Made by a program: the position numbers and the translations under genes. A DNA stretch of 64,000 nucleotides. Source: Prochlorococcus sp. AG-409-N21. GTDB lineage: Bacteria > Cyanobacteriota > Cyanobacteriia > PCC-6307 > Cyanobiaceae. The stretch spans positions 49,914 through 113,913 of the forward strand of contig QCKK01000002.1 in NCBI GenBank assembly GCA_003215415.1, written 5' to 3'. Shown here in pieces: positions 1 to 64,000 of this stretch. Every line of letters begins with the position of its first letter. Within the stretch, counting starts at the first letter, position 1. Below the pieces are notes generated by a model, which saw only the letters and a list, made by a program, of their open reading frames with translations, did no database searches and had not been told where the DNA came from.

Positions 1-807
1 TTGAAGAAGTAACAAAGGATCGTCTTTTGCCAAAGCAGAGACAAGGTTTAATAGCTCATTCTCTGGAACTGCTCCTAGCAAGTCCCAAACCATTTCTACT
101 TTTATAGGACCTGGAAGCAGACTTAACTGATCAAGCATGCTTTCGGCATCACGTAAACCACCTTGAGATCTTTGAGAAATTAAATGAATTGCATCCTTCT
201 GAATATCTATTTCTTCGCGAGAGGCAATCATTGTTAAATGCGCTTCAAGAGAGTCAAGAGGAATTCGTCGAAAATCAAATCTTTGGCAGCGACTAATAAT
301 TGTTGGAAGAACTCTTTGAGGATCTGTTGTTGCAAGAACAAACACAACTTGTCGAGGAGGTTCTTCAAGTGTTTTCAACAAAGCATTAAATGCAGCAGTA
401 GAGAGCATGTGACATTCATCTATGACGTAAACCTTCCAACGAGCCTGAACAGGAGCAAAGCGTGATCTTTCTATAAGTTCACGGATATTGTCGACACCAG
501 TATTGGATGCTGCATCAATTTCAATTACATCAAGGGCTGTACCACTGGAAATGTTTTGACAAAGAGAGCATTCACCGCATGGCAAAGGTGTAGGGGCTTC
601 ACTACTAAGACAATTTAGTGAGCGAGCCAATATCCGAGCACTCGAAGTTTTTCCAGTACCTCTTGGACCAGTAAATAAATATGCAGGAGCTATTCGGGAA
701 GTCTTCAGGGCTTGAGTAAGAGTCGCTGCAATTACCTCTTGCCCAACAAGAGCTTCGAAGCTTTGAGGCCTGTATTTGTGATGTAGCGGCTGGTAGACGA
801 TGCTCAT
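1..807 (-). CDS. dnaX: DNA polymerase III subunit gamma/tau, N-terminal part (3' end lies beyond the left window edge)
   Basis: Absent from the ORF track because it runs off the window. Hand translation of the minus strand from ATG 807..805 gives MSIVYQPLHHKYRPQSFEALVGQE...YLFTGPRGTGKTSSARILARSLNC (Walker A)...WKVYVIDECHMLS (Walker B)...TIISRCQRFDFRRI. This is a clamp-loader AAA+ signature, and the frame stays open to position 1. Confidence 0.85.
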   Translation of the reverse strand, partial: MSIVYQPLHHKYRPQSFEALVGQEVIAATLTQALKTSRIAPAYLFTGPRGTGKTSSARILARSLNCLSSEAPTPLPCGECSLCQNISSGTALDVIEIDAASNTGVDNIRELIERSRFAPVQARWKVYVIDECHMLSTAAFNALLKTLEEPPRQVVFVLATTDPQRVLPTIISRCQRFDFRRIPLDSLEAHLTMIASREEIDIQKDAIHLISQRSQGGLRDAESMLDQLSLLPGPIKVEMVWDLLGAVPENELLNLVSALAKDDPLLLLQ

Positions 808-835
808 GCGCTACCTGCACGAATTGTGAGGTTAC

Positions 836-1513
836 TTAATTCTTAGAATTTAATGCATTTAAAAGGCACAAGATGCGAGCTTGCAAATTTTCAACGTCTG
901 TAAGTTGATCAGCAAGGATCTGACCCTGTACTAAAAGCTTGCGGCGAAATTCAGTATTGAATTGCTCAGAAGAATATTTATAGATTCTTTGGTCCCATAA
1001 ATCTGCTTTCTCAAGAATCAAGTCAAGTTTTTTCTGCGATTTAACTTGAAAATTCGTCAATTTCTCAAGGCCTTGTATAGCCTTCATTCTTAAATTTTCA
1101 TCTAATAAACCTTTATTTTCTAAAGCCTGGAAACCCATTTCAAGAGCAAAAGGTACCAGTTTGTCTAACGCTAAATTTCCAATTCTTCGACCACTGAACA
1201 AATCCTCCGTTTGATAAGAGCGGTGCTTTCCTGTTTTGCACCAGTGAGCAAAATGTTCACAGTTATTAAACAGTAAGTTGTACTTCTGTTCTCCAATTCG
1301 ACTAATAGCCCGTCTGAGAGTATCTGCCTTAGAAGAAGCTTTGGAATGATCAACGATAAATAAGGGTTGACCTGATGAGAATTCTTCAATAGGGCTACGA
1401 ATTATTTGTCTACCTTCCAAATAATGAACAGCCGTTCCATCCCCTAGATCAATTCCATGATGTTGAAATAGTCCATGCTGCCTTGACACCCTTAGGTGAT
1501 CTGCAGAGGCCAT
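836..1513 (-). CDS. LRAT / NlpC-P60 (PLAAT, H-rev107-like) domain protein with coiled-coil-like C-terminal tail
   Basis: ORF 836..1600. The N-terminal half has a His box (HHGIDLGDGTAVHY) and the NCEHFAHWC catalytic-Cys motif of the LRAT family. The C-terminal ~110 aa are K/E/L/Q-rich and heptad-like. I place the start at ATG 1513..1511 (MASADHLRV...) because the track start is a GTG at 1600 that would overlap the clpX 3' end (stop 1518..1520). Confidence 0.6.
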   Translation of the reverse strand: MASADHLRVSRQHGLFQHHGIDLGDGTAVHYLEGRQIIRSPIEEFSSGQPLFIVDHSKASSKADTLRRAISRIGEQKYNLLFNNCEHFAHWCKTGKHRSYQTEDLFSGRRIGNLALDKLVPFALEMGFQALENKGLLDENLRMKAIQGLEKLTNFQVKSQKKLDLILEKADLWDQRIYKYSSEQFNTEFRRKLLVQGQILADQLTDVENLQARILCLLNALNSKN

Positions 1514-1517
1514 TACA

Positions 1518-2885
1518 TTAAGCAGATTCTTTCTCTGAAAGTTTTTCGCTTGCAGGCAATGGCAGAACTTTTGCCCCAGTATGAGCATCAACCATTGCAC
1601 GAGTTACCGTAAAAGCCTTGACATTTTTCTTAGATGGCAAGTCATACATAAGATCAAGCATTAATTCCTCAACTATTCCTCTTAAAGCTCTAGCCCCAGT
1701 TTTTCTTCGATAGGCTTCTTCAGCTATTGCTTCAATAGCAGAAGATTCAAATTCAAGCTCTACATTATCCATGCTGAGAAGTGTGCTGAATTGCTTAACC
1801 AATGCATCCCTTGGTTCAGTGAGAATAGATTCGAGTGCTGAAGCATCCAAAGGCTCTAAAACTGCACTAACAGGCATCCTTCCAATAAATTCAGGAATTA
1901 GTCCATAGCGCACTAAATCGTCAGGCTGCAGCTCCCTTAAGACCTGAGTAGCTTGAAGGCTTCGACTAGAGACACGTGCCCCCCTGCCCGCACGACTATC
2001 AGTAGGCATAAACCCTATTGAATTACGGCCAAGTCTTTTCTGAACAACATCTTCAAGACCTACAAAAGCTCCCCCACAAATAAATAGAATTTGACTGGTG
2101 TCTATTTGAATACAATCGTGATAAGGATGCTTTCTACCTCCTTGAGGTGGAACATTCGCGACAGTTCCTTCCAACATTTTCAATAATGCTTGCTGAACTC
2201 CCTCACCTGAAACATCCCTTGTTATTGAAGGGTTTTCACTCTTCCTAGCAATTTTGTCAATTTCATCGATATAAATAATTCCCCTTTGTGCTTGATCAAC
2301 GTCCATATCAGCCTTTTGAAGAAGACGTAGCAAGATATTTTCTACATCTTCACCCACATATCCAGCTTCAGTAAGTGTGGTTGCATCAGCAACAGCAAAG
2401 GGCACATCTAGCATTTCAGCCAAAGTCTGCGCAAGCAGAGTCTTGCCACAACCAGTTGGTCCAATTAAAAGAATATTGGACTTATGCAATTTTGTTGCTG
2501 TTTGCTCTGTTTCTCCTGAACCATCACCTTGCCAAGCCAACCGTTTGTAATGGTTGTAAACAGCAACCGATAAAACTTTTTTGGCATCTTCTTGCCCCAC
2601 AACTTGCTCATCTAAAAAACTCTTGATTTCAATAGGCTTTGGAATAGATGCCAGCGTTGGTGCGGGCTTACCTGAATTATGGGTTGCTGAAGACGACTTT
2701 CTAGAGGCTTCATTTGCATGACGAGGGTTGCCTTGACTATCAAATAACTCTTCATCCAAAATCTCATTGCAGAGATCTATGCATTCGTCGCAGATATAAA
2801 CACCTGGTCCTGCAATCAACTTTCTTACTTGCTCCTGCGACTTGCCGCAAAAAGAGCATTTCAAATGAGCATCAAATTTTGTCAT
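1518..2885 (-). CDS. clpX: ATP-dependent Clp protease ATP-binding subunit ClpX
   Basis: N-terminal zinc ribbon (CSFCGK...CDECIDLC), Walker A GPTGCGKT, Walker [10 protein letters not shown], and a typical ClpX C-terminus. ATG start; sits upstream of clpP. Confidence 0.97.
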
Positions 2886-2997
2886 CGGAGTTGGTCACTT
2901 CAATGAATTTCACAGGAATGACGAAGATGGCCAGCCTGAACTCATAGGATCGTCCGAAAAGAGCTCTTCGTCAGCCTTCCGTTACGATTTATCCGTT

Positions 2998-3645
2998 CTA
3001 GAGGCAATCAACCACTCGGTCAATTAATCCATATTCAACCGCTTCTTCCGGGGAAAGGAAGTGGTCTCTATCAGTATCCTCAGAGATTTTTTCAATCGAT
3101 TGGCCAGTATGCTCTGCCAAAAGGCCATTCAAAGTTTCCTTAAGATACAGAATTTCTTTAGCTTGAATTTCAATTTCCACTGCCTGTCCTTGAGCCCCGC
3201 CCAAGGGTTGGTGAATCATTATTCTTGAGTTTGGAAGGGCAAGTCGCTTACCTTTACAACCACCAGAAAGAAGAAATGCACCCATGCTTGCAGCCAATCC
3301 ATAGCAAATAGTTACTACATCTGGAGTGACTTGCTGCATGGTGTCATAGATAGCTAACCCGGCCGTAACAGAGCCACCAGGGGAATTGATATAAATTTGT
3401 ATATCTTTTTCTGGATCTTCAGCCTCCAGAAAAAGCATCTGAGCAACCAATGAGTCTGCTAACTGATCATTAACTTCAGTACCAAGAAATATAATCCGCT
3501 CCCTCAAAAGTCGAGAATAAATATCAAATGCTCGATCACCACGCCCAGATTGTTCAACAACAGTAGGGACAATGTTCTGTTGAGATTGAGGAAACAACCC
3601 TTCCCATAGGTTGTTAATTAGATAATGCGAAGAAGAGTTGATCAC
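2998..3645 (-). CDS. clpP: ATP-dependent Clp protease proteolytic subunit
   Basis: [26 protein letters not shown], and catalytic Ser context [16 protein letters not shown]. The track start is a GTG; the true start may be further in, near ...[11 protein letters not shown]. Confidence 0.93.
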
Positions 3646-3690
3646 ACGAAAAAGAGTGGCTAGGTTTTGATTGAATTAATAAAAAAGTAA

Positions 3691-5136
3691 TCAAGAAGAA
3701 CCTGAATCTCCTCGGCCAGAAGAAGCCTTTTTGTTTTCCTTGGAAGTAGACGAGGAACTAGATTTTACTTTAGCCCCTTTAGGCTTGATTTTGGCTTTGG
3801 CTGAGTCAGAAGAATCACTTTCTTTATTCTCAATTATTGTACTGTTATCTCCCAACCAATTAATCAACTTATCCTTCAGAAGGTCTTCACGCACAACAAT
3901 TCGAAGCCTTTGAATATCTATATTCTTCTGATCAGAAAGTTCATTGCTTAATTCTTTGATCTTTGTTTCTACTTCTTGATCATCAACCTTGATATCTTCA
4001 CTTAATGCCAGTGCCTTAAGTGCAAAATTTGCCCTAAGATTATTTTCCGCTTCAGGGCGTGAAGATTCCATCAAAGATTTTACTAAGTCAGGCGTAAACA
4101 TAGATTTCACATCCATTCCCTGTTGAGCAAAGTTACTAGCCGTTTGCTCTATAAGATTACGAATCTCGTTTTGAATTAATGATTCCGGTAGCTCAACTTC
4201 GACTTCCTTAACCAAGGCGTCTAGAAGGGCACTCTTTCTATTATTATCATTTTTTCTTTTAGCATCTTTTTTAAGCCTTTCCTCAAGCTCATCCCTTAAT
4301 TCTTTAAGACTAGATTTATCACTAGCTTGTCTAGCAAATTCATCATCCAAAGGTGGAAGTTCTCTAGTCTTAAGATCATTGAGAGTAAGAGTAAATTCAG
4401 CCTCTCGTCCACGTGCTTGTTCATCTGAATAATCGTCAGGAAATTTACATTTAATATTCCTTTTCTCATTCAAATTCATACCTAATATTCCCTCAACAAA
4501 TCCTGGGATCATACGATCTGTTTCTAAATCAATATCCATCGAATCAGCATCTCCACCTTTAATTGATTTACCATCATCACCATATATCCCTTTAAAGCTA
4601 ACAACTGCAATATCTCCTTTTTGAGCTTTACGGTCTAATACTGGAATAATTGTTGCCATTTGCTTTCTAGATTCTTGTAGAAGTTCATCCACTTTGGAAG
4701 CATCAAAACTAACCAATTGTGTTGTTACTTCAAACCCAGTTTTTTTCTTTAAGTTAGGAGTAGGTTCTACGTCTGTCTCAAAAGTAAAAGTAAACGGTTG
4801 ACCCGGTTCAAAGGCTTCTAATAAGGATTCAAACCCACCAACTAATTCAGGTTCAGAAAGAGGCTTTAAAGATTCTTGCTCTAAAGCCTCTTTCCAAACT
4901 CCATCAGCAAGAGTTTCAAGTGCTGTAGCGCGAATGCGAACAAGGCCTATTTGCTGTATTAAAACAGCTCTAGGAACTTTTCCCTTCCTAAAGCCAGGCA
5001 ACGTGACTGACCGACTTAAACGAGACAAGGCCTCGTCATAACCCGCCTGACTCCTGTCGGGTGGCACTTCTATACTTACTGCTATTCGGCTAGCAGGGCG
5101 AGCTTCAACGCCAATTTTCAAACCAACAGGACCCAT
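3691..5136 (-). CDS. tig: Trigger factor with Lys/Ser-rich C-terminal tail
   Basis: The N-terminal ribosome-binding motif (LPGFRKGKVPRAVL), a central FKBP-like region and the clpX-clpP-tig synteny fit trigger factor. ATG start. Confidence 0.9.
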   Translation of the reverse strand: MGPVGLKIGVEARPASRIAVSIEVPPDRSQAGYDEALSRLSRSVTLPGFRKGKVPRAVLIQQIGLVRIRATALETLADGVWKEALEQESLKPLSEPELVGGFESLLEAFEPGQPFTFTFETDVEPTPNLKKKTGFEVTTQLVSFDASKVDELLQESRKQMATIIPVLDRKAQKGDIAVVSFKGIYGDDGKSIKGGDADSMDIDLETDRMIPGFVEGILGMNLNEKRNIKCKFPDDYSDEQARGREAEFTLTLNDLKTRELPPLDDEFARQASDKSSLKELRDELEERLKKDAKRKNDNNRKSALLDALVKEVEVELPESLIQNEIRNLIEQTASNFAQQGMDVKSMFTPDLVKSLMESSRPEAENNLRANFALKALALSEDIKVDDQEVETKIKELSNELSDQKNIDIQRLRIVVREDLLKDKLINWLGDNSTIIENKESDSSDSAKAKIKPKGAKVKSSSSSTSKENKKASSGRGDSGSS

Positions 5137-5309
5137 TAGCGTGCAAAGAAATGAAGATCATCACCTTAAGGAACAATCCCCTAATCCGTTAAGCCTTATT
5201 GTAGAGATAAGTTTTTGATTTATGAACCATGAGCCCTTGTACCCTTATGGGGTATTGGTGCCTCAGTCAAATCAACAGCAGATTTGTTGTTTAAAGCTGA
5301 TTAATCAGA

Positions 5310-6341
5310 TTGTTACCTAAACCCTGTTTCCCCAAAAGACCTCTCAAAGTTGCCGTATTAGGAGCAACGGGTGCCGTTGGCACAGAAATCATCAAAATCC
5401 TAGATGAAAGATCTTTTCCAATAGGACATTTATTGCCACTGGCATCTAGAAAATCGGCTGGTAATTTACAAAAATGGAAAAATGAAACAATAAAAATAGA
5501 AGAAGTCAATGCCAAATCATTTAATGGGATTGATCTAGTCCTTGCTTCTGCTGGAGGATCAATATCTAAGGCGTGGAAAAACGTAATACTTGAGTCTGGT
5601 GCTCTCTTAATAGATAACTCAAGTGCATTTAGAATGGATCAAGGGGTGCCATTAGTAGTCCCAGAAGTAAACCCTAATGATGCTTTTCAACATCAGGGTT
5701 TAATAGCAAATCCAAATTGCACTACCATTCTACTTTCACTCGTGCTTGCACCATTAACAGCCGAAATACCAATAAATAGAGTAATTGTTAGTACATATCA
5801 ATCTGCAAGTGGCGCAGGGGCTATGGCCATGGAAGAATTGAAACAATTAAGTAAAGCATTTCTAGAAGGGAGAGAAGAACAAAGTCAGGTTTTACCTTAT
5901 TCTTTGGCATTCAACTTGTTTTTGCATAACTCACCTCTTCAAGAAAATAATTATTGCGAAGAAGAAATGAAGATGGCTAATGAAACCAGAAAGATCATGG
6001 GAATACCAAATTTGAATTTCTCAGCAACATGTGTACGTGTTCCTGTGCTCAGAGCTCATTCAGAATCTATTAATATCGAATTCTCAAAACCGTTTGAAGT
6101 AGAAAATGCAAGACAAATTCTGAACTCATCACCAGGTATAAAACTGCTTGAGGAATTCGAAAATAATCGTTTCCCAATGCCTACTGATGTCACAGGTAAA
6201 GATGATGTAATGGTTGGGAGAATTCGTCAAGACATCAGTCATCCGAATGCAATTGAGTTATGGCTTTGTGGAGATCAAATTCGCAAAGGAGCCGCACTTA
6301 ATGCCATCCAAATAGCTGAATTGTTTTTACCTAAATCATGA
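5310..6341 (+). CDS. asd: Aspartate-semialdehyde dehydrogenase
   Basis: [11 protein letters not shown] Rossmann motif and active-site context [19 protein letters not shown]. The track start is TTG, so the exact start is uncertain. Confidence 0.93.
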
Positions 6342-7246
6342 GCCCTATAGCCGAATCATCCCCAGCACCCTTTGGCCGCTTGCTTACAGCAATGGTTACC
6401 CCTTTTGATTGTGATGGACAATTAGATCTTGCATTAGCAGGTCGGCTTGCTCGTTATTTAATAGATGAAGAATCAGATGGGCTAGTAGTTTGCGGAACAA
6501 CTGGTGAGTCACCAACACTCAGCTGGGCAGAACAGCATCAATTAATCAATGCTGTACGCCAGGCAGTAGGTCCTGGAGTCAACGTACTTGCTGGAACAGG
6601 GAGCAATAGCACCGAAGAAGCTGTAGAGGCAACTATCAAAGCTGAAGAAGCAGGGGCCGACGGTGCTTTGGTAGTAGTCCCTTATTACAACAAGCCCCCA
6701 CAAGAAGGACTAGAGGCTCATTTCCGTGCAATAGCAACCGCAACTCCAGAATTGCCTCTTATGCTTTACAACATTCCAGGGCGCACAGGATGTTCTTTAT
6801 CTCCGATCACTGTTGCGCGTTTAATGGATTGCAAAAATGTGCTTAGCTTTAAAGCAGCTAGCGGAACGACTCAAGAAGTTACGCAATTAAGGCTGCAATG
6901 TGGCCCTAGACTCGCTGTATATAGCGGAGACGATGCATTACTTCTTCCAATGCTTTCTGTTGGAGCTGTAGGGGTAGTTAGTGTGGCTAGTCATGTAGTA
7001 GGTCGTCGCCTAAATGCGATGATCAAAGCCTATCTAAGTGGACAGTCTGCTCTAGCTCTTGGTTATCACGAGCAATTGCAACCTCTCTTTAAAGCTCTAT
7101 TTAGCACTACAAATCCGATCCCAATAAAAGCAGCACTAGAACTCTCTGGTTGGCCTGTCGGACCGCCTCGTAGCCCGTTACTCCCTCTCAATGCCGACAT
7201 GAAAGAAAAACTCTCTGACATCCTTATGGCCATTCATCAACCTTAA
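6338..7246 (+). CDS. dapA: 4-hydroxy-tetrahydrodipicolinate synthase
   Basis: [21 protein letters not shown] and the YNIPGRTG motif. The ATGA overlaps the asd stop. Confidence 0.95.
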
Positions 7247-7337
7247 AAATCAAATTTTTTTATTCCTCTAAATTCATCTCCAATGAAATTCAACTAATTA
7301 ATTTTCCATAACTAATTTTTCTACAGAAGTACTTCCA

Positions 7338-9335
7338 ATGACCTCTAGTTCCAATCATTCCTCAACTTCCCAACTCAGATCTTCATCAGATAGAAAGAAA
7401 TCTGAAACTTGCTTACGAGTCATTCCCCTTGGCGGACTACACGAGATAGGTAAAAATACCTGTGTATTTGAGTATGGCGATGAGATCATGCTCGTGGATG
7501 CAGGACTTGCATTCCCTAGCGATGGCATGCATGGCGTAAATGTTGTAATGCCAGATACAACCTACCTACGTGATAATCAACAACGCATAAGAGGAATGAT
7601 TGTGACCCATGGTCACGAAGACCATATTGGAGGTATCTCTCACCACTTAAAACATTTCAAAATCCCAGTGATTCATGGACCTCGTTTGGCAATGTCCATG
7701 CTTCAGGGAAAAATGGACGAAGCTGGTGTTTCTGATAGGACAACAATTCAAACTGTAGGTCCACGAGATGTAGTCAAAGTTGGGCAAAGTTTCTCAGTGG
7801 AATTCATAAGAAATACTCACTCAATGGCAGACAGTTTTTCTTTGGCAATTTCAACCCCAGTTGGAACAATAATCTTTACAGGTGACTTTAAATTTGATCA
7901 TACTCCGGTAGATGGAGAACATTTCGACTTGGCAAGGCTGGCATACCATGGAGATAAAGGGGTCTTATGTCTATTTAGTGATTCAACAAATGCTGAAGTA
8001 GCGGGGTTCTGCCCTCCAGAAAGATCAGTATTTCCATCACTAGACCGTCATATTTCTGAAGCAAATGGTCGAGTAATAATTACAACGTTTGCCAGCTCAA
8101 TTCATCGTGTTGCAATGATCCTTGAATTGGCGTTGAAAAATGGAAGAAAAGTGGGCTTACTTGGGAGATCAATGCTCAATGTAATCGCCAAAGCACGTGA
8201 GCTTGGATATATGCGAGCACCTGATGATTTATTCGTCCCAATTAAACAGATTAGAGATTTACCTGATCAAGAAACTCTTTTATTAATGACAGGAAGTCAA
8301 GGTGAACCCTTGGCAGCCCTAAGTCGAATATCTCGGGGTGAGCACCAACATGTGCAGGTAAAAACAAGCGATACAATTATCTTCTCTGCTAGTCCAATTC
8401 CTGGCAACACAATCTCAGTCGTAAACACGATTGATAGATTAATGATGTTAGGTGCAAAAGTCGTGTATGGGAAAGGCGAAGGCATACATGTATCTGGACA
8501 TGGCTTCCAAGAAGATCAAAAACTAATGCTCGCTCTTACAAAGCCAAGATTCTTTGTTCCTGTTCATGGAGAGCATCGCATGCTCGTTTGCCACAGCAAA
8601 AGTGCTCAATCTATGGGCATGCCTTCAGAGAATATCTTGATAATTGATAACGGAGATGTAGTCGAACTACGAGAAAACTCAATAGAGAAATCTGATCCTG
8701 TAAAAGCTGGGATCGAATTACTTGATGCCTCACGCAATGGCATTGTCGATTCAAGAGTTTTAAAAGAGAGACAACAACTTGCTGAAGATGGCGTAGTAAC
8801 AGTTTTATCCGCTATTAGTACTGATGGTGTAATGGTTGCCCCACCCAGAGTCAATCTGCGCGGTGTTGTGACAACTGTTGATGCAAGAAAGATGTCTGCC
8901 TGGACAGAACGAGAGATAAGTTGGGTTTTAGAAAATCGTTGGAAACAATTAACTCGTCAAACTGGAGGTAAAACTCCTGAAATTGACTGGATGGGCATTC
9001 AACGTGAAATAGAAGTAGGACTAGCACGACGCATGAGAAGAGAATTACAAGTTGAACCATTAATCCTTTGCCTTGTTCAACCTGCACCTGGAGGGACACC
9101 TGCGTATAAAGTCCAATCTGATCTAGAGCCTGATTCAAAACCTTTAACTACGAATCGATTAAATTCTCAAAACGGGGCAATGCGTACTCCAGGAAGAAAT
9201 CTACAGGAAGGAAATTCATCCAAAGGGCATGAAAAAACTGACTCGAATACAAGCAATCATTCAAAAAATTTGAATAAAACAGAAACAGAATTGCCTACTG
9301 GAAGAACCCGTAGACGCAGATCTGCCGTTGCTTGA
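7338..9335 (+). CDS. rnj: Ribonuclease J (metallo-beta-lactamase/beta-CASP) with low-complexity, Arg-rich C-terminal tail
   Basis: The HGHEDHIGG motif and beta-CASP region (HVSGHG, VPVHGE) are present. The last ~80 aa are S/N/T/K-rich and end in GRTRRRRSAVA. Confidence 0.92.
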   Translation: MTSSSNHSSTSQLRSSSDRKKSETCLRVIPLGGLHEIGKNTCVFEYGDEIMLVDAGLAFPSDGMHGVNVVMPDTTYLRDNQQRIRGMIVTHGHEDHIGGISHHLKHFKIPVIHGPRLAMSMLQGKMDEAGVSDRTTIQTVGPRDVVKVGQSFSVEFIRNTHSMADSFSLAISTPVGTIIFTGDFKFDHTPVDGEHFDLARLAYHGDKGVLCLFSDSTNAEVAGFCPPERSVFPSLDRHISEANGRVIITTFASSIHRVAMILELALKNGRKVGLLGRSMLNVIAKARELGYMRAPDDLFVPIKQIRDLPDQETLLLMTGSQGEPLAALSRISRGEHQHVQVKTSDTIIFSASPIPGNTISVVNTIDRLMMLGAKVVYGKGEGIHVSGHGFQEDQKLMLALTKPRFFVPVHGEHRMLVCHSKSAQSMGMPSENILIIDNGDVVELRENSIEKSDPVKAGIELLDASRNGIVDSRVLKERQQLAEDGVVTVLSAISTDGVMVAPPRVNLRGVVTTVDARKMSAWTEREISWVLENRWKQLTRQTGGKTPEIDWMGIQREIEVGLARRMRRELQVEPLILCLVQPAPGGTPAYKVQSDLEPDSKPLTTNRLNSQNGAMRTPGRNLQEGNSSKGHEKTDSNTSNHSKNLNKTETELPTGRTRRRRSAVA

Positions 9336-9356
9336 TTAGATATTTAATTATCTCTA

Positions 9357-10379
9357 TTACGTCTTTTCGGAAGAAATTAATCTAATTAGATCACGTGTCC
9401 AAATTATTTGCCAACCTTTAGGCAAACACCGAGAGCCAGGACGCTTACCCTTCGCAATGCTCTTACTTAATTCATCAAATAAAGCAGCAGTAATTGATGG
9501 CACATGCAACTGCCTAAACCAATGAGCTAATAATGAAGTTCGGACAGTTTCTGGTAATTTGGCAAATCTTAGTCGACATAAACCTAATGGGGTTTTCAAA
9601 GAATCTAGTGCTAATTGTGAAATTACTTGCTTATCATGATTATAATTATTTATCCTCTCAGAAAGAGAAGAAATTCGCATGCTGCTGCCTGGCTTAATAT
9701 CTTCAAAGATTGGAATAACATCTTTCCTTAAACGATTACGAACAAGATTCTTATTTGTATTAGATGGATCAATCCAAACTGGCAATTGCAAATCTTGACA
9801 AATTTGTTGAGTCTCTTCTCGACTGAAAGAAAGCAAAGGGCGTATTAATTGAACACTATGATTAAGTGATCTCTTTTCTTTTAGACTACAAAGTCCAGGC
9901 AAGTCAGAACCTCTAATTAAATTAATCAAGAATGTTTCTGTACGATCACTAGCTGTATGAGCAGTAAGGACATAATCGCATGAAATTTCTTGATCATTGG
10001 TAGATATCGATTGTGCTCTTAGAAGTAGGTTTTGATATCTCCAGTTTCTAGCCTTAGTTTCAGTATTGGCTTCTCCATTAGCAGCTTTATCCAAGTAGAA
10101 AGGCAGTTGTCTGTCTTCACACCACTTTTGCAATTCACAAGCAATTTGAGATGACTTGCTATGCCAACAATGATTCCCATGCCAAATATAAAGCTTCCAT
10201 TCATGCAAGCGTTTTAAATCAAGCAAGAGACGAAGCATCGCCATCGAATCTTGGCCTCCTGATACTGCAACAAGCAGTGCAGCGCCAAGAGGCAATAATT
10301 CTGGATCTGCAAGCAATTGTTTGTGCAGACGCTCATGCCAGCAGCTCCAGGGGTTAATACTGGAGATTGGTTTTGCCAT
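9357..10379 (-). CDS. tilS: tRNA(Ile)-lysidine synthase
   Basis: PP-loop VAVSGGQDSMAM with downstream TAHTASDRTETFLINLIRG, typical of TilS. Confidence 0.88.
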   Translation of the reverse strand: MAKPISSINPWSCWHERLHKQLLADPELLPLGAALLVAVSGGQDSMAMLRLLLDLKRLHEWKLYIWHGNHCWHSKSSQIACELQKWCEDRQLPFYLDKAANGEANTETKARNWRYQNLLLRAQSISTNDQEISCDYVLTAHTASDRTETFLINLIRGSDLPGLCSLKEKRSLNHSVQLIRPLLSFSREETQQICQDLQLPVWIDPSNTNKNLVRNRLRKDVIPIFEDIKPGSSMRISSLSERINNYNHDKQVISQLALDSLKTPLGLCRLRFAKLPETVRTSLLAHWFRQLHVPSITAALFDELSKSIAKGKRPGSRCLPKGWQIIWTRDLIRLISSEKT

Positions 10380-10461
10380 GATGTAGGTGAACCCACATTC
10401 AGAAGGCTTTTATTGCTTTCATTGAATGAATGGGAAAATCAATTGAATTCATGATCCTTAC

Positions 10462-11232
10462 ATGAAACGCCTTCTTCAACTACCACCTGCAATTCAACAA
10501 AGCCTGAAAGAGCAACGTCTCATCAAGGTGATTACTGGATTATCAAATTTTAATGTGAAATCTGTAGAAAAAATCGCCAAAGCAGCTGGGCTTGGTGGTG
10601 CCGACTTACTGGATGTTGGTTGCGATCCACACCTAGTAGAAGTAGCAGCCAAAGTATCTTCATTGCCAATTTGCGTGAGCGCTGTCAATCCAGAACTCTT
10701 TCCACCAGCTGTGGATGCAGGTGCAGCATTAATTGAAATAGGCAATTTTGATTCATTTTATCCAAAAGGAATAATTTTTGATGCAGAAAAAGTTCTCGAA
10801 CTTACCCAAATAACAAGGAAAATTCTTCCAAACATCTTTTTATCAGTAACTGTCCCCCATATGCTGCCATTAGATCAGCAAGCCCAATTAGCCCTGAATT
10901 TAATTAAAGAAGGAGCTGATCTGATCCAGACAGAAGGAGGAACAAGTGCAAAGCCAATTAATCCTGGTGCAATAGGATTAATTGAAAAAGCAACTCCAAC
11001 ACTTGCTTCCACTTTCACAATTGCCAAAGCTATAAAAAGTTCAGAAGAAACTACGCCAATACTTTGTGCTTCAGGCTTATCAGCCGTTACGGCCCCATTA
11101 GCAATTGCCGCTGGGGCATCTGGTATTGGAATAGGTTCGGCTATCAATAAGCTTGAAAGCGAATTAGAAATGGTTGCCGCAGTAAAAAATATCAAAGAAG
11201 CAATGCACTCAATGAATCGCCAATTTGCTTAA
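10462..11232 (+). CDS. Ycf23-like DUF561 TIM-barrel protein
   Basis: The N-terminus (LKEQRLIKVITGLSNFN...GGADLLDVGCDP) resembles the conserved cyanobacterial/plastid Ycf23 family as I remember it; not verified by search. Confidence 0.6.
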   Translation: MKRLLQLPPAIQQSLKEQRLIKVITGLSNFNVKSVEKIAKAAGLGGADLLDVGCDPHLVEVAAKVSSLPICVSAVNPELFPPAVDAGAALIEIGNFDSFYPKGIIFDAEKVLELTQITRKILPNIFLSVTVPHMLPLDQQAQLALNLIKEGADLIQTEGGTSAKPINPGAIGLIEKATPTLASTFTIAKAIKSSEETTPILCASGLSAVTAPLAIAAGASGIGIGSAINKLESELEMVAAVKNIKEAMHSMNRQFA

Positions 11233-11309
11233 CAAGTTAGTGATCAAGTAATTAAGAGATAGATGTTTTAACTAACCCCATAACCAAATAGCCTCTAAGA
11301 AGGCTTTCA

Positions 11310-13349
11310 ATGCCTAATTATCATCTGCATGCCCCATACACCCCGAAAGGGGATCAACCTAAAGCGATCTCGAAGTTAGTCAAGGGGGTCAAAAGAGGAA
11401 CGCGTTATCAAACTTTGCTTGGGGCAACCGGTACCGGAAAGACTTTCACTATTGCAAATGTGATTGCAAAAACTGGTCGCCCTGCATTGGTTCTCGCACA
11501 CAACAAAACTCTCGCCGCACAACTTTGTAATGAACTAAGAGAATTCTTTCCTAATAATGCCGTTGAATACTTTATTTCTTATTATGATTATTATCAACCA
11601 GAAGCATATGTTCCAGTTAGCGATACTTACATAGAAAAAACAGCCTCTATCAATGAAGAGATTGATATGCTTAGGCATTCAGCAACTCGCTCTTTATTTG
11701 AAAGAAATGATGTCATAGTTGTTGCTTCTATCAGTTGTATATATGGTCTTGGCATACCAAGTGAATATTTAAATGCAGCTGTCAAATTTCAGGTTGGTGA
11801 GATAATAAATATTAGAAGCATTTTAAGAGATCTTGTAAATAATCAATATTCAAGAAATGATCTTGATATCAACCGTGGAAAATTCAGGGTTAATGGAGAC
11901 GTCATAGAAATAGGTCCGGCTTATGAGGATAGAGTAGTTAGAATAGAATTATTTGGAGATGAAATCGAAGCAATAAGATATATCGACCCAATAACCGGTG
12001 AAATACTCAATAATTTAAATTCAATTAATATTTATCCAGCCAAACATTTTGTTACACCTAAAAATCGGCTGAAATTAGCGATTAAGGACATTAGGCAAGA
12101 GTTAAAAGATCAACTGAGTCATTTCAATGAGTCAGGGAAACTTCTAGAAGCTCAACGCCTCGAACAAAGGACTTCATATGACTTAGAGATGTTAAGAGAA
12201 GTAGGATATTGTAATGGTGTCGAGAATTATGCACGCCATCTTTCGGGACGCTCAAAAGGGACACCACCAGAGTGCCTAATTGATTATTTTCCTGATGATT
12301 GGCTATTAGTTGTTGATGAAAGTCATGTCACATGTTCACAATTAGTGGCCATGTACAATGGAGATCAAGCAAGAAAAAAAGTTTTAATAGATCATGGATT
12401 CAGATTACCTAGTGCTGCAGATAATAGGCCTTTGAAAAGTCAAGAATTCTGGGAAAAAGTAAATCAAGCTATTTTCGTAAGCGCTACGCCTGGCAGTTGG
12501 GAACTTGGTCAAAGTAATGAAGAAATTGTCGAGCAAGTTATTAGGCCAACAGGTGTTCTTGATCCAATTGTCGAAGTTCGGCCAACCCAAGGTCAAGTAG
12601 ATAACCTTATTGGGGAGATTAGAATAAGGGCAAACAAGAAACAAAGAGTTTTAATTACAACTCTTACAAAAAGAATGGCTGAAGATTTAACAGATTATTT
12701 ATCTGAGAACAAAATTAAAGTACGTTATTTACATTCAGAGATTCATTCACTTGAAAGAATTGAAATCATTCAAGATCTAAGATTGGGCGAATATGATGTT
12801 CTCATAGGTGTTAACCTTCTTCGTGAAGGATTAGATCTACCAGAAGTATCTCTTGTAGTTATTCTAGATGCTGACAAGGAAGGCTTCCTAAGAGCAGAAA
12901 GATCATTAATTCAAACCATAGGCAGAGCTGCAAGGCATGTAGAAGGCACTGCTCTGTTATATGCTGACAACTTAACCGACTCAATGGACAAAGCAATTAA
13001 CGAGACAAACAGAAGGCGAGAAATTCAAAGTAAATATAATGAAGAGAATGGAATAGTCCCAAAAGGAGCAGGTAAAAAGGCTAGCAATTCAATCCTTTCA
13101 TTCCTTGAACTATCTAGAAGGCTGCAAAATAATGTATCTAGTGAAGAGTTAGTAGAAATAGCAAATAAAGCAGCAGACGCAATAATCAAAAGCAAGGATT
13201 CAGACATTTCCCTTGATAGATTGCCTGAATTTATTGAGCAATTAGAATCTGAAATGAAAAAAGAGGCAAAAGAACTTAACTTTGAGGAGGCGGCAAAGTT
13301 AAGAGATCGAATTCAGATTTTGAGAAAAAAATTAACCGGTAATTTATAA
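11310..13349 (+). CDS. uvrB: Excinuclease ABC subunit B
   Basis: [10 protein letters not shown] Walker A, VVDESH, helicase motifs, and the C-terminal UVR domain ([11 protein letters not shown]). Confidence 0.97.
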
Positions 13350-13390
13350 AGTATACTTGTAATATATTATAGGAATTCGATGCAATATTT

Positions 13391-15148
13391 TTATTTGGAC
13401 AAGTGAAAGCCTTCATGTACTGCTTTTAAGGCAGTCACGCCATCAGGCTCAGAAACAACACAACTAGTTCTTATTTCACTTGTAGCAATCATTGCGATAT
13501 TAATACCAGCATTAGCTAAAGCCCTAAACATTCTTGCTGCAGTACCTGGTGTGGAAGGCATACCTGCTCCAACTGCACTAACTCTTGCAATCGCTGGTCC
13601 TTCTTTCATTGATGAACCTTGCCACTGCGCTAGTAATGGAATCAATGCAAGATCTGCTTTTTCCCTGTCTTCACGCTTCAAGGTAAAGCTTATATCTCTG
13701 CTGCCATCGTCATGTTGACGTTCTGATTGAACAATTGCATCAAGACTGACACCTGCATCTGCCATCGCCGAACAGAGAGCGGCTGCAGTTCCAGGAAGAT
13801 CTGGAACGGATATAACACTTAACTGTGCCTGATCACGATCTAATGCAACTCCACGAACCTCTGGAGCTTCTATGTCTTTACTAGGAGGATTGATTAAAAC
13901 TTGACTATCATTCAGTTCAAAAGCTTCTGCAGTGGCTCGGATAGCTTTTGATCCCAATTTTGCATCAATTACGCAACTAACTTTTACCTCACTTGTTGCT
14001 ATCAGACGAAGATTTATTCCTGCCCTGGAGATACTGTCAAAAAGGCTTGCGGCAATACCTGGCCTCCCCATTATTCCTACTCCACGAATACTTAATTTGG
14101 ACATTCCACTTTCAGTAGTCAATTTTCCGCCAATCTCCTCAATCAATTCCTCACATAATATTTGTGCATTAAATAATTGATTTTCAGAAACTGTAAACGT
14201 AATATCATTACTATTACCTTCATGAGTAGATTGAATAATTAAATCAACATTGATTCCGCCAATAGATAGTTTTTCAAAAAGCTTTGCTGCAACGCCTGGT
14301 TTATCTGGAACATGAGACAGCGCAATAACAGCTTGTGAGTCAACCAATTCCAGTCCATCCACTGGTCGGCCAAGCTCAAGGCCTTCTCTTCCAATAGGTC
14401 TTCTGGAATTACTAGTTAATCTCGTCCCATTTTGATTGGTAAGGCTGGAACGCACTTCTATATTTACTCCATAGTTTCTTGCTATCTCAACAGCTCTTGG
14501 ATGTAATACAGCTGCTCCAAGACTTGCCAATTCGAGCATCTCATCACAACTGATTTCTTGCATTAACTTTGCACCTTCCACTTCGCGTGGGTCCGTAGTA
14601 AGAACCCCCGGAACATCTGTATAAATTTCACAAGTACTAGCATTAAGTGCAGCTGCTAAAGCAACTGCAGTTGTGTCTGATCCACCTCTGCCAAGAGTAG
14701 TAATTTCAGCAGTTCCTCCACTACTCAAGCTAGTTCCCTGAAAACCAGCGACTACAACAACTTGGCCTTCACTTAATCGATTTATTAGCCGATCCGTTCG
14801 CACTTCCAAAATCCTTGCTCTTCCATGTGCAGACTCAGTAACAATGCCAACCTGGGCACCAGTCATTGACACAGCATGTATTCCCAGCTCGCTGAGAGCC
14901 ATAGCCAATAGTGCAATAGATACCTGTTCCCCTGTCGCCAGAAGCATATCCATTTCTCGCTGCGGAGGATTGCGACTAATAGCTTGAGCAAGCCCAGTAA
15001 GCTCATCAGTGGTGTGTCCCATGGCCGAAACAACAATCACCAAATCATTTCCATATTCCTTAGTTGCAGCAATTCTTTTTGCTACAGCCTTTATTCGATC
15101 AACATTTCCGACGGAAGTCCCGCCAAATTTTTGAACCAGCACTTTCAT
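13391..15148 (-). CDS. lysC: Aspartate kinase, long cyanobacterial form with duplicated ACT-domain pairs
   Basis: KFGGTSV N-terminus and kinase core (GRGGSDTTA), followed by two rounds of ACT-like regulatory sequence. Confidence 0.93.
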
Positions 15149-15193
15149 TCAATGAGTTGTAAAAAATTCAAGAATTCAGAGTTTGATGCGTTC

Positions 15194-16204
15194 TTATGCA
15201 ACCACACCTAGTAATCCATCACGAAAAGCCTCAAATGGTGACATTCCCCGTTTTACGGAAGCTTCTATTTCTAGCAAACCAAAAAGCATCCTTAAAAAAA
15301 ACTCTGTTTTTTGCTCTTGAATTTGCTTTCGCATGACATAAATGCGTTTTGGATTTGATATCCCTGCCGCTCTAGCAATTGCTGAGACATCTTTTTCACC
15401 TGCTTGATCCATAAGACGAATCCATAAACACCCCCTAACTTGTCCTGTTAAAGAAGCAAGAATCCGAAGAGGGGGCTCCCCTGAATCCAACAACAAATCT
15501 AAATTCTTCAAAGCATCTCCAATTTGAGCATGCAACAACAAATCTCCTATCTGCAAAGCATTTGTACTAATTCCATTGATCAATTCACGAACACTGTTGG
15601 TAGTTATAAGAATCGAACTATTTAGTGAATCATTTGTTCCTTGAATTTCTGCATGAATTGCAAGTTTCTTTAACTCAGCAAAGATACGCGAACTATCATT
15701 CCCTATTGCTTCGACAAGCATAGACTGAGCCTCTGGCTCCAATTGCAATCCAAGCTGTTTAGCTGTTCTTAAAACAAGTTCTTTCTGACCCGAATTATCC
15801 CAAACTTGTGGCAAAACAAAACTCTTTTCAAATGCAAGATTCTCCTTAATGAGTTTTTGAATCAATTTGGTAGTCCTTAAACGACCATCTGGTTTATTGA
15901 TGGAACTAAGTAAAAGATGGGAATTGTGAGGAATTAATTCCACAGAAGATTCAAAACAAGCAGACATTTCAGTAGAACATCTATTACAAAAAGGACTACG
16001 CTGCAAAAGAATTACTCTTCCACCATTACCAAAAGGGGGACTACGTAGTTCCTCTAGAGCCTGCCAGGCTTGTGCCAGATCAGAGCCATCTAATCTGCTT
16101 AAGTTAATGCTCAGCCAAGCAGGATCAATGATTTCCTCTATAAGTTGCTCTATTGCATGTTCTCTAGCCGCATCATCATCGCCCCAAAATAAGTAAATCG
16201 GCAT
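15194..16204 (-). CDS. holA: DNA polymerase III subunit delta
   Basis: Size, the N-terminus (IYLFWGDDD) and overall helical pattern fit HolA. This is a weaker, family-level call. Confidence 0.7.
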   Translation of the reverse strand: MPIYLFWGDDDAAREHAIEQLIEEIIDPAWLSINLSRLDGSDLAQAWQALEELRSPPFGNGGRVILLQRSPFCNRCSTEMSACFESSVELIPHNSHLLLSSINKPDGRLRTTKLIQKLIKENLAFEKSFVLPQVWDNSGQKELVLRTAKQLGLQLEPEAQSMLVEAIGNDSSRIFAELKKLAIHAEIQGTNDSLNSSILITTNSVRELINGISTNALQIGDLLLHAQIGDALKNLDLLLDSGEPPLRILASLTGQVRGCLWIRLMDQAGEKDVSAIARAAGISNPKRIYVMRKQIQEQKTEFFLRMLFGLLEIEASVKRGMSPFEAFRDGLLGVVA

Positions 16205-16271
16205 TAATCAAATAATCCGAAAGGCACCAATAGATGATGAATCAAAACACTATAAAAAGGAGCAAATAGCT

Positions 16272-16901
16272 ATGAAAGACCACCCGATTTTCATCAAAAG
16301 TATCGCTCATATCAACAATCATCTTGGTGTTACTGGCTTAGATCCTTTGCAGCAAAAGGTTTTAGAAAGAATTATCCATAGTTCAGGAGACTTTGGCTTA
16401 ACCGAGTTACTACGTTTTTCGGCTAATGCCTGTGAAATTGGTATTAAGGCTATACAAGCAGGTGGTTCAATACTTACAGATACGCAAATGGCGGCTGCAG
16501 GAATAAAGCCTATGGCATCAAAAACACTTAAAACAGAAGTGAAATGTATTCTTGACTGGGCCCCCAAAACATCCACCAAAGACTCAACCAGAAGTGGTAT
16601 TGGAATGCAAAGAGCTTGGAACGAAATCTCTAATGATCATAAAAAATACATATCAACCATAGTCATAATTGGAAGCTCACCTACTGCTCTTGAAGTCTTA
16701 TTAGATGAAATAGCTAAAAGCAGCAAAAAGCCAAGCCTAGTTGTTGGTATGCCAGTAGGATTTATAGGAGTCCAAGAAAGCAAAAAAAGACTATCTTCTA
16801 GCAATCTAAATTATATTCTTCTTCAAGGGAGTCGTGGGGGGGCTGGGATAGCAGCCTCAGTAGCAAATGCTCTACTAAGAGCATCAGAGATAATTAATTA
16901 A
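16272..16901 (+). CDS. cobH: Precorrin-8X methylmutase
   Basis: IIHSSGDF, ILTDTQM and GSSPTAL motifs are typical of CobH/CbiC. Confidence 0.85.
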   Translation: MKDHPIFIKSIAHINNHLGVTGLDPLQQKVLERIIHSSGDFGLTELLRFSANACEIGIKAIQAGGSILTDTQMAAAGIKPMASKTLKTEVKCILDWAPKTSTKDSTRSGIGMQRAWNEISNDHKKYISTIVIIGSSPTALEVLLDEIAKSSKKPSLVVGMPVGFIGVQESKKRLSSSNLNYILLQGSRGGAGIAASVANALLRASEIIN

Positions 16902-19682
16902 CTAATACTTTGAAACAAAATTATGTTGGAAACTATTATCTTTTTCTAGGTTGTGCAGAAGTTTTCTTGCACGATCAACAACAAGGTTAGGAACACCAGC
17001 TAATCGGGCTACCTCAATTCCATAACTTTTACTTGCACCTCCTGAAGATACACGATGTAAAAATACAAGTTCATTTCCTGTTTGATCGACTAAGACTTGG
17101 AAGTTTCTCACATTATTTAGAACTTTTGAAAGTTCATTTAACTCATGGTAATGAGTAGCAAAAATAGTTCTACAACATATATTACTTGCAAGAAATTCAC
17201 TAACTGCCCAGGCTATTGAAAGGCCATCAAAAGTTGCTGTTCCTCTACCAATCTCATCCAAAATAACAAGTGATTTATTCGTTGCTTGATTTAAAATAGA
17301 AGCAGTCTCAGCCATCTCTACCATAAAAGTAGATTGCCCTGTTGCAAGATCATCAACTGCACCAACTCTAGTAAAAATTCTATCCGTAATGCTCAAATAT
17401 GCGGTTTTGGCCGGGACCCAACTTCCAATTTGGGCAAGTATCTGAATCAAAGCTATTTGCCTCAAATAACAACTCTTCCCACTTGCATTAGGGCCAGTTA
17501 AAATAATCAAATCCGCTCCTTCTCCCAAATGAATATCATTTGGCTGAAAGATATCTTCTACTAGAGTCTTTTCAACCACAGGGTGTCTAGATGCTTCTAT
17601 TTTTAATATGCGTGAATCATGATGATCTAATCCTAATATTTGAGGCTCACAATAATTACTTGTAGCAGCCAATTCAGCTAAACCTGCTAAAGCATCAAGT
17701 GCTGCAATAGATCGAGCAACTTTGCGAATAGCTTCGGTCTTATGGCCAACAATTTGGCGAAGCTGACAAAATAATTCGTATTCTCTCTGACATATTCTTA
17801 CTTTTAATTGAAATATTTTTCCTTCACGTTCTTTCAAAGTAGGAGTAATAAATCTTTCTTCATTTGACAATGTTTGTCGTCTAATCCAATGACTTGGTAC
17901 ATTAGAAGCTTTGGACTTGGTAACAGATAAGAAATATCCAAAAGTTCTATGGTATTGCAATTTTAAATTCATAATTCCGCTCAACTTTTTTTCTGACTCC
18001 TCTTGATGAGATAGCCAAGACTCTTGATCATCTAGTTTATTTCTAAGACCATCAAGTATTGGGTCAATGCCATCATGAATCAAGGCACCATCTGTAAGGC
18101 TTAATGGCGGATTTTCTAAAAGGGTGAATCGTATTTGGTGGGCTAATTGCTTTAGCTGTGGATCAACATTTAATAGCCATTTCATCCAAGCAGATGGGTT
18201 TTTAAATAAGCCCTCAAGTTGTTTTGCCAGTCGTGGTAAACGCTCTAATCCATTTGCAATAGCGACCAGATCTCGAGCACTAGCCTGACCAGCTCCAGCT
18301 CTTCCTGCAAGTCTTTCTAAATCCCCCATAGATCTCAACAAACGGCGTATGGCATTCCTGCGAGGCCTTAACTCGACCAATTTGCTAACAATTAATTGTC
18401 TTTCAATTATTGCGTTAACTTCCATCAATGGAGCTTCTAACCATCGTCTTAAACAACGTCCACCCATAGCGGTATATGTTTGATCAACTGCCCATAAAAG
18501 AGACCCATAAAACTGATTGTCACGCTGAGTAGAAGTTAATTCAAGATTTCTACGTGTTTGTGCATCTAAAACCAAATAATCATCATCAAAGAAAAGTGTT
18601 GGAAAGTCCAAAGGTACCGATGTTGCATTGTCTGCTGAATTTTGAACAGCATCTATTGGCTTGGTTTTTTGTAAATAAGAAACTAAAGCTCCGGCTGCTC
18701 TCATAGCCAAAGGAACTTCCTGCAACCCCAAGCCATCAATTGTCTTCAATTTATATTGGTTCTTCAATGCAATTTCTGCATCAGGATGATTAAAGGAAGT
18801 ATTAGAAACTGGAGTCAAACTTAATCTTTCTGGGCACCACTTTCCTTTATTCTCAATATCATAGCCAGGCCAAATCAATTCAGAAGCTTCAACTGTATTC
18901 AACTCTTGAAATAGCTCAGCAACTCCTTCTCTTTGTGTGACTTGGAACTCACCTGTACTTACATCAGCAGTTGCCAAACCCCAAAGGAAGGAATCCTTAG
19001 AATTCATTTCCTCAAAAATAACTGCTGCTAACCAATTATTCCTGCGTGATTGCAGCATACCCTCTTCTATAATTGTTCCAGGTGTCAAAACACGAGTTAT
19101 ATCTCTTTTAAGTAATAAGCCTTTACTAGGTGTTGTTTCTAGTTGATCACAAAGAGCAACGCTTAAACCTCTATTAATTAATTCCCTGCAATATCTATCT
19201 GAAGCATGGTGTGGTATCCCTGCCATAGGAACGCGGCCAATATTTTTTCCCGCATCTTTGGCAGTAAGAGTTAACTCTAACAGTTGAGACAATCTAATTG
19301 CATCTTCAAAAAAACATTCAAAAAAATCACCTAGTCTATATAATAAAATCCTTTCTGGACTCTGCCTCTTAAGTTCTACATAATGACGCAATACAGGTGT
19401 TAATTGATTTATATCAACCAAACTTTGATGCGACCATGCAGGCAAGTCATCATCAGGCTTGATTTCATTTGATACCTCAACAACTTCTAGAGATTCAGAT
19501 TTATCAGACTCTGATTCCTTACGTTTCCTAGGTCTTTTTTGTGAGTCAAGCAATAATTGCTCATCAGAAAGAGACTCTTCAGAAAGCGGACCAAGTTCCT
19601 GTGTGGAGGCTGATATATCTGATGGATGCTCTTCTTTTGTGCCAAACAAGCTGCCCTGCAATGCTTTAGCTTCGGCAGCCAT
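16902..19682 (-). CDS. mutS: DNA mismatch repair protein MutS with acidic/Ser-rich N-terminal extension
   Basis: The mismatch-binding region ([15 protein letters not shown]), Walker [10 protein letters not shown] and the LDEIGRGT motif are present. Its stop abuts the cobH stop with zero spacer. Confidence 0.96.
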
Positions 19683-19836
19683 CTAGAAAAAGCTATCGAT
19701 TAGGACTGCATCGTATAGCGAAAATGAAATTGCATGTGAAGCCTCGCGACACCAAAGGGAAGGTTTTAAGCAAACAGCTCTTTGTCATGGGAGAATTATT
19801 GGATGCTGAGAGCATTTTCTCCAAAAAACATTTCCT

Positions 19837-20037
19837 ATGCAGTTCCTTAGCTTCCTCGCCGCAAACGCCCTCTTGTTTGCTTCACTCATATTGGTAGTGG
19901 GGGTTCCAGTGCTTTATATGACTCAAAAAAACCCTAGTGATCGCCGAAATAGTGAAATCAGAACTATTGAGGTGATTGGTGGAGTTTGGTTCCACTTGGT
20001 ACTACTAAATGGAGCCATAGCCTTATTTGTTGTCTAA
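19837..20037 (+). CDS. psbZ: Photosystem II reaction center protein Z
   Basis: 66 aa with two hydrophobic helices (LLFASLILVVGVPVLY ... VWFHLVLLNGAIALFVV). Size and pattern match PsbZ/Ycf9. Confidence 0.75.
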   Translation: MQFLSFLAANALLFASLILVVGVPVLYMTQKNPSDRRNSEIRTIEVIGGVWFHLVLLNGAIALFVV

Positions 20038-20096
20038 GGGACTAGTGATCTTCTTCTCCCAATGGGAGCATAATTAAAGTTCTAATCACTTAAATA

Positions 20097-20582
20097 ATGG
20101 CAACGTTTGAGGGTCGTTTCTCTGAAGCGTCAAAATTACGTATAGCTGTAGTAGTTGCACGATTCAACGACTTGGTCACTGGAAAACTTCTTGCGGGTTG
20201 CCTTGATTGCCTAAGTAGACACGGAATCGATACTTCAGAAAATAGTTCTCAGCTTGACTTGGCTTGGGTTCCTGGTTCATTTGAGTTACCAATTATTTCG
20301 CAGTCTCTTGCTCAAAGTGGGCGCTATCAAGTGATTATTGCTCTTGGAGCAATAATTCGTGGAGATACCCCTCATTTCGATGTGGTTGTATCGCAGACAA
20401 GTAAAGGGATTGCAAACGTCACTCTGCAAACGGGAGTGCCAATAATTTTTGGTGTTCTAACAACCGACACAATGCAACAAGCCCTTGAAAGAGCAGGCAT
20501 CAAAAGCAATCTTGGTTGGAACTATGCGCTTCAGGCTCTTGAAATGGGATCTCTTATGAAAGAAATTCCTTCAACAAATTAA
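20097..20582 (+). CDS. ribH: 6,7-dimethyl-8-ribityllumazine synthase
   Basis: [18 protein letters not shown] and IRGDTPHFD motifs. Confidence 0.95.
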
Positions 20583-20666
20583 AGTAAATGCAAGCTTGGA
20601 ATTGACCAGCTCGGTCTTTTTAGTGCATGCTTATCTGGTCAAGGGCAAAATTTCCAACTGCTACCT

Positions 20667-20738
20667 GCGGATGTAGCTCAGTGGTAGAGCATCTCCTTGC
20701 CAAGGAGAGGGTCGAGAGTTCGAATCTCTTCATCCGCT
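20667..20738 (+). tRNA. tRNA-Gly (anticodon GCC), no encoded CCA
   Basis: Hand-folded cloverleaf: acceptor GCGGATG/CATCCGC, D stem GCTC/GAGC, anticodon stem TCTCC/GGAGA with loop TTGCCAA, T stem GAGAG/CTCTC with loop TTCGAAT, discriminator T. Total 72 nt. Confidence 0.95.
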
Positions 20739-20750
20739 TAAATTCATGCT

Positions 20751-21215
20751 TCAATCAAAATCCTTCTTCTTAAAGAATAAATTTTGATTATCAGCTGTTT
20801 TAAAGCCTAATTGGCGATAAAAATTTGAACTATTTGTAGTCATCAAATACACCCTTTCAACTGATTTCAGCTGAGGTGCATCTAACAAGGCCTCAACTAC
20901 TTTTCGTCCTAATCCATACCCTTGCAAATCTCCTGCTACAACAACATCCCAAAGAACAGCTCTATATATACAATCACTAGTAGCCCTGCCAAATCCAACG
21001 ATACGTTTACCCCGCCAAAGGCTTACAACAACATTGCTTGCTGCCAACATTTGACGTAGTTCTCTAGAAGATCTTCCTACAGCCCAAAAAGCATGCTTAT
21101 CTAATAAGCGACGCAATTTCAAAAGACCACGAGAAGGTTTTAGATCAGGCCCTAGACCAAATAGTCTTAATCCTGGAGCACCAGGTCGATGTCGAATCAG
21201 TCTAATAAGGGCCAT
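20751..21215 (-). CDS. GNAT family N-acetyltransferase
   Basis: The acetyl-CoA binding motif region (VVVAGDLQGYGLGRKVVEAL) and C-terminal FYRQLGF are present. Confidence 0.75.
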   Translation of the reverse strand: MALIRLIRHRPGAPGLRLFGLGPDLKPSRGLLKLRRLLDKHAFWAVGRSSRELRQMLAASNVVVSLWRGKRIVGFGRATSDCIYRAVLWDVVVAGDLQGYGLGRKVVEALLDAPQLKSVERVYLMTTNSSNFYRQLGFKTADNQNLFFKKKDFD

Positions 21216-21257
21216 TGCAAAAGTTCCATGGCAGCATCTTTAAAGAGATAAACCATC

Positions 21258-22136
21258 ATGACGCGCAAGGGAATCATTCTGGCTGGTGGTACTGGCTCAC
21301 GCCTATATCCAATAACTCAAGCCGTTAGCAAGCAGCTACTACCGGTTTATGACAAGCCAATGGTGTTTTACCCTTTAACGACGCTAATGCTTGCTGGAAT
21401 TCGTGAAGTATTAATTATTACAACCTATACCGACCAACCTGCATTCAAACGTCTCTTGGGGGATGGAACTGCCTGGGGGATGAACATTAAATATGCAATT
21501 CAACCCAGTCCAGATGGTTTGGCGCAAGCATTTTTAATCGGTGCAGATTTCATAGCAGGAGACAAGTCTGCATTAGTTTTAGGAGATAATCTGTTCCATG
21601 GACATGACTTAGTTCCGCAATTGGTCTCAAGCAACCAAAACGAAGTCGGGGCAACAGTTTTTGCGTATCCGGTAAGGGACCCAGAACGGTACGGTGTTAT
21701 TAACTTCTCAGCAGATGGAACTGTGACAGAGATCGAAGAGAAACCATTAAAACCTAAAAGCAATTACGCCATCACTGGACTTTATTTCTATGACGAGACT
21801 GTCGTAGAGCGTGCTAAATCGGTTAAACCTTCTTCACGAGGCGAACTAGAAATAACTGACCTAAATAATCAATATCTTGCAGAAGCTTCATTAAAAGTTG
21901 AATTAATGGGTAGAGGGATGGCCTGGCTAGATACAGGGACCTGTGACTCATTGCATGAGGCTGCTGCATACATTCGTACATTAGAGTGCAGACAAGGCCT
22001 CAAAGTTGGTTGTCCAGAAGAGGTAGCATGGAGAATGGGATGGATATCAGATGAAAAATTAGAAGAGCTAGCCAAGCCTTTACAAAAAAGTGGATATGGA
22101 GAGTACCTCCTAGAGCTACTAAAAAACCCAGGGTGA
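21258..22136 (+). CDS. rfbA: Glucose-1-phosphate thymidylyltransferase
   Basis: [16 protein letters not shown] and LGDNLF are typical of RmlA. Confidence 0.95.
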
Positions 22137-22146
22137 ATTTCACCAA

Positions 22147-22749
22147 ATGAAAGCTGAGAAATTATTAATAACAAAAGATTCAAGCTCTAATATAGAAAGT
22201 CCACTGTTACTTTCTCCAGAGATTTATCAAGACTCAAGAGGATTTTTTTTCGAAAGCTGGAATCAAGCCAAGTGGACAAAAATATTTCTTAATTATGGCT
22301 ATGAAGTTCCTAAATTTGTACAAGACAATCATTCATGTTCATTACAGGGAGTGCTAAGAGGACTGCATTACCAACGTTCTCCTAATGCACAGGGAAAACT
22401 GATTCGTTGCGTAGTGGGAGAAATATTCGATGTTGCGGTAGATCTTCGACAAAAATCACCTCATTTTGGAGAGTGGGTTGGTGTTTTTCTAAATTCAGAA
22501 AACCACAAGCAACTTTGGGTCCCTAATGGCTTTGCTCATGGGTTCTTAACCATAAGCAAAATAGCCGAGGTTTTATACAAAACAACAAGTTTTTGGAATC
22601 CCCAATATGAGCAATCAATTCATTGGAATGATAAAGATATTTCCATCAAATGGCCTTTACAAAAAATACATAATAATCAGCCATCGTTATCTTCTAAAGA
22701 TAACGGTGCTTTGAATCTCAGTCAGATCCCCGAGGATTATTTATTTTGA
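22147..22749 (+). CDS. rfbC: dTDP-4-dehydrorhamnose 3,5-epimerase
   Basis: DSRGFFFESW, GVLRGLHYQ and GFAHGF cupin motifs. Confidence 0.93.
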   Translation: MKAEKLLITKDSSSNIESPLLLSPEIYQDSRGFFFESWNQAKWTKIFLNYGYEVPKFVQDNHSCSLQGVLRGLHYQRSPNAQGKLIRCVVGEIFDVAVDLRQKSPHFGEWVGVFLNSENHKQLWVPNGFAHGFLTISKIAEVLYKTTSFWNPQYEQSIHWNDKDISIKWPLQKIHNNQPSLSSKDNGALNLSQIPEDYLF

Positions 22750-23663
22750 TAAAAATATTAATTACTGGTGCAAATGGACAACTTGGGACAGAACTTCTTA
22801 AGTCAATACCATCTGATGTGAATGTACTTCCTTTGACTAAAGCAGAACTGGATCTTTACGATACAACGGCATGCAAAAATATTATTTTTAAAGAGCAACC
22901 TGATTGGGTTTTAAATGCAGGTGCTTATACAGCTGTAGACAAAGCTGAAGAAGAGCGGGTTTTAGTAAAAAGGATCAATGCCTATTCTGCCAAAGCTTTT
23001 GCCAAGGCAATTGAAGATACAAATGGAAGACTAATCCAAATTAGTACTGACTTTGTTTTTAATGGATTAAAAAATTCTCCTTACCAGCCCGAAGATCAAG
23101 TAAGTCCTTTAAATATTTACGGAAAAAGCAAAGCACTTGCAGAAAATGCTACGTTAAAAAATCTTGGTTCAATTGGCAGGTCCCATGTTTTAAGAACAAG
23201 CTGGCTTTATGGGCCTACAGGTAATAATTTTCTTCTAACTATGCTTCGCTTACATGAATCTTGTTCTAACAAGAATCAACCTCTTAGCGTAGTATCAGAT
23301 CAAATTGGTTCACCTACTTCAACTAAAAGCCTTTCACAAGCAATATGGAAATTGATAAGCAGTGTTGAGAAAGGTCAATCAATACCCTCAATTCTTCATT
23401 GGAGGGATTCAGGAATAACTAGTTGGTATGACTTTGCTGTAGCCATAGGCGATATTGGCTTATCTGTAGGCCTTTTAAAAAAAGCCGCTTTAGTGAAACC
23501 CATCACAACAGCAGAGTATCCAACAGCAGCAAGAAGACCTTCTTACTCAGTCTTAGATACTAATCAAACACAAAAAGCTTTACAGCTGCAAACCAAACCA
23601 TGGAGAGAAGCTCTTCTGGAAGTAATAAAAGAACTAAAAAATCAAAAGCGAGAGGAGAACTGA
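22746..23663 (+). CDS. rfbD: dTDP-4-dehydrorhamnose reductase
   Basis: ILITGANGQLG, ISTDFVF and YGKSK. The start overlaps the rfbC stop (TTG start in the track). Confidence 0.9.
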   Translation: MIKILITGANGQLGTELLKSIPSDVNVLPLTKAELDLYDTTACKNIIFKEQPDWVLNAGAYTAVDKAEEERVLVKRINAYSAKAFAKAIEDTNGRLIQISTDFVFNGLKNSPYQPEDQVSPLNIYGKSKALAENATLKNLGSIGRSHVLRTSWLYGPTGNNFLLTMLRLHESCSNKNQPLSVVSDQIGSPTSTKSLSQAIWKLISSVEKGQSIPSILHWRDSGITSWYDFAVAIGDIGLSVGLLKKAALVKPITTAEYPTAARRPSYSVLDTNQTQKALQLQTKPWREALLEVIKELKNQKREEN

Positions 23664-23690
23664 TTTAATTGAAATAGCTTTGTTTGTTCA

Positions 23691-24785
23691 TTGTTTACTC
23701 CAAATGGCTTCAAAAGAATATTGGTTACTGGCGGAGCAGGGTTTATTGGTGGAACTCTAATTCGTAAATTGCTAGTTGAAACCGATGCCACAGTTTTCAA
23801 CCTCGACAAGCTCGGCTATGCCAGTGATTTAACAAGTATAAATTTGATTTTAAATCAACTAGGCAGCGAAGGTTCAGACCGCTACAAACTTTTGTCCGTA
23901 GATCTTTTTGATAAACAACAAACTCACGAAGCTATCGCCGCTTCAAATCCAGACCTAGTCTTACATCTTGCAGCAGAAAGTCATGTTGATCGCTCTATCG
24001 AAAGCCCTGAAGCATTTGTGAATAGCAATGTGATAGGGACTTTTAATCTGCTTCAAGCGGTTCTGAAGCACTGGCAAGCTTTACCTAAGGAACGTCAAAA
24101 TAAATTTCGCTTCCATCACATCTCCACAGATGAAGTATTTGGATCTCTAGGAGAACAAGGATTTTTTTCAGAAAAATCTGCATATGACCCTCGTTCTCCG
24201 TATTCAGCGAGTAAAGCTGCTAGCGATCATTTAGTGCATGCATGGCATCACACATATGGATTGCCAATTGTGCTTACTAATTGCTCAAATAATTTTGGTC
24301 CTTGGCAATTCCCTGAAAAACTAATTCCTCTGGTCATTCTTAAAGCACTTAGAGCAGAGCCTATACCCCTCTATGGCGATGGAAAAAATATCCGAGATTG
24401 GTTATATGTTGATGATCATGTCGAAGCATTGCTCTTAGTAGCAACCAAAGGGCAGCTTGGCAAAAGCTATTGCATAGGAGGAAGAAGTGAAAAAAGCAAT
24501 CTGGATGTAGTAAAAGAAATCTGTGTCCTAATGGACAAATTGCGCCCAAAGGAAATGTCCCATAAAGAACTCATTACAAAAGTTGCTGACCGACCAGGCC
24601 ATGACAGAAGATATGCCATCGATTCAACCTGGATCTCTCAAGATCTGGGGTGGACTCCGAAAAATAATTTTCAAACAGGTCTAGAAAAAACTGTATTTTG
24701 GTATCTTCAAAACACAAAGTGGTGCAATGAGATTCGAGAAAAAAGTGCATATATGGGAAATAGAATTGGCTTAAATCAAAGTTGA
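23691..24785 (+). CDS. rfbB: dTDP-glucose 4,6-dehydratase
   Basis: ILVTGGAGFIG, ISTDEVFG, YSASKAASDH and RPGHDRRYAID. Confidence 0.95.
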   Translation: MFTPNGFKRILVTGGAGFIGGTLIRKLLVETDATVFNLDKLGYASDLTSINLILNQLGSEGSDRYKLLSVDLFDKQQTHEAIAASNPDLVLHLAAESHVDRSIESPEAFVNSNVIGTFNLLQAVLKHWQALPKERQNKFRFHHISTDEVFGSLGEQGFFSEKSAYDPRSPYSASKAASDHLVHAWHHTYGLPIVLTNCSNNFGPWQFPEKLIPLVILKALRAEPIPLYGDGKNIRDWLYVDDHVEALLLVATKGQLGKSYCIGGRSEKSNLDVVKEICVLMDKLRPKEMSHKELITKVADRPGHDRRYAIDSTWISQDLGWTPKNNFQTGLEKTVFWYLQNTKWCNEIREKSAYMGNRIGLNQS

Positions 24786-24901
24786 GGTTTTTAATTCCTA
24801 ACTACTGTGCAAATAATGAAAACTTAAAAAAAAAGCAAATGTTTCTTTTGGCTTAATGCACTAAAAGGGCACTACTGTCTTAAATGAGATAGAAAATCAA
24901 A

Positions 24902-25897
24902 ATGTCTTCGGCGCTTTCCCGTTGTCTAGAAGAAGAAGCTGCCGCAATTGCATCGGCTGCAAGTCGTTTGCCTAAAAATCAGGTAGAGGCAGCATTGGGA
25001 TTACTAGATGAATGTGTTTCCAAACGCAGCAAATTAGTAATCACCGGCGTTGGGAAAAGTGGGATTGTTGCTCGCAAAATCGCAGCTACTTTTTCATCAA
25101 TAGGCTTAATGGCCATTTATTTAAATCCACTTGATGCCCTCCATGGAGACTTAGGGGTAGTAGCCAAAGATGATCTCGCTTTATTGCTTTCAAATAGTGG
25201 AGAAACTGAAGAGCTATTACAAATACTTCCCCACCTCAAAAAACGAGGAACTTCCAGAATAGCTCTGGTTGGCCAAGTGAATTCAAGCCTTGCACATGGC
25301 TGTGACGTAGTTCTTGATGGCTCTGTTAATCGTGAAGTATGTCCTCTCAATCTTGCTCCGACAGCCAGTACAGCTGTAGCAATGGCGATTGGTGATGCCC
25401 TTGCAGCAGTATGGATGGAAAGAAGAGGTATTTCTCAAGAAGATTTTGCTCTTAATCACCCTGCAGGATCTTTAGGAAAGCAATTAACTCTTACAGCGTC
25501 AGACTTAATGGTGCCTTGTAGCAAATTAGTCCCACTAAAGGCAGACACATGTTTAGCAGATGTGATTGCACATCTAACGAGTGATGGAGTAGGTGCATGT
25601 TGGGTAGCAAGTACTACGAATCAAACCCATTTAGAAGGACTTATTACTGATGGAGATCTACGGAGAGCACTTCAAAGCCATTCAACTGCCAATTGGAGCG
25701 AATTAACTGCAAAAGATTTAATGACTATTGACCCAATCACAATTAGTGGATTGACACTAGCTATAGATGCACTCGAACAAATGGAGCGCAATCGAAGAAA
25801 ATCTATTGCCGTTCTCCCAGTAGTTAATACCCAGAAAGAAATGCTTGGACTTTTAAGGTTACATGATCTTGTCGAAGCAGGTCTAACTAAATCATAA
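24902..25897 (+). CDS. kdsD: Arabinose-5-phosphate isomerase (SIS domain plus CBS pair), KdsD/KpsF type
   Basis: The SIS motif (VITGVGKSGIVARKIAATF, SNSGET) is followed by two CBS-like modules. Confidence 0.9.
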   Translation: MSSALSRCLEEEAAAIASAASRLPKNQVEAALGLLDECVSKRSKLVITGVGKSGIVARKIAATFSSIGLMAIYLNPLDALHGDLGVVAKDDLALLLSNSGETEELLQILPHLKKRGTSRIALVGQVNSSLAHGCDVVLDGSVNREVCPLNLAPTASTAVAMAIGDALAAVWMERRGISQEDFALNHPAGSLGKQLTLTASDLMVPCSKLVPLKADTCLADVIAHLTSDGVGACWVASTTNQTHLEGLITDGDLRRALQSHSTANWSELTAKDLMTIDPITISGLTLAIDALEQMERNRRKSIAVLPVVNTQKEMLGLLRLHDLVEAGLTKS

Positions 25898-25910
25898 ACA
25901 TTCTTTCCTA

Positions 25911-26492
25911 ATGATTAATCCTAATTTCCTATTGAATATAAAAAGTACATTGCAATGGTGGAAGTTAAGAAAGAAACTAAAATCAATAAAAGTTCTAGTT
26001 CTTGATGTAGACGGAGTTCTTACAGATGGAGGATTATTTTATAATTCAAAAGGTGAAATAAGTAAACGCTTTAATGTGAAAGATGGTCTGGGAATTCGTC
26101 TTCTGCAAAATACTGGTATAGAAGTAGTTTTTCTAAGTGGAGGCAAGGGAGATGCTACCGAATCAAGAGCTATTGACCTAGGCATTACTCATTGCATAGT
26201 CAATGCGAAAGACAAACCAGAGGCTATAGAGGAACTTTGTAATAAAACCGGAATCTTTCCAAACAGAATTTTATTTGTAGGAGATGATCTTAATGATCTT
26301 GCACTTAAGAATAAAGTGGCTTTATTAATAGCAACATTTGATGCAATGCCTTCTTTAAAGAAAAACGCAGATGCAATTTTAAATAAAAATGGTGGCGAAG
26401 GTGCAGTCAGAGAAATTGCCGAAAGATTATTAAAAGCACAGGGGTCTTGGAAAGAAATTAACAACAAAGGCTGGAGAGATAGAAATGACTAG
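25911..26492 (+). CDS. kdsC: 3-deoxy-D-manno-octulosonate 8-phosphate phosphatase (HAD-IIIA)
   Basis: LVLDVDGVLTDG, KDG and VGDDLNDL motifs, in Kdo gene context. Confidence 0.8.
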   Translation: MINPNFLLNIKSTLQWWKLRKKLKSIKVLVLDVDGVLTDGGLFYNSKGEISKRFNVKDGLGIRLLQNTGIEVVFLSGGKGDATESRAIDLGITHCIVNAKDKPEAIEELCNKTGIFPNRILFVGDDLNDLALKNKVALLIATFDAMPSLKKNADAILNKNGGEGAVREIAERLLKAQGSWKEINNKGWRDRND

Positions 26493-26546
26493 AGTCAAAG
26501 ACTTATGAAGATATAAGTTAAGAAAAAGTCGAATCTAATTTAAGTA

Positions 26547-27374
26547 TTAAGTTCCACTTTCAGAAGCATGTGCTATTCGCCTAGCTTGTTCAAGTTGGTC
26601 ATAAGTGTCTACAGAAAGAGATTCTCCATCTACTATAAAAGTACCAATCTCTATCCCTGCCTCAATTAGTCTCAACTGTTCCAACCTCTCGATTCTTTCA
26701 AGTGGTGAATCTGGAAGATTGTTCCAACCCTGAAGTACGTCACCTCTATATCCATATATTCCTACATGTCCCCAAAATGTTGCTTTAGATGACCAATCTT
26801 CAGGTTTTTCACCACGTACATGGGGCAATGCAGACCTTGAAAAATATATTGCTCTTCCATCTTGACTTAATAACGTTTTTACAACATTTGGATTATGAAT
26901 TTTATCAGGTGGCAACCGATAAATTGGTGTCAAAACAGAAGGAGTTGGAGAACGATTTACAAACTGATCTGCCATTAGATCAATGATCTTTGGATCAATA
27001 AATGGTTGATCTCCCTGAACATTAATTATGACACATTCCGATAAATCTAGCGAAGAATTCTTCTGACCTTTCCCTTTCAATTCGTCTTTGGCAATCAATA
27101 ACAGGTCATCCGAAACTGAGGCAATTCTTTGACTACCTGATTCACAATTAGGACTTGTGAGTAAAGCAGGAAATCCCAAATCCTTTGCCAGATCAACCAA
27201 GAGTTGATTATCAGTACAAAGTACAGTCGCAATAGGTTGTTGAGCACATGAACATCTCTCAAGTACTCTTTGCAACATAGGTTTTCCTGATATATCAGCA
27301 AGAACTTTATTAGGCAGTCTGCTGGATTCCAATCGCGCTGGAACTGCAACAATAATGGTAGGAGTTTCTTTCAT
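26547..27374 (-). CDS. kdsB: 3-deoxy-manno-octulosonate cytidylyltransferase (CMP-Kdo synthetase)
   Basis: VAVPARLESSRLPNKVL, NVQGDQPFI and LEQLR motifs. Confidence 0.88.
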   Translation of the reverse strand: MKETPTIIVAVPARLESSRLPNKVLADISGKPMLQRVLERCSCAQQPIATVLCTDNQLLVDLAKDLGFPALLTSPNCESGSQRIASVSDDLLLIAKDELKGKGQKNSSLDLSECVIINVQGDQPFIDPKIIDLMADQFVNRSPTPSVLTPIYRLPPDKIHNPNVVKTLLSQDGRAIYFSRSALPHVRGEKPEDWSSKATFWGHVGIYGYRGDVLQGWNNLPDSPLERIERLEQLRLIEAGIEIGTFIVDGESLSVDTYDQLEQARRIAHASESGT

Positions 27375-27389
27375 GGAAGTATAAAAAGT

Positions 27390-28094
27390 TTAGTCCCAAA
27401 GCTTAAAGGCATCATCTCGAGACGCATACCATTCTGCCGCCAAGACACCACCCATTGTTCGTTGATCTAAGAACCAAGGACCTCCCAGAGTCCAATGCAA
27501 CATTAAAGCGTTGTTACCCTTTGATGAGTCTTGTACAGAAACTAGATGGTTCCAGACTTCTGGCAAATTGCCAATCTCATGATCACCTTTCAGCCAATGA
27601 AAGCGATGCAACTCCAAGCCGGTAGCTTTGTTTATATAGTTAGGGGTAAGTAAATTGCATTTAGTGCAATTTAAAAGCATTAGTGAACTCCAATTCTTCT
27701 TGGGGTAGGGACTTTGTACTTCACCTTGAAACTTGACACTCTCTTGAGGTTTATGATCATGTTGCACACACATAACAGCATATTTCTCATCTCTTAAATC
27801 CCATAATTGGCGAATATCACCACGACACAACATATCGCAATCCATGAAGATTGCCCAACCCTCATAATTGACAAGATGGGGAACTAAAAATCGTGTAAAT
27901 GAAAAAGCTGTACTTTGCTTAGGATCTTTTTCTCGCCAATAAAGACCTTGCTTTTCTAACTGCGGTGTAACCAATGGAGTTATTGAAAGAGGAGCAGTGG
28001 TGTTTTGATAAAGGCTATCTATCAAAACATTGGTGGCAGCTCTTTCACGAGGGTCATACCCTATAAAGATAGGAATAGTTTTATTCATTTCCAA
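27390..28094 (-). CDS. Nucleotide-diphospho-sugar transferase, GT8-like
   Basis: GT-A-like pattern with RFLVPHL and a DxD motif (FMDCDMLC). Family-level guess only. Confidence 0.5.
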   Translation of the reverse strand: MEMNKTIPIFIGYDPRERAATNVLIDSLYQNTTAPLSITPLVTPQLEKQGLYWREKDPKQSTAFSFTRFLVPHLVNYEGWAIFMDCDMLCRGDIRQLWDLRDEKYAVMCVQHDHKPQESVKFQGEVQSPYPKKNWSSLMLLNCTKCNLLTPNYINKATGLELHRFHWLKGDHEIGNLPEVWNHLVSVQDSSKGNNALMLHWTLGGPWFLDQRTMGGVLAAEWYASRDDAFKLWD

Positions 28095-28534
28095 AGATTA
28101 CGAGCATTACCCACAATTTTGGCAACCTCCTTCGGATCAATCGAATTAGAAGTGCCATTGCAAACATTTCGATAATGATCTGCTAGAGCCCAAGCTTTGG
28201 TGGCGAAATCCCCCTCAAACCTTGGTATTAAATGAAGATGAAGGTGCTTTGCGCCTTCACCAAATGCTATCGAATAGATGCGATCGCATCCTGTGAGTTC
28301 TCTGACCAAGCATGAAGCACGCTTCACTGACAATCCCCAATCAGATGCTTCTTTCTGATTAAATTCCACTGGTCCACCTATATGTCGAACAGCATCTAAT
28401 ATGAGCCAACCCAAAAGAGGTGAAGGATCTGGGTGGTGGCGCAATATCCACAATTCATTGCGGCCTATTTCCCAATTTTCTTGCGCTAAATAATCATGGT
28501 GAATTTTGCAAATATCACAATCAAGAAAAGCCAT
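28085..28534 (-). CDS. HIT family (histidine triad) protein
   Basis: HLHLHLIP histidine-triad motif. Overlaps the downstream GT8-like gene by 10 nt. Confidence 0.7.
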   Translation of the reverse strand: MAFLDCDICKIHHDYLAQENWEIGRNELWILRHHPDPSPLLGWLILDAVRHIGGPVEFNQKEASDWGLSVKRASCLVRELTGCDRIYSIAFGEGAKHLHLHLIPRFEGDFATKAWALADHYRNVCNGTSNSIDPKEVAKIVGNARNLWK

Positions 28535-28710
28535 ATATTCCGAAAGTTAGTAATTCCATAATCCCATAAAATATCTAATGATCATCTGTAAATAATTAAA
28601 AGCTAATATCAAGCATCAATTCACGGGTGCGAAAATCTAAAAAGATATTCAAGTAATAGGTATTTCCTTTACCAATAGCTAGTTAACGTTATAAAATTAA
28701 ATCAATATAG

Positions 28711-29571
<861 letters not shown>

Positions 29572-29621
29572 TACATAATAGAATAAGTTATTAAATAATA
29601 GAAAAGTTGCGGCAACAAATG

Positions 29622-30125
29622 CTATCTTCTTTTGAAAATCATTAAAGGTGCAAGATCATTAGTCATGCAAGAATAATAAATCAAAGGTCCAAAATTCTTT
29701 TCATGATATTCCTTTCCTTGATTCTCATAGTTCTTCGCTCGATAGGCAACATATTCAGGCTTCATATTGATATATTCATCAATCAAGCTCCAACCACTAC
29801 CCTTAGACTGTCGCTCTAAATGCTGATGAACTGCCAAGTAAAATACAGTATTATATTGTTGATGGAGTTCTTTTATCACACCTTTTTCCGCCAAGGATGT
29901 CTGTATTATTTTAGATTTTTTAGCAGGTAGAATATGTTTTAAAACAGCTATGTTCTCACTTGAATGATCAATACAAGTCACGTGCTTTGCTCCATGTTCC
30001 AATGCCTTTAGACTTTGAATGCCAACATTGGCTCCTAAGTCCAGGATTGATTTGCCTTGACAAAGAATCTGCATAGGTGAAAGATCTAACAATCTGTCAT
30101 AGCCTGAGAGCAACATATCTTTCAT
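29622..30125 (-). CDS. Class I SAM-dependent methyltransferase
   Basis: Motif I ILDLGANVG followed by an acidic residue in CIDHS. Confidence 0.6.
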   Translation of the reverse strand: MKDMLLSGYDRLLDLSPMQILCQGKSILDLGANVGIQSLKALEHGAKHVTCIDHSSENIAVLKHILPAKKSKIIQTSLAEKGVIKELHQQYNTVFYLAVHQHLERQSKGSGWSLIDEYINMKPEYVAYRAKNYENQGKEYHEKNFGPLIYYSCMTNDLAPLMIFKRR

Positions 30126-30135
30126 AATTCAAGGC

Positions 30136-31038
30136 TCATTCAAAAATTTTGTTGTCCATTACCTTAGTTAAATAACCAAGTTCCTTAAGTGTATCTTGTA
30201 TATGAGACTTTATGAGAAATTCATCTTTAATCCCATGCTTGCTAGAATTCTCCACTGGCAAATGGTGGAAAGGAACAATCTTTTCACAAGGCAATCCAAT
30301 CAACGAAAATACATCCTGAGAAGATTTTAATTGTTGAAAACCAAATGACTTGATATATCCTATTCTTTGCAGTTGATTCAGAAAATCCTTATGCAATACT
30401 GTACTAATTGAAGATGCATTTAATTGAGATGATTCCAAATGAATCTGTTTCTCAATATATTCTGATGGAGTTATGCTCCTATAATTAAGTTGTCTTCTCT
30501 GTAAGCAGCATCTATTAAACTTTGAAACAAGATGAGGTATAGGATCCCTTAAACAAAGACTAATTAAAGGAGGCTCTGAAGTGGCAATTTTAATTGCCTG
30601 ACCCAAAATAAATATTGGGAACGGGCCTTGTTTGTTACTAGAACGACAACTAATTGAAGCACCTGTCTCACTCAACATTTCACTTGAGATAAAAATATTT
30701 TTATAATCTCTACCATGATTTAATAAGAGAACTATCGATTCAACTAAATATTCAAATAAGTCTGGTGCTTGTTCAGAATATTTGGTCGCAAGTATAGACA
30801 ACGGAAAGATAAGGTCTCTAGCTAAGCCTCCAATGTCATCTTTGTTTTTACTATAATAAGTTAAATGTTCCTTAATATCAGGGCGTGTACTAATTACTTT
30901 CCCTGGACTTTGCTGCTTTATAGATGATTTATAGGCCTTCTTCGTAACAAGAAGATTAGACTTTATCTCTGGGAAAAGTGACTTTTGAAGCGTCGTTGTT
31001 GCGGTTCGAGAAGTCCCAATATGAGTTATAACTGCCAT
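30136..31038 (-). CDS. Hypothetical protein, possibly sulfotransferase-like
   Basis: The N-terminal IGTSRTATTTL resembles a 5'-PSB loop, and CLRDPIPHLVSKF resembles the 3'-PB motif (compare LLRDPVDRTLSQY and IIRDPIEVSNSLY in the two clearer sulfotransferases at 61-63 kb). By-eye call only. Confidence 0.4.
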   Translation of the reverse strand: MAVITHIGTSRTATTTLQKSLFPEIKSNLLVTKKAYKSSIKQQSPGKVISTRPDIKEHLTYYSKNKDDIGGLARDLIFPLSILATKYSEQAPDLFEYLVESIVLLLNHGRDYKNIFISSEMLSETGASISCRSSNKQGPFPIFILGQAIKIATSEPPLISLCLRDPIPHLVSKFNRCCLQRRQLNYRSITPSEYIEKQIHLESSQLNASSISTVLHKDFLNQLQRIGYIKSFGFQQLKSSQDVFSLIGLPCEKIVPFHHLPVENSSKHGIKDEFLIKSHIQDTLKELGYLTKVMDNKIFE

Positions 31039-31113
31039 ATAAGTTTGAGCATATGAAAACCAGTTACCTCTCTGGAGATGCTTTCGATGTGTCTATGCAT
31101 GAAGAAGTAACCT

Positions 31114-32262
31114 ATGAGCATGGAAAATCCTGAAAGTACTACTAGTAACTCGGAGACCAAGTTTAAGCCAAAGCAGATCTTTACAAAAGCTGCGGATCGT
31201 TGGCTTGCGAAAAATCGGTCTTTGGTACTAAGGCAAACCCCTATATGGGCTCAGAGTCTAGTTGGGATTGGAGTAAGCCTAGGAGGAATTGTCATTTTAG
31301 GAGCCTCACTTTTCCGCATTGATGAGGTCGTTACTGTATATGGACAACTAGAGTCATTAATTGGTCTTACTGAAGTAAAGACTCCATCAGGAGGAAAAGT
31401 CTCAGAAGTATTTTTTAGAGATGGGCAACTAGTAAAAAAAGGTCAGTTACTTTTAAGGTTTGATACAAGGCAAGCCTCATATGATAAGGAAACAATGACA
31501 AGACTAATTGAACTCGAAAAAAAAGATCTGACTGGCAGGCTTGATATTTTAAGGTCAAGAGAAGATGTATTAGAACAAAAACTCAAAACCAATAAGCAAA
31601 TTACATCATCACTGAAAGAACTTGTAGAGAAAGGCGCCTACCAAAGGGTACAGTACTTACAACAACTAGATACACTTTACGAAATCAAAAGCCAACTATC
31701 GAATGTTCAACTTGACATGAAGCGTACAAGGCTTGAATCTGAAAAGGCTCTGGGCCAATACAAAAATAGATTAAATAATGCAGACATCCAACTGCAATAT
31801 CAAACTGTATTAGCACCCGTAAATGGTGTTGTTTTTGATCCCAAAGTAGGTGTGGCAGGTGTAATCCAATCTGGTCAAACAATTTTAAAATTAGTGCCTC
31901 AGGAAGGCCTTAAAGCAAAAGTTGTTGTTGCAAATAAAGACATAGGTTTTGTAAAAACAGGTATGGAAGCAAAAGTAAGAGTTGATGCCTTTCCTTTTAC
32001 TCGGTATGGAGAGCTGGTTGGCAAAGTCACCAGCATTGGTGCTGATGCACTACCCCCAGATGAAAAAATGTCTTTTTATCGATTTCCTGTGCAATTAAGT
32101 TTAAATAAGTCTTACTTAGAAGCTGAAGGGGTGAAAATACCTTTAAGAAGCGGAATGGCGGTCACAGCCAACCTAAAATTGCGCGATAAAAGAGTAATTA
32201 GCTTAATATCAGACATACTGGTAGATCAAACTGAAACTGTAAAGTCAATACGACAACAATAA
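31114..32262 (+). CDS. HlyD-family type I secretion membrane fusion (periplasmic adaptor) protein
   Basis: One N-terminal TM helix (LVGIGVSLGGIVILGASLF), a long coiled-coil region, and lipoyl/beta-barrel motifs (GQLLLRFD, VLAPVNGVV). Confidence 0.85.
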   Translation: MSMENPESTTSNSETKFKPKQIFTKAADRWLAKNRSLVLRQTPIWAQSLVGIGVSLGGIVILGASLFRIDEVVTVYGQLESLIGLTEVKTPSGGKVSEVFFRDGQLVKKGQLLLRFDTRQASYDKETMTRLIELEKKDLTGRLDILRSREDVLEQKLKTNKQITSSLKELVEKGAYQRVQYLQQLDTLYEIKSQLSNVQLDMKRTRLESEKALGQYKNRLNNADIQLQYQTVLAPVNGVVFDPKVGVAGVIQSGQTILKLVPQEGLKAKVVVANKDIGFVKTGMEAKVRVDAFPFTRYGELVGKVTSIGADALPPDEKMSFYRFPVQLSLNKSYLEAEGVKIPLRSGMAVTANLKLRDKRVISLISDILVDQTETVKSIRQQ

Positions 32263-32285
32263 GCAAGCCAATTACCAAGATTAAA

Positions 32286-33080
32286 TTAGGAATTATCAGT
32301 AGTTTGAGATGATTTAATTTCTTGATCTAAAATCTGTTCGGTATTATCTTGATTCAAAATAGATTCCCCAGAATCATCTTTTTTATCTAATTCTTTACCC
32401 TTCTTTTTGGACTTTTTAGGGACGTAATCAGGTCCATCCAAGACCCCTCCAGCCAACATAGTATTTGCGACTTGCATTTTATTTAAAAATGCATTCATTA
32501 TTGGAAGCAAAGAAGAAGTTTGAGTCGCTGCAATCACAAGTTTCTGAGGCAATCCTTTCGTATGCATAACTGGAAAAGCAGTAATACAAGAGAAAATTTG
32601 GGAGATTCGTCCTATCCACCACTCAGGAGGAGCAAGAAGGATATGTGCATTACGTCCATCTGCAAGATTTTTAACTGCTGGTTGTAAGTCAATAACTAAA
32701 TAACAAAATCTTTTTGTTAAATCTCTAATGTCACAAAGAACTGCATCAATGCTGTCCATCTCAATGTGCTCGAGGACATCAAGACATGTCAATATATCTA
32801 CGGGTTTATCTGGCTTATTTTCCCAAGTTTTCACAGCTGGATCATATCCAAAAATCTCAATAGTGGATGGCAATTCCTTTCTTAAGCGCTCCACAAGTCT
32901 TCCTTTTCCTGTTCCATAGTCGAGAACTGAATTGCAAATTGTTAGCTCATGCATTCTTATTAGAGACTTCGGAAGACGTAGGGTCATCCCACCAGCATCG
33001 TCTCTACCTCCAAAGCCCTCATCGGATTCATGCAGAGCCTGATTAAGGGCTTTCTGCTCATCTGAAATAACCTTACCCAT
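32286..33080 (-). CDS. Class I SAM-dependent methyltransferase with K/D/S-rich C-terminal tail
   Basis: Motif I VLDYGTGKGRL and motif II ILTCLDVLEH. The tail is KKSKKKGKELDKKDD... Confidence 0.65.
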   Translation of the reverse strand: MGKVISDEQKALNQALHESDEGFGGRDDAGGMTLRLPKSLIRMHELTICNSVLDYGTGKGRLVERLRKELPSTIEIFGYDPAVKTWENKPDKPVDILTCLDVLEHIEMDSIDAVLCDIRDLTKRFCYLVIDLQPAVKNLADGRNAHILLAPPEWWIGRISQIFSCITAFPVMHTKGLPQKLVIAATQTSSLLPIMNAFLNKMQVANTMLAGGVLDGPDYVPKKSKKKGKELDKKDDSGESILNQDNTEQILDQEIKSSQTTDNS

Positions 33081-33095
33081 TGATGTAATGCCACC

Positions 33096-33917
33096 TTGCC
33101 TGGCATTCTTTCATGTATGACCATCGATACACCACAATCCGCTCCTCTTTTGGAACCAGATCCTGAAAAATGGCTCACTCCTCAGCGACTGGAGCAACTG
33201 AATCAACAAATAGAAGGAAGCAAGAAACTTCTTAAGCAAGCAGGCTTATTAAGGGCAGCACTTGGATATTGGGTTAGATGGGAGGTATCCCTTGAAGCCA
33301 ATTGGGGTCAAGATGAAGAAAACACAATCCTGGATGACTTAGAGAAAGACTGGCTTGAGAAAAGCAGTCAATCAGAACAAAAACAAACTTACTCGGACAA
33401 TGAATTGAGAGAAAAGTTAAGAGTGTCTCCAGGTTCACTTGTTTGGGCTCGGGAGCAATGGTCTCATCGGTTGGAATCAATCTATTTAGAACGAAAAAGT
33501 CAACTAGATCAAGCAAGTTGCAGATTAATTAGAGTTAGAGATAAAGGCATCGCACTAGAGCTGCATCACCGCATCAAAGCTGGCGAAACTTCCTTTGAGC
33601 AAGCTGCAAGAGAATATGGTCAAGGATCTGAAAGAAGAAATAATGGTCTTATACCAATGCAGACATTAGAAAAAATGCCCTTTGGTCTTGCGCCACTGCT
33701 AGTTCGATTAGAACCGGGCCGCTTAAGTCTCCCAATGCGCCTTGGGGAAGGTTTTTGTCTCGTTCAATTAGAGAGTTTTAAGCCCAGCCAATATGACAAA
33801 GCAACAGAAGAACTGCTTCTTGCAGAACAGCTGAGACTCTGGATCGATTCAGTGGTTAATTATCTCTTGTCTGTCTTAAGTTCAGAAGAACAAGCACAAG
33901 TTGAGACGAGCCATTGA
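33096..33917 (+). CDS. Parvulin-like peptidyl-prolyl isomerase domain protein (SurA/PpiC-like), no signal peptide
   Basis: The C-terminal half (RIKAGETSFEQAAREYGQGSERRNNGL...GRLSLPMRLGEGFCLVQLE) matches the rotamase pattern. The track start is TTG 33096, and an in-frame ATG at 33117 (MTIDTPQ...) is the more likely start. The stop overlaps the ABC gene start. Confidence 0.5.
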   Translation: MPGILSCMTIDTPQSAPLLEPDPEKWLTPQRLEQLNQQIEGSKKLLKQAGLLRAALGYWVRWEVSLEANWGQDEENTILDDLEKDWLEKSSQSEQKQTYSDNELREKLRVSPGSLVWAREQWSHRLESIYLERKSQLDQASCRLIRVRDKGIALELHHRIKAGETSFEQAAREYGQGSERRNNGLIPMQTLEKMPFGLAPLLVRLEPGRLSLPMRLGEGFCLVQLESFKPSQYDKATEELLLAEQLRLWIDSVVNYLLSVLSSEEQAQVETSH

Positions 33918-36901
33918 CGGCGAGCAAACAAGATCATTGGTTGCAAAGTTTGCAAAAGCAACTTGCGGCCCAAAGACCATTCCAACTCTTACCAGAGGAA
34001 GAGTTATCGGCCTGGTTGAATGATGCCAAGAAAATTAATTTCTCCACAGGCGAGCTGTTACTTCGACCTGATGAACTAAGTGACAGCATTTATTTGGTTC
34101 TCCAAGGAAACGTAAGACTTATCGGGATGGGGGATGGGGTTGATCTTTATGGGCAAATTTCTCTTGATAAACGAGGCCCAGGTCAACTTCTTGGGTGGAT
34201 AGGACTCCTAAGAGGTGAAGCTTGTGAATATGTTTTAGCCAGTAATGATGTTTTTGTATTAGGACTACCATCTGCAAGATTTATACATCTGTTTCTTAAA
34301 TACCCTGACTTTGCAAAATATTTCTACGAGCTAGAAAATCCGCAAGAAACTTATGTTGTTGCTTCTTCATTCGCAGATTTACAACCTAAGCATGAAGAAG
34401 CCTGGAAAAAAGAAATGCTTGACAGGATTAAACAAGCAAGAGCAACAAGCATTAACCCAGAAGATAAATTTGAATCACTTCTAAATCTAGAAGATGGTTG
34501 GAATTGGCATATTAGTACTCCTAAAATTCCTGGATATCCAACAGGGACAATAGTTAGAGAAAAAGACTTTCCTTTACCAAACCTAACAGGCTTCCAATTA
34601 CCCTATAGGTTGGTTTGTTTACCAAACTCACAAATACTAATTACTGAAGAAGATAATGAGGAACATATTATCAATGCAGTTGATATTGACCACAACCCAG
34701 TAGACCTTGAACAATTAGGCATTTTAGAAAAAGACCTTTTAGAGGCAGAAGACAGATTTCCTGTTGTCAGAGGTAAAGGAGCAGTCGGCCAAGCAGTAGC
34801 TGCTTGCGAAATGATATCTCTTTATCAAGAAGTACCTTTTCGGCGAGACAATGTACGCAGAGCTTTTGAAGATAATGAAAGGAGAGGGAAAGGAATATCA
34901 CTTGAATTAATGGGATTTGTATGTGAAGCACTTCAAATGAAATGTCAGTTAGGGCAAACAGAAGGGCAATTTATTAGTAGTGTTGAAAGCCCAGCAATTA
35001 TGGAACTTGATAACGCTTATGTTGTCTATTTTGGTATTAGTAAAGGCAAAGCATTAATAGCTAATCCTGAAAAAGGAATGCAACATATTCCTTTAGAAGA
35101 TATAAAAGAAAAATTAGGACATGAATTTCGATTTGTTTTACCAAGAAGAGTTTCTGCAACTCCTAAGACAAGATTTGGATGGAATTGGTTTACTCCGCTT
35201 TTAAAGAAATACAAAACATCCTTAGTCCTAGTCTTTGCGTCATCATTATTGGCACAATTATTTGGATTAGCGATACCATTATTACTTCAACAAATAATTG
35301 ATAAAGTACTGGCTCAAGGTAATTTAAGCAGTCTAAATATACTCGGCTCTGCCATGATTACAATGGCCTTATTCCAAGGGGTCTTACAGGCGCTAAGAAC
35401 ATACATATTTGTTGATACAACAGACAGAATGGATCTTACTCTTGGTACGGCCGTTATTGATAGATTACTTTCCTTACCATTAAAATATTTTGAAAAAAGG
35501 CCTGTAGGCGAATTAAGTCAGAGGCTAGGAGAATTAAATACAATAAGAGGATTCCTTACAGGAACAGCCTTAATAACGGTTTTAAATATAATTTTCGCCA
35601 TCATATATCTAATAGTTATGTTATTATATTCTCCATTTTTAACAGCAATAGCGTTAAGTACCTTTCCACTATATGTTCTATTAGTTTTTGGAGTAGCTCC
35701 AATTTATAAGTTTCTAATTAGAAAAAGAGCTGTTGCTCAAGCCAAAACGCAAAGTCATTTAATTGAAATTCTAGGTGGAATTCAAACAGTTAAAGCACAG
35801 CACTTTGAATTAACTGCCAGGTGGAAATGGCAAGATAGATATAGACATTTTGTATCTGAGGGTTTCAAAAGTACTGCGCTAGGCGCCACCGCAGGCGAAA
35901 TAGGCAAATTCCTAAATACTGTGAGTGGTTTATTAATACTTTGGGTTGGAATGATGTTAGTTCTTAAGGGTGAATTTAGCCTCGGAATGCTTATCGCATT
36001 TAGAATAATTGCTGGAAACGTAACTGGACCACTTCTTCAATTAGCAGGTCTTTACCAAGGATTCCAACAAGTATCTCTATCAATGGAAAGGTTAGGGGAT
36101 ATCATCGATCAAAATCCAGAATTACAAAATCCAGATGAAATAGGTCAAATTGCTCTCCCACCAATTAAAGGAGATGTAAGGTTTGAAAATGTAAGGTTCA
36201 GATTTGGGAAAGAAGGGGCATATCAACTTGATGATGTAAGCGTAAATATAGAAGCAGGAAACTTTGTTGGAATTGTTGGTCAAAGTGGAAGTGGAAAAAG
36301 TACTTTAATGAAATTACTTCCTAAGTTATATCAACCAAAATCTGGAAGAATCTTTATAGATGATTATGATATTGGGAAAGTTGATCTAAGCAGTTTAAGA
36401 AGACAAGTTGGAATTGTTCCCCAAGATTCACTCCTATTTGAAGGGACTGTTTCAGAAAATATTGCACTTAATGACCCACAAGCCACAACAGAAACAATCA
36501 TTGAGGCAGCACGAATAGCCTGTGCGCATGAATTCATAATGGGTCTAGGCCAAGGATATGCAACTCCTATCGCAGAAAGAGGTGCAAACCTTTCAGGGGG
36601 GCAAAGACAAAGGATTGCTATTGCAAGAACAATCCTTTCCAATCCTCAATTACTAGTAATGGATGAAGCAACCAGTGCTCTTGATTACGATACCGAGAGG
36701 CAACTATGCTTAAACCTTCAGGAATGGGCTGAAAAGCGAACTGTTTTCTTTATTACTCATAGACTCTCAACTATTCGCAATAGTGATGTGATTTTAGTTA
36801 TGCATGAAGGTCGTTTAACTGAAACAGGAAATCATGAGGCTCTTATGAATGAAGGTGGAAGATATGCAGTGCTTTATAAACAACAAGATTCATCAGCTTA
36901 A
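33914..36901 (+). CDS. Type I secretion ABC exporter: N-terminal cNMP-binding-like domain + C39-like peptidase domain + 6-TM domain + ATPase
   Basis: Four regions are recognisable. (1) aa ~22-135, cNMP-binding fold pattern (FSTGELLLRPDE...IYLVLQGNVRL...). (2) aa ~283-412, C39-like region. (3) A TMD. (4) An NBD with Walker A GQSGSGKST, signature LSGGQRQR and Walker B LLVMDEATSALD. The only start that preserves the domains is TTG, overlapping the upstream stop. Confidence 0.9.
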   Translation: MTASKQDHWLQSLQKQLAAQRPFQLLPEEELSAWLNDAKKINFSTGELLLRPDELSDSIYLVLQGNVRLIGMGDGVDLYGQISLDKRGPGQLLGWIGLLRGEACEYVLASNDVFVLGLPSARFIHLFLKYPDFAKYFYELENPQETYVVASSFADLQPKHEEAWKKEMLDRIKQARATSINPEDKFESLLNLEDGWNWHISTPKIPGYPTGTIVREKDFPLPNLTGFQLPYRLVCLPNSQILITEEDNEEHIINAVDIDHNPVDLEQLGILEKDLLEAEDRFPVVRGKGAVGQAVAACEMISLYQEVPFRRDNVRRAFEDNERRGKGISLELMGFVCEALQMKCQLGQTEGQFISSVESPAIMELDNAYVVYFGISKGKALIANPEKGMQHIPLEDIKEKLGHEFRFVLPRRVSATPKTRFGWNWFTPLLKKYKTSLVLVFASSLLAQLFGLAIPLLLQQIIDKVLAQGNLSSLNILGSAMITMALFQGVLQALRTYIFVDTTDRMDLTLGTAVIDRLLSLPLKYFEKRPVGELSQRLGELNTIRGFLTGTALITVLNIIFAIIYLIVMLLYSPFLTAIALSTFPLYVLLVFGVAPIYKFLIRKRAVAQAKTQSHLIEILGGIQTVKAQHFELTARWKWQDRYRHFVSEGFKSTALGATAGEIGKFLNTVSGLLILWVGMMLVLKGEFSLGMLIAFRIIAGNVTGPLLQLAGLYQGFQQVSLSMERLGDIIDQNPELQNPDEIGQIALPPIKGDVRFENVRFRFGKEGAYQLDDVSVNIEAGNFVGIVGQSGSGKSTLMKLLPKLYQPKSGRIFIDDYDIGKVDLSSLRRQVGIVPQDSLLFEGTVSENIALNDPQATTETIIEAARIACAHEFIMGLGQGYATPIAERGANLSGGQRQRIAIARTILSNPQLLVMDEATSALDYDTERQLCLNLQEWAEKRTVFFITHRLSTIRNSDVILVMHEGRLTETGNHEALMNEGGRYAVLYKQQDSSA

Positions 36902-36928
36902 ATTCAAAATGCACTTAGAGAGAATCAT

Positions 36929-37636
36929 ATGAAAGAGGCTTCAAATCTAGAGAATAAGAATGAAGAAGGAATATGTTTTTCATCCAGCTATCTTTCCTGG
37001 ATCACCCGTACAGAATTAAGTAATGGAATATTTAGACTAGATTCAGTATTAATTCATAGATCAAACAAACAAGAAGAAACTACCTTCGTTCTTTGCAGCG
37101 GGGTGCCTGCAGGTCGAATGTATGCTGACACTGGTCCTCTCCTAAAAACTCCAAAATATTTTTATCAATTCATAGGTGGGTCAAAGACGCATAAAATCAT
37201 TCGGACACCCGCTAAGGAAAGCAATCAAAAATTGTGCGAAGATTCTCACTCAGAAAATAAATCTATTTTCCTGGAATTGGACTTTCATTTGAATAAGAAA
37301 AAAGCAAAAGCAATCAAAGCGGATGCTTTAATTGAACTATCTTCTTTAAATACACCAGTAAATTTGTGCATTTACATAAAAAGAAATCATGAAAGCATTT
37401 ATATTGAATCTCCTTTAAAGCATTGGAATTTTCTTTCAAGAGAAAGAAAATGGCAAGTTGAAAGTGCCTCAATTCTTTGGCCCTCAAATCTTGATAATTT
37501 CTGCAAGAATGCAAATTCTTCTTTCTTAATACCCGTTTGCCTACATGCCAATAAATCTAATATGATAACAATTTCTGGTGAACGCATTAAATGCCATGAA
37601 ATAGCAGCTGACTTGTCCTTCTTAGAATTGCAATGA
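36929..37636 (+). CDS. Hypothetical protein (no recognisable motif)
   Basis: A 235-aa ORF, 27 nt after the ABC gene. Its stop overlaps the next start (ATGA), so it is embedded in the operon. Confidence 0.5.
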   Translation: MKEASNLENKNEEGICFSSSYLSWITRTELSNGIFRLDSVLIHRSNKQEETTFVLCSGVPAGRMYADTGPLLKTPKYFYQFIGGSKTHKIIRTPAKESNQKLCEDSHSENKSIFLELDFHLNKKKAKAIKADALIELSSLNTPVNLCIYIKRNHESIYIESPLKHWNFLSRERKWQVESASILWPSNLDNFCKNANSSFLIPVCLHANKSNMITISGERIKCHEIAADLSFLELQ

Positions 37637-38592
37637 ATTCACAATTAAATCCAACAAAGATTGCTTTCATTGGAGCAGGTTATATGGCTTCAGAACATTT
37701 GAAGGCATTTTATGATCTTCCAAATGTACATTTATCTGGAATCTTTACTCGAACAATAGACAAAGCACTGGCCCTAAAAAGTGTATATCCAGATCTTGAA
37801 ATATATGATTCAATTAATTCTTTATATTCAAAAACAAAAGCAGATCTTGTTGTAATTGCAGTGCCAGAATTGGCCTGCCTAAGTGTATGTGAAGAAGCTT
37901 TTATATACCCATGGAAATTGCTCATAGAAAAGCCTGTAGGCTACAACTTCTCAGAAGCTTTGAAAATTGAAATGCTAGCAAACGAACTAAATTCAGAAGT
38001 ATATGTCGCCCTCAATAGAAGATTTTATTCATCAACTATTCAAGCAATTAATAAGCTTAAAAATCTACAAAGCAATAGATTAATAACAATCTTGGATCAA
38101 GAAGATGCAATTGGTGCGCTTGCCTCTGGACAACCTGAAAAGGTCGTCAAAAATTGGATGTATGCCAATTCTCTTCACTTAATTGATTATTTCTCCATGC
38201 TTTGTCGTGGCGAACATGTCACAACAAAGATTATCGAGCCATGGGAGCCTAAGCGTCCCAAGCCAGTGATGGCTAAGCTTATATTCAGTTCTGGCGATAT
38301 AGGTATATATCAAGGAATCTGGAATGCGCCTGGTCCCTGGAGTGTAGCAATTTCAACAGAAGAATTAAGAATGGAATTAAGACCAATTGAACAACTATCA
38401 TTGCAACAAAAAGGGTCAAGATCTATAGAAATGCAAGCGATTGATCCTTTAGATAATAAATACAAACCAGGCATATATCGTCAAGCTGAAGAAGCGGTTA
38501 AAGCTGCAAGGAACATAAAGAATTCTCTACCAATGCTCGAGGACGCGAATAGAAGCATGTCACTAGTATCCTCCATATATCAAAGTCAATGA
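37633..38592 (+). CDS. Gfo/Idh/MocA family oxidoreductase (PtmF-like position in a NulO cluster)
   Basis: N-terminal Rossmann motif IAFIGAGYMASEH and EKP motif (LLIEKPVG). Confidence 0.75.
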   Translation: MNSQLNPTKIAFIGAGYMASEHLKAFYDLPNVHLSGIFTRTIDKALALKSVYPDLEIYDSINSLYSKTKADLVVIAVPELACLSVCEEAFIYPWKLLIEKPVGYNFSEALKIEMLANELNSEVYVALNRRFYSSTIQAINKLKNLQSNRLITILDQEDAIGALASGQPEKVVKNWMYANSLHLIDYFSMLCRGEHVTTKIIEPWEPKRPKPVMAKLIFSSGDIGIYQGIWNAPGPWSVAISTEELRMELRPIEQLSLQQKGSRSIEMQAIDPLDNKYKPGIYRQAEEAVKAARNIKNSLPMLEDANRSMSLVSSIYQSQ

Positions 38593-39272
38593 GTCTTCTT
38601 GCTGTAATTCCCGCAAGAGGCGGATCAAAAGGAATTCCTCGCAAGAACATTCGCCTTCTTAGAGGTAAACCGCTAATTGCTTACTCTATTGAAGCTGCTC
38701 TAAATGTAGATACAATTGATAGTGTTATTGTTTCAACTGAAGACGAAGAAATCGCTTCTATCGCAAAAGATTATGGAGCAGAAGTTCCCTTTCTCAGACC
38801 CAAAAAACTTTCATATGATGACACTCCTGGAGTAGACCCAGTTTTACATCTACTTGAAAAACTAAAGTCATTTAATGAGATTTTATTACTACAACCAACA
38901 TCACCTCTACGTACTATCGAAGACATTCAAGGGATTATTGAATTTAAGCGCAATAAAAAGTGTCCATCAGCAGTCTCAATTTGCGAGGTCTCAAAACATC
39001 CTTATTGGATGTTGAGACTTTCTCCTTCTGACCTATTAGAGCCATTCATTAGGCACCAATCATTATTCTCATTGCCAAGGCAGCAATTAGAAAAAGCATA
39101 CGTTCCTAATGGAGCTCTGTATATATGTGATATACCTTGGTTAAAAGCACAAGGTAATTTTGTTGGTCCCGAAACTCGTGGTTACTTAATGCCTACAGAA
39201 CGCTCTGTAGATATAGATACACAACTTGATTGGTTGTGGGCAGAGACACTCATGCATAAAGGTAAAGAATGA
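38589..39272 (+). CDS. neuA: Acylneuraminate (nonulosonate) cytidylyltransferase, NeuA/LegF type
   Basis: LAVIPARGGSKGIPRKNI and LLQPTSPLR motifs. Confidence 0.85.
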   Translation: MSLLAVIPARGGSKGIPRKNIRLLRGKPLIAYSIEAALNVDTIDSVIVSTEDEEIASIAKDYGAEVPFLRPKKLSYDDTPGVDPVLHLLEKLKSFNEILLLQPTSPLRTIEDIQGIIEFKRNKKCPSAVSICEVSKHPYWMLRLSPSDLLEPFIRHQSLFSLPRQQLEKAYVPNGALYICDIPWLKAQGNFVGPETRGYLMPTERSVDIDTQLDWLWAETLMHKGKE

Positions 39273-40267
39273 CAAAAATTCTTGTTACTGGAGCTGATGG
39301 TTTCATTGGCTCACATCTTGTAGAAAGTCTACTTGCAAAAGATTTATCAGTAAAAGCTTTTTGCCTATACAACTCCTCAGGAAGTTGGGGTTGGTTAGAT
39401 AGCTTGTCGGAAAAAAATAAATCAAATTTAAATGTAGTGCTGGGAGACATTAGAGATCCTCTTTGTGTACGTGAAGCAATGAAAGATTGTACGCATGTTT
39501 TTCACCTCGCAGCACTAATAGCCATTCCATATAGTTATATGGCACCTGCTAGCTATATAGATACTAATATTCATGGAACTCTAAATATTGTCCAAGCGGC
39601 AAGGGAATTAGGAGTTAAAAGAGTTATTCATACTTCAACTTCAGAGACCTATGGATCAGCTCAATTTGTGCCAATTAAAGAAACACATCCCTTGGTAGGT
39701 CAATCACCATATGCGGCTAGCAAAATAGGCGCAGATCAAATTGCTTTAAGTTATTGGAGAAGCTTTGATACACCAATAACAGTTTTAAGACCTTTTAATA
39801 CTTATGGTCCTCGTCAAAGTTCAAGAGCAGTTATACCAACAATTATTAGTCAAATCGCCTCTGGCAAAAATGAAATTCATTTGGGATCACTAAGTCCAAC
39901 AAGAGACTTTAACTATGTAACAGATACGTGTGCCGCATTCTTATCAGTTATGGATGAAGATGAAGCCATAGGTAAAGTTTTAAATGTAGCGAGCCAATTC
40001 GAAATATCTATTGGTGATACTGCTACTCTCATTGCTGAAGTAATGGGTAAAAAAGTAAAGATTATTGCCGACGAAGAACGAATTAGACCTAGTGGATCAG
40101 AAGTTAATAGACTCTTTGGGGATAGCTCTCTTTTACGAAGCCTTACAAATTGGCAACCATCTTTCGGTGGTAAAGATGGCTTCAGAAAAGGCATTGAATT
40201 AACAGCCAAGTGGTTTGTGAATCCTTCAAATCTAAAGTTTTACAGAGCCAGTCGTTATGCAATTTGA
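39269..40267 (+). CDS. NAD-dependent nucleotide-sugar 4,6-dehydratase/epimerase (LegB-like)
   Basis: ILVTGADGFIGSH, the STSETYG and YAASKIGAD (YxxxK) SDR triad, and operon position. Confidence 0.8.
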   Translation: MTKILVTGADGFIGSHLVESLLAKDLSVKAFCLYNSSGSWGWLDSLSEKNKSNLNVVLGDIRDPLCVREAMKDCTHVFHLAALIAIPYSYMAPASYIDTNIHGTLNIVQAARELGVKRVIHTSTSETYGSAQFVPIKETHPLVGQSPYAASKIGADQIALSYWRSFDTPITVLRPFNTYGPRQSSRAVIPTIISQIASGKNEIHLGSLSPTRDFNYVTDTCAAFLSVMDEDEAIGKVLNVASQFEISIGDTATLIAEVMGKKVKIIADEERIRPSGSEVNRLFGDSSLLRSLTNWQPSFGGKDGFRKGIELTAKWFVNPSNLKFYRASRYAI

Positions 40268-41435
40268 GTCATCATTATTGGCTGCAATTAGCTCAGTTCT
40301 TCCTCCAGATCGTCCAATTGCCCTACATGAACCCGACTTCAAAAATACTGCTGCGCAAAAATATCTAAAAGATTGTCTTGATAGTGGCTGGGTAAGCACT
40401 AATGGTAAATGGGTCAATAGTTTTGAAGAATATTTAACTCAAATCACACAAGCAAAGCATGTAATTGCAGTAACGAATGGAACGGTAGCCCTTCGCCTAG
40501 CACTAACGATAAATGGTGTAATCTCGAATGAAGAAGTAATGATGCCTTCGCTTAGTTTCGTAGCTACAGCTAATGCATGCTCTCATCTTGGTGCAATTCC
40601 ACATTTTATAGATATAGAAAAAGAAACACTTGGAATAGATCCGATTGCACTGCAAGAACGTTTAGATCAGATTGCTGAGAAGAAAAATGATGGGGTCTGG
40701 AATAAGCAAACAGGGAGAAGAATTGCAGCAATAGTAGTTGTACATGTATTTGGACATCCTGCTCAAACAACTAAACTGAGAGCAATTGCCAATTCTTGGG
40801 GTGTTCCACTATTAGAAGATGCTGCAGAAGCTTTAGGAAGCTTTCGTGAAAACATCCATTGTGGAAGATTTGGAAAAGCTGGCATACTTAGTTTCAACGG
40901 AAACAAGCTAATAACTACAGGAGGAGGTGGGGCTCTTTTGACAGACGATGATGAATTAGCCAAACATGCTCGACACATCTCTACAACATCAAAAATTCCT
41001 CATCAATGGAACTTTTATCATGATGAAATTGGTTGGAATGACAGACTCCCTAATATAAATGCAGCTTTAGGAGTTGCTCAACTAGAAGTACTCTCACAAA
41101 GAATATCTGCCAAAAGAAAATTAAATAAGGAATATGCTTATGCAATAAAAGAAATATCTAATGTTGATATAATTTTGGAACCAATCAATTGCACCAGCAA
41201 CTACTGGCTATCTACTATTAAACTAACACATCAAGATCCTCTGCAAGCTTCTGAGCTTCGTTTAAAACTTCTCAAAGAGGCACATTTAAAAGGGCTACTT
41301 TTACGACCGGTATGGCAACCATTGCATCAATTACCAATGTATATTAATGCTCCCCATGGTGATTTATTCAAGACTGAAGATCAAGCATCAAGATTAATTA
41401 ATTTACCAAGCAGCCCACAACTTTTAAAAAGATGA
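40257..41435 (+). CDS. DegT/DnrJ/EryC1 family PLP-dependent aminotransferase (LegC-like)
   Basis: Conserved SFNGNKLITTGGGGALL (PLP-Lys) and GWNDRLPNINAALG. Confidence 0.85.
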   Translation: MQFESSLLAAISSVLPPDRPIALHEPDFKNTAAQKYLKDCLDSGWVSTNGKWVNSFEEYLTQITQAKHVIAVTNGTVALRLALTINGVISNEEVMMPSLSFVATANACSHLGAIPHFIDIEKETLGIDPIALQERLDQIAEKKNDGVWNKQTGRRIAAIVVVHVFGHPAQTTKLRAIANSWGVPLLEDAAEALGSFRENIHCGRFGKAGILSFNGNKLITTGGGGALLTDDDELAKHARHISTTSKIPHQWNFYHDEIGWNDRLPNINAALGVAQLEVLSQRISAKRKLNKEYAYAIKEISNVDIILEPINCTSNYWLSTIKLTHQDPLQASELRLKLLKEAHLKGLLLRPVWQPLHQLPMYINAPHGDLFKTEDQASRLINLPSSPQLLKR

Positions 41436-42025
41436 AACCTTTAATACTAATTGGTGCTGGCGGACATACTCGATCAGTGATTGATGTAATTGAGAAAAGT
41501 GGTATTTGGAATGTAATTGGATTAATTGGATTAAAAGAAGAGATAGGCCGGGAAATTCTTGGTTATCCAATCATCGGTACTGATAATGATCTAATGGTAA
41601 TTAGAAAAAAATGTGACAACGCCCATTTAGCAATTGGCCAACTTCCATCAGCCGACAAAAGAATCCAGTTAGCACATTATTTAAAAAAACTGACTTTTTC
41701 ACTCCCAACTATTATTTCCCCACATGCAATAATTAGTAGATATGCACAATTAGGCGAAGGAAGTTTCATTGGTCATGGTGCCATCATTAATTCCAACGCA
41801 ATCGTAGGCAAAAATTGCATTATTAACAGCATGGCACTTCTAGAGCATGACGCAAAAATTGAAGACTTCTGCCACATAAGTACTGGTGCTTTAGTAAATG
41901 GAGGTGTCCGTATCGGAGCAAACAGCTTTATTGGCAGTGGTGCAATGATAAGGGAAGGTTTGGAATTACCAAATGACACTGTTATTACTGCCCAAAAAAG
42001 GGTAATGGGATGGCCACTGTTGTAA
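41432..42025 (+). CDS. neuD: NeuD/PglD-type hexapeptide sugar N-acetyltransferase (LegH-like)
   Basis: The N-terminal LILIGAGGHTRSVIDV Rossmann-like domain is followed by left-handed beta-helix hexapeptide repeats. Confidence 0.8.
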   Translation: MKPLILIGAGGHTRSVIDVIEKSGIWNVIGLIGLKEEIGREILGYPIIGTDNDLMVIRKKCDNAHLAIGQLPSADKRIQLAHYLKKLTFSLPTIISPHAIISRYAQLGEGSFIGHGAIINSNAIVGKNCIINSMALLEHDAKIEDFCHISTGALVNGGVRIGANSFIGSGAMIREGLELPNDTVITAQKRVMGWPLL

Positions 42026-43026
42026 TTGCAGAAGCAGGTGTAAACCACAATGGTGACATGGCAATTGCCCGTCGCCTAATTGAATGTGCTGCAGAAGCTG
42101 GAGCAGATGCAGTGAAATTCCAAACTTTTTCTGCAACCGATTTAACCACTCCAGAAGCCCCCAAAGCGACATATCAACTCAAAAACGATTGCTCAAAAAG
42201 CCAGCTGGAAATGCTTAAGAAGTTGGAATTGAGCAAAAGTCAATTCCAAGAACTAAAAGAACATTGTCATAAATGTGAAATTGACTTTTTATCAACAGCT
42301 TTTGGGAACTCTCAATTAGAACTATTGCTGCAATTAGGAGTAAGTGCAATCAAGGTGCCCTCAGGAGAGATAACCCATCTGCAATTATTGAGAGGAATGT
42401 CTATAGCCGCGATAACTCACCATTTACCTGTTTATTTATCAACTGGAATGAGTAATTTAGGAGAAGTTGAAGCCGCCTTAAAAGTTTTTCTAGATGCGGG
42501 AGTAAATCAGTCAGACGTGACATTGCTCCATTGCTTAAGTGCTTATCCAGCCCCTCAAGAGCAAGTCAACTTGTTAGCCATGAAAACCCTCGCAGATGCA
42601 TTTTCATGCCCAGTTGGCTACTCAGATCACACACTTGGAATAACAGCTCCAATTTGTGCTGTTTCGTTAGGTGCAAAAGTCATTGAAAAACATCTCACCA
42701 TTGATCAAAACCTTGAAGGACCCGACCATAAAGCCAGTCTCGAGCCAAAATTATTTAAAGCAATGGTAGAAGCTATTCGAAATACTGAAAGTCTTCTTGG
42801 AGATGGACAAAAACGAGCTCAATCTTCTGAACTTGAAACTCGACATGTGGCCAGAAGATCGCTGAGAGCAGCTCATCCGATAAAGAATGGTCAACTTATC
42901 CAACCTCAAGACTTAATAGCCCAACGACCTGCAGATGGACTCAGCCCAATGGCTTATGACCAAATCGTTGGACAAAAAGCAACAAAGGATTATCAAATAA
43001 GTGAGCCATTTGGGTTGATTCCTTGA
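42010..43026 (+). CDS. neuB: N-acetylneuraminate-family (nonulosonate) synthase, NeuB/LegI type
   Basis: IAEAGVNHNGD and KFQTF, metal/PEP site (GYSDHTLG, EKHLT), and a C-terminal SAF domain. Confidence 0.92.
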   Translation: MATVVIAEAGVNHNGDMAIARRLIECAAEAGADAVKFQTFSATDLTTPEAPKATYQLKNDCSKSQLEMLKKLELSKSQFQELKEHCHKCEIDFLSTAFGNSQLELLLQLGVSAIKVPSGEITHLQLLRGMSIAAITHHLPVYLSTGMSNLGEVEAALKVFLDAGVNQSDVTLLHCLSAYPAPQEQVNLLAMKTLADAFSCPVGYSDHTLGITAPICAVSLGAKVIEKHLTIDQNLEGPDHKASLEPKLFKAMVEAIRNTESLLGDGQKRAQSSELETRHVARRSLRAAHPIKNGQLIQPQDLIAQRPADGLSPMAYDQIVGQKATKDYQISEPFGLIP

Positions 43027-44165
43027 GACAAAACCTGATTCCAATAGCAGTATTTACTGGCAGTCGAGCGGAATATGGATTACTACGCCATCTAATAAAA
43101 AATCTTGATTCTGAGCCAAGTATCGATTTGCAATTGATAGTCAGTGGGGCACATTTAAGTAATACTCATGGGCTAACAGTATGCGAAATTAATCAAGATG
43201 GAATCAAACCAAAAGCATTAGTTCCTCTCTCTCTAGACGAAAAATTCATCCCTTCTATGTCAAGTCTTACTGCAGAAGCGTTGAAGGGAGTTGGAGAAGT
43301 TCTTGAAAATCTACAACCTAAAGCATTAATAGTCCTTGGAGATAGATATGAAACATTTGCAGCGGCAAGTGCTGCACATCTTCAAGGAATACCTGTTATT
43401 CACCTGCATGGCGGAGAAGCAACTCATGGAGCTCTAGATGACCGTCTTAGGCATGCAATTAGTCAACTAAGTACTTGGCATTTCACCGCGGCTGAGCCAT
43501 ACAGAGAATGTGTTATTGCAATGGGAGCAGCCTCAGAGCGAGTATTCCAAGTGGGGCCTATGGCTATTGATGGCTTATTGAGCAAACAATTGCTCAATAG
43601 ATCTGAATTTGAATCTCGAACTGGATATCTCTTTAACAAAAGCAATCTTCTAGTTACATATCATCCAGAAACGTTATTAAAAGATAAAGGAATAGAAGGC
43701 TTCAGAATACTTTTAGAGGCATTAGAAATGAAAAATTGCAACATCCTCTTTACCCAACCGAATGCCGATGATGGCGGAACATTTATTGAAACTTTATTGG
43801 ATGACTTTGTCATGAAATATCCAAAACGAAGTTGGAAATTTGCATCTCTTGGCCAAGAGCTATATCACTCAGCACTTCATTTATTTGAAGCAATGGCAGG
43901 CAATTCTTCTAGTGGGCTCATTGAAGCACCGCTGATTGGCCTCCCAGTAGTTAATATTGGCAATAGGCAATCGGGCAGATTGCGACAGGGGAATATATTT
44001 GATATCCCAGACCCCAACTTGATTGTCGTATCAAATGGGATAAGACAGGCTCTGAAGGAAGGAACACGGTCATCTTGGCCTAGACCTGGTATCTCAAAGC
44101 AACTTTCTCCCAGCAAAAGCATCATTGAATGGCTAAAGAATCAAAAATCAAAGGGTTATAACTGA
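43023..44165 (+). CDS. neuC: Hydrolysing nucleotide-sugar 2-epimerase, NeuC/LegG type
   Basis: IAVFTGSRAEYGLL, LGDRYE and HLHGGE motifs. Confidence 0.88.
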   Translation: MRQNLIPIAVFTGSRAEYGLLRHLIKNLDSEPSIDLQLIVSGAHLSNTHGLTVCEINQDGIKPKALVPLSLDEKFIPSMSSLTAEALKGVGEVLENLQPKALIVLGDRYETFAAASAAHLQGIPVIHLHGGEATHGALDDRLRHAISQLSTWHFTAAEPYRECVIAMGAASERVFQVGPMAIDGLLSKQLLNRSEFESRTGYLFNKSNLLVTYHPETLLKDKGIEGFRILLEALEMKNCNILFTQPNADDGGTFIETLLDDFVMKYPKRSWKFASLGQELYHSALHLFEAMAGNSSSGLIEAPLIGLPVVNIGNRQSGRLRQGNIFDIPDPNLIVVSNGIRQALKEGTRSSWPRPGISKQLSPSKSIIEWLKNQKSKGYN

Positions 44166-44203
44166 ACCTTCCATATACACTCCAACTGTGATGACTAAGT
44201 GAC

Positions 44204-45568
44204 ATGCATTTTTACCCCTATCCAGAGCCTATAGATAAGAGGCCTTTTTGCCTCGAACAACCTAACAAAGCGCTTTATGGCTTACCTCTTGAGGTTAAAT
44301 TTTGCAGGTCCTGCGTAATCAGCAACCAACGTCCTTCAAGTACTGCTGAATTCAAAAACGATGGCAAAGCGCCAAAACAGCCTATTAATTTCGATGAGCT
44401 AGACATATGTGATGCATGTCGTGTAAAAGAGCAAAAAACATCAATCGACTGGGACGCTAGAGAAAAGGAATTAAGAGAACTCTGTGAAAGATTTCGTCGT
44501 AACGATGGCCAATATGACTGTCTGGTACCAGGGAGTGGAGGTAAAGATAGTTTTATGCAAGCTCATTTACTTAAATATAAATATGGAATGCACCCATTAA
44601 CATGTACATGGGCACCTCATGTTTATACGGATTGGGGTTGGAAAAATCACCAGGCTTGGATACATGCAGGTTTTGACAATATCCTCTTTACTCCTAATGG
44701 AAAAGTACATCGCTTAATTACACGACTTGCCGTTGAAAATCTTTTCCATCCTTTCCAACCATTCATGCTTGGGCAAAAGAATTTGGCTCCAAAAATTGCA
44801 TCTCTCTATAACATTCCTCTAATCTTCTATGGAGAAAATGAAGCCGAATATGGCAATCCTAAAGCAGACATGGGCTCGGCCCAACGTAGCTGGGACTATT
44901 TCACAGCCGCTACTGAAGATGAGATCTTTCTAGGAGGAGCTTCTCTATCAAGACTACGTGAACTTGGCTTAGAAAAAATAGATTGGGAACCCTATATGCC
45001 TCTTGACCCATTAATGATAGAAGATAAGAAAATTGAAGTTCATTATTTAGGTTATTACGAAAAATGGCATCCTCAAAGTGCTTATTACTATGCAATAGAA
45101 CATGGAAATTTTGAAAGTTCACCTGAAAGAACTTCAGGAACCTATAGCACATACAATTCTATTGATGATCGAATTGATGATTTCCATTACCATACAACTT
45201 GGATCAAGTTTGGCATTGGTCGTGCCACATATGATGCTGCACAAGAAATTAGATCTGGAGATTTAATGAGAGAAGAAGGTGTAGCCTTAGTACAAAAATA
45301 TGATGGGGAATTTCCAGAAAGATGGGCAAAAGAAATCTTTAATTATTTAAGCTTACCTCAAAAAGATTTTCCCGTTGCTTCTACAAAGTTTGAGAAGAAT
45401 GTATTTGACAGAACTTATTACGATCTTCTCTGTGAACGCTTTCGATCGCCACATATATGGAAATGGACTGACGACAATGGTTGGGCACTTAGAAATAATG
45501 TATTTGATGCAAAATACAAAGATCAGGAAGAGGTGGCATCAAACTGGAAAGGTAATCGCGCAGCCTAA
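44204..45568 (+). CDS. N-acetyl sugar amidotransferase (PP-loop ATP pyrophosphatase; WbpG/PseA-like)
   Basis: N-terminal Cys-rich ribbon (CRSCVISNQRP...CDACR) and PP-loop PGSGGKDS, immediately followed by HisF/HisH paralogs. Confidence 0.8.
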   Translation: MHFYPYPEPIDKRPFCLEQPNKALYGLPLEVKFCRSCVISNQRPSSTAEFKNDGKAPKQPINFDELDICDACRVKEQKTSIDWDAREKELRELCERFRRNDGQYDCLVPGSGGKDSFMQAHLLKYKYGMHPLTCTWAPHVYTDWGWKNHQAWIHAGFDNILFTPNGKVHRLITRLAVENLFHPFQPFMLGQKNLAPKIASLYNIPLIFYGENEAEYGNPKADMGSAQRSWDYFTAATEDEIFLGGASLSRLRELGLEKIDWEPYMPLDPLMIEDKKIEVHYLGYYEKWHPQSAYYYAIEHGNFESSPERTSGTYSTYNSIDDRIDDFHYHTTWIKFGIGRATYDAAQEIRSGDLMREEGVALVQKYDGEFPERWAKEIFNYLSLPQKDFPVASTKFEKNVFDRTYYDLLCERFRSPHIWKWTDDNGWALRNNVFDAKYKDQEEVASNWKGNRAA

Positions 45569-45573
45569 TTTTC

Positions 45574-47007
45574 ATGGCTCTCTGCAAACGCTTGATTGCA
45601 CGTCTGGATGTAAAAGGTAATCGCTTAATAAAAGGTATTCGATTTGAAGGCCTACGAGTACTTGGAGATGCTTGTGAGGCAGCCTTAAACTATGATCGAG
45701 CAGGTGCCGACGAGCTCCTTTATATCGATGCAGTAGCCAGTCTTTATGGAAGAAATAGTCTTTCAGAAATACTTCGCCGTACTAGTCAAGAAGTATTCAT
45801 CCCAATCACTGCCGGGGGCGGAGTAAGAAGCGTCAAAGATGCAGGTGAACTTCTTAGTGCTGGCGCAGATAAAATTGCCATTAATACAGCCGCACTAGAA
45901 AGACCTGAATTAATAACAGAGCTCGCCAGAGCATTCGGAAGTCAATGTGTAGTCGTCTCAATCCAAGCACGTCGACGAAATAGTGCAGGAGAGTGGGAAG
46001 CCATGGCAGAAGCTGGACGTGAAAAAAGTGGCCGAGATGTTCTTAATTGGCTTCAAGAAGTTCAAGATCTTGGCGCAGGCGAATTGCTCCTAACATCCGT
46101 TGATCAAGATGGAACATGCTCTGGACCTGATAAATTGCTAAATAGCGAAGCAATGCAATTAGCCAAAGTACCCTTAGTTGTTGGTGGTGGCTTTAGTCAT
46201 TCTGAAGAGATAAATGATGCACTCATGTCGCCAAGAATTAGTGGGGTAGGTATTGGAGCAGCTCTGCACAATAAAAAAATCGGATTTGAATCAATCAAAC
46301 AATTTTTAGGTGCTTCTGATTTGCCTATTCGTCAAACTCTAGTGAATTTGCAAAACTTGAACACCTCAAATTCTTTATGTAAGCGCAAAATAGGAGTGAT
46401 TGATTATGGCATGGGCAACCAACAAAGTTTAATCAATGCACTTAATTCACTAGGAGCAATAGTGAATTTAAGCAATAACTTCTCTGAATTAGATGACTGT
46501 GAATTATTAGCTCTTCCTGGTGTCGGTTCCTTCCCTGAAGGAATGGCACAATTATCTAGACGTGGATTAGATCTATATCTACAACAATGGGTAAAAAGCA
46601 AGAAACCTTTACTTGGAATTTGTCTTGGTATGCAGATGTTGTTCAATCAAGGTGAAGAATTTAGACCTACCAAAGGCCTTGGACTTATAGATGGACATGT
46701 AACTCAGCTACCAAATATTGACAAAGATGGAAATTCATTGGTTTTACCTCACGTAGGCTGGAACAGAATTCTTTCTAGTCCAATTACGACAGAGGGCATT
46801 ATTCCACTCAACCAATATTTTGTTCATAGTTATGCAGTACAAGCTGTTCCAGCCGAACAAATCATTCATTTATGCAAATATGGTCATCAAATATTTATTG
46901 CTTCAGTAAAAAAAGATTATGTAGCAGGTTTCCAATTTCACCCCGAACGTAGTGGCACTGAAGGCTTAAATCTATTGGCAAAAACAATACAGGAGCTTTT
47001 GAAATAA
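45574..47007 (+). CDS. Imidazole-glycerol-phosphate-synthase-like bifunctional protein, HisF (cyclase) domain fused N-terminal to HisH (glutaminase) domain
   Basis: The HisF part has RLDVKGNRLIKG, AGGGVRS and SVDQDGT. The HisH part has IGVIDYGMGN, GICLGMQ (nucleophile Cys) and FQFHPERS. It is a single ORF. Confidence 0.88.
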   Translation: MALCKRLIARLDVKGNRLIKGIRFEGLRVLGDACEAALNYDRAGADELLYIDAVASLYGRNSLSEILRRTSQEVFIPITAGGGVRSVKDAGELLSAGADKIAINTAALERPELITELARAFGSQCVVVSIQARRRNSAGEWEAMAEAGREKSGRDVLNWLQEVQDLGAGELLLTSVDQDGTCSGPDKLLNSEAMQLAKVPLVVGGGFSHSEEINDALMSPRISGVGIGAALHNKKIGFESIKQFLGASDLPIRQTLVNLQNLNTSNSLCKRKIGVIDYGMGNQQSLINALNSLGAIVNLSNNFSELDDCELLALPGVGSFPEGMAQLSRRGLDLYLQQWVKSKKPLLGICLGMQMLFNQGEEFRPTKGLGLIDGHVTQLPNIDKDGNSLVLPHVGWNRILSSPITTEGIIPLNQYFVHSYAVQAVPAEQIIHLCKYGHQIFIASVKKDYVAGFQFHPERSGTEGLNLLAKTIQELLK

Positions 47008-48065
47008 TGATCCATCGCACACGTGTTGATGATTGGTTCACAATCACTCTCAATGAAGACGACTCATTTGCAGCAGCACTAAATGTAATGAGTATCGGTG
47101 GCTATCAACTATGTCTCGTACGAAAAAATAATGGTGGATTAGCAGGAATGGTTACTGATAGTGATATTCGTAAAGCTCTTCTTAAAGGTGTGGCCTTAGA
47201 ACAAAACGTCTGTGAAGTAATGAACGGGTCTCCGCTAGTTGTATCACCAGAACTAGGCGAAGCAGAAGCTCATCAACTAATGCTTATAAATCATTTCTTC
47301 CATCTCCCAATTGTTGATCATAAAGGTCAATTAGTTGGTTTACATGTTGCTCAGCAGCTATGTTCTCCGGAACCTCTCAAAGAAACTCTTGTAATTATGG
47401 CTGGTGGAAGGGGTAAACGTTTAATGCCATTAACTGCAAATATCCCAAAACCAATGCTGCCACTCCATGGGAAACCAATTCTCGAACACATTATCGAGAA
47501 AGCAAAGCTTGATGGATTTCAAAAGATCGTAATTTCAGTTAATTACTTAAGTGAAGTCATTACAAATCACTTTGGGAATGGTGAATCGCATGGGGTAGCA
47601 ATTGAATATCTACATGAGAAACAACCGCTAGGTACAGCTGGTGCCTTGGGAAGTTTGAAAAATGAAACCCGACAACAACCTGTAGTCGTTACTAATGGAG
47701 ATGTAATTACTGATGTTGCATACTCAGACTTATTAAACCTAATGCAAAGCGAAAGATCTGATGGTGTAATGGCTGTACGACTCCAAGAATGGCAAAATCC
47801 ATTTGGAGTAGTGCATAGCGAAGGATCGACGCTACTAGGTGTTGAAGAAAAACCTATTAATAGGCATCAAGTGAATGCTGGAATGTATGTACTAGGACCT
47901 GCCTTGATAGATTTATTAGTTCCAAATATCTACTGCGATATGCCTGATTTATTTAGTCTTGGTCTTAAGGAGAACCTTAAGTTAAATATATTTCCACTAC
48001 ATGAATCTTGGCTGGATATTGGAAGACCTGATGACTATAAAGCTGCTGGCGGGGCAGTTCTCTAA
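47007..48065 (+). CDS. CBS-pair + sugar-phosphate nucleotidyltransferase (PtmE-like)
   Basis: An N-terminal CBS pair is followed by VIMAGGRGKRLMPLT...KPMLPL, the NTP-transferase motif. Confidence 0.85.
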   Translation: MIHRTRVDDWFTITLNEDDSFAAALNVMSIGGYQLCLVRKNNGGLAGMVTDSDIRKALLKGVALEQNVCEVMNGSPLVVSPELGEAEAHQLMLINHFFHLPIVDHKGQLVGLHVAQQLCSPEPLKETLVIMAGGRGKRLMPLTANIPKPMLPLHGKPILEHIIEKAKLDGFQKIVISVNYLSEVITNHFGNGESHGVAIEYLHEKQPLGTAGALGSLKNETRQQPVVVTNGDVITDVAYSDLLNLMQSERSDGVMAVRLQEWQNPFGVVHSEGSTLLGVEEKPINRHQVNAGMYVLGPALIDLLVPNIYCDMPDLFSLGLKENLKLNIFPLHESWLDIGRPDDYKAAGGAVL

Positions 48066-48077
48066 ATTTTTACCAAA

Positions 48078-49013
48078 TCAGTCAATTCGAGGAATCTCAG
48101 TTGTAGACATATAGCTTGATTGACCAACATACCCAAGACTTACATTACTGCGTTTTGCAAATTGACAAAGCAATTTAAAACCTCTATCAAATTCCATTAA
48201 ATAATCCTTTCCACCTACAGCTGATTTTTGCATGAGAATATTTTTAGTAAAATCTTGGACTCTGTGAGCAGTAGATCTTTTCATTTCCCCTAGACGTTCA
48301 TTACGACCATCCCACTCAGCAAGCCAAGGATTAGTAGAGTTAAGACAACGAACAATCTCTAAAATCAAATCAGAGTTACCACTAAAGAAGTAATCCGGGT
48401 TATGCGGATCAACAGCCGTAAACACTAGCTGTTTTGCTCCCAACCAAATCATCACCATAGAGTTAAGGAAAATTGTATTTCTTACGGACGGCAAATATGG
48501 AGCTAACCCCACAGCTCTGGTATTAATCAAATTATCAATATCTTCAGCTGAAGGTCTACCAGCTTGACCCTTCCAAGCTTTTAGCATATAAGGATCTGAC
48601 CATCGAATCGTAAAACTTCTCTTGATGCAAGGAGGTACCTTGCTATAGACCCCATGGATTAACAACAAGGGAATTCGTTGAGCATGAAGAGCTGCCTCAA
48701 GTGGTGCAGTATGAGTCGAGGTAATTACATCAATAGGAATCTCTGGATTGAAATTTGTCCAATGAACACCTGTTCGTAGCCAACTTTTAGTTTGAGCAAC
48801 AATTTGATCTAAACCAATTTGCTTCCCAGCTCCAGCAATTAAAACATTAGGTTTTTTTTGTAAGGTTGCTTGTAATTGCTTCATCTTCAATGCATTAAAA
48901 CGATAAGCATCATTCCAATGTGCAATATTAGTTTTGAAGTCTTTTTCTCGTTTTTGTGATGCTTTGGCTAAAGCTTGTCCAAATTTAGTTAGCGTCTCAA
49001 GATTGTTACTCAT
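48078..49013 (-). CDS. Hypothetical protein; possible DUF115/Maf- or GT42-like nonulosonate transferase
   Basis: An intact 311-aa ORF. NVLIAGAGKQIGLD resembles the N-terminal IIAGNGPSL-type motif of CstII/Maf-like enzymes, with a later WLGAKQLVFTAVD segment. Weak by-eye similarity only. Confidence 0.4.
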   Translation of the reverse strand: MSNNLETLTKFGQALAKASQKREKDFKTNIAHWNDAYRFNALKMKQLQATLQKKPNVLIAGAGKQIGLDQIVAQTKSWLRTGVHWTNFNPEIPIDVITSTHTAPLEAALHAQRIPLLLIHGVYSKVPPCIKRSFTIRWSDPYMLKAWKGQAGRPSAEDIDNLINTRAVGLAPYLPSVRNTIFLNSMVMIWLGAKQLVFTAVDPHNPDYFFSGNSDLILEIVRCLNSTNPWLAEWDGRNERLGEMKRSTAHRVQDFTKNILMQKSAVGGKDYLMEFDRGFKLLCQFAKRSNVSLGYVGQSSYMSTTEIPRID

Positions 49014-50254
49014 GGTTTAACAATAAGCGAGTCAATCAGTGATAACTGCCGTTCCAAGCATATTGATAATTCATATGACTTAACGCTCGACCTTGCTTGA
49101 TCACGAAGTGCCTGTGTACTTCCACTCTTAGATAATGCAACAAGGATGGTCTCAGCCAAAGCGGATGCATTTTGAAATGGAACTAAGAAGCCATTTTTAC
49201 CATGAGTAATAACCTCTTCTACTGGCGCAGTCGAACTCCCAATGATCAAACATCCACAACTCATAGCTTCCAAAAGACTCCAACTCAAAACAAATGGATA
49301 ACTAAAATAAACGTGTGCAGCACTAACTTGATAAATAAGCCTTAATTGCTGATGTGGAATAGTTCCAAGAGAGTGAGTACGTTTCCAATCAATCTCAAAA
49401 TTACTTTGCTCCTTTATCGCAGTTAACCATCCCTTGCCATCTTTACGAGAAGCTCCATAACTCACATGAGGAGTATCTTTACCAACTAATAGAGCTTGAA
49501 CACTGGAATGCTTCCTTTGAACAATTGATAGCGCTTCCATAAAAATATGGATACCTCGATAAGGCTCGAATGTTCGGTTGACAAACGTAATGATTGGATC
49601 ACCCGCTTTGAATTCGAGACCATTAGATAATTGCAGATGAGCATTTAAATCTGGATGCATCCATTCCGTATTGATCCCATCATGTATTTCCGTGGTTTTC
49701 AACTGGGCCCAAGACGGAAGAACGCTCTTTTGAAATTTAGTTGGAGTAAGTCCCCATGTCATTTGGTTCAAATTGAGCAATAAATTCGCATTCTTCATTC
49801 TTGTTCTTGCTAGCTCATGCAAATCTTTGGTAGGGGAATGAATGTCTTGGATATCATCATCAGTACCAGCTTGACAGTGAAAAAACTCCACATAATGCAA
49901 TTGCGGAATATTTGGCCAAATATCTGAAATAAAAAGCATATCCCCCCATCCAGGATGTCCCAAAATGAGATCTGGACAATAACCTTCTCTCTTGAGGGCT
50001 AATGCTGCGCGAGCCGCAGCTTCTCCTCGCAAAATTTTACTTTCTGTCTCAAGAGCTAATGGGTGTGTATCCCTGCCATTACCGCGAGAAAGAAAATAAG
50101 TATGTTGATAAAAACCAGCATGAATAAAGGTACAAGAATCCTTTGATTTTTTTCTTCTAGAAATGGTATGTACTTGATCTCCACGTTTCAGCAATTGAGG
50201 AACCAAATGCTTAAACTGACCAGGAAAATTTGGATGAATACACAAGAGATTCAA
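49010..50254 (-). CDS. Glycosyltransferase family 4 (GT-B), paralog of 52224..53399
   Basis: SWSLLEAMSCGCLIIGS...GKNGFLV is the GT4 EX7E region. It shares NFPGQFKHL/NFPAQFRHI and PYRG/PMRG blocks with the other copy. Confidence 0.8.
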   Translation of the reverse strand: MNLLCIHPNFPGQFKHLVPQLLKRGDQVHTISRRKKSKDSCTFIHAGFYQHTYFLSRGNGRDTHPLALETESKILRGEAAARAALALKREGYCPDLILGHPGWGDMLFISDIWPNIPQLHYVEFFHCQAGTDDDIQDIHSPTKDLHELARTRMKNANLLLNLNQMTWGLTPTKFQKSVLPSWAQLKTTEIHDGINTEWMHPDLNAHLQLSNGLEFKAGDPIITFVNRTFEPYRGIHIFMEALSIVQRKHSSVQALLVGKDTPHVSYGASRKDGKGWLTAIKEQSNFEIDWKRTHSLGTIPHQQLRLIYQVSAAHVYFSYPFVLSWSLLEAMSCGCLIIGSSTAPVEEVITHGKNGFLVPFQNASALAETILVALSKSGSTQALRDQARSSVKSYELSICLERQLSLIDSLIVKP

Positions 50255-50413
50255 AATAAGAATCCTCAGATCAACTAAAAAAGGCGTTGAGCAAGATATA
50301 AGGGCTCCGCCCTAGAGATTGATTACTACCAGCAATAATTTCAATCATAAAAACCAGGGAGTGACTAGCTGATAAAAATCATAGAGATCTAACACGGAAA
50401 TTTAATTGCAAAT

Positions 50414-50445
50414 AAAAAGGCCCCTGCATTGCAGGGGCCTTTTTA
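50414..50445 (-). terminator. Rho-independent terminator (bidirectional-looking hairpin) downstream of the repeat-protein gene
   Basis: AAAAAGGCCCCTGC-ATT-GCAGGGGCCTTTTT is a perfect 9-bp GC-rich stem with a 3-nt loop and A/T runs on both sides. It lies 28 nt after the stop at 50473..50475. Confidence 0.85.
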
Positions 50446-50472
50446 TTAGATGAATCTGAACTGACTGACTAA

Positions 50473-52170
50473 TTAGCCTAGGTTCAGAGTCATGTCCTGG
50501 CTATTTGAAATAGTCAAGGAAGCATCGTTGATACCACCGGAGATGGTTGCACTACCAACCTTGACTACCAAGTTTGCATCGCTGCCCTTAACGAAGAGGT
50601 ATGCATTGTTGCTGCCGTCTACGAATACAGCTGCTCCACCATTTGAAGTGATGTTTGTATCAAGTGCGGAAACACGTGAAGTTACATCAGTTGAGTAAGT
50701 AGAGGTAAAGACAACCCGACCGGCACTGGCTGTTACATCAGAAGCAGAGAAGGTAGCTACTGAAGCATTCGCTGGTACCCAGTTGAACTTGTAGAAACCA
50801 GACACAGAGGCTGTAACACTTGCAGCAACAGTGTCATAGGCACTGATAACTGAATCAGTAGCAGTGTTGTACTCAAGAACTATCAGAGCTGTGTCATTGT
50901 TCTCGATTGCAGCACTACCTAGGAGATAGTCAGCTCCAGCTCCACCATAAAGAGTGCTAGCAGAGAACTGATCACCAGATCCAAGGTTGGCACTGAGATA
51001 GATGCTGTCGTTACCTTTTCCAAGCTTGATTGTGGAAGAAAGTACCTCCGCAATTCTATCGAAATACACCTTGTCATCACCAGCTCCCATTCCGAGTGTG
51101 GAGCTTTGGAGTAATGAGTCGTTAGTCGCAGTAAAGACGTCGTTACCAGCATTCATGCTGATGAAGTTTCCACTACCACCACTAGCCTGGAAGCTCAGAC
51201 TGTCATTACCACCACCACCGTAGATGGTTGAGGAAATGAAGCCATTACCAGCAACTGTGATTAGATCTGCACCATCATCTGTCGCATTGCTGTTCTCATT
51301 TCTGTCACCAGCAACAACTGAAGCAACAGCACTACCAGCACCAATACTGATGAACTCAATAGTGTCATTGCCCTTACCACCAGCAAGTGTGGAGGTAGTG
51401 AAAGCATTAACAACGTCACCAGAGAAAATATCGTTACCTGCGCCTAGGCCGATGTAGGAACCACCTTGGAAGTTTGCACTATCAACGGTGATCTTGTCGT
51501 TACCAGCATTGAGGTTTGCACTGAAAGCAGTGAAGGTAGATCCACCATCAAGAACTATGGTGTCATTACCCTTACCACCTTGAAGATCACTCTTCGCAAC
51601 GGTTGCACCAGCATTAGTTGATGTACTGAAGTTTCCATCAACGTTGGTAGCCCAACCGACCCAGTCATTGCCATCACCTGCGGCAAATGTGGAAGCAGAG
51701 GCTCTAGTTAATGATGTACCAAGAGCAATGGTGTCATTACCAGCGTTGGTTTGTAGAAGAGAACCATTAACTACGCGAATAGCCTGGTCAGAAGTTACGA
51801 CGCCTGTAATTGAGGCAGTAATAACATTCGAACCAGTCAGGTTGCCTGTAGCAATTTTGGTGTAGGTAGCAGAACCGTAAACAATCGCGGTGACAACACT
51901 AGAAAGGCCATCTGCCGCTCCACTGTTGTTTAGGCCAGCTCCACTAACCCTTGCTGATGCCCACGCAGTTCTACCAACAGCACCAAGGCTGATCATGTCA
52001 TTTCCGTCACCACCGTAAAGGTTGTTAGCAGTAAGGAGTGTTCCGCCTAGACCGTTTACATCAAAGGTGTCGTTTGTCGAACCTGCACTAACAGTGAGGC
52101 CAGCTGATGGGATGCCGTAATAGGCCATGGATGTGAATCGAGGGCCTGGCCCCCTGGAAACGTAACGCAC
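50473..52170 (-). CDS. Secreted-type repeat protein with hemolysin/RTX-like GxGND calcium-binding-type motifs (candidate T1SS cargo or surface-layer protein)
   Basis: Twelve to thirteen G-x-G-N/D-D motifs (GGDGNDMI, NAGNDTI, AGDGNDWV, GGKGNDTI, NAGNDKI, GAGNDIF, GGKGNDTI, GGGGNDSL, NAGNDVF, GAGDDKV, GKGNDSI, GAGADYL). There is no Cys or His, it is very rich in G/S/T/A/N/D, and there is no signal peptide. The C-terminal ~150 aa lack repeats. The track start is GTG 52170; an in-frame ATG at 52128 (MAYYGIPSAG...) is an alternative. Confidence 0.75.
   Translation of the reverse strand: MRYVSRGPGPRFTSMAYYGIPSAGLTVSAGSTNDTFDVNGLGGTLLTANNLYGGDGNDMISLGAVGRTAWASARVSGAGLNNSGAADGLSSVVTAIVYGSATYTKIATGNLTGSNVITASITGVVTSDQAIRVVNGSLLQTNAGNDTIALGTSLTRASASTFAAGDGNDWVGWATNVDGNFSTSTNAGATVAKSDLQGGKGNDTIVLDGGSTFTAFSANLNAGNDKITVDSANFQGGSYIGLGAGNDIFSGDVVNAFTTSTLAGGKGNDTIEFISIGAGSAVASVVAGDRNENSNATDDGADLITVAGNGFISSTIYGGGGNDSLSFQASGGSGNFISMNAGNDVFTATNDSLLQSSTLGMGAGDDKVYFDRIAEVLSSTIKLGKGNDSIYLSANLGSGDQFSASTLYGGAGADYLLGSAAIENNDTALIVLEYNTATDSVISAYDTVAASVTASVSGFYKFNWVPANASVATFSASDVTASAGRVVFTSTYSTDVTSRVSALDTNITSNGGAAVFVDGSNNAYLFVKGSDANLVVKVGSATISGGINDASLTISNSQDMTLNLG
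50911..51753 (-). repeat. Intragenic ~21-23-residue periodic GxGND repeat array (protein-level repeat)
   Basis: Motif Asp positions in the translation: 146, 169, 203, 225, 247, 269, 302, 323, 344, 366, 388, 414. Spacings are mostly 21-23 aa. Confidence 0.7.
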
Positions 52171-52223
52171 GGATATTACTCATTGATTCCTCTACCCGTC
52201 TACTGATTAGAGACACTTCTGTG

Positions 52224-53399
52224 TCAGATCTCTAACAGTCCCACCCATCGAATGAGACTCTCAGACTGATTCCAACGAGTCTCAACTCGGGTCCTTTGGG
52301 CTATTCCGCGTTCTTTTCTTTCTTTAGGTGTGATAGTAACTGCATCCCCAAGAAGCTTGCTAAGACTGGCTGGATTGCGATGATCAGTCCAAAATGTTGC
52401 CTCAGGATCTGCAACTTCTTTTACGGGATCTGTATTGCTTGCGACCAAACAACAGCCACTTGCCATTGCCTCCAACAAACTCCAACTAACTACAAAAGGT
52501 CTTGTCAAGTAACAATGAATATGACTGCTTTTTAGTAAACGCGCATATTGATTTAAAGGTAAGTGACCAACAAATCTCACTCGTTCCTCTTCACACCAAT
52601 CTTTTAATAAAGCCTTTGCCCACTTCCCAAAACTTCCTTCTGAAGGAGCCACTCCTCCATACGCCATTCGATCATCTCCAGCAATAACAACTTCAAGATC
52701 TGGATAGTTGCGTAAGAGCTCGGGCAGTGAATTAATAAATTCGGGAAAACCTCGCATCGGCTCCAGCCCTCTTGTGGCATAGGTCAATCGCAACTTGTCT
52801 TTAGGACGCCAAGATTCGTTCATAACAAAATAATTTGTATCAACACCTTCATGAATGACATTGCAGCGATCCTTAAGGCATATCGGCAAATGTTCTTTTT
52901 GCCATTTAGTTGGGCTCACCACTACATCTGCTTCGGCCAATTCAAGAGCAATTGATAAATTGCGATGTCTCATCTTCAGACGAGATGCCTTGGAGTATTG
53001 AAACCAAGGATTAGTTGGATCAAAATCAAAATCAGCTGATCGATCAGAAAACCACCATTCCATATAAGAAATACGCTTTGCTTCAGGGAAGACCCAACCC
53101 GCATCTAGGCCACAACCCCATCCGCTATGACTAATTATTCGATCTGGGATCCAACCATCTTTTCGAAGATCCAATAAAGCCAGCCTGAATCTATCGGCAC
53201 ACTCCATTTGCTGAGCAATAGAGTTGCTATGCAACGGCTTGGATGATGCAATTGTCTTTTGTCTGATTCCAGGTAACTGTCCAACAAAATTTCTCTCACT
53301 AAGAAATAGGACTTCCTCACCTCTTTCAGCCAAATGCAAAGCAATATGCCTGAACTGAGCAGGAAAGTTGTGATGCAGGAAAAGAATTCGATGCCCCAC
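52224..53399 (-). CDS. Glycosyltransferase family 4 (GT-B), paralog of 49010..50254
   Basis: SWSLLEAMASGCCLVAS and other blocks are shared with the other copy. It lies directly upstream of the repeat-protein gene on the same strand. Confidence 0.8.
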   Translation of the reverse strand: MGHRILFLHHNFPAQFRHIALHLAERGEEVLFLSERNFVGQLPGIRQKTIASSKPLHSNSIAQQMECADRFRLALLDLRKDGWIPDRIISHSGWGCGLDAGWVFPEAKRISYMEWWFSDRSADFDFDPTNPWFQYSKASRLKMRHRNLSIALELAEADVVVSPTKWQKEHLPICLKDRCNVIHEGVDTNYFVMNESWRPKDKLRLTYATRGLEPMRGFPEFINSLPELLRNYPDLEVVIAGDDRMAYGGVAPSEGSFGKWAKALLKDWCEEERVRFVGHLPLNQYARLLKSSHIHCYLTRPFVVSWSLLEAMASGCCLVASNTDPVKEVADPEATFWTDHRNPASLSKLLGDAVTITPKERKERGIAQRTRVETRWNQSESLIRWVGLLEI

Positions 53400-53456
53400 G
53401 CAGCCTTTCTAAGTGACAGTAAGTAATGTTAGTTTCTCTCTGGATGGGAAACAGGC

Positions 53457-55202
53457 TTGAAGCCGTCAACTCTAAAAAATCCAAATGAGATCCCTGCTGA
53501 TTTGATAGATGCAGTAAAGCTGCACGAGGCTGGGAAAAAAAAAGAAGCGTTAAATCGTTACCTAGAATTACTAAAAAAGCGTGAGCCTCCTCTTGCTGCA
53601 TTTCTCAATTCTGCCTCAATATTAAGAGCAGATGAAAAGCTTCAGCAAGCGAGAAAAATCTTAAAGCGAGCAATAACTCTTTATCCTCAAAACCCTGGTC
53701 CTTGGAACAATTTAGGAAATTGTTTCTTAGATGATGAGATGTTGACTAGTGCTGTAATTTCATATAGAAACGCTTTAGAAATAGATCCAACTTTATTAGA
53801 TGCTCGAATCAGTTTAAGTAGCTGCCTTAGAAAACTGGGGCATTCTCATCTTTCATATGCTGTCATCTTGATGGCTTATAAATATGCCAAAGATAGCTCT
53901 CAAACAAATCGAATATCACTTCCATTAGTTGAATCACTTTTATCACTACCAGAAGAAACACGAGGAGCTTCAGCAACCCTTCATCAACTAACAGAGCAAA
54001 TAGAACAAGATATTCTCTCAAATTCTCCTCAAGATGATCCTGCCAAAGGTGGCTTTACGCTTGCACATATGTGGATGAATCTTGGGCAAATGGACCGGGC
54101 TATTGCTTGTCGAGATCAAGTAATCAAAGAAACAGAAAATTTTCTAAGAAAGAAAGAAGGAATGAAGCTGAGGAAACAATTTCAAGAAAGTTGGCATATG
54201 CTGAGCTGGAATCTTGCTATTAATCTCCTTAAACAAGGAAGACTAAGTGAAGGTTGGCGACTTTATGAACATGGCTTGCAAGTACCAGCCTCTGGTGCAC
54301 AGCGATGGCAAAGATCTTTAAAAAAACCATTTCGACCTTCTGAGGTTCCTTTCTGGAAAGGACAATCTCTTCGAGACAAGAGATTACTTCTACTTGGAGA
54401 ACAAGGCATTGGAGATTCAATGATGTTTGCCACGTTGATACCCAGACTGCAAGAAGAAGGAGCTGAAATCTTTTTATTTCCTGGTGATCGATTACTCGAA
54501 ATCTATAAAAGAAGTCTTACCAATGTACCTATTATTTCTCACAAAGATTTGAAAGAAGGAAAGTTTAAATCCACAGATTTTGACCTACAAGTTCCTATTG
54601 GTTCAATTTGTCAATATCGATTTACTAATCTAAACGACTATTGCCCTAGAAGTCCCTTCCTTAAAGCAAATGCTTCTCAAGTTTCAGAATTGCGCAATAA
54701 ATATTCTGATGGGAGGCCATTAATTGGATTGAGCTGGCAAGGCGGTGGAAAGGCAAACAGAATCAAAATGAAATCTATTGGTCTTAAACAACTTGCACCC
54801 TTGCTACAAAGAAAAGAATTCAATTTTGTTAGTCTTCAATATGGTGATGATGGTCCCCATCTTGAACGTTTTCAAAAATCCACTGGAATCAATGTTCTCC
54901 ATGACGATGACATTAATCCTTTAAAAGACATGGATGGATGGCTATCTCAAGTTGGGGCTATGGATGGAGTATTAAGCATTGCCAACACAACAGTCCATGG
55001 TTCTGGAGGGCTTGGCATCCCTACTATGTGCTTAGTTAGCAACAAGTCAGATTGGAGATGGATTGAGCCAGAAATTTATCAAGGTAACTACTGGTACTCA
55101 TCAGTAGACGCAACATATCAAACCAAAGACGGCAATTGGTCTCAAGCTCTAAGCTCTGCAGATGGCTGGTTAACTAATCAGCTTTCAAAGCACACTAACT
55201 AA
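53457..55202 (+). CDS. TPR-repeat protein fused to a GT9-like (heptosyltransferase-fold) glycosyltransferase domain
   Basis: N-terminal TPR motifs (e.g. PGPWNNLGNCFLDDEMLTSAVISYRNALEIDP). The C-terminal half has LLLLGEQGIGDSMMFATLIPRL, the GT9-type GxGD motif. The track start is TTG, so the start is uncertain. Confidence 0.7.
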   Translation: MKPSTLKNPNEIPADLIDAVKLHEAGKKKEALNRYLELLKKREPPLAAFLNSASILRADEKLQQARKILKRAITLYPQNPGPWNNLGNCFLDDEMLTSAVISYRNALEIDPTLLDARISLSSCLRKLGHSHLSYAVILMAYKYAKDSSQTNRISLPLVESLLSLPEETRGASATLHQLTEQIEQDILSNSPQDDPAKGGFTLAHMWMNLGQMDRAIACRDQVIKETENFLRKKEGMKLRKQFQESWHMLSWNLAINLLKQGRLSEGWRLYEHGLQVPASGAQRWQRSLKKPFRPSEVPFWKGQSLRDKRLLLLGEQGIGDSMMFATLIPRLQEEGAEIFLFPGDRLLEIYKRSLTNVPIISHKDLKEGKFKSTDFDLQVPIGSICQYRFTNLNDYCPRSPFLKANASQVSELRNKYSDGRPLIGLSWQGGGKANRIKMKSIGLKQLAPLLQRKEFNFVSLQYGDDGPHLERFQKSTGINVLHDDDINPLKDMDGWLSQVGAMDGVLSIANTTVHGSGGLGIPTMCLVSNKSDWRWIEPEIYQGNYWYSSVDATYQTKDGNWSQALSSADGWLTNQLSKHTN

Positions 55203-55234
55203 GTGCTTCCTATTTACCCTCGATTCAACCTGTT

Positions 55235-56299
55235 GTGACATCCAATCTTGAAGAAAATTTTCTTGCACTATTTAAACAACAGCGCTATCAAGCGATTCTT
55301 GATCAAGTAGAGCAAGAGGAAGTTAATCCTGCAGCTGATCCAAATGCTTCCAAGCTTGTTGCAGCATCTCTTTTTCAACTAAGTAGGTACTCTGATTGTT
55401 TGTTGTGGTGCGAAGGCATAGCGCCATCATTAGGAGGCGATGCAGGCTTTTCCTCAATGTATGGAGCAGTCTTAAGGAGATTAGGCAAATTAGAAGAAGC
55501 AGAAAAAGTTTTTAGAGATGGACTAATGAATCACCCCGATGATCCCTTTTTAAGAAATAATTTCGCAAACTTATTAATTGATCGTCAAAGTTTTGATGAA
55601 GCAGAAAAAATCCTAAAAGCACTCATTGAACAAAATCCCAACTACGAAGATGCAAAAGCAAATTTAAATCGACTTGGCTTTCAAAGAGATCTTGCTTCAG
55701 ATGAATCTCCTAAAAGTGCTTCTAAGTCAAAACCTGAAGGTCAATCATATTTTTCAGACCCACTAATGGATGCATTCTCTGACGAAGAAATAAAACACTC
55801 GCAAGGAATTTCTCTAAATGCAAAAAGTGATCAAGGGAAAAACAAAACTTTAGAAGGGCTCCCAGATAGACAAATTTCAGAAGAGTTACAAGAGGCACTA
55901 ACCTTAGCAAGACAAACAATCGATACTTCTCCAGAAAAATGTATTTCAGACTGTCGGTTATTGCATGCTAAATTAGGTCCACAATCTCAACTTTATACAG
56001 TAGTTGGTGAAGCATATATACGCCTGCAATTATTTTCAGATGCAGAGTTAGCCTTATTAAATGCACTTGGACTAGGAAGTTCTGATGCCTCGGTATTAAT
56101 AAATTTGGCTAATTTAGCTGCAATGAGGGGAGACCAGCATCTCTCTATCCACTGGTTAGATCGCCTTGCACAACAGCAGCCTGATCACCCTCAAATAGAC
56201 GAGGTTCGTCGCACGCTATTCCCAAATGGGGTGCCTAACTCTAGTACTAATCCCTTCCAAATTCATTTGGAACAAAAAGTTCCAGGAAGCTTCTCTTGA
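55235..56299 (+). CDS. TPR-repeat protein
   Basis: Several TPR-like units ([43 protein letters not shown], ...). GTG start in the track. Confidence 0.75.
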
Positions 56300-57921
56300 A
56301 ATCAAGATCATTAGACCTCGCATCAAGACTTGCTTTATTTCTTAATAATGAAAATTTAAATAAAGAAGGTGAGACTTCTCGCAAAATGGGTAGGTTTATT
56401 GTCACTCAAAGTTTTACCGATGCCCTAAGAAAGTTAAGTAAGAATGAACCAATATTTTTAAAAAGAGATTTACCAAGTAAGGAACTTCGGCAAGGAAAAG
56501 TTAGCTGGGAAGCGTTATTTGCAGGTGATATAAATCTAGAACCATTAGCAGCTGAAAGATTATGGGGAGATCAAAGGAGATATAGCTTAATTGGTATTAC
56601 TCATACTCTTAGTACGCCAGCCCCTTTAAGAATTTTACCAAAATTAAATTCTGCAAATTTACATACCTGGGATGCTTTGATCTGCACTAGCCAATCAGCA
56701 AAATCAGCAATTCAAACGTTTCTTGAGCATTCAGAAGAACTATGGAAGCTAAGAGGTGGAAAACCTGCAAAGAGATTTCAAATGCCTGTGATACCTCTTG
56801 GAATAGATATAACAAGTTTTCAACCAAAAAAAAGCAAAAAAGAAGCACGAATAAAGCTACAAATACAAGAGGAAGCATTTGTAGTTTTATGGACAGGTAG
56901 ACTAGAACTCCATTGTAAAGCTCACCATATTTCTACTCTTCGTTCTTTAGCACTTGCTTCTAATGAATATCCTGATCGAGCATGGGTTTTATTGATGTAT
57001 GGAACAGCAGTAATGTCGAATATTCCAAATGCAATTTATGAAGCAGCAGCACATATCTGTCCAAATGTAGAAATACGAATTTTAGATGGTCATAATATTC
57101 AGTTAGGAGAATTAGCAAGAGCTGCAAGTAATGTTTTTCTTAGCCTAGTTGATTGTCTACAAGAAACATTTGGTCTAACACCCGTCGAAGCAATGGCTTC
57201 TGGACTACCAGTCATTGCAAGTGACTGGAATGGATATCGAGATACAATTGTTGATCAAAAAACTGGTTATTTAATTCCAACATATACCTATCAAGAAGGT
57301 TATGATAATCCTTCCTTACTACAAATGGCTTGCTATGACAAATTTCTTGATAGCGTAAGTGCAAAGGTCACAAATCAAATAAGTGTGGACATTCAAAAAG
57401 CAAGTCAAGCATTAGTTGAGCTGGCAAAATCATCAGAAAGAGCGGTTGCAATGGGTCATCTTGGTTCTCAAAGAGTAAAAACTTACTATGACTGGCATAT
57501 AGTTTTTAAACAATATGAAGATCTACTCAATGAGCTAGAAGACAGAAGAAGAATTGCAAGAAAAGATGAGAACTTAAAAACTTTTGAAAAATTAATGGCT
57601 ATTCCTTCACTCAGTCGAGCATTCCAAGCTTGGCCAACCAATACCATCTCCCCAAGCATCAAATTAAGAGTATGTAAGGAAACGAGTATTAAGTCTCTTG
57701 ATAAATATCTATGTCTCTCAATGAATGAAATCTATTCTGATTACCTACCCAATAAATCTGTTATTAGAAATCTATTTAACTATATACATTTAAATGGCCC
57801 AATAAGTTTTGAAGGATTACAAAAATCAAAGAATATAGATCTTAAAGCGAAAGACTCTAATTTAATAGGAGCAACTCTGGCTTGGCTCATTAAACATGGT
57901 TTCTTAGAGAAGGAAGTATGA
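56296..57921 (+). CDS. Glycosyltransferase family 4 with C-terminal extension
   Basis: [37 protein letters not shown] is the GT4 EX7E motif. The start overlaps the previous stop. Confidence 0.8.
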
Positions 57922-58955
57922 TCCAGCACGAAAGTAATCAAAAGATAAGATACTGGCTAAGTTGCCATCCAGATATAACAAGGCCAATGGGTGGAATAAA
58001 GCAAATTCATCGTCTGGCAGAAGCCCTAAATAGTTGTGGCAGAGAGGCAACATTAATTCAAGAGAATAAAGATTTTCATCCAGGCTGGTTCACAAGTAAT
58101 GTGCCGACAATATCTTTTGTCGAATGGAGTGAAAGGAATGATCTAAATAATCAGAAAGATATAATGGTACTTCCAGAAACTTTTATACCAAGTCTTAGCA
58201 AATATCCCCAAAAGCTTCCAACAATAATTTTCAACCAGAATGGTTGCTATAGCTTTGGGCTAAACAAAAAAGATGATGGATTTCCAAAAGACCCAAGCAA
58301 AGTTATTGCCCTGTATAAGAATCCCCAAGTAATTCATACGATTTGTGTCTCACGTCATGATGAAAATCTTTTAATTGATGCAATGGGTTTAAATAGAAAT
58401 CGTGTTAGTCGATTAATAAATGCAATTGAAATTGACAATTTCTTCCCAACTCAGAAAAAGTTTGCTCAACTAGCTTTCATGCCAAGAAAAAATAGATACG
58501 ATGCAATGGTGGTTAGTTCTTTAATAAGAGAGCAATCTAAATTTAAAAATTGGTCATTAATACCAATTCACGGATTACCTCAAAATAAAGTAGCTGATAT
58601 CCTTCAAAAAAGCATAGGATTTTTATCATTTGGCCATCCTGAAGGTTTTGGTTTACCTCTTGCCGAAGCTGGTGCTTGTGGATGTGCACTTATTGGATAT
58701 ACAGGACTAGGTGGAAGAGAATTGTTCCAAATCGCCCAAGAATCTGGAGTTGGATGGCCAATAGAATTTGGTGATTGGCAAGGCTTTATACATGCAATAA
58801 AAGAACTTGAAAATAAAATGAATCAAGAACCACAAGGCATCAAACAATCACTGCAAAATTTATCAAACAATATTCGAGAAAGATATTCACCCCAAGCAAT
58901 GATTGAAAGTGTCTCGAATTCATTACCAATCTGGGAAAGTCAAATAAAAGATTAA
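57918..58955 (+). CDS. Divergent GT-B (GT4-like) glycosyltransferase
   Basis: [21 protein letters not shown] resembles the GT4 donor-binding region. The ATGA overlaps the upstream gene. Confidence 0.55.
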
Positions 58956-60139
58956 TGTTTTCACCATTCAAATCCGCTCTTGATCTTAATAAAAGACTCC
59001 GCTTCAACCGTCTTTATTGCTCACCTTTAGAACTTGGTGCTTGGGCACTTTTAGAGCCTGCTGGCGTGCAGAACCATGCACCTCAACTTTGTTGGATAAG
59101 AAAAGATTTGCTGGGTTGTGTCTGGATGGCGGGGGGACAAGAAGGAACTTCAGGCATGGGAATTATGTTCAGTACCTTGAAAAACAATGCAAGTGGTTGG
59201 AAAAAGCCAAAACTAATTTCGCAAGACCCCTCTCGATCAGAGCAGAATCCTTTATTATTTATTACCAATACGGATGGGAAAAACCGACTTCAATTAATTC
59301 ATACTGCCCAATGTGTTCGACAAAATGATAATGATCTAGAAGAAGATGAAGCATTCTCCATGCAATGGACTGCATCACTGCGTCAACAAAACCGAGCCAC
59401 AAATCAAAATCGTTGGAGCAAGGTGTCAGATCTAGTCGATTATCCAGCATTTTGTCGACATCCACCTCATTGTAGGAAAGATGGGAAATGGCTGTTACCT
59501 ATTTACAAAAGCCTCGCGAAGGGTGGAGCTTTTGGGCATGACCATTCTGAAATTCTCATACTCGAAGCCAATGGAAAGGCAACTAATGAGGTAATAGAAA
59601 TTCCTGAAAGTACTGGAAGAGTTCATGGATCAATTGTCTTATCAGCAGATGGCTCTAAACTTCTGCAATTTTTCCGCAGTCGATTAGCGGACCGAATATA
59701 TAGATCAACAGGAACATTAGATGGCATGCATTGGAGCAAGCCAACTCCAACAAACTTGCCAAATAACAACAGTTCTATACAAGCCTTACGACTTACTTCT
59801 GGCCGACTAGCAATGATTTTCAATCGATTTAGTCTTGAAGAATTTCCCGTCACTGAAGACAATTGGGGTGATGCTCAATGGCCCAGAACAAGATGGCCCT
59901 TAAGCATTGGACTGAGCAATGACGATGGAGACACTTGGCCATGGATTAGAGATATAGACTATGGTTATGGGTTTAATGGAGAAGCAAATTGGATGCTAAA
60001 TGGCCAGCTTGCATATCCAACACTTATTGAAGGGATACCTGGAGAATTACACATCGCCTATTCATGGGCAGGGCGACAAGCTATCCGATATATGTGTATA
60101 AACGAAAGAGAGATTATGGGTTTACCATTTAGTATGTAA
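58955..60139 (+). CDS. Sialidase-fold (BNR/Asp-box, BNR_2-like) protein without signal peptide
   Basis: An Asp-box (SNDDGDTW), a second degenerate box (SADGSKL), and the typical C-terminal pattern YPTLIEG..GELHIAYSW...IRY of exo-alpha-sialidase-like beta-propellers. Confidence 0.6.
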   Translation: MFSPFKSALDLNKRLRFNRLYCSPLELGAWALLEPAGVQNHAPQLCWIRKDLLGCVWMAGGQEGTSGMGIMFSTLKNNASGWKKPKLISQDPSRSEQNPLLFITNTDGKNRLQLIHTAQCVRQNDNDLEEDEAFSMQWTASLRQQNRATNQNRWSKVSDLVDYPAFCRHPPHCRKDGKWLLPIYKSLAKGGAFGHDHSEILILEANGKATNEVIEIPESTGRVHGSIVLSADGSKLLQFFRSRLADRIYRSTGTLDGMHWSKPTPTNLPNNNSSIQALRLTSGRLAMIFNRFSLEEFPVTEDNWGDAQWPRTRWPLSIGLSNDDGDTWPWIRDIDYGYGFNGEANWMLNGQLAYPTLIEGIPGELHIAYSWAGRQAIRYMCINEREIMGLPFSM

Positions 60140-60259
60140 AAAAATTAGAATAGTTATTAAACCAATTTGTATATGCAAACAAGTATTTAAAGTATGATTA
60201 GATTTAAAATTTAAAGTTGATATCTATCAACTATTCTCAATTCACCATCCGAATACTAA

Positions 60260-61090
60260 ATGGATTCTTCAACGTCAGAAAATGTACTTTTAATTACTTT
60301 AGATTCCTGTAGATATGACAGTTTCAAAAAAGCAAATGTAAAGAATCTACGTTCGATAGGACCACTTCATAAAGCACACTCACCAAGCTATTTCACTTAC
60401 GGAAGTCATGCAGCGATTTGGATGGGATTTACTCCTGGAATCGCAAATACAAAACAACCTTGGTTAAATCCAAAAGCCGGCAAACTATTTCGAATGGCCA
60501 ATGCAGGTTTTGTAGGTGATGAAGCAGACGGAATTCAATTAAGTGGTTCTAATATTATTGAAGGTTTTAGCAAGTCTGGTTACCTAACTATTGGGACAGG
60601 AGCCGTTGGATGGTTTGATCCATCAACAGAAACCGGTGCTGTCTTAGGTCAACCCTTTGATAAATTCTTCTATCCTGGAAATACTTGGAGCCTTAAAAAA
60701 CAAATAAATTGGTTAAATATACAATTTCTAGAAAACAATAGCTTAAAGCCAATGTTCGTTTTCTTAAATATTGGTGAAACGCATGTTCCGTATTGGCATG
60801 AAGAAGCAAACTGGCCTAGAGATCCTTCACCATGTATTCCTTTTGGTGGCAAGCAATGTTCAAGAAGAGAAAGTAGGAAACGTCAAATTGCTTGCCTTGA
60901 ATGGGTAGATTTACAACTAGAGGAACTAATAAAAAGATTTTCCCTAGGCACAATAATCGTTTGCTCAGACCATGGAGATTGTTGGGGTGAAGATGGACTC
61001 TGGGAACATGGCATAAGTCACTGGGCCACCTTAACTGTTCCTTTGCTAATGAAAGTAAAAGGTCAGTCAGTAACTAATGATCCCAAGTGA
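60260..61090 (+). CDS. Alkaline-phosphatase-superfamily (sulfatase/phosphodiesterase-like) protein
   Basis: The N-terminal LLITLDSCRYDSF and C-terminal VCSDHGDCWGEDGLWEHG match the metal-site pattern of the AP superfamily. There is no clear CxPxR sulfatase motif. Confidence 0.5.
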   Translation: MDSSTSENVLLITLDSCRYDSFKKANVKNLRSIGPLHKAHSPSYFTYGSHAAIWMGFTPGIANTKQPWLNPKAGKLFRMANAGFVGDEADGIQLSGSNIIEGFSKSGYLTIGTGAVGWFDPSTETGAVLGQPFDKFFYPGNTWSLKKQINWLNIQFLENNSLKPMFVFLNIGETHVPYWHEEANWPRDPSPCIPFGGKQCSRRESRKRQIACLEWVDLQLEELIKRFSLGTIIVCSDHGDCWGEDGLWEHGISHWATLTVPLLMKVKGQSVTNDPK

Positions 61091-61835
61091 TCCCATATTC
61101 TCGTTCAATCCATTTATAAGTGTAATCTAATTTCTCTCTTATTTTTTTTCTCAATTTCATGCTTACGGATTTTGCCTCACCTCTCCCTGGGTTTAGTTTG
61201 GATAATGGGCCAGTAAAAGTAGTTTGATTTACACCTAGAAAAACAAGCAAATCATGCCAAACCATAGATGGATTATTAAACAAATCCTCACTTTTCAAAA
61301 CTAAAAGTTGTCTTCGTTTAAATAACCCTTTATAGCGCCGCAACTGCTCATCATATTTACTTCTACTCAAATAGCTATGTTTTTGATAGCTATAATTGTT
61401 GCCATTATTCTGTACAATGATGGAGTCTGTACCCTCTAAACGATCAGCCTCTGCTTCCAAGGCACTTTCTAGATCAAGTGATTCATATCCATTTCTGCAT
61501 GCATGAAAATATTGAGACAAAGTCCTATCAACTGGGTCACGTAAAAGTGCAATAAGTAAGCAATTAGGCAAGGTATTCTTTATACGGAATGGGCATTGCT
61601 GATGAAACAAATAAAAAGGTGTAATATCTCCTCTGAGCTGTCCTGGACTTGACTCCAAATAATGATTTGCATACCAATCAAGACCTTTGTTGTAATTCTG
61701 GCTAAAAAAATGAACTTCTTTTATATCAGGCAAAAATATATCGAGATGTCTATTAAGCAAGTGATGCAGGCTAGTTGTCCCTCCCTTCTGGGTCCCTAAA
61801 ACTAAAAAATGAGGCAATGGGAGGCCAAGTCTCAT
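61074..61835 (-). CDS. PAPS-dependent sulfotransferase
   Basis: 5'-PSB loop GTQKGGTTSL and 3'-PB motif LLRDPVDRTLSQY. The ORF extends to a GTG at 61913, but that would overlap the divergent gene by 21 nt, so ATG 61835 (MRLGLPLPHF...) is preferred. The 3' end overlaps 60260..61090 by 17 nt. Confidence 0.8.
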   Translation of the reverse strand: MRLGLPLPHFLVLGTQKGGTTSLHHLLNRHLDIFLPDIKEVHFFSQNYNKGLDWYANHYLESSPGQLRGDITPFYLFHQQCPFRIKNTLPNCLLIALLRDPVDRTLSQYFHACRNGYESLDLESALEAEADRLEGTDSIIVQNNGNNYSYQKHSYLSRSKYDEQLRRYKGLFKRRQLLVLKSEDLFNNPSMVWHDLLVFLGVNQTTFTGPLSKLNPGRGEAKSVSMKLRKKIREKLDYTYKWIEREYGITWDH

Positions 61836-61892
61836 GCCAAGCTTTCCTTCTAGCCAACGTATGCTGGTATTGGTTTTATATCGCTGCAAAAG

Positions 61893-62876
61893 ATGTTTGT
61901 AATTGGCTGTCACCGATCAGGGACTTCTCTACTAGCAAACATTCTCACTCAAGCACAGGCCAGATGCCAAGATGACGTCAACAATCAAGTCAAACGGGAA
62001 CTACTAAGCCCACAAATTGATAATCCAGGCGGTTTTGCTGAGAGTCAACAGTTAGTTGAAGTGAATGAAAAAATCTTTGATTGGCTCGGAATTGATTGGC
62101 AACGACCGATTTTGCACAAAATAAACTGGCAAGACTCTGATTTATTCCCAAAGTTATTCAATTATAGATATAGCTTGAAATATTATGCATTAAATTTTAA
62201 TTGGATTGATAAAGATCCTCGCTTATGTATTACATACCCTGCTTATATTCACTTATTACTTCGCAGGGTACGAATCGCTGCAATTATTCGTGATCCTATA
62301 GAAGTTTCTAATTCACTTTATGCTAGAGACGGCTTGGCATTCTCCCATGGATTGATGATTTGGTTTCTTTATAATAAACATCTTTCTATACATTTGGCTG
62401 AACAGCAAGATGCCCTTATTTCCTATAATGATCTATTATGTATGAATGAATCCACAACATTAAAGCTATCAGATTTAATTTCTGGAGAGCAAAACAACAA
62501 ATATTATTCAGAGCTTGTAAAAATCCTGGAAAAAAACATTAAGCCTGAATGGAGGCGTTCTGCCAAAAAATTAGAATTAAAATCATTGCATCAAGAAAAT
62601 TCAAATGAAATTGCTCGATATTGCATGAATTGCTACAAAGCTTTAGAAAAGGAGCAGTTCTCTATCTCTAAATATAAAGATATATTTTCACAGATGCCCG
62701 ACATAATGTTAGATGCATATTCAAGATACGCTTGGCGAGCACCAAAAACGAATCCAGAAAATCAATCACAATTAAACAATCTACATGATGATGAAAGATT
62801 GGAAGAATTAAAAAACTCAACCAGCTGGAAGATCACTGCTCCATTAAGGTGGCTGGGCAATAAAATCAAAAATTAG
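61893..62876 (+). CDS. Sulfotransferase family protein
   Basis: 5'-PSB-like GCHRSGTSLL at the N-terminus and 3'-PB-like IIRDPIEVSNSLY. Confidence 0.75.
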   Translation: MFVIGCHRSGTSLLANILTQAQARCQDDVNNQVKRELLSPQIDNPGGFAESQQLVEVNEKIFDWLGIDWQRPILHKINWQDSDLFPKLFNYRYSLKYYALNFNWIDKDPRLCITYPAYIHLLLRRVRIAAIIRDPIEVSNSLYARDGLAFSHGLMIWFLYNKHLSIHLAEQQDALISYNDLLCMNESTTLKLSDLISGEQNNKYYSELVKILEKNIKPEWRRSAKKLELKSLHQENSNEIARYCMNCYKALEKEQFSISKYKDIFSQMPDIMLDAYSRYAWRAPKTNPENQSQLNNLHDDERLEELKNSTSWKITAPLRWLGNKIKN

Positions 62877-62885
62877 GGAATACTT

Positions 62886-63986
62886 ATGCTACAGATTTTA
62901 CGAGAATGGCCTCCAGGTTTTGGCGGAATAGAGCGTGTTGCCCACCAGCTTGGGATCGAATGGGAGGCAAAAGGGAACTCTTGTAGTATATATAGCCTAA
63001 ATAAATCTAAAAATATTAATTACGAGAATGAATCAATCAATATTCCTTATCGAAGAACACACTTGTCAAGTTTAATACTAGGCAAACTAATAATTCCATT
63101 GCCTAGTAGAAAACTAATAGAATTAATTTTCTCAAAAGAATCTATTCACGCTCATCTTCCATGCCCTGGCGTACTGAGTATAATTGTCCTTTCTTTCATA
63201 ATAAATTCAAATCGAAAAATAACAGTTCATTGGCATTCTTTTTTGAAAATAGAACCTTCCATAAAAGGTTTGCTAATTGATATATACCAAAAATGTGCGC
63301 TAAATTGTATCAAACGGATGAGATTAGTTGTCACAACTTCTCCTACATTAATAAAAGAATTAGAGAAAGCTGGTTGCAATAGATCCAATCTACATTTATT
63401 ACCATGTTGCCTAGATGAACGTTACGAAAGGGATGCGTTATCAATTCAATACCGTAAGCCATTAGATTCTCGCCAATTAAGAGTAATCTTTATCGGCAGA
63501 CTTGATAGCTATAAAAGAGTTGATTGGCTTTTTGAATCTCTGACTCATTTAAATATTCCTTGGAAACTTGATGTAATCGGTATTGGACCAGACCTTCAAA
63601 AATTAAAAAGAATTACTGCAAATTATCCAGTAAATTTTCATGGTCCCCTTAACGAAAGGCAAAAGCTTAATCAGTTATCTATCGCTGATTTGCTGGTTTT
63701 ACCTTCAGATCGATGTAACGAGGCATTTGGCATTGTTCAACTGGAAGCAATGGCTTCTGGGATTCCTTCTCTGGCTTTCTCTTGGCCAAGATCGGGCATG
63801 AATTGGGTTTCCAAATTACCTTCACTTAACTGGTCTCATAATCCATCCGAATTAAGTTCAGTTATCAGGAGGATCGCTTCAGATCCTGATTTACTTCTTG
63901 TCCTAGGGAAAGAAGCACGAGATAGATATGAATTGTTTTTTTCACGGGCGATATGGAAAAAGAAATTTAAAAGATTGGTGGAATGA
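62886..63986 (+). CDS. Glycosyltransferase family 4
   Basis: NEAFGIVQLEAMASGIPSLAF is the EX7E region, with GRLDSYKRVD upstream of it. Confidence 0.8.
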   Translation: MLQILREWPPGFGGIERVAHQLGIEWEAKGNSCSIYSLNKSKNINYENESINIPYRRTHLSSLILGKLIIPLPSRKLIELIFSKESIHAHLPCPGVLSIIVLSFIINSNRKITVHWHSFLKIEPSIKGLLIDIYQKCALNCIKRMRLVVTTSPTLIKELEKAGCNRSNLHLLPCCLDERYERDALSIQYRKPLDSRQLRVIFIGRLDSYKRVDWLFESLTHLNIPWKLDVIGIGPDLQKLKRITANYPVNFHGPLNERQKLNQLSIADLLVLPSDRCNEAFGIVQLEAMASGIPSLAFSWPRSGMNWVSKLPSLNWSHNPSELSSVIRRIASDPDLLLVLGKEARDRYELFFSRAIWKKKFKRLVE

Positions 63987-64000
63987 AAATTAACTTTTCA

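Follow-up and report, generated by a model that had tools for sequence, protein, structure and literature searches.

Does the cluster of cell-surface genes in this Prochlorococcus sequence (64,000 nucleotides; "the window" below) encode a single apparatus that makes, glycosylates and exports one surface protein, or does it combine separable parts? A first-pass annotation took the former view, with a type I secretion system (T1SS), a nonulosonic acid pathway, soluble glycosyltransferases and sulfotransferases all serving one RTX-like repeat protein. Every gene that it named was found at its coordinates. Its association of the T1SS and the repeat protein with the soluble glycosyltransferase and TPR genes holds up, but the nonulosonic acid pathway does not prove to be an integral part.

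The island and its three parts

Most of a composite ~50-kb Prochlorococcus cell-surface island is contained in this region. The island extends from a tRNA-Gly(GCC) gene (20667..20738, + strand; ARAGORN and Rfam), to the left of which lie housekeeping genes (Pfam), to secA at window-equivalent position ~70869, past the right edge of the window; the right-hand continuation was matched to the window exactly (4295 of 4295 bases identical). The only clear membrane proteins among the island genes at 20.7-64 kb of the window are the HlyD and ABC proteins described below. Set against eight related loci (Prochlorococcus and marine Synechococcus), the region divides by sequence into three parts, a conserved module, a legionaminic acid (Leg) cassette and a polysaccharide part with Wzt/Wzm-type genes.

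The type I secretion genes and their candidate cargo

The T1SS adaptor and ABC exporter reported earlier are borne out by HlyD-family and HlyB matches. The HlyD-family periplasmic adaptor (31114..32262, +; profiles and synteny), which has one N-terminal TM segment, scores 70 bits with Pfam HlyD_3 and 171.9 bits with NCBIfam TIGR01843, the latter under the 208.65 cutoff, and is conserved in L004, L006, L014 and L015. Next to it are MT264, a SAM-dependent methyltransferase (32286..33080, −; Pfam) that synteny shows to be kept with the T1SS block, and a parvulin-like PPIase-domain protein without a signal peptide (33096..33917, +; Pfam, N-terminus and gene spacing). The end of the PPIase gene overlaps the start of the ABC gene by 4 nt, and it is kept in every ABC-containing locus except the short contigs L009-L011. 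The exporter itself (33914..36901, +; 995 aa) is HlyB-type by Pfam, NCBIfam and alignment, and its Pfam domains are cNMP_binding, Peptidase_C39, ABC_membrane and ABC_tran.

The candidate cargo is an acidic, Cys-free repeat protein of 551 aa (50473..52128, −; profiles, composition and family alignment). It had been placed at 50473..52170; its lack of Cys and its GxGND-type turns stand, but the most likely start codon is an ATG at 52128, judged by the N-terminus MAYYGIPSAG, which the family (164 clusters) conserves. The protein has a pI of 4.05, 0 Cys, 0 His, 22.5% Ser+Thr and a conserved C-terminal domain of ~150 aa. In keeping with the earlier description of it as RTX-like, it scores 29 bits with HemolysinCabind (cutoff 23; no single stretch is significant) and weakly matches CyaA-RTX, but its 13 GxG(N/D/A)D turns are mostly 21-23 residues apart with no tandem nonapeptide arrangement, and judged by these features its RTX signature is weak and non-canonical. 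The repeat protein is probably the cargo of the T1SS system and of Ca-binding type.

Glycosyltransferases around the cargo and conservation of the module

Two paralogous GT4 genes bracket the cargo gene, as first reported; both have PF12000 and they are 28% identical (E 2e-42). In every locus GT4_3b (here 52224..53399, −; Pfam, synteny) immediately precedes the cargo gene and shares its strand; GT4_3a (49010..50254, −; PF12000 + GT1; Pfam, synteny) lies downstream of the cargo gene and is present without Leg genes in L015 and L013. TPR581 (53457..55202, +) is transcribed divergently from GT4_3b, and its annotation as a TPR-glycosyltransferase fusion is backed by a structure model (pLDDT 92.6), in which an N-terminal TPR is joined to Rossmann-type lobes, and by relatives of its catalytic half, a C-terminal GT9-like GT-B domain, that reach Pfam Glyco_transf_9. 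Structurally it matches best with TPR + GT-B enzymes that include SPINDLY and OGT, at low TM-scores of 0.2-0.3, and the top match is a capsule polymerase; in the model, the TPR half probably accounts for the likeness to OGT and SPINDLY. Its conserved partner, the all-TPR protein TPR354 (55235..56299, +; Pfam, synteny), is overlap-coupled to the glycosyltransferase genes GT4_541 and GT1_345 (56296..58955, +), which are kept in most loci. The sialidase-fold protein and sulfotransferases said to follow were also found: a BNR_2 protein without a signal peptide (58955..60139, +; Pfam, N-terminus, synteny), conserved in L002, L013 and L015, and, at 60260..62876, a short sulfatase-like protein (+) and the two sulfotransferases ST279 (−) and ST327 (+) (Pfam, synteny).

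Three gene groups lie no more than ~10 kb apart in each locus with enough flanking sequence (L003, L004/5, L006, L013, L014 and L015): the ABC/PPIase pair, GT4_3b with the cargo next, and TPR581 with TPR354. This holds both for loci fetched through the cargo and for those fetched through TPR581. The order of the conserved module is HlyD, methyltransferase, PPIase, ABC exporter, GT4_3b then cargo, TPR + GT9-like enzyme, TPR protein and two GT4-type genes, and its frequent companions are the BNR protein, the sulfatase-like protein and a sulfotransferase. Cargo identity across loci is 29-68% (the lowest values being 29-33%), and the module stays intact with neighbouring sugar genes swapped. Accessory genes co-diverge with the cargo (rho 0.83-0.94), a correlation that is confounded by phylogeny. 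In eight independent loci the T1SS thus stands together with the repeat protein and the soluble glycosyltransferase and TPR genes, and this conserved synteny supports a dedicated T1SS, its cargo and glycosyltransferases that probably act on that cargo.

Polysaccharide genes in the same island

The glycosyltransferases also have an ordinary alternative acceptor, since the same island has Wzt/Wzm, RgpF, rmlACDB and kds genes. At its left end are rmlA, rmlC, rmlD and rmlB of the dTDP-rhamnose pathway (21258..24785, +; Pfam), which probably serve the Wzm/Wzt/RgpF polysaccharide branch, and the Kdo pathway (24902..29571; Pfam, NCBIfam) with kdsD, kdsC, kdsB (−), a GT8 gene (−), an uncharacterized 149-aa ORF (−) and kdsA; kdsA, kdsB, kdsC and KpsF/GutQ pass NCBIfam cutoffs. 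At the right, GT4_366 (62886..63986, +; Pfam and continuation sequence) begins a block that runs past the window in the order GT4, Wzt, Wzm, GT4 (−), GT2 (−), RgpF (−) and then secA. The statement that polysaccharide export genes are absent is correct inside the window, where no island gene matches a polysaccharide-export family (Pfam/NCBIfam), but Wzt (ABC_tran) and Wzm-type (ABC2_membrane, 6 TM) genes lie at window-equivalent 65092-66632, only 1.1 kb past the right edge and within the tRNA-Gly-to-secA island. The Wzt/Wzm, RgpF, GT2 and GT4 genes span 1.1-6.4 kb right of the window, and with RgpF and three more glycosyltransferases there the argument from absent export genes falls. An export set just downstream that accounted for all the glycosyltransferases had been named as evidence against an integrated system; the exporter is present, but it need not account for all of them.

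These genes suggest that the glycosyltransferases and the Leg, rml, kds and sulfotransferase genes could make, on a lipid carrier, a (possibly sulfated) O-antigen or capsule with Rha, Leg and Kdo that leaves via Wzm/Wzt, with the T1SS and an unglycosylated repeat protein separate from it and sharing the hypervariable island merely because surface-related genes gather there. GT9 enzymes are classically LPS heptosyltransferases, and soluble GT4 enzymes are equally typical for ABC-transporter-dependent O-antigen synthesis. RgpF, GT4 and Wzt adjoin HlyD in L004, the Leg cassette is apart from the T1SS module in Synechococcus YX-04-1 (below), and Leg is a common constituent of O-antigens and capsules (bioRxiv 10.1101/2022.03.25.485807). 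The presence of Wzt + Wzm, soluble GT4/GT2, RgpF and rmlACDB in one island resembles Wzm/Wzt-dependent O-antigen/rhamnan synthesis; differences are that Wzt and Wzm fall far short of their equivalog cutoffs (203.7/400 and 91/380), that there is no initiating phosphoglycosyl transferase or ligase in the island, continuation past the right edge included, and that the exporter sits outside the conserved T1SS/cargo module. In addition, in all loci the GT4_3b-cargo and TPR581/TPR354 pairs keep with the ABC gene over the above range of cargo identity, the L014 module has no Wzm/Wzt within 21.8 kb, and TPR-glycosyltransferase fusions are typical of protein-directed enzymes. We therefore take a wholly polysaccharide-directed sugar island to be a credible possibility, but not the likely one.

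The legionaminic acid cassette

The overlap-coupled, same-strand block reported to run from the ABC gene into a nonulosonic acid (NulO) pathway ending at 48065 is confirmed by gene spacing and by the LegB and LegC matches. The ABC gene is followed after 27 nt by an uncharacterized 235-aa ORF at the junction with the cassette (unk235, 36929..37636, +), which has no counterpart in any fetched locus, and from unk235 to 48065 all genes are on the + strand with overlaps of 1-16 nt or gaps of 5-38 nt. The cassette (37633..48065, +; Pfam, NCBIfam; collinear in L016) encodes a GFO/PtmA-like oxidoreductase, CMP-NulO synthetase, LegB and LegC (both above NCBIfam curated cutoffs), NeuD/LegH, NeuB/LegI, NeuC/LegG, a WbuX amidotransferase, a HisF/HisH (WbuZ-like) fusion and a CBS+NTP-transferase (PtmE/LegX; for LegX as a marker gene see bioRxiv 10.1101/2022.03.25.485807). 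The predicted product is CMP-Leg, probably in an acetamidino form. The Leg pathways of Campylobacter jejuni and Legionella pneumophila, those to acetamidino derivatives included, similarly have LegB, LegC, an N-acetyltransferase, a hydrolysing 2-epimerase, NulO synthase, CMP-synthetase and PtmE/LegX as well as a WbuX-type amidotransferase and HisH/HisF-type genes; the cassette here differs in its picocyanobacterial host, its inclusion of unk311 and its apparent nature as an 11-gene mobile unit. A literature search found no paper that links Leg to Prochlorococcus.

The protein unk311 (48078..49013, −; 311 aa, 47 family members; structure model, family and synteny searches), with which the Leg unit travels, is invariably at the PtmE end of the cassette, and here, where the cargo operon ends, its gene shares 4 nt with GT4_3a. 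Its model is confidently folded; it has no Pfam or NCBIfam match and no significant PDB neighbour, and its weak structural neighbours are annotated MptE-like (Maf core domain, pfam01973; PMC11339370) and GT29. It is a candidate NulO transferase or modifying enzyme. This, the position of the cassette, which follows ABC with overlap coupling and has the cargo operon on its other side, the same arrangement in Prochlorococcus AG-409-J19 (L002), and the ability of FlmG-class TPR-glycosyltransferases to use Leg are all consistent with one pathway, in which CMP-Leg from 37633-48065 would be transferred in the cytoplasm to the repeat protein, its glycan would also be sulfated and ABC/HlyD would export the product as a surface layer. 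However, five module loci (L003, L004/5, L006, L014 and L015) are free of Leg genes, both between ABC and cargo and next to them, none were found within the 21.7 kb fetched at L013, and the L013 (~840 kb record) and L015 (2.6 Mb record) genomes appear to be without unk311. In Synechococcus YX-04-1 a collinear Leg cassette lies ~50 kb from the module, past housekeeping genes and beside thiC, ruvB and smpB. The coupling to ABC is therefore a lineage-specific juxtaposition, and the Leg cassette with unk311 is, as judged by gene order, a separable and separately mobile unit; the locus comparison does not tie the Leg pathway to the T1SS and repeat protein. Wzm/Wzt offers Leg another possible destination, and sulfotransferase action on a protein-linked glycan is hypothetical. 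With a swappable Leg cassette and a polysaccharide exporter just outside the window, the single integrated glycoprotein machine is supported only in part, and we consider it unlikely.

Comparison with known systems

Homology between the ABC exporter and E. coli HlyB covers the whole of HlyB, and like HlyB-HlyD-TolC the system has a HlyD-family adaptor. The C39-like domain of the exporter is non-catalytic by residue comparison, and such degenerate domains are typical of T1SS with RTX cargo. A peptide exporter (bacteriocin/GG-leader, PCAT-type) of which the repeat protein is not a substrate, as the Peptidase_C39 match (25.3 bits) and NHLP-bacteriocin ABC model scores of 406-436 bits, though under their cutoffs, might suggest, is highly improbable given that the best match is HlyB (residues 295-991, C39-like domain included, E 3.6e-148), that three divergent orthologues have Gln, Glu or Ser at the catalytic Cys position and no Cys at or conserved near it, that no GG-leader peptide gene is evident, and that the exporter is in strict synteny with the repeat protein. 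The candidate substrate is, like HlyA, acidic, Cys-free and Gly/Asp-rich, but has a different turn arrangement (above). The E. coli system also differs in that the exporter here has an extra N-terminal cNMP-binding domain of ~290 residues and is joined by coupled genes for a presumably cytoplasmic PPIase and a methyltransferase, and in that the locus lacks an acyltransferase (HlyC) gene and the island a TolC-type gene.

FlmG, the flagellin O-glycosyltransferase class of Caulobacter and Brevundimonas, combines TPR and GT-B domains in 596 aa and, in the cytoplasm, attaches Pse or Leg to a protein destined for secretion; its gene adjoins NulO biosynthesis genes (PMC7591256; bioRxiv 10.1101/2022.03.25.485807). 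As modelled, TPR581 resembles it in size and two-lobed architecture, but the catalytic half of TPR581 is GT9-like, and the acceptor of FlmG is flagellin exported via the flagellar T3SS rather than a candidate T1SS cargo. TPR581 occurs in loci without an adjacent NulO pathway, and therefore its donor in general is probably not Leg.

Localisation of SwmA reportedly needs ABC/HlyD-type and glycosyltransferase genes, as found by McCarren and Brahamsha. Prochlorococcus is non-motile, unlike the motile Synechococcus that bear SwmA. Compared by description, the SwmA S-layer system of Synechococcus WH8102 has a cyanobacterial Gly/Asp-repeat protein of Ca-binding type that is on the surface and reportedly glycosylated, as the cargo here would be; it differs in that cargo, T1SS and glycosyltransferase genes are contiguous here. 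SwmA, which with oscillin and Sll1951 is among the glycosylated RTX surface proteins of cyanobacteria (PMC3034196), was found in an exoproteome (PMC4949707) and is a 130 kDa protein restricted to Synechococcus clade III (PMC7522525), whereas the cargo here has 551 aa and a family in Prochlorococcus and other Synechococcus.

A model for the island

We favour, by a modest degree of confidence, a nested arrangement in which a T1SS, its Ca-binding-type cargo and a dedicated set of soluble glycosyltransferases belong together and the Leg cassette is separately mobile. To our knowledge, export of already glycosylated proteins through a T1SS is poorly documented, SwmA (by inference) apart. From the observed gene content, homologies, domain states and conserved synteny we infer the export, glycosylation, sulfation and surface location of the cargo, and the acceptor of Leg, as follows. 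The cargo would be O-glycosylated in the cytoplasm, where the TPR domain would recruit the cargo protein and the glycosyltransferase domains would build a short glycan; the glycosylated cargo would then leave through the T1SS and, once outside, fold with Ca2+ to serve as a surface or secreted protein. In this lineage the Leg cassette has come to occupy a variable slot that separates the ABC gene from the cargo operon, and Leg may cap the cargo glycan or may enter a Wzm/Wzt-exported polysaccharide.

The tRNA-to-secA island

Housekeeping genes (clpX, clpP, tig, asd, dapA, RNase J, tilS, uvrB, lysC, holA, cbiC, mutS and ribH) fill positions 1-20.6 kb of the window. Immediately after ribH, a tRNA-Gly(GCC) gene at 20667-20738 opens a sugar-rich island; an Rfam scan found nothing beyond the tRNA. 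From the left, the island carries a GNAT gene, rmlA/C/D/B, then kdsD, kdsC, kdsB, a GT8 gene and kdsA, and then two small unknown or methyltransferase genes. These are followed by the region treated in the first-pass annotation, whose gene list we recovered in full, in position and in family. A complete Kdo pathway (kdsD, kdsC, kdsB and kdsA), together with the GT8 gene and a 149-aa unknown, occupies 24902-29571 in the island, beside rmlACDB and upstream of the secretion block. The source is Prochlorococcus, and the closest named relative of the repeat protein discussed below (68% identity) is in Prochlorococcus sp. AG-409-J19.

The right-hand continuation (L001) was recovered through the last GT4 gene of the window: Logan contig SRR7040925_6 continues the window exactly (4295/4295 overlapping bases identical) and extends the island ~6.5 kb past it with a GT4, a Wzt-type ATPase, a Wzm-type ABC-2 permease, a 507-aa GT4, a GT2 and an RgpF-family protein, before secA (L001 11164-14010) and cysE close its right-hand end. 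Because the continuation reaches secA, the island measures ~50 kb, and the whole block sits between a tRNA and a core gene, a placement typical of picocyanobacterial genomic islands. The related module of Synechococcus YX-04-1 likewise abuts secA.

Secretion system and candidate cargo

The window encodes a HlyB/HlyD-type type I secretion system (T1SS) of the class that exports RTX cargo, and the adaptor and ABC exporter named in the first-pass annotation are both borne out. The HlyD-family adaptor (31114-32262) matches HlyD_3 (70.1 bits) and HlyD_D23 (40.2 bits), both above their cutoffs, and has one N-terminal TM segment; its TIGR01843 score of 171.9 bits is below the cutoff of 208.65. The 995-aa ABC protein aligns with the whole of HlyB, C39-like domain included (7sgr/8dck, E 3.6e-148, phmmer against the PDB), its residues 295-991 corresponding to HlyB 11-705, a stretch that takes in the TMD and NBD, and its best NCBIfam model is TIGR01846 (HlyB-type T1SS; 667.6 bits, below the cutoff of 725.55). 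HlyB Tyr9, which stands where true C39 peptidases have their catalytic Cys, corresponds to Gln293 in the window protein and Glu or Ser in the orthologues of related loci L003 and L004, with no conserved Cys nearby in the three orthologues. Since the catalytic position lacks Cys, the C39-like domain is non-catalytic, a hallmark of exporters of RTX-type cargo with C-terminal signals. The same Cys, missing in all three orthologues, led us to reject a reading of the exporter as a PCAT-type one for GG-leader peptides (bacteriocins). No TolC-type outer-membrane factor was found in the 64-kb window or in the 10 kb to its right; such genes are often unlinked to the rest of a T1SS.

The ~290 extra N-terminal residues of the ABC protein (33914-34780) include a cNMP-binding domain, which lies upstream of the C39-like domain in all orthologues and suggests that a cyclic nucleotide may gate export. 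The gene for a parvulin-like PPIase-domain protein with no signal peptide (33096-33917, +) shares its last 4 nt with the start of ABC, and on the opposite strand lies the gene for a SAM methyltransferase (MT264, 32286-33080, -); among the longer loci, both are retained with ABC. Such coupling of a cytoplasmic PPIase to the ABC gene of a T1SS is unusual, and the PPIase might be a cargo chaperone. In an ENA metagenome contig (L006, 13881-19392) the ABC protein is called as two genes, cNMP (198 aa) and C39 + TMD + NBD (790 aa), and the PPIase, HlyD and TPR581 genes appear fragmented, which could reflect module decay or assembly or frameshift errors. Metagenome scans anchored on ABC returned nothing, or solely contigs of <5 kb.

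Translation of the repeat protein (50473-52128, -) most likely starts at 52128, because the N-terminus MAYYGIPSAG is conserved in the family alignment. The protein has 551 aa and a pI of 4.05, contains neither Cys nor His, and consists of Gly to 14% and of Ser+Thr to 22.5%, with 13 GxG(N/D/A)D turns spaced mostly 21-23 residues apart (local consensus SSTLxGGxGNDxIxL) and a conserved C-terminal domain of ~150 aa. The Cys-free GxGND-repeat protein that the first-pass annotation took for T1SS-type cargo is acidic, does lack Cys and has Gly/Asp turns, but it departs from the canonical RTX type: the HemolysinCabind score for the whole protein is barely above the cutoff (29 bits, cutoff 23) with no single stretch significant, and there are only 5 loose nonapeptide matches, which are not in tandem. 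The family profile matches a CyaA RTX block no better than at an E of 8.5e-5. The protein is a fitting candidate cargo of the T1SS, with sequence properties that fit a putative Ca-binding beta-roll or beta-helix substrate.

At 90% identity the cargo family falls into at least 164 clusters, almost all with a length of about 540-590 aa, and no SwmA-sized protein is among the 120 members listed. A genome profile search with an 8-sequence alignment matched a single species representative, and a promoter/terminator scan around the cargo gene was uninformative, giving fewer sites than shuffled controls.

A conserved module of secretion, candidate cargo, GT and TPR genes

The evidence that we treat as decisive is a tblastn comparison of all window proteins with two sets of related loci. 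Those anchored on the cargo are L002 of Prochlorococcus AG-409-J19 (cargo identity 68%), L003 of Prochlorococcus GCA_003280095 (38%) and, from metagenomes, L004/L005 (45%) and L006 (46%). An independent set anchored on the TPR-glycosyltransferase comprises L013 (Prochlorococcus marinus GCA_001632075), L014 (Synechococcus sp. YX-04-1) and L015 (GCA_047286345, a 2.6-Mb genome). The conserved core consists of HlyD, MT264, PPIase and ABC; GT4_3b directly upstream of the cargo gene on the same strand; and TPR581 divergent from GT4_3b, followed by TPR354 and then usually by GT4_541 and GT1_345. BNR_2, a short sulfatase-like protein and the sulfotransferase ST279 accompany it in L002, L013 and L015. 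In the window the BNR_2 (sialidase-fold) protein (58955-60139) and the 276-aa sulfatase-family protein (60260-61090) both lack a signal peptide.

This core persists though cargo identity falls to 29-33% and the neighbouring genes change completely. Both the T1SS and its candidate cargo show a tight, evolutionarily lasting linkage to one and the same group of soluble GT and TPR genes. ABC identity to the window is steady at 58-67%. The identities of TPR354, GT1_345, GT4_3b and TPR581 track that of the cargo (Spearman rho 0.83-0.94), a correlation that is confounded by overall phylogenetic distance and, with that qualification, fits a possible co-evolution of the accessory genes with the cargo.

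The TPR-glycosyltransferase TPR581

TPR581 (53457-55202, +) has TPR Pfam matches within residues 6-130 and no TM segments. Its AF2 model (pLDDT 92.6, pTM 0.86, 66-sequence alignment) consists of helical repeats (14-275) followed by two Rossmann-like alpha/beta lobes (300-580). The best PDB matches found by Foldseek are TPR + GT-B enzymes, namely the Actinobacillus capsule multienzyme Cps3D, SPINDLY (a plant O-fucosyltransferase) and the OGTs of humans and bacteria. With the full-length model these matches have E values of 1e-10 to 1e-8 and TM-scores of just 0.2-0.3, and are probably driven by the TPR half; we do not take them to show that TPR581 belongs to GT41.

The catalytic half (54309-55202) had no Pfam match in six orthologues and no PDB sequence match when used as a profile. 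Its family numbers 28,111 representative clusters at E <= 1e-3, and distant relatives reach Pfam Glyco_transf_9 (41.7 bits, cutoff 22). Many relatives are proteins of 1000-3000 aa in which 2-6 copies alternate with TPR blocks, and the annotation of this very large TPR-GT family is poor.

In size and architecture (soluble, N-terminal TPR, C-terminal GT-B) TPR581 resembles FlmG, a 596-aa TPR + GT-B enzyme that binds flagellin via its TPR domain (PMC7591256) and, before the flagellin is exported, glycosylates it with Pse or Leg in the cytoplasm (PMC7591256; bioRxiv 10.1101/2022.03.25.485807). We put this likeness forward as a functional analogy that stops short of demonstrated membership. Orthologues of TPR581 without adjacent nonulosonic acid (NulO) genes occur in five loci, so that legionaminic acid (Leg) is probably not the general donor of this enzyme; in YX-04-1 the Leg cassette is ~50 kb away.

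A legionaminic acid cassette in a variable slot

The island holds a complete set of predicted Leg pathway genes (37633-48065, +). LegB (TIGR04180, 513.3 bits, cutoff 475), LegC (TIGR04181, 494, cutoff 420), NeuD (TIGR03570, 181.1, cutoff 160.8), NeuC (TIGR03568, 372.2, cutoff 235.9) and NeuB (TIGR03569, 435.6, cutoff 399.65) score above their models' cutoffs. The putative CMP-NulO synthetase matches Pfam CTP_transf_3 and scores 163.7 bits against the PseF model, below its cutoff of 205.7. The PtmE/LegX-like gene, for which no curated model exists, was assigned by architecture (CBS x2 + NTP_transferase), an arrangement put forward as marking the GDP-dependent route to Leg (bioRxiv 10.1101/2022.03.25.485807). 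The cassette also includes a WbuX amidotransferase (TIGR03573, 358.9 bits, cutoff 203.2) and a HisF/HisH fusion (WbuZ 229.8 bits, below the cutoff of 299.7; HisH above its cutoff), and this pair suggests that the product may be an acetamidino derivative of Leg. As a residue, the acetamidino form weighs about 315 Da and the di-N-acetyl form about 316 Da.

The cassette lies next to the secretion genes here, but is it part of the conserved module? The first-pass annotation proposed that the T1SS, NulO and repeat-protein genes should co-occur; the T1SS, the repeat protein and the GT/TPR genes do stay together, but among the loci compared the Leg cassette and its neighbour unk311 lie beside the module in just two, the window and L002, the nearest relative of the window. 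The slot that they occupy holds another sugar cassette in L003 (11998-20512; WbmS-like, AsnB, DegT, SDR, DAO, GFO and UDP-sugar dehydrogenase genes), a single GT1 gene in L004 (11982-12974) and unknown ORFs in L006 (11794-13809) and L015 (6038-6925); in L015 ABC lies right next to a run of GT4_3a, a 295-aa ORF, the cargo gene and GT4_3b. In YX-04-1 an 11-gene cassette collinear with that of the window stands, together with unk311 (amino-acid identities of 53-80%), beside thiC, ruvB and smpB, ~50 kb from the T1SS/cargo module of the same genome and with secA between. The overlap-coupled run from ABC into the Leg genes noted previously is thus real in this strain but is no obligate functional unit, as the cassette is separable in other loci; its absence from related loci and its separate site in YX-04-1 indicate that the coupling reflects a mobile cassette inserted into a variable slot.

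Five window genes are without counterpart in any related locus compared: unk235 (36929-37636), exactly at the ABC/Leg-cassette junction, unk300 (30136-31038), unk149 (28085-28534), MT167 (29622-30125) and GT8 (27390-28094).

The gene unk311 is convergent at the PtmE end of the Leg cassette in every context seen, namely the window (48078-49013, -), L002 (13069-13968) and the Leg cassette loci L016 (10001-10924) and L017-19 (L017, 307-1230). Its 311-aa product has a confident predicted fold (pLDDT 92.3), with no Pfam or NCBIfam match, no recurring Pfam match across 38 family members at E <= 10 and no PDB sequence match; its best structural neighbour in the PDB falls short of significance (E 0.011). 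Viral models include moderate neighbours (best E 8.6e-5, TM 0.5), and weaker ones are annotated MptE-like (pfam01973) and GT29. The pfam01973 domain is the sialyltransferase-like core of the Maf flagellin NulO-transferases (PMC11339370). From these modelled folds, NulO transfer by unk311 is a lead, which would make it a candidate new nonulosonate-associated enzyme.

A polysaccharide exporter in the same island

Polysaccharide assembly genes to the right of the window had been named as something to check, and an exporter is there: a Wzt/Wzm pair at L001 5387-6121 (ABC_tran) and 6118-6927 (ABC2_membrane), equivalent to 65092-66632 in window numbering and outside the window, shares the island with the T1SS. 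Its best NCBIfam matches are Wzt/RfbE and Wzm/RfbD, below their equivalog cutoffs, and the Wzm-type permease has six TM segments. No WecA/WbaP-type or Wzy_C-type match and no other multi-TM protein was found in the island between tRNA-Gly and secA; the initiating transferase and ligase may be encoded elsewhere.

Interpretation

We infer that the module both exports and glycosylates the repeat protein, and a secretion-plus-glycosylation system is, by a little, the reading of the conserved genes that we would back. Such a system would be analogous to the FlmG type of cytoplasmic glycosylation, and its product to the glycosylated cyanobacterial RTX surface proteins SwmA, oscillin and Sll1951 (PMC3034196). 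The main competing explanation is that all of the sugar genes contribute to a polysaccharide or O-antigen that Wzm/Wzt exports, with the T1SS cargo as an unglycosylated neighbour. The exporter in this island speaks for it; the compact module of YX-04-1, where Wzm/Wzt was not found within 21.8 kb, speaks against it, and we judge it somewhat unlikely. That Leg itself decorates the repeat protein, as the first-pass annotation held, draws on the position of the cassette and on the coupling of GT4_3a to unk311, but with the cassette separable and a polysaccharide exporter nearby it is quite improbable.

A fuller version of the secretion-plus-glycosylation reading can be framed as follows: flagellin-style cytoplasmic O-glycosylation would have been repurposed, in a form common to Prochlorococcus and marine Synechococcus, for a type I-secreted surface protein; the FlmG-like TPR-GT9 enzyme and its GT4 partners would decorate the repeat protein; the glycan would be diversified between strains by sugar cassettes swapped in the slot beside the cargo gene (acetamidino-legionaminic acid here); and unk311 would be a new kind of nonulosonate transferase. 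Taken whole, this chain is unlikely to be right in every link.

The kinds of component are all known already. What appears new is the combination of T1SS, PPIase, methyltransferase, repeat cargo, TPR-GT9 and GT4s conserved across picocyanobacteria, together with the variable sugar slot beside the cargo gene and the Leg-linked orphan unk311. Our literature search found no paper tying Prochlorococcus to legionaminic acid, RTX/T1SS cargo or this module.

In Prochlorococcus and Synechococcus, cell-surface islands are regarded as major determinants of susceptibility to phages and grazers, though few of their products are known. The present analysis distinguishes a conserved, testable unit (T1SS, repeat protein, and TPR-GT9 and GT4 enzymes) from the exchangeable sugar cassettes and polysaccharide exporter that surround it. 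On the polysaccharide reading, the locus would be an O-antigen-type island of the ordinary sort, with the gene of a secreted protein beside it. If the repeat protein is a secreted glycoprotein, SwmA-like surface proteins would extend beyond motile Synechococcus, FlmG-like protein glycosylation would extend beyond flagella, and cassette exchange beside the cargo gene would be a simple mechanism of surface diversification. Were the fuller chain to hold as well, the most abundant phototroph would gain a strain-variable glycoprotein coat relevant to recognition by phages and grazers.

Follow-up and report, generated by a model that had tools for sequence, protein, structure and literature searches.

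The locus raises the question of what a large ABC exporter of Prochlorococcus sp. AG-409-N21 carries, and whether the C39-like domain (CLD) in its N-terminal half cuts the cargo or docks it. With a probability of about 0.78, we read the protein as a CLD-type T1SS pump that likely exports a GGxGND-repeat protein encoded in the same window (the whole 64,000-nucleotide stretch analyzed here) and whose cyclic-nucleotide-binding (CNB)-like domain probably does not use cAMP or cGMP.

Gene, domain order and family

The exporter gene starts with a TTG codon that overlaps the TGA stop of the upstream gene (TTGA). The same TTG start is found in two Prochlorococcus relatives (L001 and L002), in which the frame is open for only one or two codons further upstream. 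The protein runs from a CNB fold through a family-specific middle region and a C39-like domain to the transmembrane domain (TMD) and the nucleotide-binding domain (NBD) (Table 1). Profile-HMM scoring placed all four Pfam domains above their curated cut-offs, including cNMP_binding (PF00027; aa 41-129; 32.2 bits versus 27.5), Peptidase_C39 (PF03412; aa 294-399; 25.3 bits versus 22), ABC_membrane (aa 438-706; E 1.2e-44), and ABC_tran (aa 772-921; E 7.7e-33), which puts the order and rough extent of the domains well beyond chance. The order cNMP-binding-like, C39-like, TMD, and NBD given in the preliminary description was thus confirmed by Pfam and, for the two N-terminal folds, by AF2/Foldseek. 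The middle region yielded no match in the Pfam search; its AF2 model shows helices and a small sheet followed by a disordered linker (aa 243-281), and W198, S201, G211, L229, R232, and an LGIxExD motif are conserved.

The best match to a solved structure was HlyB (PDB 7SGR; E 4e-148 over aa 295-991). The NCBIfam model TIGR01846 (type_I_sec_HlyB) scored 667.6 bits, below its curated cut-off of 725.55, and the NHLM and bacteriocin ABC models scored far lower than the HlyB model. All NBD motifs are intact, including Walker A (GQSGSGKST, 789-797), the signature (LSGGQ, 893-897), Walker B with the catalytic Glu (D917-E918), and the H-loop (H949).

The exporter is a typical representative of an already known family, and its secretion system is found in nearly all cyanobacteria. 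By sequence, it is the "long" type of inner-membrane ABC component of the cyanobacterial T1SS, the Sll1180 family. Sll1180 of Synechocystis PCC 6803, 41% identical over aa 22-991, likewise combines cNMP_binding, Peptidase_C39, ABC_membrane, and ABC_tran and has an HlyD-type gene adjacent; unlike the locus described here, that of sll1180 carries no rotamase gene, and its adaptor is encoded downstream and is longer (583 aa). PMC11594277, citing Agarwal 2018, gives Sll1180, Sll1181, and TolC (Slr1270) as the export route of the S-layer RTX protein Sll1951. Since the identity is only 41% and the rotamase gene is missing at the Synechocystis locus, this function transfers to the exporter by inference only. 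The gene content here is that of the "group I" cluster of Wang, Fewer & Sivonen 2011 (HlyD, SurA/rotamase, and a long-type CAP_ED-C39-ABC protein), which occurs in nearly every cyanobacterial genome, Prochlorococcus included, with 1 to 2 clusters for each Prochlorococcus strain listed there and at most 3 in marine Synechococcus (PMC3140520).

Table 1. Features of the exporter locus, with positions in the window
Feature	Position	Strand	Basis
HlyD-type membrane fusion protein (periplasmic adaptor)	31114..32262	+	Pfam HlyD_3, HlyD_D23, Biotin_lipoyl_2
Parvulin/rotamase-like protein	33096..33917	+	Pfam Rotamase 32.3 bits; probable ATG 33117
T1SS ABC exporter gene (995 aa)	33914..36901	+	ORF, translation, Pfam architecture
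CNB fold domain, aa ~20-140	33971..34333	+	Pfam, family profile, Foldseek
Degenerate phosphate-binding cassette GWIGLLRGEACEYVLAS, aa 94-110	34193..34243	+	Alignments to PKG, T. thermophilus CRP
Family-specific middle region, aa 141-283	34334..34762	+	AF2 secondary structure, pLDDT
C39-like domain (CLD), predicted non-catalytic, aa 284-412	34763..35149	+	Pfam, alignments, AF2/Foldseek, family columns
CLD nucleophile column, Gln293	34790-34792	+	Alignments to HlyB, LahT, PCAT1
CLD His column, Ala368/Tyr369	35015-35020	+	Alignments to HlyB, LahT, PCAT1
CLD Asp column, Asn384	35063-35065	+	Alignments to HlyB, LahT
Transmembrane domain (ABC_membrane), aa 438-706	35225..36031	+	Pfam; aligned throughout with HlyB
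Nucleotide-binding domain	36227..36886	+	Pfam ABC_tran; motif columns invariant with HlyB
GT4 glycosyltransferase	49010..50254	-	Pfam Glyco_trans_4_3, Glycos_transf_1
Candidate cargo, 551 aa, GGxGND repeats, RTX-like	50473..52128	-	Translation, Pfam HemolysinCabind 29 bits
GT4 glycosyltransferase	52224..53399	-	Pfam
Two TPR proteins	53457..55202, 55235..56299	+	Pfam

Neighboring genes and the candidate cargo

The HlyD-type adaptor gene lies 1.6 kb upstream of the ABC gene. Its product scored 171.9 bits against TIGR01843, below the curated cut-off of 208.65, and copies with 47 to 66% identity are syntenic in the relatives L001 to L007. The rotamase-like gene, which precedes the ABC gene in L001 to L007 and L009 as well, is translationally coupled to it and corresponds to the "SurA" gene of the group I clusters (PMC3140520). 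Its product matched PDB 2M1I with an E value of 0.003, the two parvulin His residues read Arg and Cys, and no signal peptide was found in it. No TolC-like gene is present within the window.

Downstream, nonulosonic-acid genes follow the ABC gene on the same strand after a 27-bp gap, and a 13-kb sugar-biosynthesis block separates it from the candidate cargo gene. Relatives lack this block at the same position but still have the RTX-like gene along with pump and adaptor. The first GT4 glycosyltransferase (49010..50254) has copies of 53 to 57% identity adjoining HlyD in L001 to L004 and probably adds sugars to the cargo or to another surface glycan, and the genes at 52224..56299 (the second GT4 and both TPR proteins) travel with the ABC and cargo genes, being syntenic in L001, L002, L005, L007, and L008.

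The preliminary description took the GxGND protein to be the substrate of the pump, and we likewise regard it as the likely cargo. It is the sole RTX-type protein in the window and shows every generic property of a T1SS substrate, with a pI of 4.05, 13 G(N/A/D)D motifs at a period of ~22 aa, and neither Cys nor a signal peptide; no model recognized a secretion signal in its C-terminal region. In Prochlorococcus and Synechococcus genomes (L001, L002, and L005), full-length homologues are encoded 4 to 8 kb from the ABC gene. Altogether, 158 homologues were retrieved at E <= 1e-5, mostly metagenomic, and the named ones are annotated as "hypothetical protein" or "Ca2+-binding RTX toxin-like protein."

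It is also conceivable that a CLD-type pump exports something else, or not this protein alone, and that the synteny marks a shared surface island. T1SS pumps often have multiple substrates, and cyanobacterial cargo genes can be unlinked. Here, the GGxGND gene lies 13.6 kb from the ABC gene on the opposite strand, beyond the sugar block; no homologue was found within the flanks examined in L003 and L006, and L007 and L008 gave only weak, partial matches. Sll1951, from which the candidate cargo differs as a much smaller repeat protein, is likewise absent from the genes listed for the sll1180 locus. Nevertheless, the full-length homologues close to the ABC gene in three genomes, the substrate-like properties of the protein, and the lack of a further RTX-type protein in the window argue against this explanation, which we consider unlikely.

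The CNB-fold domain

The N-terminal domain has a clear CNB fold. The family profile matched PKA, PKG, and CRP structures with E values down to 1.4e-7, and the AF2 model of this part (mean pLDDT 78.7) was matched by Foldseek to PKG CNB-B (target TM ~0.8; rmsd 2.4 to 2.9 A over 127 residues). The phosphate-binding cassette had been suspected of lacking the canonical Arg, and this proved correct: the Arg column falls on Ala103 or on a 2-residue gap in the alignments to T. thermophilus CRP and PKG, and, when what we take to be the PKA RI-alpha sequence is aligned without gaps, on Cys104. The canonical Glu is gone as well, being replaced by Trp95 in the CRP and PKG alignments. Among the best-scoring cluster representatives, a signature of W95 (87/117), R100 (103/120), C104 (70/120), and E105 (112/120) is kept instead. 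P0058, a close relative of Sll1180 that represents its 90%-identity cluster, keeps R100, C104, and E105, but it has Asp in the Glu column where the exporter has Trp.

The clear fold would be in line with a domain that still senses cAMP or cGMP and gates secretion accordingly, and the strong family-wide conservation of the cassette speaks for a pocket that remains in use; cAMP signaling does occur in cyanobacteria. However, the Glu and Arg that hold the ribose phosphate have been replaced throughout the family by W and P/A-C. Furthermore, HetC of Nostoc PCC 7120, which by its published description has the same domain order as the exporter, bound neither cAMP nor cCMP with its homologous N-terminal domain, an essential domain whose ligands were ppGpp (Kd about 59 uM) and GTP (PMC10986499). 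A cyclic-nucleotide sensor is therefore improbable, and both lines of evidence agree with the earlier suggestion of a domain that has lost cAMP or cGMP binding. The domain probably serves regulation or ligand sensing without cAMP or cGMP, and ppGpp or GTP is a candidate ligand by analogy with HetC.

The C39-like domain and the proposed mechanism

The AF2 model of the C39-like domain (pLDDT 90.9) was matched by Foldseek to LahT (TM 0.76; rmsd 2.5 A) and to the HlyB CLD (3ZUA; TM 0.69), as well as to PCAT1 and ComA. All three positions of the catalytic triad are substituted (LahT numbering from PMC6363468). Gln293 aligns with HlyB Tyr9 and LahT Cys27. The His position had been read as Ala/Tyr and indeed falls, with a one-residue ambiguity, on Tyr369 opposite HlyB His83 or on Ala368 opposite LahT His101 and in the PCAT1 alignment. 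Asn384 stands opposite LahT Asp117 and the HlyB Asp, also as had been described. The retained Cys proposed in the motif GQAVAAC was not substantiated, since this residue, Cys298, is off the nucleophile column: it lies five residues further on, opposite HlyB Leu14, in the middle of a helix of the AF2 model and at a hydrophobic core position that varies in the family (C40/F29/L20). We therefore rejected Cys298 as a catalytic residue. No Gln is present 5 to 6 residues upstream of column 293 in the exporter.

The loss extends to the family. Among the 150 top-scoring representatives of 50%-identity clusters, ~110 sequences cover the nucleophile column, and just one of them has Cys there (E54/A15/S14/Q9/G7); the His column (P41/F18/L10/Y8) contains His in no family member, the sole His counted being that of the HlyB reference row. 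In the Sll1180 relative mentioned above, these columns read A and L. These data indicated that the domain is non-catalytic as judged from its sequence, with nucleophile, His, and Asp all lost, and together with HlyB as the best match they support the cargo-docking type put forward in the preliminary description.

Prochlorococcus makes GG-leader lanthipeptides, and the HlyD-rotamase-ABC set could be thought of as a bacteriocin-processing cluster whose active peptidase cleaves GG-leader peptides during export. The Pfam Peptidase_C39 match is above its cut-off, Wang et al. 2011 treated group I as bacteriocin processing (PMC3140520), and HetC is an active cysteine protease that retains Cys347 and His420 (PMC10986499). 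Unlike the exporter, however, HetC falls among the HetP-associated (group II-like) clusters. PCAT1, ComA, and LahT share the C39 fold (TM 0.70 to 0.76) and the TMD/NBD class (E about 1e-86) with the exporter, yet where they carry the triad (Cys27, His101, and Asp117 in LahT), it has Gln, Ala, and Asn. No GG-leader substrate genes adjoin it, and neither the window nor the relatives leave intergenic room for such genes next to the transporter. The NHLM and bacteriocin model scores, the mid-helix, unconserved Cys298, and the near-complete loss of Cys and His in the family also speak against cleavage. The family-wide loss fits the group I count of only 0.35 putative precursors per cluster, versus >3 in groups II to V (PMC3140520). 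We consider an active peptidase very improbable.

Glycans or glycolipids are the substrates of some cyanobacterial ABC exporters, HepA and DevBCA among them. Export of a glycan or glycolipid, suggested by the sugar-biosynthesis genes with which the pump is probably cotranscribed and by a HepA_fam score of 304 bits, is just as improbable given that HlyB is by far the best match, that a C39-fold substrate-docking domain is known only in peptide and protein exporters (PMC6363468), and that relatives without the sugar block keep the pump, adaptor, and RTX-like gene.

For the CLD-type T1SS pump favored here, the mechanism would resemble that of HlyB. The dead C39-like domain would tether the unfolded cargo in the cytoplasm, uncut, and the pump would work with the HlyD-type adaptor and a TolC-like outer-membrane channel encoded elsewhere, so that the cargo, most likely the acidic, Cys-free GGxGND-repeat protein, would leave C-terminus first at the expense of ATP hydrolysis. 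The parvulin-like protein is probably a cytoplasmic helper for this cargo, and the CNB-like domain would sense a ligand other than cAMP or cGMP, possibly the ppGpp or GTP bound by HetC. With glycosyltransferase and nonulosonic-acid genes around it, the cargo probably resembles Sll1951, SwmA, or oscillin in being a glycosylated protein of the surface or S-layer type. The likeness to E. coli HlyB (7SGR and 3ZUA) lies in the CLD fold and the lost nucleophile; HlyB retains the His and the Asp that the exporter has lost, and it has neither the CNB domain nor the ~140-aa middle region.

HlyB-type class and domain order of the exporter

Upon translation, the open reading frame of the ABC exporter proved to be real, encoding 995 aa. 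Its TTG start codon overlaps the TGA of the preceding gene (cat-TTGA-cg). At L001 and L002, two Prochlorococcus loci carrying the same gene, the frame is open just 1 to 2 codons upstream of the start, and the protein also begins with L-T-S-S-K. Both the TTG start and translational coupling to the preceding gene are therefore well supported. Four Pfam domains were found in the order that the preliminary description had read from the sequence (see the table). The two N-terminal folds are genuine, since Pfam, the comparison of a family profile with PDB entries, and AlphaFold2 models superposed by Foldseek all recovered them.

Positions of features in the window and of domains in the ABC exporter
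Feature	Position	Strand	Evidence or remark
dTDP-rhamnose genes (rmlA, C, D, B-like), then Kdo genes and GT8	21258..29571		
Island ORF	30136..31038	-	One of three ORFs of 235 to 311 aa; no Pfam or NCBIfam match
HlyD-type adaptor	31114..32262	+	Pfam HlyD_3; TIGR01843 171.9 bits, under the 208.65 cutoff; syntenic in relatives
Parvulin/rotamase-like protein, 266 to 273 aa	33096..33917	+	Coupled to the ABC gene
ABC exporter	33914..36901	+	
cNMP_binding (PF00027)	ABC aa 41-129		Pfam 32.2 bits, cutoff 27.5
Middle region between CNB and C39-like domains	34334..34762; ABC aa 141-283		Family specific; no Pfam match
Peptidase_C39	ABC aa 294-399		Pfam 25.3 bits, cutoff 22
ABC_membrane	ABC aa 438-706		Pfam E 1e-44
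ABC_tran	ABC aa 772-921		Pfam E 8e-33
Nonulosonic-acid (legionaminic or pseudaminic-type) block, about 11 kb	36929..48065	+	27-bp gap after the ABC gene
Island ORF	36929..37636	+	As for the ORF at 30136..31038
Island ORF	48078..49013	-	As for the ORF at 30136..31038
RTX-like protein	50473..52170	-	Probable ATG at 52128
BNR-repeat (sialidase-fold) protein	58955..60139	+	Among glycosyltransferases

The best match among solved structures was HlyB (7SGR; E, 4e-148 over aa 295 to 991), a similarity that runs through the C39-like domain (CLD), the transmembrane domain (TMD), and the nucleotide-binding domain (NBD). Among NCBIfam models, type_I_sec_HlyB (TIGR01846) scored highest at 667.6 bits, which is under the curated subfamily cutoff of 725.55, and the bacteriocin and NHLM exporter models scored 230 to 300 bits lower still. 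The NBD motifs fall in HlyB-invariant columns, including Walker A (GQSGSGKST, 789 to 797), the LSGGQ signature, Walker B with the catalytic Glu (D917-E918), and the H-loop His949. A membrane fusion partner of the HlyD type, as expected of an HlyB-type type I secretion system (T1SS), is encoded nearby. These sequence and model data indicated that the gene encodes an HlyB-like pump with a dead C39 fold and a CNB fold devoid of cyclic-nucleotide contacts, and that an HlyD adaptor is encoded next to it.

The middle region carries conserved W198, S201, G211, L229, and R232 along with an LGIxExD motif, and its model is confident to about aa 240 and disordered at 243 to 281. Foldseek matches of the 429-aa N-terminal model were dominated by the CNB domain, and none was informative on the middle region.

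Loss of the catalytic triad in the C39-like domain

Assignment of the domain to the C39 fold rests on Pfam and Foldseek. The AlphaFold2 model of aa 280 to 422 (pLDDT, 90.9) matched the LahT protease domain (TM, 0.76; rmsd, 2.5 Å) and the C39-like domain of HlyB (3ZUA; TM, 0.69), with further matches to PCAT1, ComA, and a Vibrio C39-like domain. A sequence profile of the CLD alone gave only weak matches in the PDB (E, 0.03 to 0.4), which served for residue mapping and not for fold assignment.

For LahT, the triad is numbered Cys27, His101, and Asp117 (PMC6363468). Three independent alignments, i.e., phmmer to HlyB, MAFFT with HlyB, and the family profile against LahT and PCAT1, all placed Gln293 in the column of HlyB Tyr9 and LahT Cys27. 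The His column is subject to a one-residue register ambiguity, with Tyr369 opposite HlyB His83 and Ala368 opposite LahT His101 and the PCAT1 His, and neither residue is a His. The Asp column was Asn384 in every alignment. The last two columns had been read as Ala/Tyr and Asn in the preliminary description, and both readings held. Its suggestion that a possible Cys is retained in GQAVAAC did not, because that residue, Cys298, aligns with HlyB Leu14, five residues beyond the nucleophile column and well within a predicted helix (289 to 305), and is unconserved. Alignment, family conservation, and helix position thus rule out Cys298 as a surviving nucleophile.

The family was visible only by exhaustive profile search, which returned 174 clusters at E ≤ 1e-30 and 835 at E ≤ 1e-10; a word-indexed protein search with the N-terminal region yielded only 12 fragments. 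When the 150 best-scoring representatives were aligned to the family HMM, column 293 held mostly Glu (54), Ala (15), Ser (14), Gln (9), and Gly (7), with a single Cys. Column 369 held Pro (41), Phe (18), Leu (10), and Tyr (8), its sole His being the HlyB reference row, and column 384 held His (24), Asp (17), Ser (13), Val (11), and Asn (5). The Cys298 column was divided among Cys (40), Phe (29), and Leu (20). From these counts, loss of catalysis is a property of the whole family, not local decay. A C39 fold that lacks the catalytic Cys is what characterizes an HlyB-type CLD, and that of the exporter is predicted to be catalytically dead. With no Cys, His, or Asp in its triad columns, the protein falls in the cargo-docking class that had been proposed for it rather than among the peptidases.

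The competing assignment comes from the literature. Wang, Fewer, and Sivonen described an ABC transporter of the "long type," in which a CAP_ED domain is added ahead of the C39 domain and which, in group I, clusters with HlyD and a rotamase termed "SurA"; this operon type was labeled a bacteriocin-processing cluster (PMC3140520). The locus in the window fits that definition, having HlyD, a rotamase, and a CAP_ED-C39-TMD-NBD protein, and many family members are named "peptidase domain-containing ABC transporter" at NCBI. In the same survey, candidate precursors numbered 0.35 per cluster in group I versus >3 in groups II to V (PMC3140520), a figure expected if group I is not peptide processing. 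Judged by gap size, GG-leader precursor genes are absent beside the transporter in the window, L001, and L005, in which the gaps flanking the operon measure ≤107 bp. An intact triad with GG-leader genes nearby in relatives, the finding that would have pointed to a bacteriocin exporter, was therefore not seen. An active PCAT/bacteriocin exporter was rejected on the basis of Gln293, Ala368/Tyr369, and Asn384, the lack of the His throughout the family, and the narrow gaps beside the operon, which leave no room for GG-leader genes.

One family member has an assigned function. The cluster represented by P0058 among the profile matches (E, 3.7e-54) contains Synechocystis PCC 6803 BAA18265.1, annotated "HlyB family." This protein is Sll1180; it is 1,011 aa long, has all four Pfam domains of the window exporter, and has an HlyD/AprE-type adaptor encoded after it. 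The two proteins agree in architecture and are homologous end to end, with 41% identity over aa 22 to 991. A passage of PMC11594277, citing Agarwal et al. 2018, describes Sll1180, Sll1181, and the TolC homologue Slr1270 as the export route for S-layer protein; export of an S-layer RTX protein by a pump of this family is known for Synechocystis only. That the catalytic Cys and His are missing throughout the family, together with this experimentally assigned role, argues for HlyB-like protein secretion systems, not peptidases. Replacing the labels "bacteriocin cluster" and "peptidase" is of consequence when Prochlorococcus and Synechococcus genomes are mined for natural products. The window gene alone changes little, being an unremarkable representative of a family that occurs in nearly all cyanobacterial genomes; the lasting points are that the whole family has lost the triad and that its CNB pocket is conserved but noncanonical.

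The pocket of the CNB-like domain

A family profile of the N terminus matched PKA, PKG, and CRP structures with E values down to 1.4e-7. The AlphaFold2 model of aa 1 to 429 (mean pLDDT, 78.7) superposed on PKG CNB-B domains over 127 residues with a target TM of about 0.8 and an rmsd of 2.4 to 2.9 Å. These results placed the domain within the CNB beta-barrel fold (PF00027).

In alignments to PKG I-beta and Thermus thermophilus CRP, the ribose-binding Glu of the phosphate-binding cassette is Trp95, and the Arg that binds the cyclic phosphate is replaced by Ala103 or by a two-residue gap. A gapless alignment to PKA RI-alpha would put Cys104 in the Arg column. Neither Arg nor Lys occupied that column in any of the alignments (PKG I-beta, T. 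thermophilus CRP, and PKA RI-alpha). The missing canonical Arg had already been suspected from the sequence; the alignments bore this out (Ala103/Cys104) and revealed that the Glu is lost as well. The cassette region is nonetheless among the best-conserved parts of the family in the HMM alignment, with W95 in 87 of 117 sequences, R100 in 103 of 120, C104 in 70 of 120, and E105 in 112 of 120. At the cassette Arg columns, the family has Pro, Ala, or Ser followed by Cys, and the R..PCE pattern is also present in Sll1180. The pocket looks rewired, not abandoned.

HetC of Nostoc shares the domain order of the window exporter but has protease activity and retains Cys347 and His420 (PMC10986499); these residues have no counterpart in the triad columns of the window protein. 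The CNB-type domain of HetC is essential and binds ppGpp (Kd, about 59 µM) and GTP but not cAMP, cCMP, 2-oxoglutarate, or c-di-GMP (PMC10986499). Speculatively, the CNB-like domain may sense a noncyclic ligand. A broader proposal, which we rate as unlikely, would make it not a relic but a sensor with a rewired pocket (conserved R100, C104, and E105, with Trp for the ribose-binding Glu) that reads (p)ppGpp/GTP, as in HetC, or redox via the conserved Cys and gates export of a glycosylated surface-layer protein; the parvulin-like partner would be a dedicated cytoplasmic holdase passing unfolded cargo to the dead C39 domain. Were this proposal true, the most abundant class of cyanobacterial "bacteriocin clusters" would consist of surface-protein secretion systems. 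Cytoplasmic regulation of type I secretion pumps is poorly understood, and a conserved, noncanonical CNB pocket bears on it. Binding of ppGpp by HetC provides a testable lead for the far larger sister family of CNB-CLD exporters, a family that probably has control over the cell surface in the most abundant phototrophs of the ocean.

Operon partners, candidate cargo, and genomic setting

The rotamase-like protein has no signal peptide. In an alignment to 2M1I, the two conserved parvulin His residues are replaced by Arg (CRLIRV) and Cys (GFCLV), and for this reason the protein may be a noncatalytic chaperone; that it chaperones the cargo is speculative. Its gene is kept upstream of the ABC gene in picocyanobacteria, whereas the Synechocystis sll1180 locus lacks it. 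No gene of the OEP/TolC family was detected among the scanned ORFs of the window, and the gene for a TolC-like outer-membrane factor is probably located in another part of the genome. Synechocystis has a gene of the OEP family at a distance of about 8 kb from sll1180. A methyltransferase gene is found on the opposite strand among the genes upstream of the ABC gene.

From its probable start codon, the RTX-like protein has 551 aa, a pI of 4.05, no Cys, and no signal peptide. It contains 13 G(N/A/D)D motifs with a period of ~22 residues, five of which fit GGxGxDxUx, so that the repeats form one GGxGND turn every ~22 residues rather than tandem nonapeptides. Its C-terminal ~130 aa are conserved (…ATDS..SAYDT…DGSN..YLFV.G…), and no Pfam or NCBIfam model matched this region; nor did NCBIfam hold a model for either the rotamase-like protein or the candidate cargo. 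There are 158 homologues at E ≤ 1e-5, mostly metagenomic, and the names, where given, are "hypothetical protein" or "Ca2+-binding RTX toxin-like protein." These predicted features are generic properties of T1SS substrates.

When one genome per species was scanned for sequence patterns taken from a trimmed alignment, nine loci emerged. They come from Prochlorococcus single-cell genomes, marine Synechococcus, and two metagenome-assembled genomes (MAGs) labeled otherwise, and their ABC proteins are 56 to 65% identical to that of the window. Synteny of the genes for HlyD, the rotamase-like protein, and the ABC exporter is kept in L001 to L007 and L009; the L008 contig is short, with only about 160 bp ahead of its ABC gene. 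A GT4 glycosyltransferase gene adjoins HlyD in L001 to L004. In L001, L002, and L005, full-length RTX-like homologues (33 to 37% identity) lie 4 to 8 kb downstream of the ABC gene, accompanied by the same tetratricopeptide repeat (TPR) and glycosyltransferase genes. Given that these genes are near the ABC gene in relatives, the sugar block of the window is an insertion that separates the pump from the genes usually found beside it, and the absence of the nonulosonic-acid block from this position in L001 and L005 makes it look like an island insertion.

From synteny and protein properties, we infer that the GGxGND protein is the cargo of the exporter. The surrounding genes suggest that it is probably glycosylated. 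SwmA provides an analogy for such a cargo. The cyanobacterial surface RTX glycoproteins SwmA, oscillin, and Sll1951 have been reviewed (PMC3034196). By comparison with HlyB and Sll1180, the CLD would hold the unfolded cargo without cleaving it, and the channel would consist of the pump together with the adaptor and a TolC encoded at an unlinked site.

Two of the relatives carry unexpected taxonomic labels. L004 (PBRQ01000008.1), in a MAG labeled Gammaproteobacteria, and L009 (CALRWB020000010.1), labeled Chitinophaga pinensis, have the same cyanobacterial-type HlyD/rotamase/CNB-CLD-ABC operon, the L004 ABC protein being 61% identical to that of the window. These contigs are probably misbinned; transfers are less likely.

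The left third of the window is occupied by housekeeping genes (trigger factor, ClpP, ClpX, asd, dapA, RNase J, uvrB, and mutS), followed by the rhamnose and Kdo genes. The Kdo pathway is represented by KdsD-like SIS+CBS, KdsC-like HAD, KdsB, and KdsA. The nonulosonic-acid block encodes NeuB, a WbuX-type amidotransferase, a HisF/H-like protein, a PglD-like acetyltransferase, a DegT aminotransferase, an epimerase, and cytidylyltransferases, and beyond it lie glycosyltransferases, two TPR proteins, the BNR protein, and the RTX-like protein. The BNR protein is encoded near genes that make a sialic-acid-like sugar, and the entire 21- to 60-kb stretch constitutes a cell-surface glycan island beside mutS.

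What the first reader, a model, noticed from the sequence alone, without database searches (positions are those of the whole stretch)
33096..48065. Secretion genes and nonulosonic acid biosynthesis share one tightly coupled 15-kb transcription unit
Seen in the sequence: 13 consecutive plus-strand ORFs with no room for internal promoters or terminators. They are, in order: PPIase-like, ABC exporter, 235-aa orphan, Gfo/Idh/MocA oxidoreductase, NeuA-like, dehydratase, aminotransferase, NeuD-like, NeuB-like, NeuC-like, amidotransferase, HisF-HisH and CBS-NTP transferase.
The junctions are overlaps of 4, 4, 4, 4, 11, 4, 16, 4 and 1 nt, or gaps of 27, 38 and 5 nt.
Sugar-nucleotide biosynthesis operons normally pair with flippases or polysaccharide ABC transporters, not with a HlyB-type protein exporter and a cytoplasmic parvulin-like protein.
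Inference: export of a protein cargo and supply of CMP-nonulosonate are co-regulated. The signal-less PPIase-like protein could act as a cargo chaperone or holdase.
Basis: partly seen in the sequence, partly recalled or inferred. Interest (0 to 1): 0.62.

Follow-up and report, generated by a model that had tools for sequence, protein, structure and literature searches.

The report
Secretion pump fused to sugar cassette
In this uncultured Prochlorococcus, a ready-made gene cassette for a sialic-acid-like sugar has landed between an ordinary cyanobacterial protein-export pump and the surface protein it probably exports; the join is real but is shared with only one sister lineage, so it is a local rearrangement, not a conserved regulatory design.

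Summary
The 13 same-strand ORFs and their junctions are exactly as described, but they are two modules.

**Secretion module.** 33117-36901 is part of the known cyanobacterial "group I" type I secretion module: a PrsA/SurA-shaped parvulin-like protein lacking the catalytic residues, plus a cNMP/C39-like HlyB-type ABC exporter.
- its HlyD partner (31114-32262);
- a likely RTX cargo flanked by GT4 glycosyltransferases (49010-53399);
- a Wzm/Wzt polysaccharide exporter just past the window.

The parvulin-ABC pair is adjacent in at least 40 of 46 cyanobacterial genomes.

**Sugar cassette.** 36929-48065 encodes a legionaminic-acid plus acetamidino pathway. It follows the ABC gene only here and in Prochlorococcus AG-409-J19. 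In about 20 other picocyanobacterial loci the ABC gene abuts the cargo module or unrelated genes instead. The "orphan" belongs to a conserved Gfo-X-Gfo sugar triplet found in other phyla.

**Junction.** AG-409-J19 has a 106-nt spacer with promoter-like boxes and an extra gene.

Island-level coupling of the sugar to the secreted protein remains possible. Interest is modest.

The parts
31114..32262 (+).
   Evidence: Pfam HlyD_3 3e-19. TIGR01843 type_I_hlyD 2e-50, below its cut-off. Contiguous with the parvulin-like and ABC genes in L015 and L016.
32286..33080 (-). SAM methyltransferase lying antisense between the HlyD and parvulin-like genes
   Evidence: Methyltransf_23 7.5e-8. Same position in close relatives L018, L019 and L021, with a divergent gap of 10-37 nt.
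33117..33917 (+). Signal-less PrsA/SurA-shaped pseudo-parvulin, the T1SS accessory ("SurA" of group I clusters)
   Evidence: Rotamase 2e-7. Catalytic His to Leu and Cys, and Cys/Asp to Gln. AF2 pLDDT 94 with top Foldseek hits PrsA 4WO7 and SurA. Adjacent to the ABC gene in at least 40 of 46 genomes.
33914..36901 (+). HlyB-type T1SS ABC exporter with an N-terminal cNMP-binding-like domain and a C39-like domain
   Evidence: Pfam cNMP_binding, Peptidase_C39, ABC_membrane and ABC_tran. TIGR01846 668 bits, cut-off 725. Best solved relative is E. coli HlyB 7SGR, E 3.6e-148 over aa 295-991.
36902..36928 (.). 27-nt junction between the secretion module and the sugar cassette
   Evidence: Homologous to the 5' part of the 106-nt spacer of AG-409-J19. 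That spacer's TATAAT and TTGAAG-16-TATTAT boxes, and an extra Gfo gene, are absent here.
36929..37636 (+). Member of an uncharacterised all-beta family, the middle gene of a Gfo-X-Gfo sugar triplet; first gene of the cassette here
   Evidence: 112 representative homologues. 38% identical homologue at the same place in AG-409-J19. Triplet context in other phyla. AF2 pLDDT 93 with no PDB fold match. Absent from 300 other cyanobacteria.
37633..38592 (+). Gfo/Idh/MocA oxidoreductase
   Evidence: PF01408 1.2e-12.
38589..39272 (+). CMP-nonulosonate synthetase (LegF/NeuA-like)
   Evidence: CTP_transf_3 1.7e-22. PseF model 5e-48, below its cut-off.
39269..40267 (+). LegB 4,6-dehydratase
   Evidence: TIGR04180 513 bits, cut-off 475.
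40257..41435 (+). LegC aminotransferase
   Evidence: TIGR04181 494 bits, cut-off 420.
41432..42025 (+). NeuD/LegH-type N-acetyltransferase
   Evidence: TIGR03570 181 bits, cut-off 161.
42010..43026 (+). Nonulosonate synthase (NeuB/LegI-type)
   Evidence: TIGR03569 436 bits, cut-off 400.
43023..44165 (+). Hydrolysing 2-epimerase (NeuC/LegG-type)
   Evidence: TIGR03568 372 bits, cut-off 236.
44204..45568 (+). WbuX-type N-acetyl sugar amidotransferase
   Evidence: TIGR03573 359 bits, cut-off 203.
45574..47007 (+). HisF-HisH (WbuZ-WbuY-like) fusion supplying ammonia for the acetamidino group
   Evidence: His_biosynth and GATase. WbuZ 230 bits, below its cut-off, and HisH 189 bits.
47007..48065 (+). 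CBS + sugar-1-phosphate nucleotidyltransferase (PtmE-like)
   Evidence: CBS and NTP_transferase.
48078..49013 (-). 311-aa unknown protein, last gene of the cargo operon
   Evidence: No Pfam, NCBIfam or PDB hit. Absent from 60 relatives. Present in AG-409-J19 and directly downstream of an RTX gene in L110.
49010..50254 (-). GT4 (Glyco_trans_4_3) glycosyltransferase a
   Evidence: PF12000 3e-44. Conserved in the island across genera.
50473..52170 (-). RTX-type repeat protein, the probable T1SS cargo
   Evidence: HemolysinCabind 1e-6. Its homologue lies next to the ABC gene in L021, L027, L028, L029, L033 and L111.
52224..53399 (-). GT4 (Glyco_trans_4_3) glycosyltransferase b
   Evidence: PF12000 2e-35. 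Syntenic with the cargo gene in relatives.
53457..55202 (+). TPR-glycosyltransferase-like protein of the conserved cargo module
   Evidence: TPR families. Conserved beside the cargo gene in L014, L021, L024-L029 and L111.

Best explanation
The array is two evolutionary modules joined in one lineage.

**Module 1 (31114-36901).** This is the cyanobacterial "group I" type I secretion system:
- a HlyD adaptor;
- a cytoplasmic PrsA/SurA-shaped pseudo-parvulin;
- a HlyB-type ABC exporter with cNMP-like and C39-like N-terminal domains;
- a TolC-like channel encoded on another contig.

In relatives this module sits beside its probable cargo, an RTX repeat protein flanked by GT4 and TPR glycosyltransferases.

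**Module 2 (36929-48065).** This is a mobile 11-kb cassette that makes a CMP-activated legionaminic acid. The WbuX and HisF-HisH genes suggest the 5-acetamidino form (inferred). The cassette was inserted between the ABC gene and the cargo operon in the common ancestor of this genome and Prochlorococcus AG-409-J19.

**The junction.** In this genome a further deletion removed the cassette's first gene and most of its promoter-bearing spacer, leaving 27 nt. The cassette is therefore now probably transcribed by read-through from the secretion genes, or from a promoter inside the ABC gene (inferred, about 0.55).

**Fate of the sugar.** It most likely feeds surface glycans of the same island. The acceptor could be the secreted RTX protein or the polysaccharide exported by the nearby Wzm/Wzt pump; which one is not known.

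**Role of the pseudo-parvulin.** It serves the exporter, probably by holding cargo unfolded. It has no specific connection to the sugar pathway.
For: - **ORFs and domains:**
- **Known module:** the HlyD + SurA/rotamase + long C39 ABC trio is described as the most common cluster type, in all but one of 58 cyanobacterial genomes (PMC3140520).
- **Pair conservation:** at least 50 of 68 parvulin-like hits lie directly upstream of this ABC type, on the same strand, in at least 40 of 46 genomes.
- **ABC identity:** its best solved relative is E. coli HlyB. A TolC-like gene is present on contig C7.
- **Pseudo-parvulin:** catalytic residues are lost and the fold is PrsA/SurA-like.
- **Cassette distribution:** the same cassette order and overlaps occur only in AG-409-J19. 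Loci L013-L017, L019, L021, L024-L033, L066, L071, L102 and L111-L114 lack it after the ABC gene, and several show ABC next to the RTX/GT4/TPR-GT module.
- **Cassette origin:** the orf235 family lies in a Gfo-X-Gfo triplet inside sugar clusters of other phyla, once together with Wzm/Wzt. It is absent from 300 other cyanobacteria.
- **Junction:** the spacer alignment and the promoter-like boxes found only in the relative.
- **Polysaccharide exporter:** a Wzt/Wzm pair lies just right of the window.
Against: - There are no transcript data, so co-transcription and the deletion-fusion reading are inferences.
- The promoter-like boxes are consensus matches in AT-rich DNA and are no more frequent than in shuffled sequence.
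- Cassette GC and GC3 equal those of core genes, so horizontal origin rests on phyletic pattern alone.
- A different NulO cluster lies next to the cargo gene in G006 (L015). This could mean the sugar-cargo association is functional rather than accidental.
- Only species representatives and a handful of metagenome contigs were sampled.
Confidence: 0.8

Rival explanations
1. The coupling is truly functional. CMP-legionaminic acid is made in step with the exporter because the sugar is attached, in the cytoplasm, to the RTX surface protein before type I export. The operon fusion would then be an adaptive way to match sugar supply to cargo flux.
For: - The cassette sits exactly between the exporter and the cargo operon, in an island full of glycosyltransferases.
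- The fusion removed the cassette's own spacer.
- A second, unrelated NulO cluster abuts the cargo gene in G006 (L015).
- Cyanobacterial RTX surface proteins SwmA and oscillin are reported to be glycosylated (PMC3034196).
- Flagellins carry NulO sugars through a narrow export channel (established knowledge).
Against: - About 20 related loci run the same exporter and cargo module with no NulO genes beside it.
- No recognisable NulO transferase (Maf, GT42 and the like) was found. orf311 has no detectable family.
- A Wzm/Wzt polysaccharide route is available in the same island.
Confidence: 0.3
2. The juxtaposition has no transcriptional coupling. The cassette is driven by its own promoter embedded in the 3' end of the ABC gene, as is common in compact Prochlorococcus genomes, and the two modules are regulated independently.
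For: - The unit's own 5' promoter must also be embedded in coding DNA, because the divergent gap is at most 37 nt in all relatives.
- The sister lineage has a separate promoter-like spacer.
- The stop-codon region reads TAAATT, a possible -10 box (by eye).
Against: - No terminator-like hairpin lies between the ABC gene and orf235.
- The relative's two promoter-like boxes are deleted here.
- The gap is only 27 nt.
Confidence: 0.4
3. The ABC protein exports the legionaminic-acid glycan itself, acting as a glycan or lipid-linked-sugar exporter, rather than exporting a protein.
For: Its position directly upstream of the sugar genes. Weak matches to the MsbA and PglK models.
Against: - The best match is HlyB, including the C39-like domain.
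- It has HlyD and PrsA-like partners.
- It sits next to RTX cargo in relatives that have no sugar cassette.
- A separate Wzm/Wzt pair is present.
Confidence: 0.04

Closest known systems
Cyanobacterial "group I bacteriocin-type" gene cluster (Wang, Fewer and Sivonen 2011, PMC3140520)
   Same: HlyD, a rotamase-domain "SurA" protein and a long-type C39-domain ABC transporter. Present in nearly every cyanobacterium, including Prochlorococcus.
   Different: - Here HlyD is separated from the other two genes by an antisense methyltransferase.
- The neighbouring candidate cargo is a 565-aa RTX protein, not a double-glycine peptide.
- A sugar cassette follows the ABC gene.
E. coli HlyB-HlyD-TolC haemolysin type I secretion system
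   Same: The ABC protein aligns with HlyB over 697 residues, including the C39-like domain (E 3.6e-148). An MFP and a TolC-like gene are present. An RTX-repeat protein lies nearby.
   Different: - An extra N-terminal cNMP-binding-like domain.
- A dedicated cytoplasmic PrsA-like partner.
- No acyltransferase.
- Glycosyltransferases flank the cargo gene.
SwmA S-layer glycoprotein and the swimming-motility secretion locus of Synechococcus WH8102; Sll1951 with Sll1180/Sll1181 of Synechocystis
   Same: Marine picocyanobacterial RTX surface proteins reported as glycosylated and exported in one step (PMC3034196). The locus equivalence comes from my own recall and earlier scan notes and was not tested here.
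   Different: The cargo here is much smaller (565 aa, against 130 kDa for SwmA) and of unknown function. No nonulosonate pathway is reported beside those loci, to my knowledge.
Campylobacter jejuni legionaminic acid pathway (LegB, C, H, G, I, F plus PtmE) in the flagellin glycosylation island
   Same: The full set of LegB, LegC, NeuD/LegH, NeuC/LegG, NeuB/LegI, CMP-synthetase and a CBS-nucleotidyltransferase. As in C. jejuni, the sugar genes lie next to the gene of an exported protein.
   Different: - No Maf-type transferase was found.
- WbuX plus a HisF-HisH fusion takes the place of the Campylobacter acetamidino enzymes.
- Secretion is by a T1SS rather than a flagellar T3SS.
- The acceptor is unknown.
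PrsA / SurA / PEB4 parvulin-type foldase chaperones
   Same: N- and C-terminal helical arms around a parvulin domain. Foldseek E 2e-9 to 1e-5 over 220-280 columns.
   Different: It is cytoplasmic (no signal peptide), whereas these are extracytoplasmic. Both catalytic histidines and the Cys/Asp are replaced across the whole family.

Membership tests
Type I secretion system (HlyB group with C39-like domain) | ABC exporter with an N-terminal C39-like domain, TMD and NBD, related to HlyB | tested here: met
   Pfam C39, ABC_membrane and ABC_tran. HlyB 7SGR E 3.6e-148 over aa 295-991. The TIGR01846 score of 668 is just below its cut-off of 725.
Type I secretion system (HlyB group with C39-like domain) | Catalytically inactive C39-like domain (no Cys/His dyad) | tested here: inconclusive
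   Judged only by eye from the translation. The HFVV-type His appears to be replaced (AYVV) and DP reads NP. No formal alignment was run.
Type I secretion system (HlyB group with C39-like domain) | HlyD-type membrane fusion protein and TolC-type outer membrane factor | tested here: met
   HlyD_3 and TIGR01843 at 31114-32262. OEP family above its cut-off on G000:C7.
Type I secretion system (HlyB group with C39-like domain) | Cargo with Gly/Asp-rich Ca-binding repeats and a C-terminal signal, encoded nearby | tested here: inconclusive
   HemolysinCabind 1e-6 at 50473-52170. Its homologues adjoin the ABC gene in many relatives. Neither the C-terminal signal nor export was tested.
Cyanobacterial group I cluster (PMC3140520) | HlyD + rotamase-domain SurA-like protein + long-type C39 ABC in one cluster | tested here: met
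   All three lie within 31114-36901. The definition was read. The parvulin-ABC pair is adjacent in at least 40 of 46 genomes.
Parvulin peptidyl-prolyl isomerase (active enzyme) | Catalytic His...Cys/Asp...His set (Pin1 His59/Cys113/His157 equivalents) | tested here: not met
   Alignment to the 2M1I parvulin gives His to Leu, Asp to Gln and His to Cys. The family-wide alignment shows no His at either position (the Par10 reference sequence was recalled from memory).
PrsA/SurA-type chaperone architecture | Parvulin domain inserted between N- and C-terminal helical arms | tested here: met
   AF2 pLDDT 94.4, helices 16-130 and 228-265 around a beta-rich core. Top folds are PrsA, SurA and PEB4. Whole-chain TM scores are only 0.33-0.43.
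Legionaminic acid biosynthesis pathway | LegB dehydratase and LegC aminotransferase, which distinguish Leg from Pse and Neu | tested here: met
   TIGR04180 513 against 475 and TIGR04181 494 against 420. The PseB and PseC models score far below their cut-offs.
Legionaminic acid biosynthesis pathway | N-acetyltransferase, hydrolysing 2-epimerase, NulO synthase, CMP-synthetase and GDP-sugar-forming nucleotidyltransferase | tested here: met
   NeuD, NeuC and NeuB models above their cut-offs. CTP_transf_3. CBS + NTP_transferase. Nucleotide specificity cannot be tested with these tools.
Acetamidino (WbuXYZ-type) sugar amidation | WbuX amidotransferase plus HisH/HisF-like glutaminase and cyclase | tested here: met
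   WbuX 359 against 203. HisF-HisH fusion with WbuZ 230 (below its cut-off of 300) and HisH 189 against 105. That legionaminic acid is the substrate is inferred.
Single polycistronic transcription unit (operon) 33096-48065 | One primary transcript spanning all 13 genes | not testable with these tools
Indirect evidence only: no terminator-like site at the junction and a 27-nt gap.
Single polycistronic transcription unit (operon) 33096-48065 | Gene order conserved across lineages | tested here: not met
   The ABC-cassette adjacency occurs in 2 lineages only (window and AG-409-J19) out of about 22 picocyanobacterial loci examined.

The most novel reading that the evidence does not exclude
The RTX surface protein is decorated in the cytoplasm with 5-acetamidino-legionaminic acid and is then exported through the HlyB-type pump while the PrsA-like pseudo-parvulin holds it unfolded. 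This would be the first nonulosonate-glycosylated type I secretion substrate. The operon fusion would match sugar supply to cargo export, and orf311 (cargo-linked, unknown fold) would be a new kind of nonulosonate transferase.
Probability: 0.15. Interest if true: 0.7.

Novelty: new variant of a known kind. Interest (0 to 1): 0.34.

Why it matters
Prochlorococcus cell-surface islands are the main battleground with phages and grazers. This locus shows how such an island is rebuilt: a complete sialic-acid-like sugar cassette, of a kind that in another phylum accompanies a Wzm/Wzt polysaccharide pump, was dropped between a protein-secretion pump and its likely cargo, then welded to the pump gene by a deletion.

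The welding is a plausible example of operon fusion, and the locus gives a concrete, testable candidate for a nonulosonate-coated secreted protein in the most abundant phototroph.

The secretion module itself, including the chaperone-like partner, is already catalogued, and the linkage is not conserved. The finding is therefore of local rather than general significance.

Tried and rejected
2. **Word-indexed homology search for orf235.** It found nothing. The exhaustive HMMER search then found 112 relatives, so I rejected the "orphan" label.
3. **Identifying orf235.** Pfam on 40 family members and a PDB profile search gave nothing. Foldseek on a confident model also gave no match, with TM about 0.1. 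Its function stays unknown.
4. **Identifying orf311.** There are no Pfam, NCBIfam or PDB hits. It is absent from 60 relatives, and a metagenome scan returned one contig. I considered it as the Leg transferase but could not support that. In L110 it follows the cargo gene with no sugar genes visible on that short contig.
5. **Compositional signal of transfer.** There is none; cassette GC3 equals that of core genes.
6. **Literature.** No open paper links parvulin and T1SS in cyanobacteria beyond the 2011 catalogue. Searches for SYNW0192-0195 and the McCarren and Brahamsha 2005 paper returned nothing readable. The sll1180 search was uninformative.
7. **Hairpin at 33087-33107.** I checked it for conservation in two relatives and it is not evidently conserved.
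8. **ABC as a glycan exporter.** Rejected.
Full report
**Observation.** Pfam and NCBIfam confirm the identities:
- a parvulin-like protein (Rotamase, 2e-7);
- a 995-aa ABC exporter with cNMP-binding, C39-like, transmembrane and ATPase domains (TIGR01846 HlyB type, 668 bits, just under its cut-off);
- a 235-aa protein with no family hit;
- a Gfo/Idh/MocA oxidoreductase and a CMP-sugar synthetase;
- LegB and LegC, both above their curated cut-offs, with the Pse models far below theirs;
- NeuD-, NeuB- and NeuC-type enzymes above their cut-offs;
- WbuX, a HisF-HisH fusion and a CBS-nucleotidyltransferase.

The sugar block is therefore a legionaminic-acid-type pathway with an acetamidino module. 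The first gene probably starts at ATG 33117: the database's own record is 266 aa and its relatives are 264 aa.

- A HlyD-family adaptor gene lies at 31114-32262. It is separated from the parvulin-like gene by a methyltransferase on the opposite strand.
- On the other side of the sugar block, on the minus strand, lies an operon of GT4 - RTX-repeat protein - GT4 - a 311-aa unknown (53399 down to 48078). It is followed by a TPR-glycosyltransferase-like gene, more GT4 genes, a BNR protein, a sulfatase and sulfotransferases.
- Upstream are the dTDP-rhamnose and Kdo genes.
- Just beyond the window's right edge, the same contig carries a Wzt/Wzm-type polysaccharide ABC transporter with GT4, GT2 and RgpF genes, and then secA.
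- A TolC-like gene lies on another contig.

The 13 genes thus sit inside a large cell-surface island that holds a complete type I secretion system, a likely cargo and a conventional polysaccharide exporter. The genome is a 1.28-Mb, 65%-complete assembly. Its nearest named relatives are Prochlorococcus single-cell genomes.

**The secretion pair is an old, known module.**
- Homologues of the parvulin-like protein occur in 46 of 61 cyanobacterial genomes sampled.
- At least 50 of the 68 hits, in at least 40 genomes, lie immediately upstream of a homologue of this ABC protein on the same strand. Five more are adjacent to shorter ABC variants, judged by eye from the coordinates.
- In other genera the order is HlyD-parvulin-ABC or parvulin-ABC-HlyD as one block.
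- Wang, Fewer and Sivonen (2011) catalogued exactly this trio (HlyD, a rotamase-domain "SurA" and a long-type C39 ABC transporter) as "group I". It was the commonest cluster type, present in all but one of 58 cyanobacterial genomes, including Prochlorococcus (PMC3140520).
- The ABC protein's best solved relative is E. coli HlyB, aligned across its C39-like domain (E 3.6e-148).

**The parvulin-like protein looks like a chaperone, not an enzyme.**
- In an alignment to a solved parvulin, the two catalytic histidines align with Leu and Cys and the catalytic Cys/Asp with Gln.
- No member of a phylum-wide sample has His at either position.
- An AlphaFold model built on 36 sequences is confident (pLDDT 94.4). 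It shows long N- and C-terminal helices around the parvulin core.
- Its best structural matches are PrsA, SurA and PEB4, at E 2e-9 to 1e-5 over 220-280 columns, though whole-chain TM scores are only 0.33-0.43.
- There is no N-terminal hydrophobic segment.

**The sugar cassette is a lineage-specific insert.** NeuB-type genes occur in 26 of 61 relatives but almost never near the secretion pair. I examined about 22 picocyanobacterial loci around ABC homologues.
- Only Prochlorococcus AG-409-J19 has the same layout. Its ABC protein is 73% identical. It shows HlyD, antisense methyltransferase, parvulin-like, ABC, then the Leg cassette in the same order with nearly the same overlaps, then orf311-GT4-RTX-GT4 and TPR-GT.
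- In the others the ABC gene is followed by one of three things: the RTX cargo or its GT4/TPR-GT partners (L021, L024, L025, L027, L028, L029, L033, L066, L111), toxin-antitoxin genes (L019), or unrelated sugar genes (L013).
- The commonest arrangement, and so probably the ancestral one, is ABC beside the cargo module. The cassette was probably inserted between them once, in the ancestor of two sister lineages.
- Flank and cassette proteins show similar identities (60-81%), which fits vertical descent since then.
- Cassette GC3 does not differ from that of core genes.

**The "orphan" belongs to the cassette.**
- An exhaustive HMMER search found 112 representative relatives. None were found in 300 other cyanobacterial genomes sampled across the phylum.
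- In a Pseudomonadota MAG and in an environmental contig, the homologue is the middle gene of a Gfo(about 340 aa)-X-Gfo(about 318 aa) triplet inside sugar clusters. In one case the triplet lies next to NeuB, NeuA, NeuC, HisF, HisH and a WbuX-sized gene with no Pfam hit, and is followed by Wzm/Wzt.
- AG-409-J19 has the full triplet. This window lacks the first Gfo gene.
- The family has twelve invariant residues, including R92, H165, N167 and E178. Its confident all-beta model has no PDB counterpart.

**The junction.**
- In AG-409-J19 the ABC stop codon is followed by 106 nt, which contain a TATAAT and a TTGAAG-16-TATTAT match, and then by the extra Gfo gene.
- The window's 27-nt spacer aligns with the first part of that spacer but lacks both boxes and the gene.
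- Because the triplet is conserved in distant phyla, a deletion in the window's lineage is the simpler reading.
- No terminator-like hairpin lies at the junction.
- Together these make read-through from the secretion genes plausible. I put it at about 0.55.
The unit's own 5' end is 36 nt from a divergent gene, and 10-37 nt in relatives. Promoters in this genome must therefore lie in coding DNA in any case.
- The consensus scans are no better than shuffled sequence.

**Function.** The shown facts are the gene content, the conserved exporter-cargo-glycosyltransferase neighbourhood and the restricted distribution of the cassette.

It is inferred that the exporter secretes the RTX protein. It is also inferred that the cassette makes CMP-5-acetamidino-legionaminic acid for a surface glycan.

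Two acceptors are open:
- **The RTX protein.** Cyanobacterial RTX surface proteins such as SwmA and oscillin are reported to be glycosylated (PMC3034196). A second, unrelated NulO cluster abuts the cargo gene in G006.
- **The polysaccharide exported by Wzm/Wzt.**

orf311 is found only in this genome, in AG-409-J19 and in one metagenome contig, where it directly follows an RTX gene. It is a lead for a cargo-modifying enzyme, but it has no recognisable family.

**Verdict.** The secretion module is already known, the sugar pathway is a known kind, and their fusion is a local variant shared by two lineages. Interest is modest. The most novel surviving reading, a nonulosonate-glycosylated type I cargo, has a probability of about 0.15.

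Noticed in passing
window 36929-37636; L105 1671-2360; L106 7001-7723; L108 7001-7690: The 235-aa protein belongs to an unnamed family of about 230-260 aa that always sits between two Gfo/Idh/MocA genes in sugar clusters of several phyla. It has twelve invariant residues and a confident all-beta AlphaFold model (pLDDT 93) with no PDB fold match. It may be a new sugar-modifying enzyme.
   Followed up: partly
window 48078-49013 (-); L105 12801-13733; L110 1027-1971: A 311-aa protein with no detectable family overlaps the stop of the GT4a gene by 4 nt. It is absent from 60 cyanobacterial relatives. It is present in AG-409-J19 and, in a metagenome contig, directly downstream of an RTX cargo gene, so it appears to be cargo-linked.
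   Followed up: partly
G000:C2:114894-116545 (L109 1395-3046), about 1-2.6 kb right of the window: A Wzt/Wzm-type polysaccharide ABC transporter pair with GT4, GT2 and RgpF genes closes the surface-glycan island just before secA. No Wzx-type flippase was found in the (incomplete) genome.
   Followed up: partly
window 32286-33080 (-) and relatives L013, L018, L019, L021, L111-L114: In this picocyanobacterial clade, one to three genes (a methyltransferase, sometimes a second methyltransferase and a GT4) are inserted antisense between the HlyD gene and the parvulin-ABC pair. The divergent gap is only 10-37 nt.
   Followed up: no
window 58955-62876; L014 339-3146; L015 18882-19995; L016 4057-5701; L025: A BNR-repeat (sialidase-like fold) protein, a sulfatase and sulfotransferases travel with the T1SS island across several picocyanobacterial genera, next to the HlyD gene. 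This hints at a sulfated surface glycan.
   Followed up: no
L015 (G006:C6) 134-7391: A different nonulosonate cluster (LegB-like at 50% identity; NeuB- and NeuC-like at about 28-30%) lies divergently next to the RTX cargo gene of another genus. This is a second, independent sugar-cargo neighbourhood.
   Followed up: partly
L111 9266-12592: In one close relative the ABC gene is followed on the same strand by the RTX cargo gene and then a 530-aa radical SAM protein, a possible cargo-modifying enzyme.
   Followed up: no
L019 13856-16554: In another close relative the place of the cargo module downstream of the ABC gene is taken by a cluster of toxin-antitoxin genes (YhaV/PrlF, HicB-like, TacA-like).
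   Followed up: no
L032 (PBRQ01000008.1): A contig labelled as a Gammaproteobacteria MAG carries the Prochlorococcus-type HlyD / GT4 / methyltransferase / parvulin-like module, with proteins 49-64% identical to the window's and a partial ABC match. It is probably a binning error.
   Followed up: no
G061:C1:132097-133770 (L103, L105 15092-16732): The AG-409-J19 homologue of the RTX cargo (69% identical) shows one in-frame TAA in the search alignment. This could be a sequencing error, or the match may simply run past the gene's end.
   Followed up: no
window 33087-33107: A 7-bp hairpin (AATGCCA...TGGCATT) fills the short spacer just upstream of the parvulin-like gene's ATG. It is not evidently conserved in two relatives.
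   Followed up: partly
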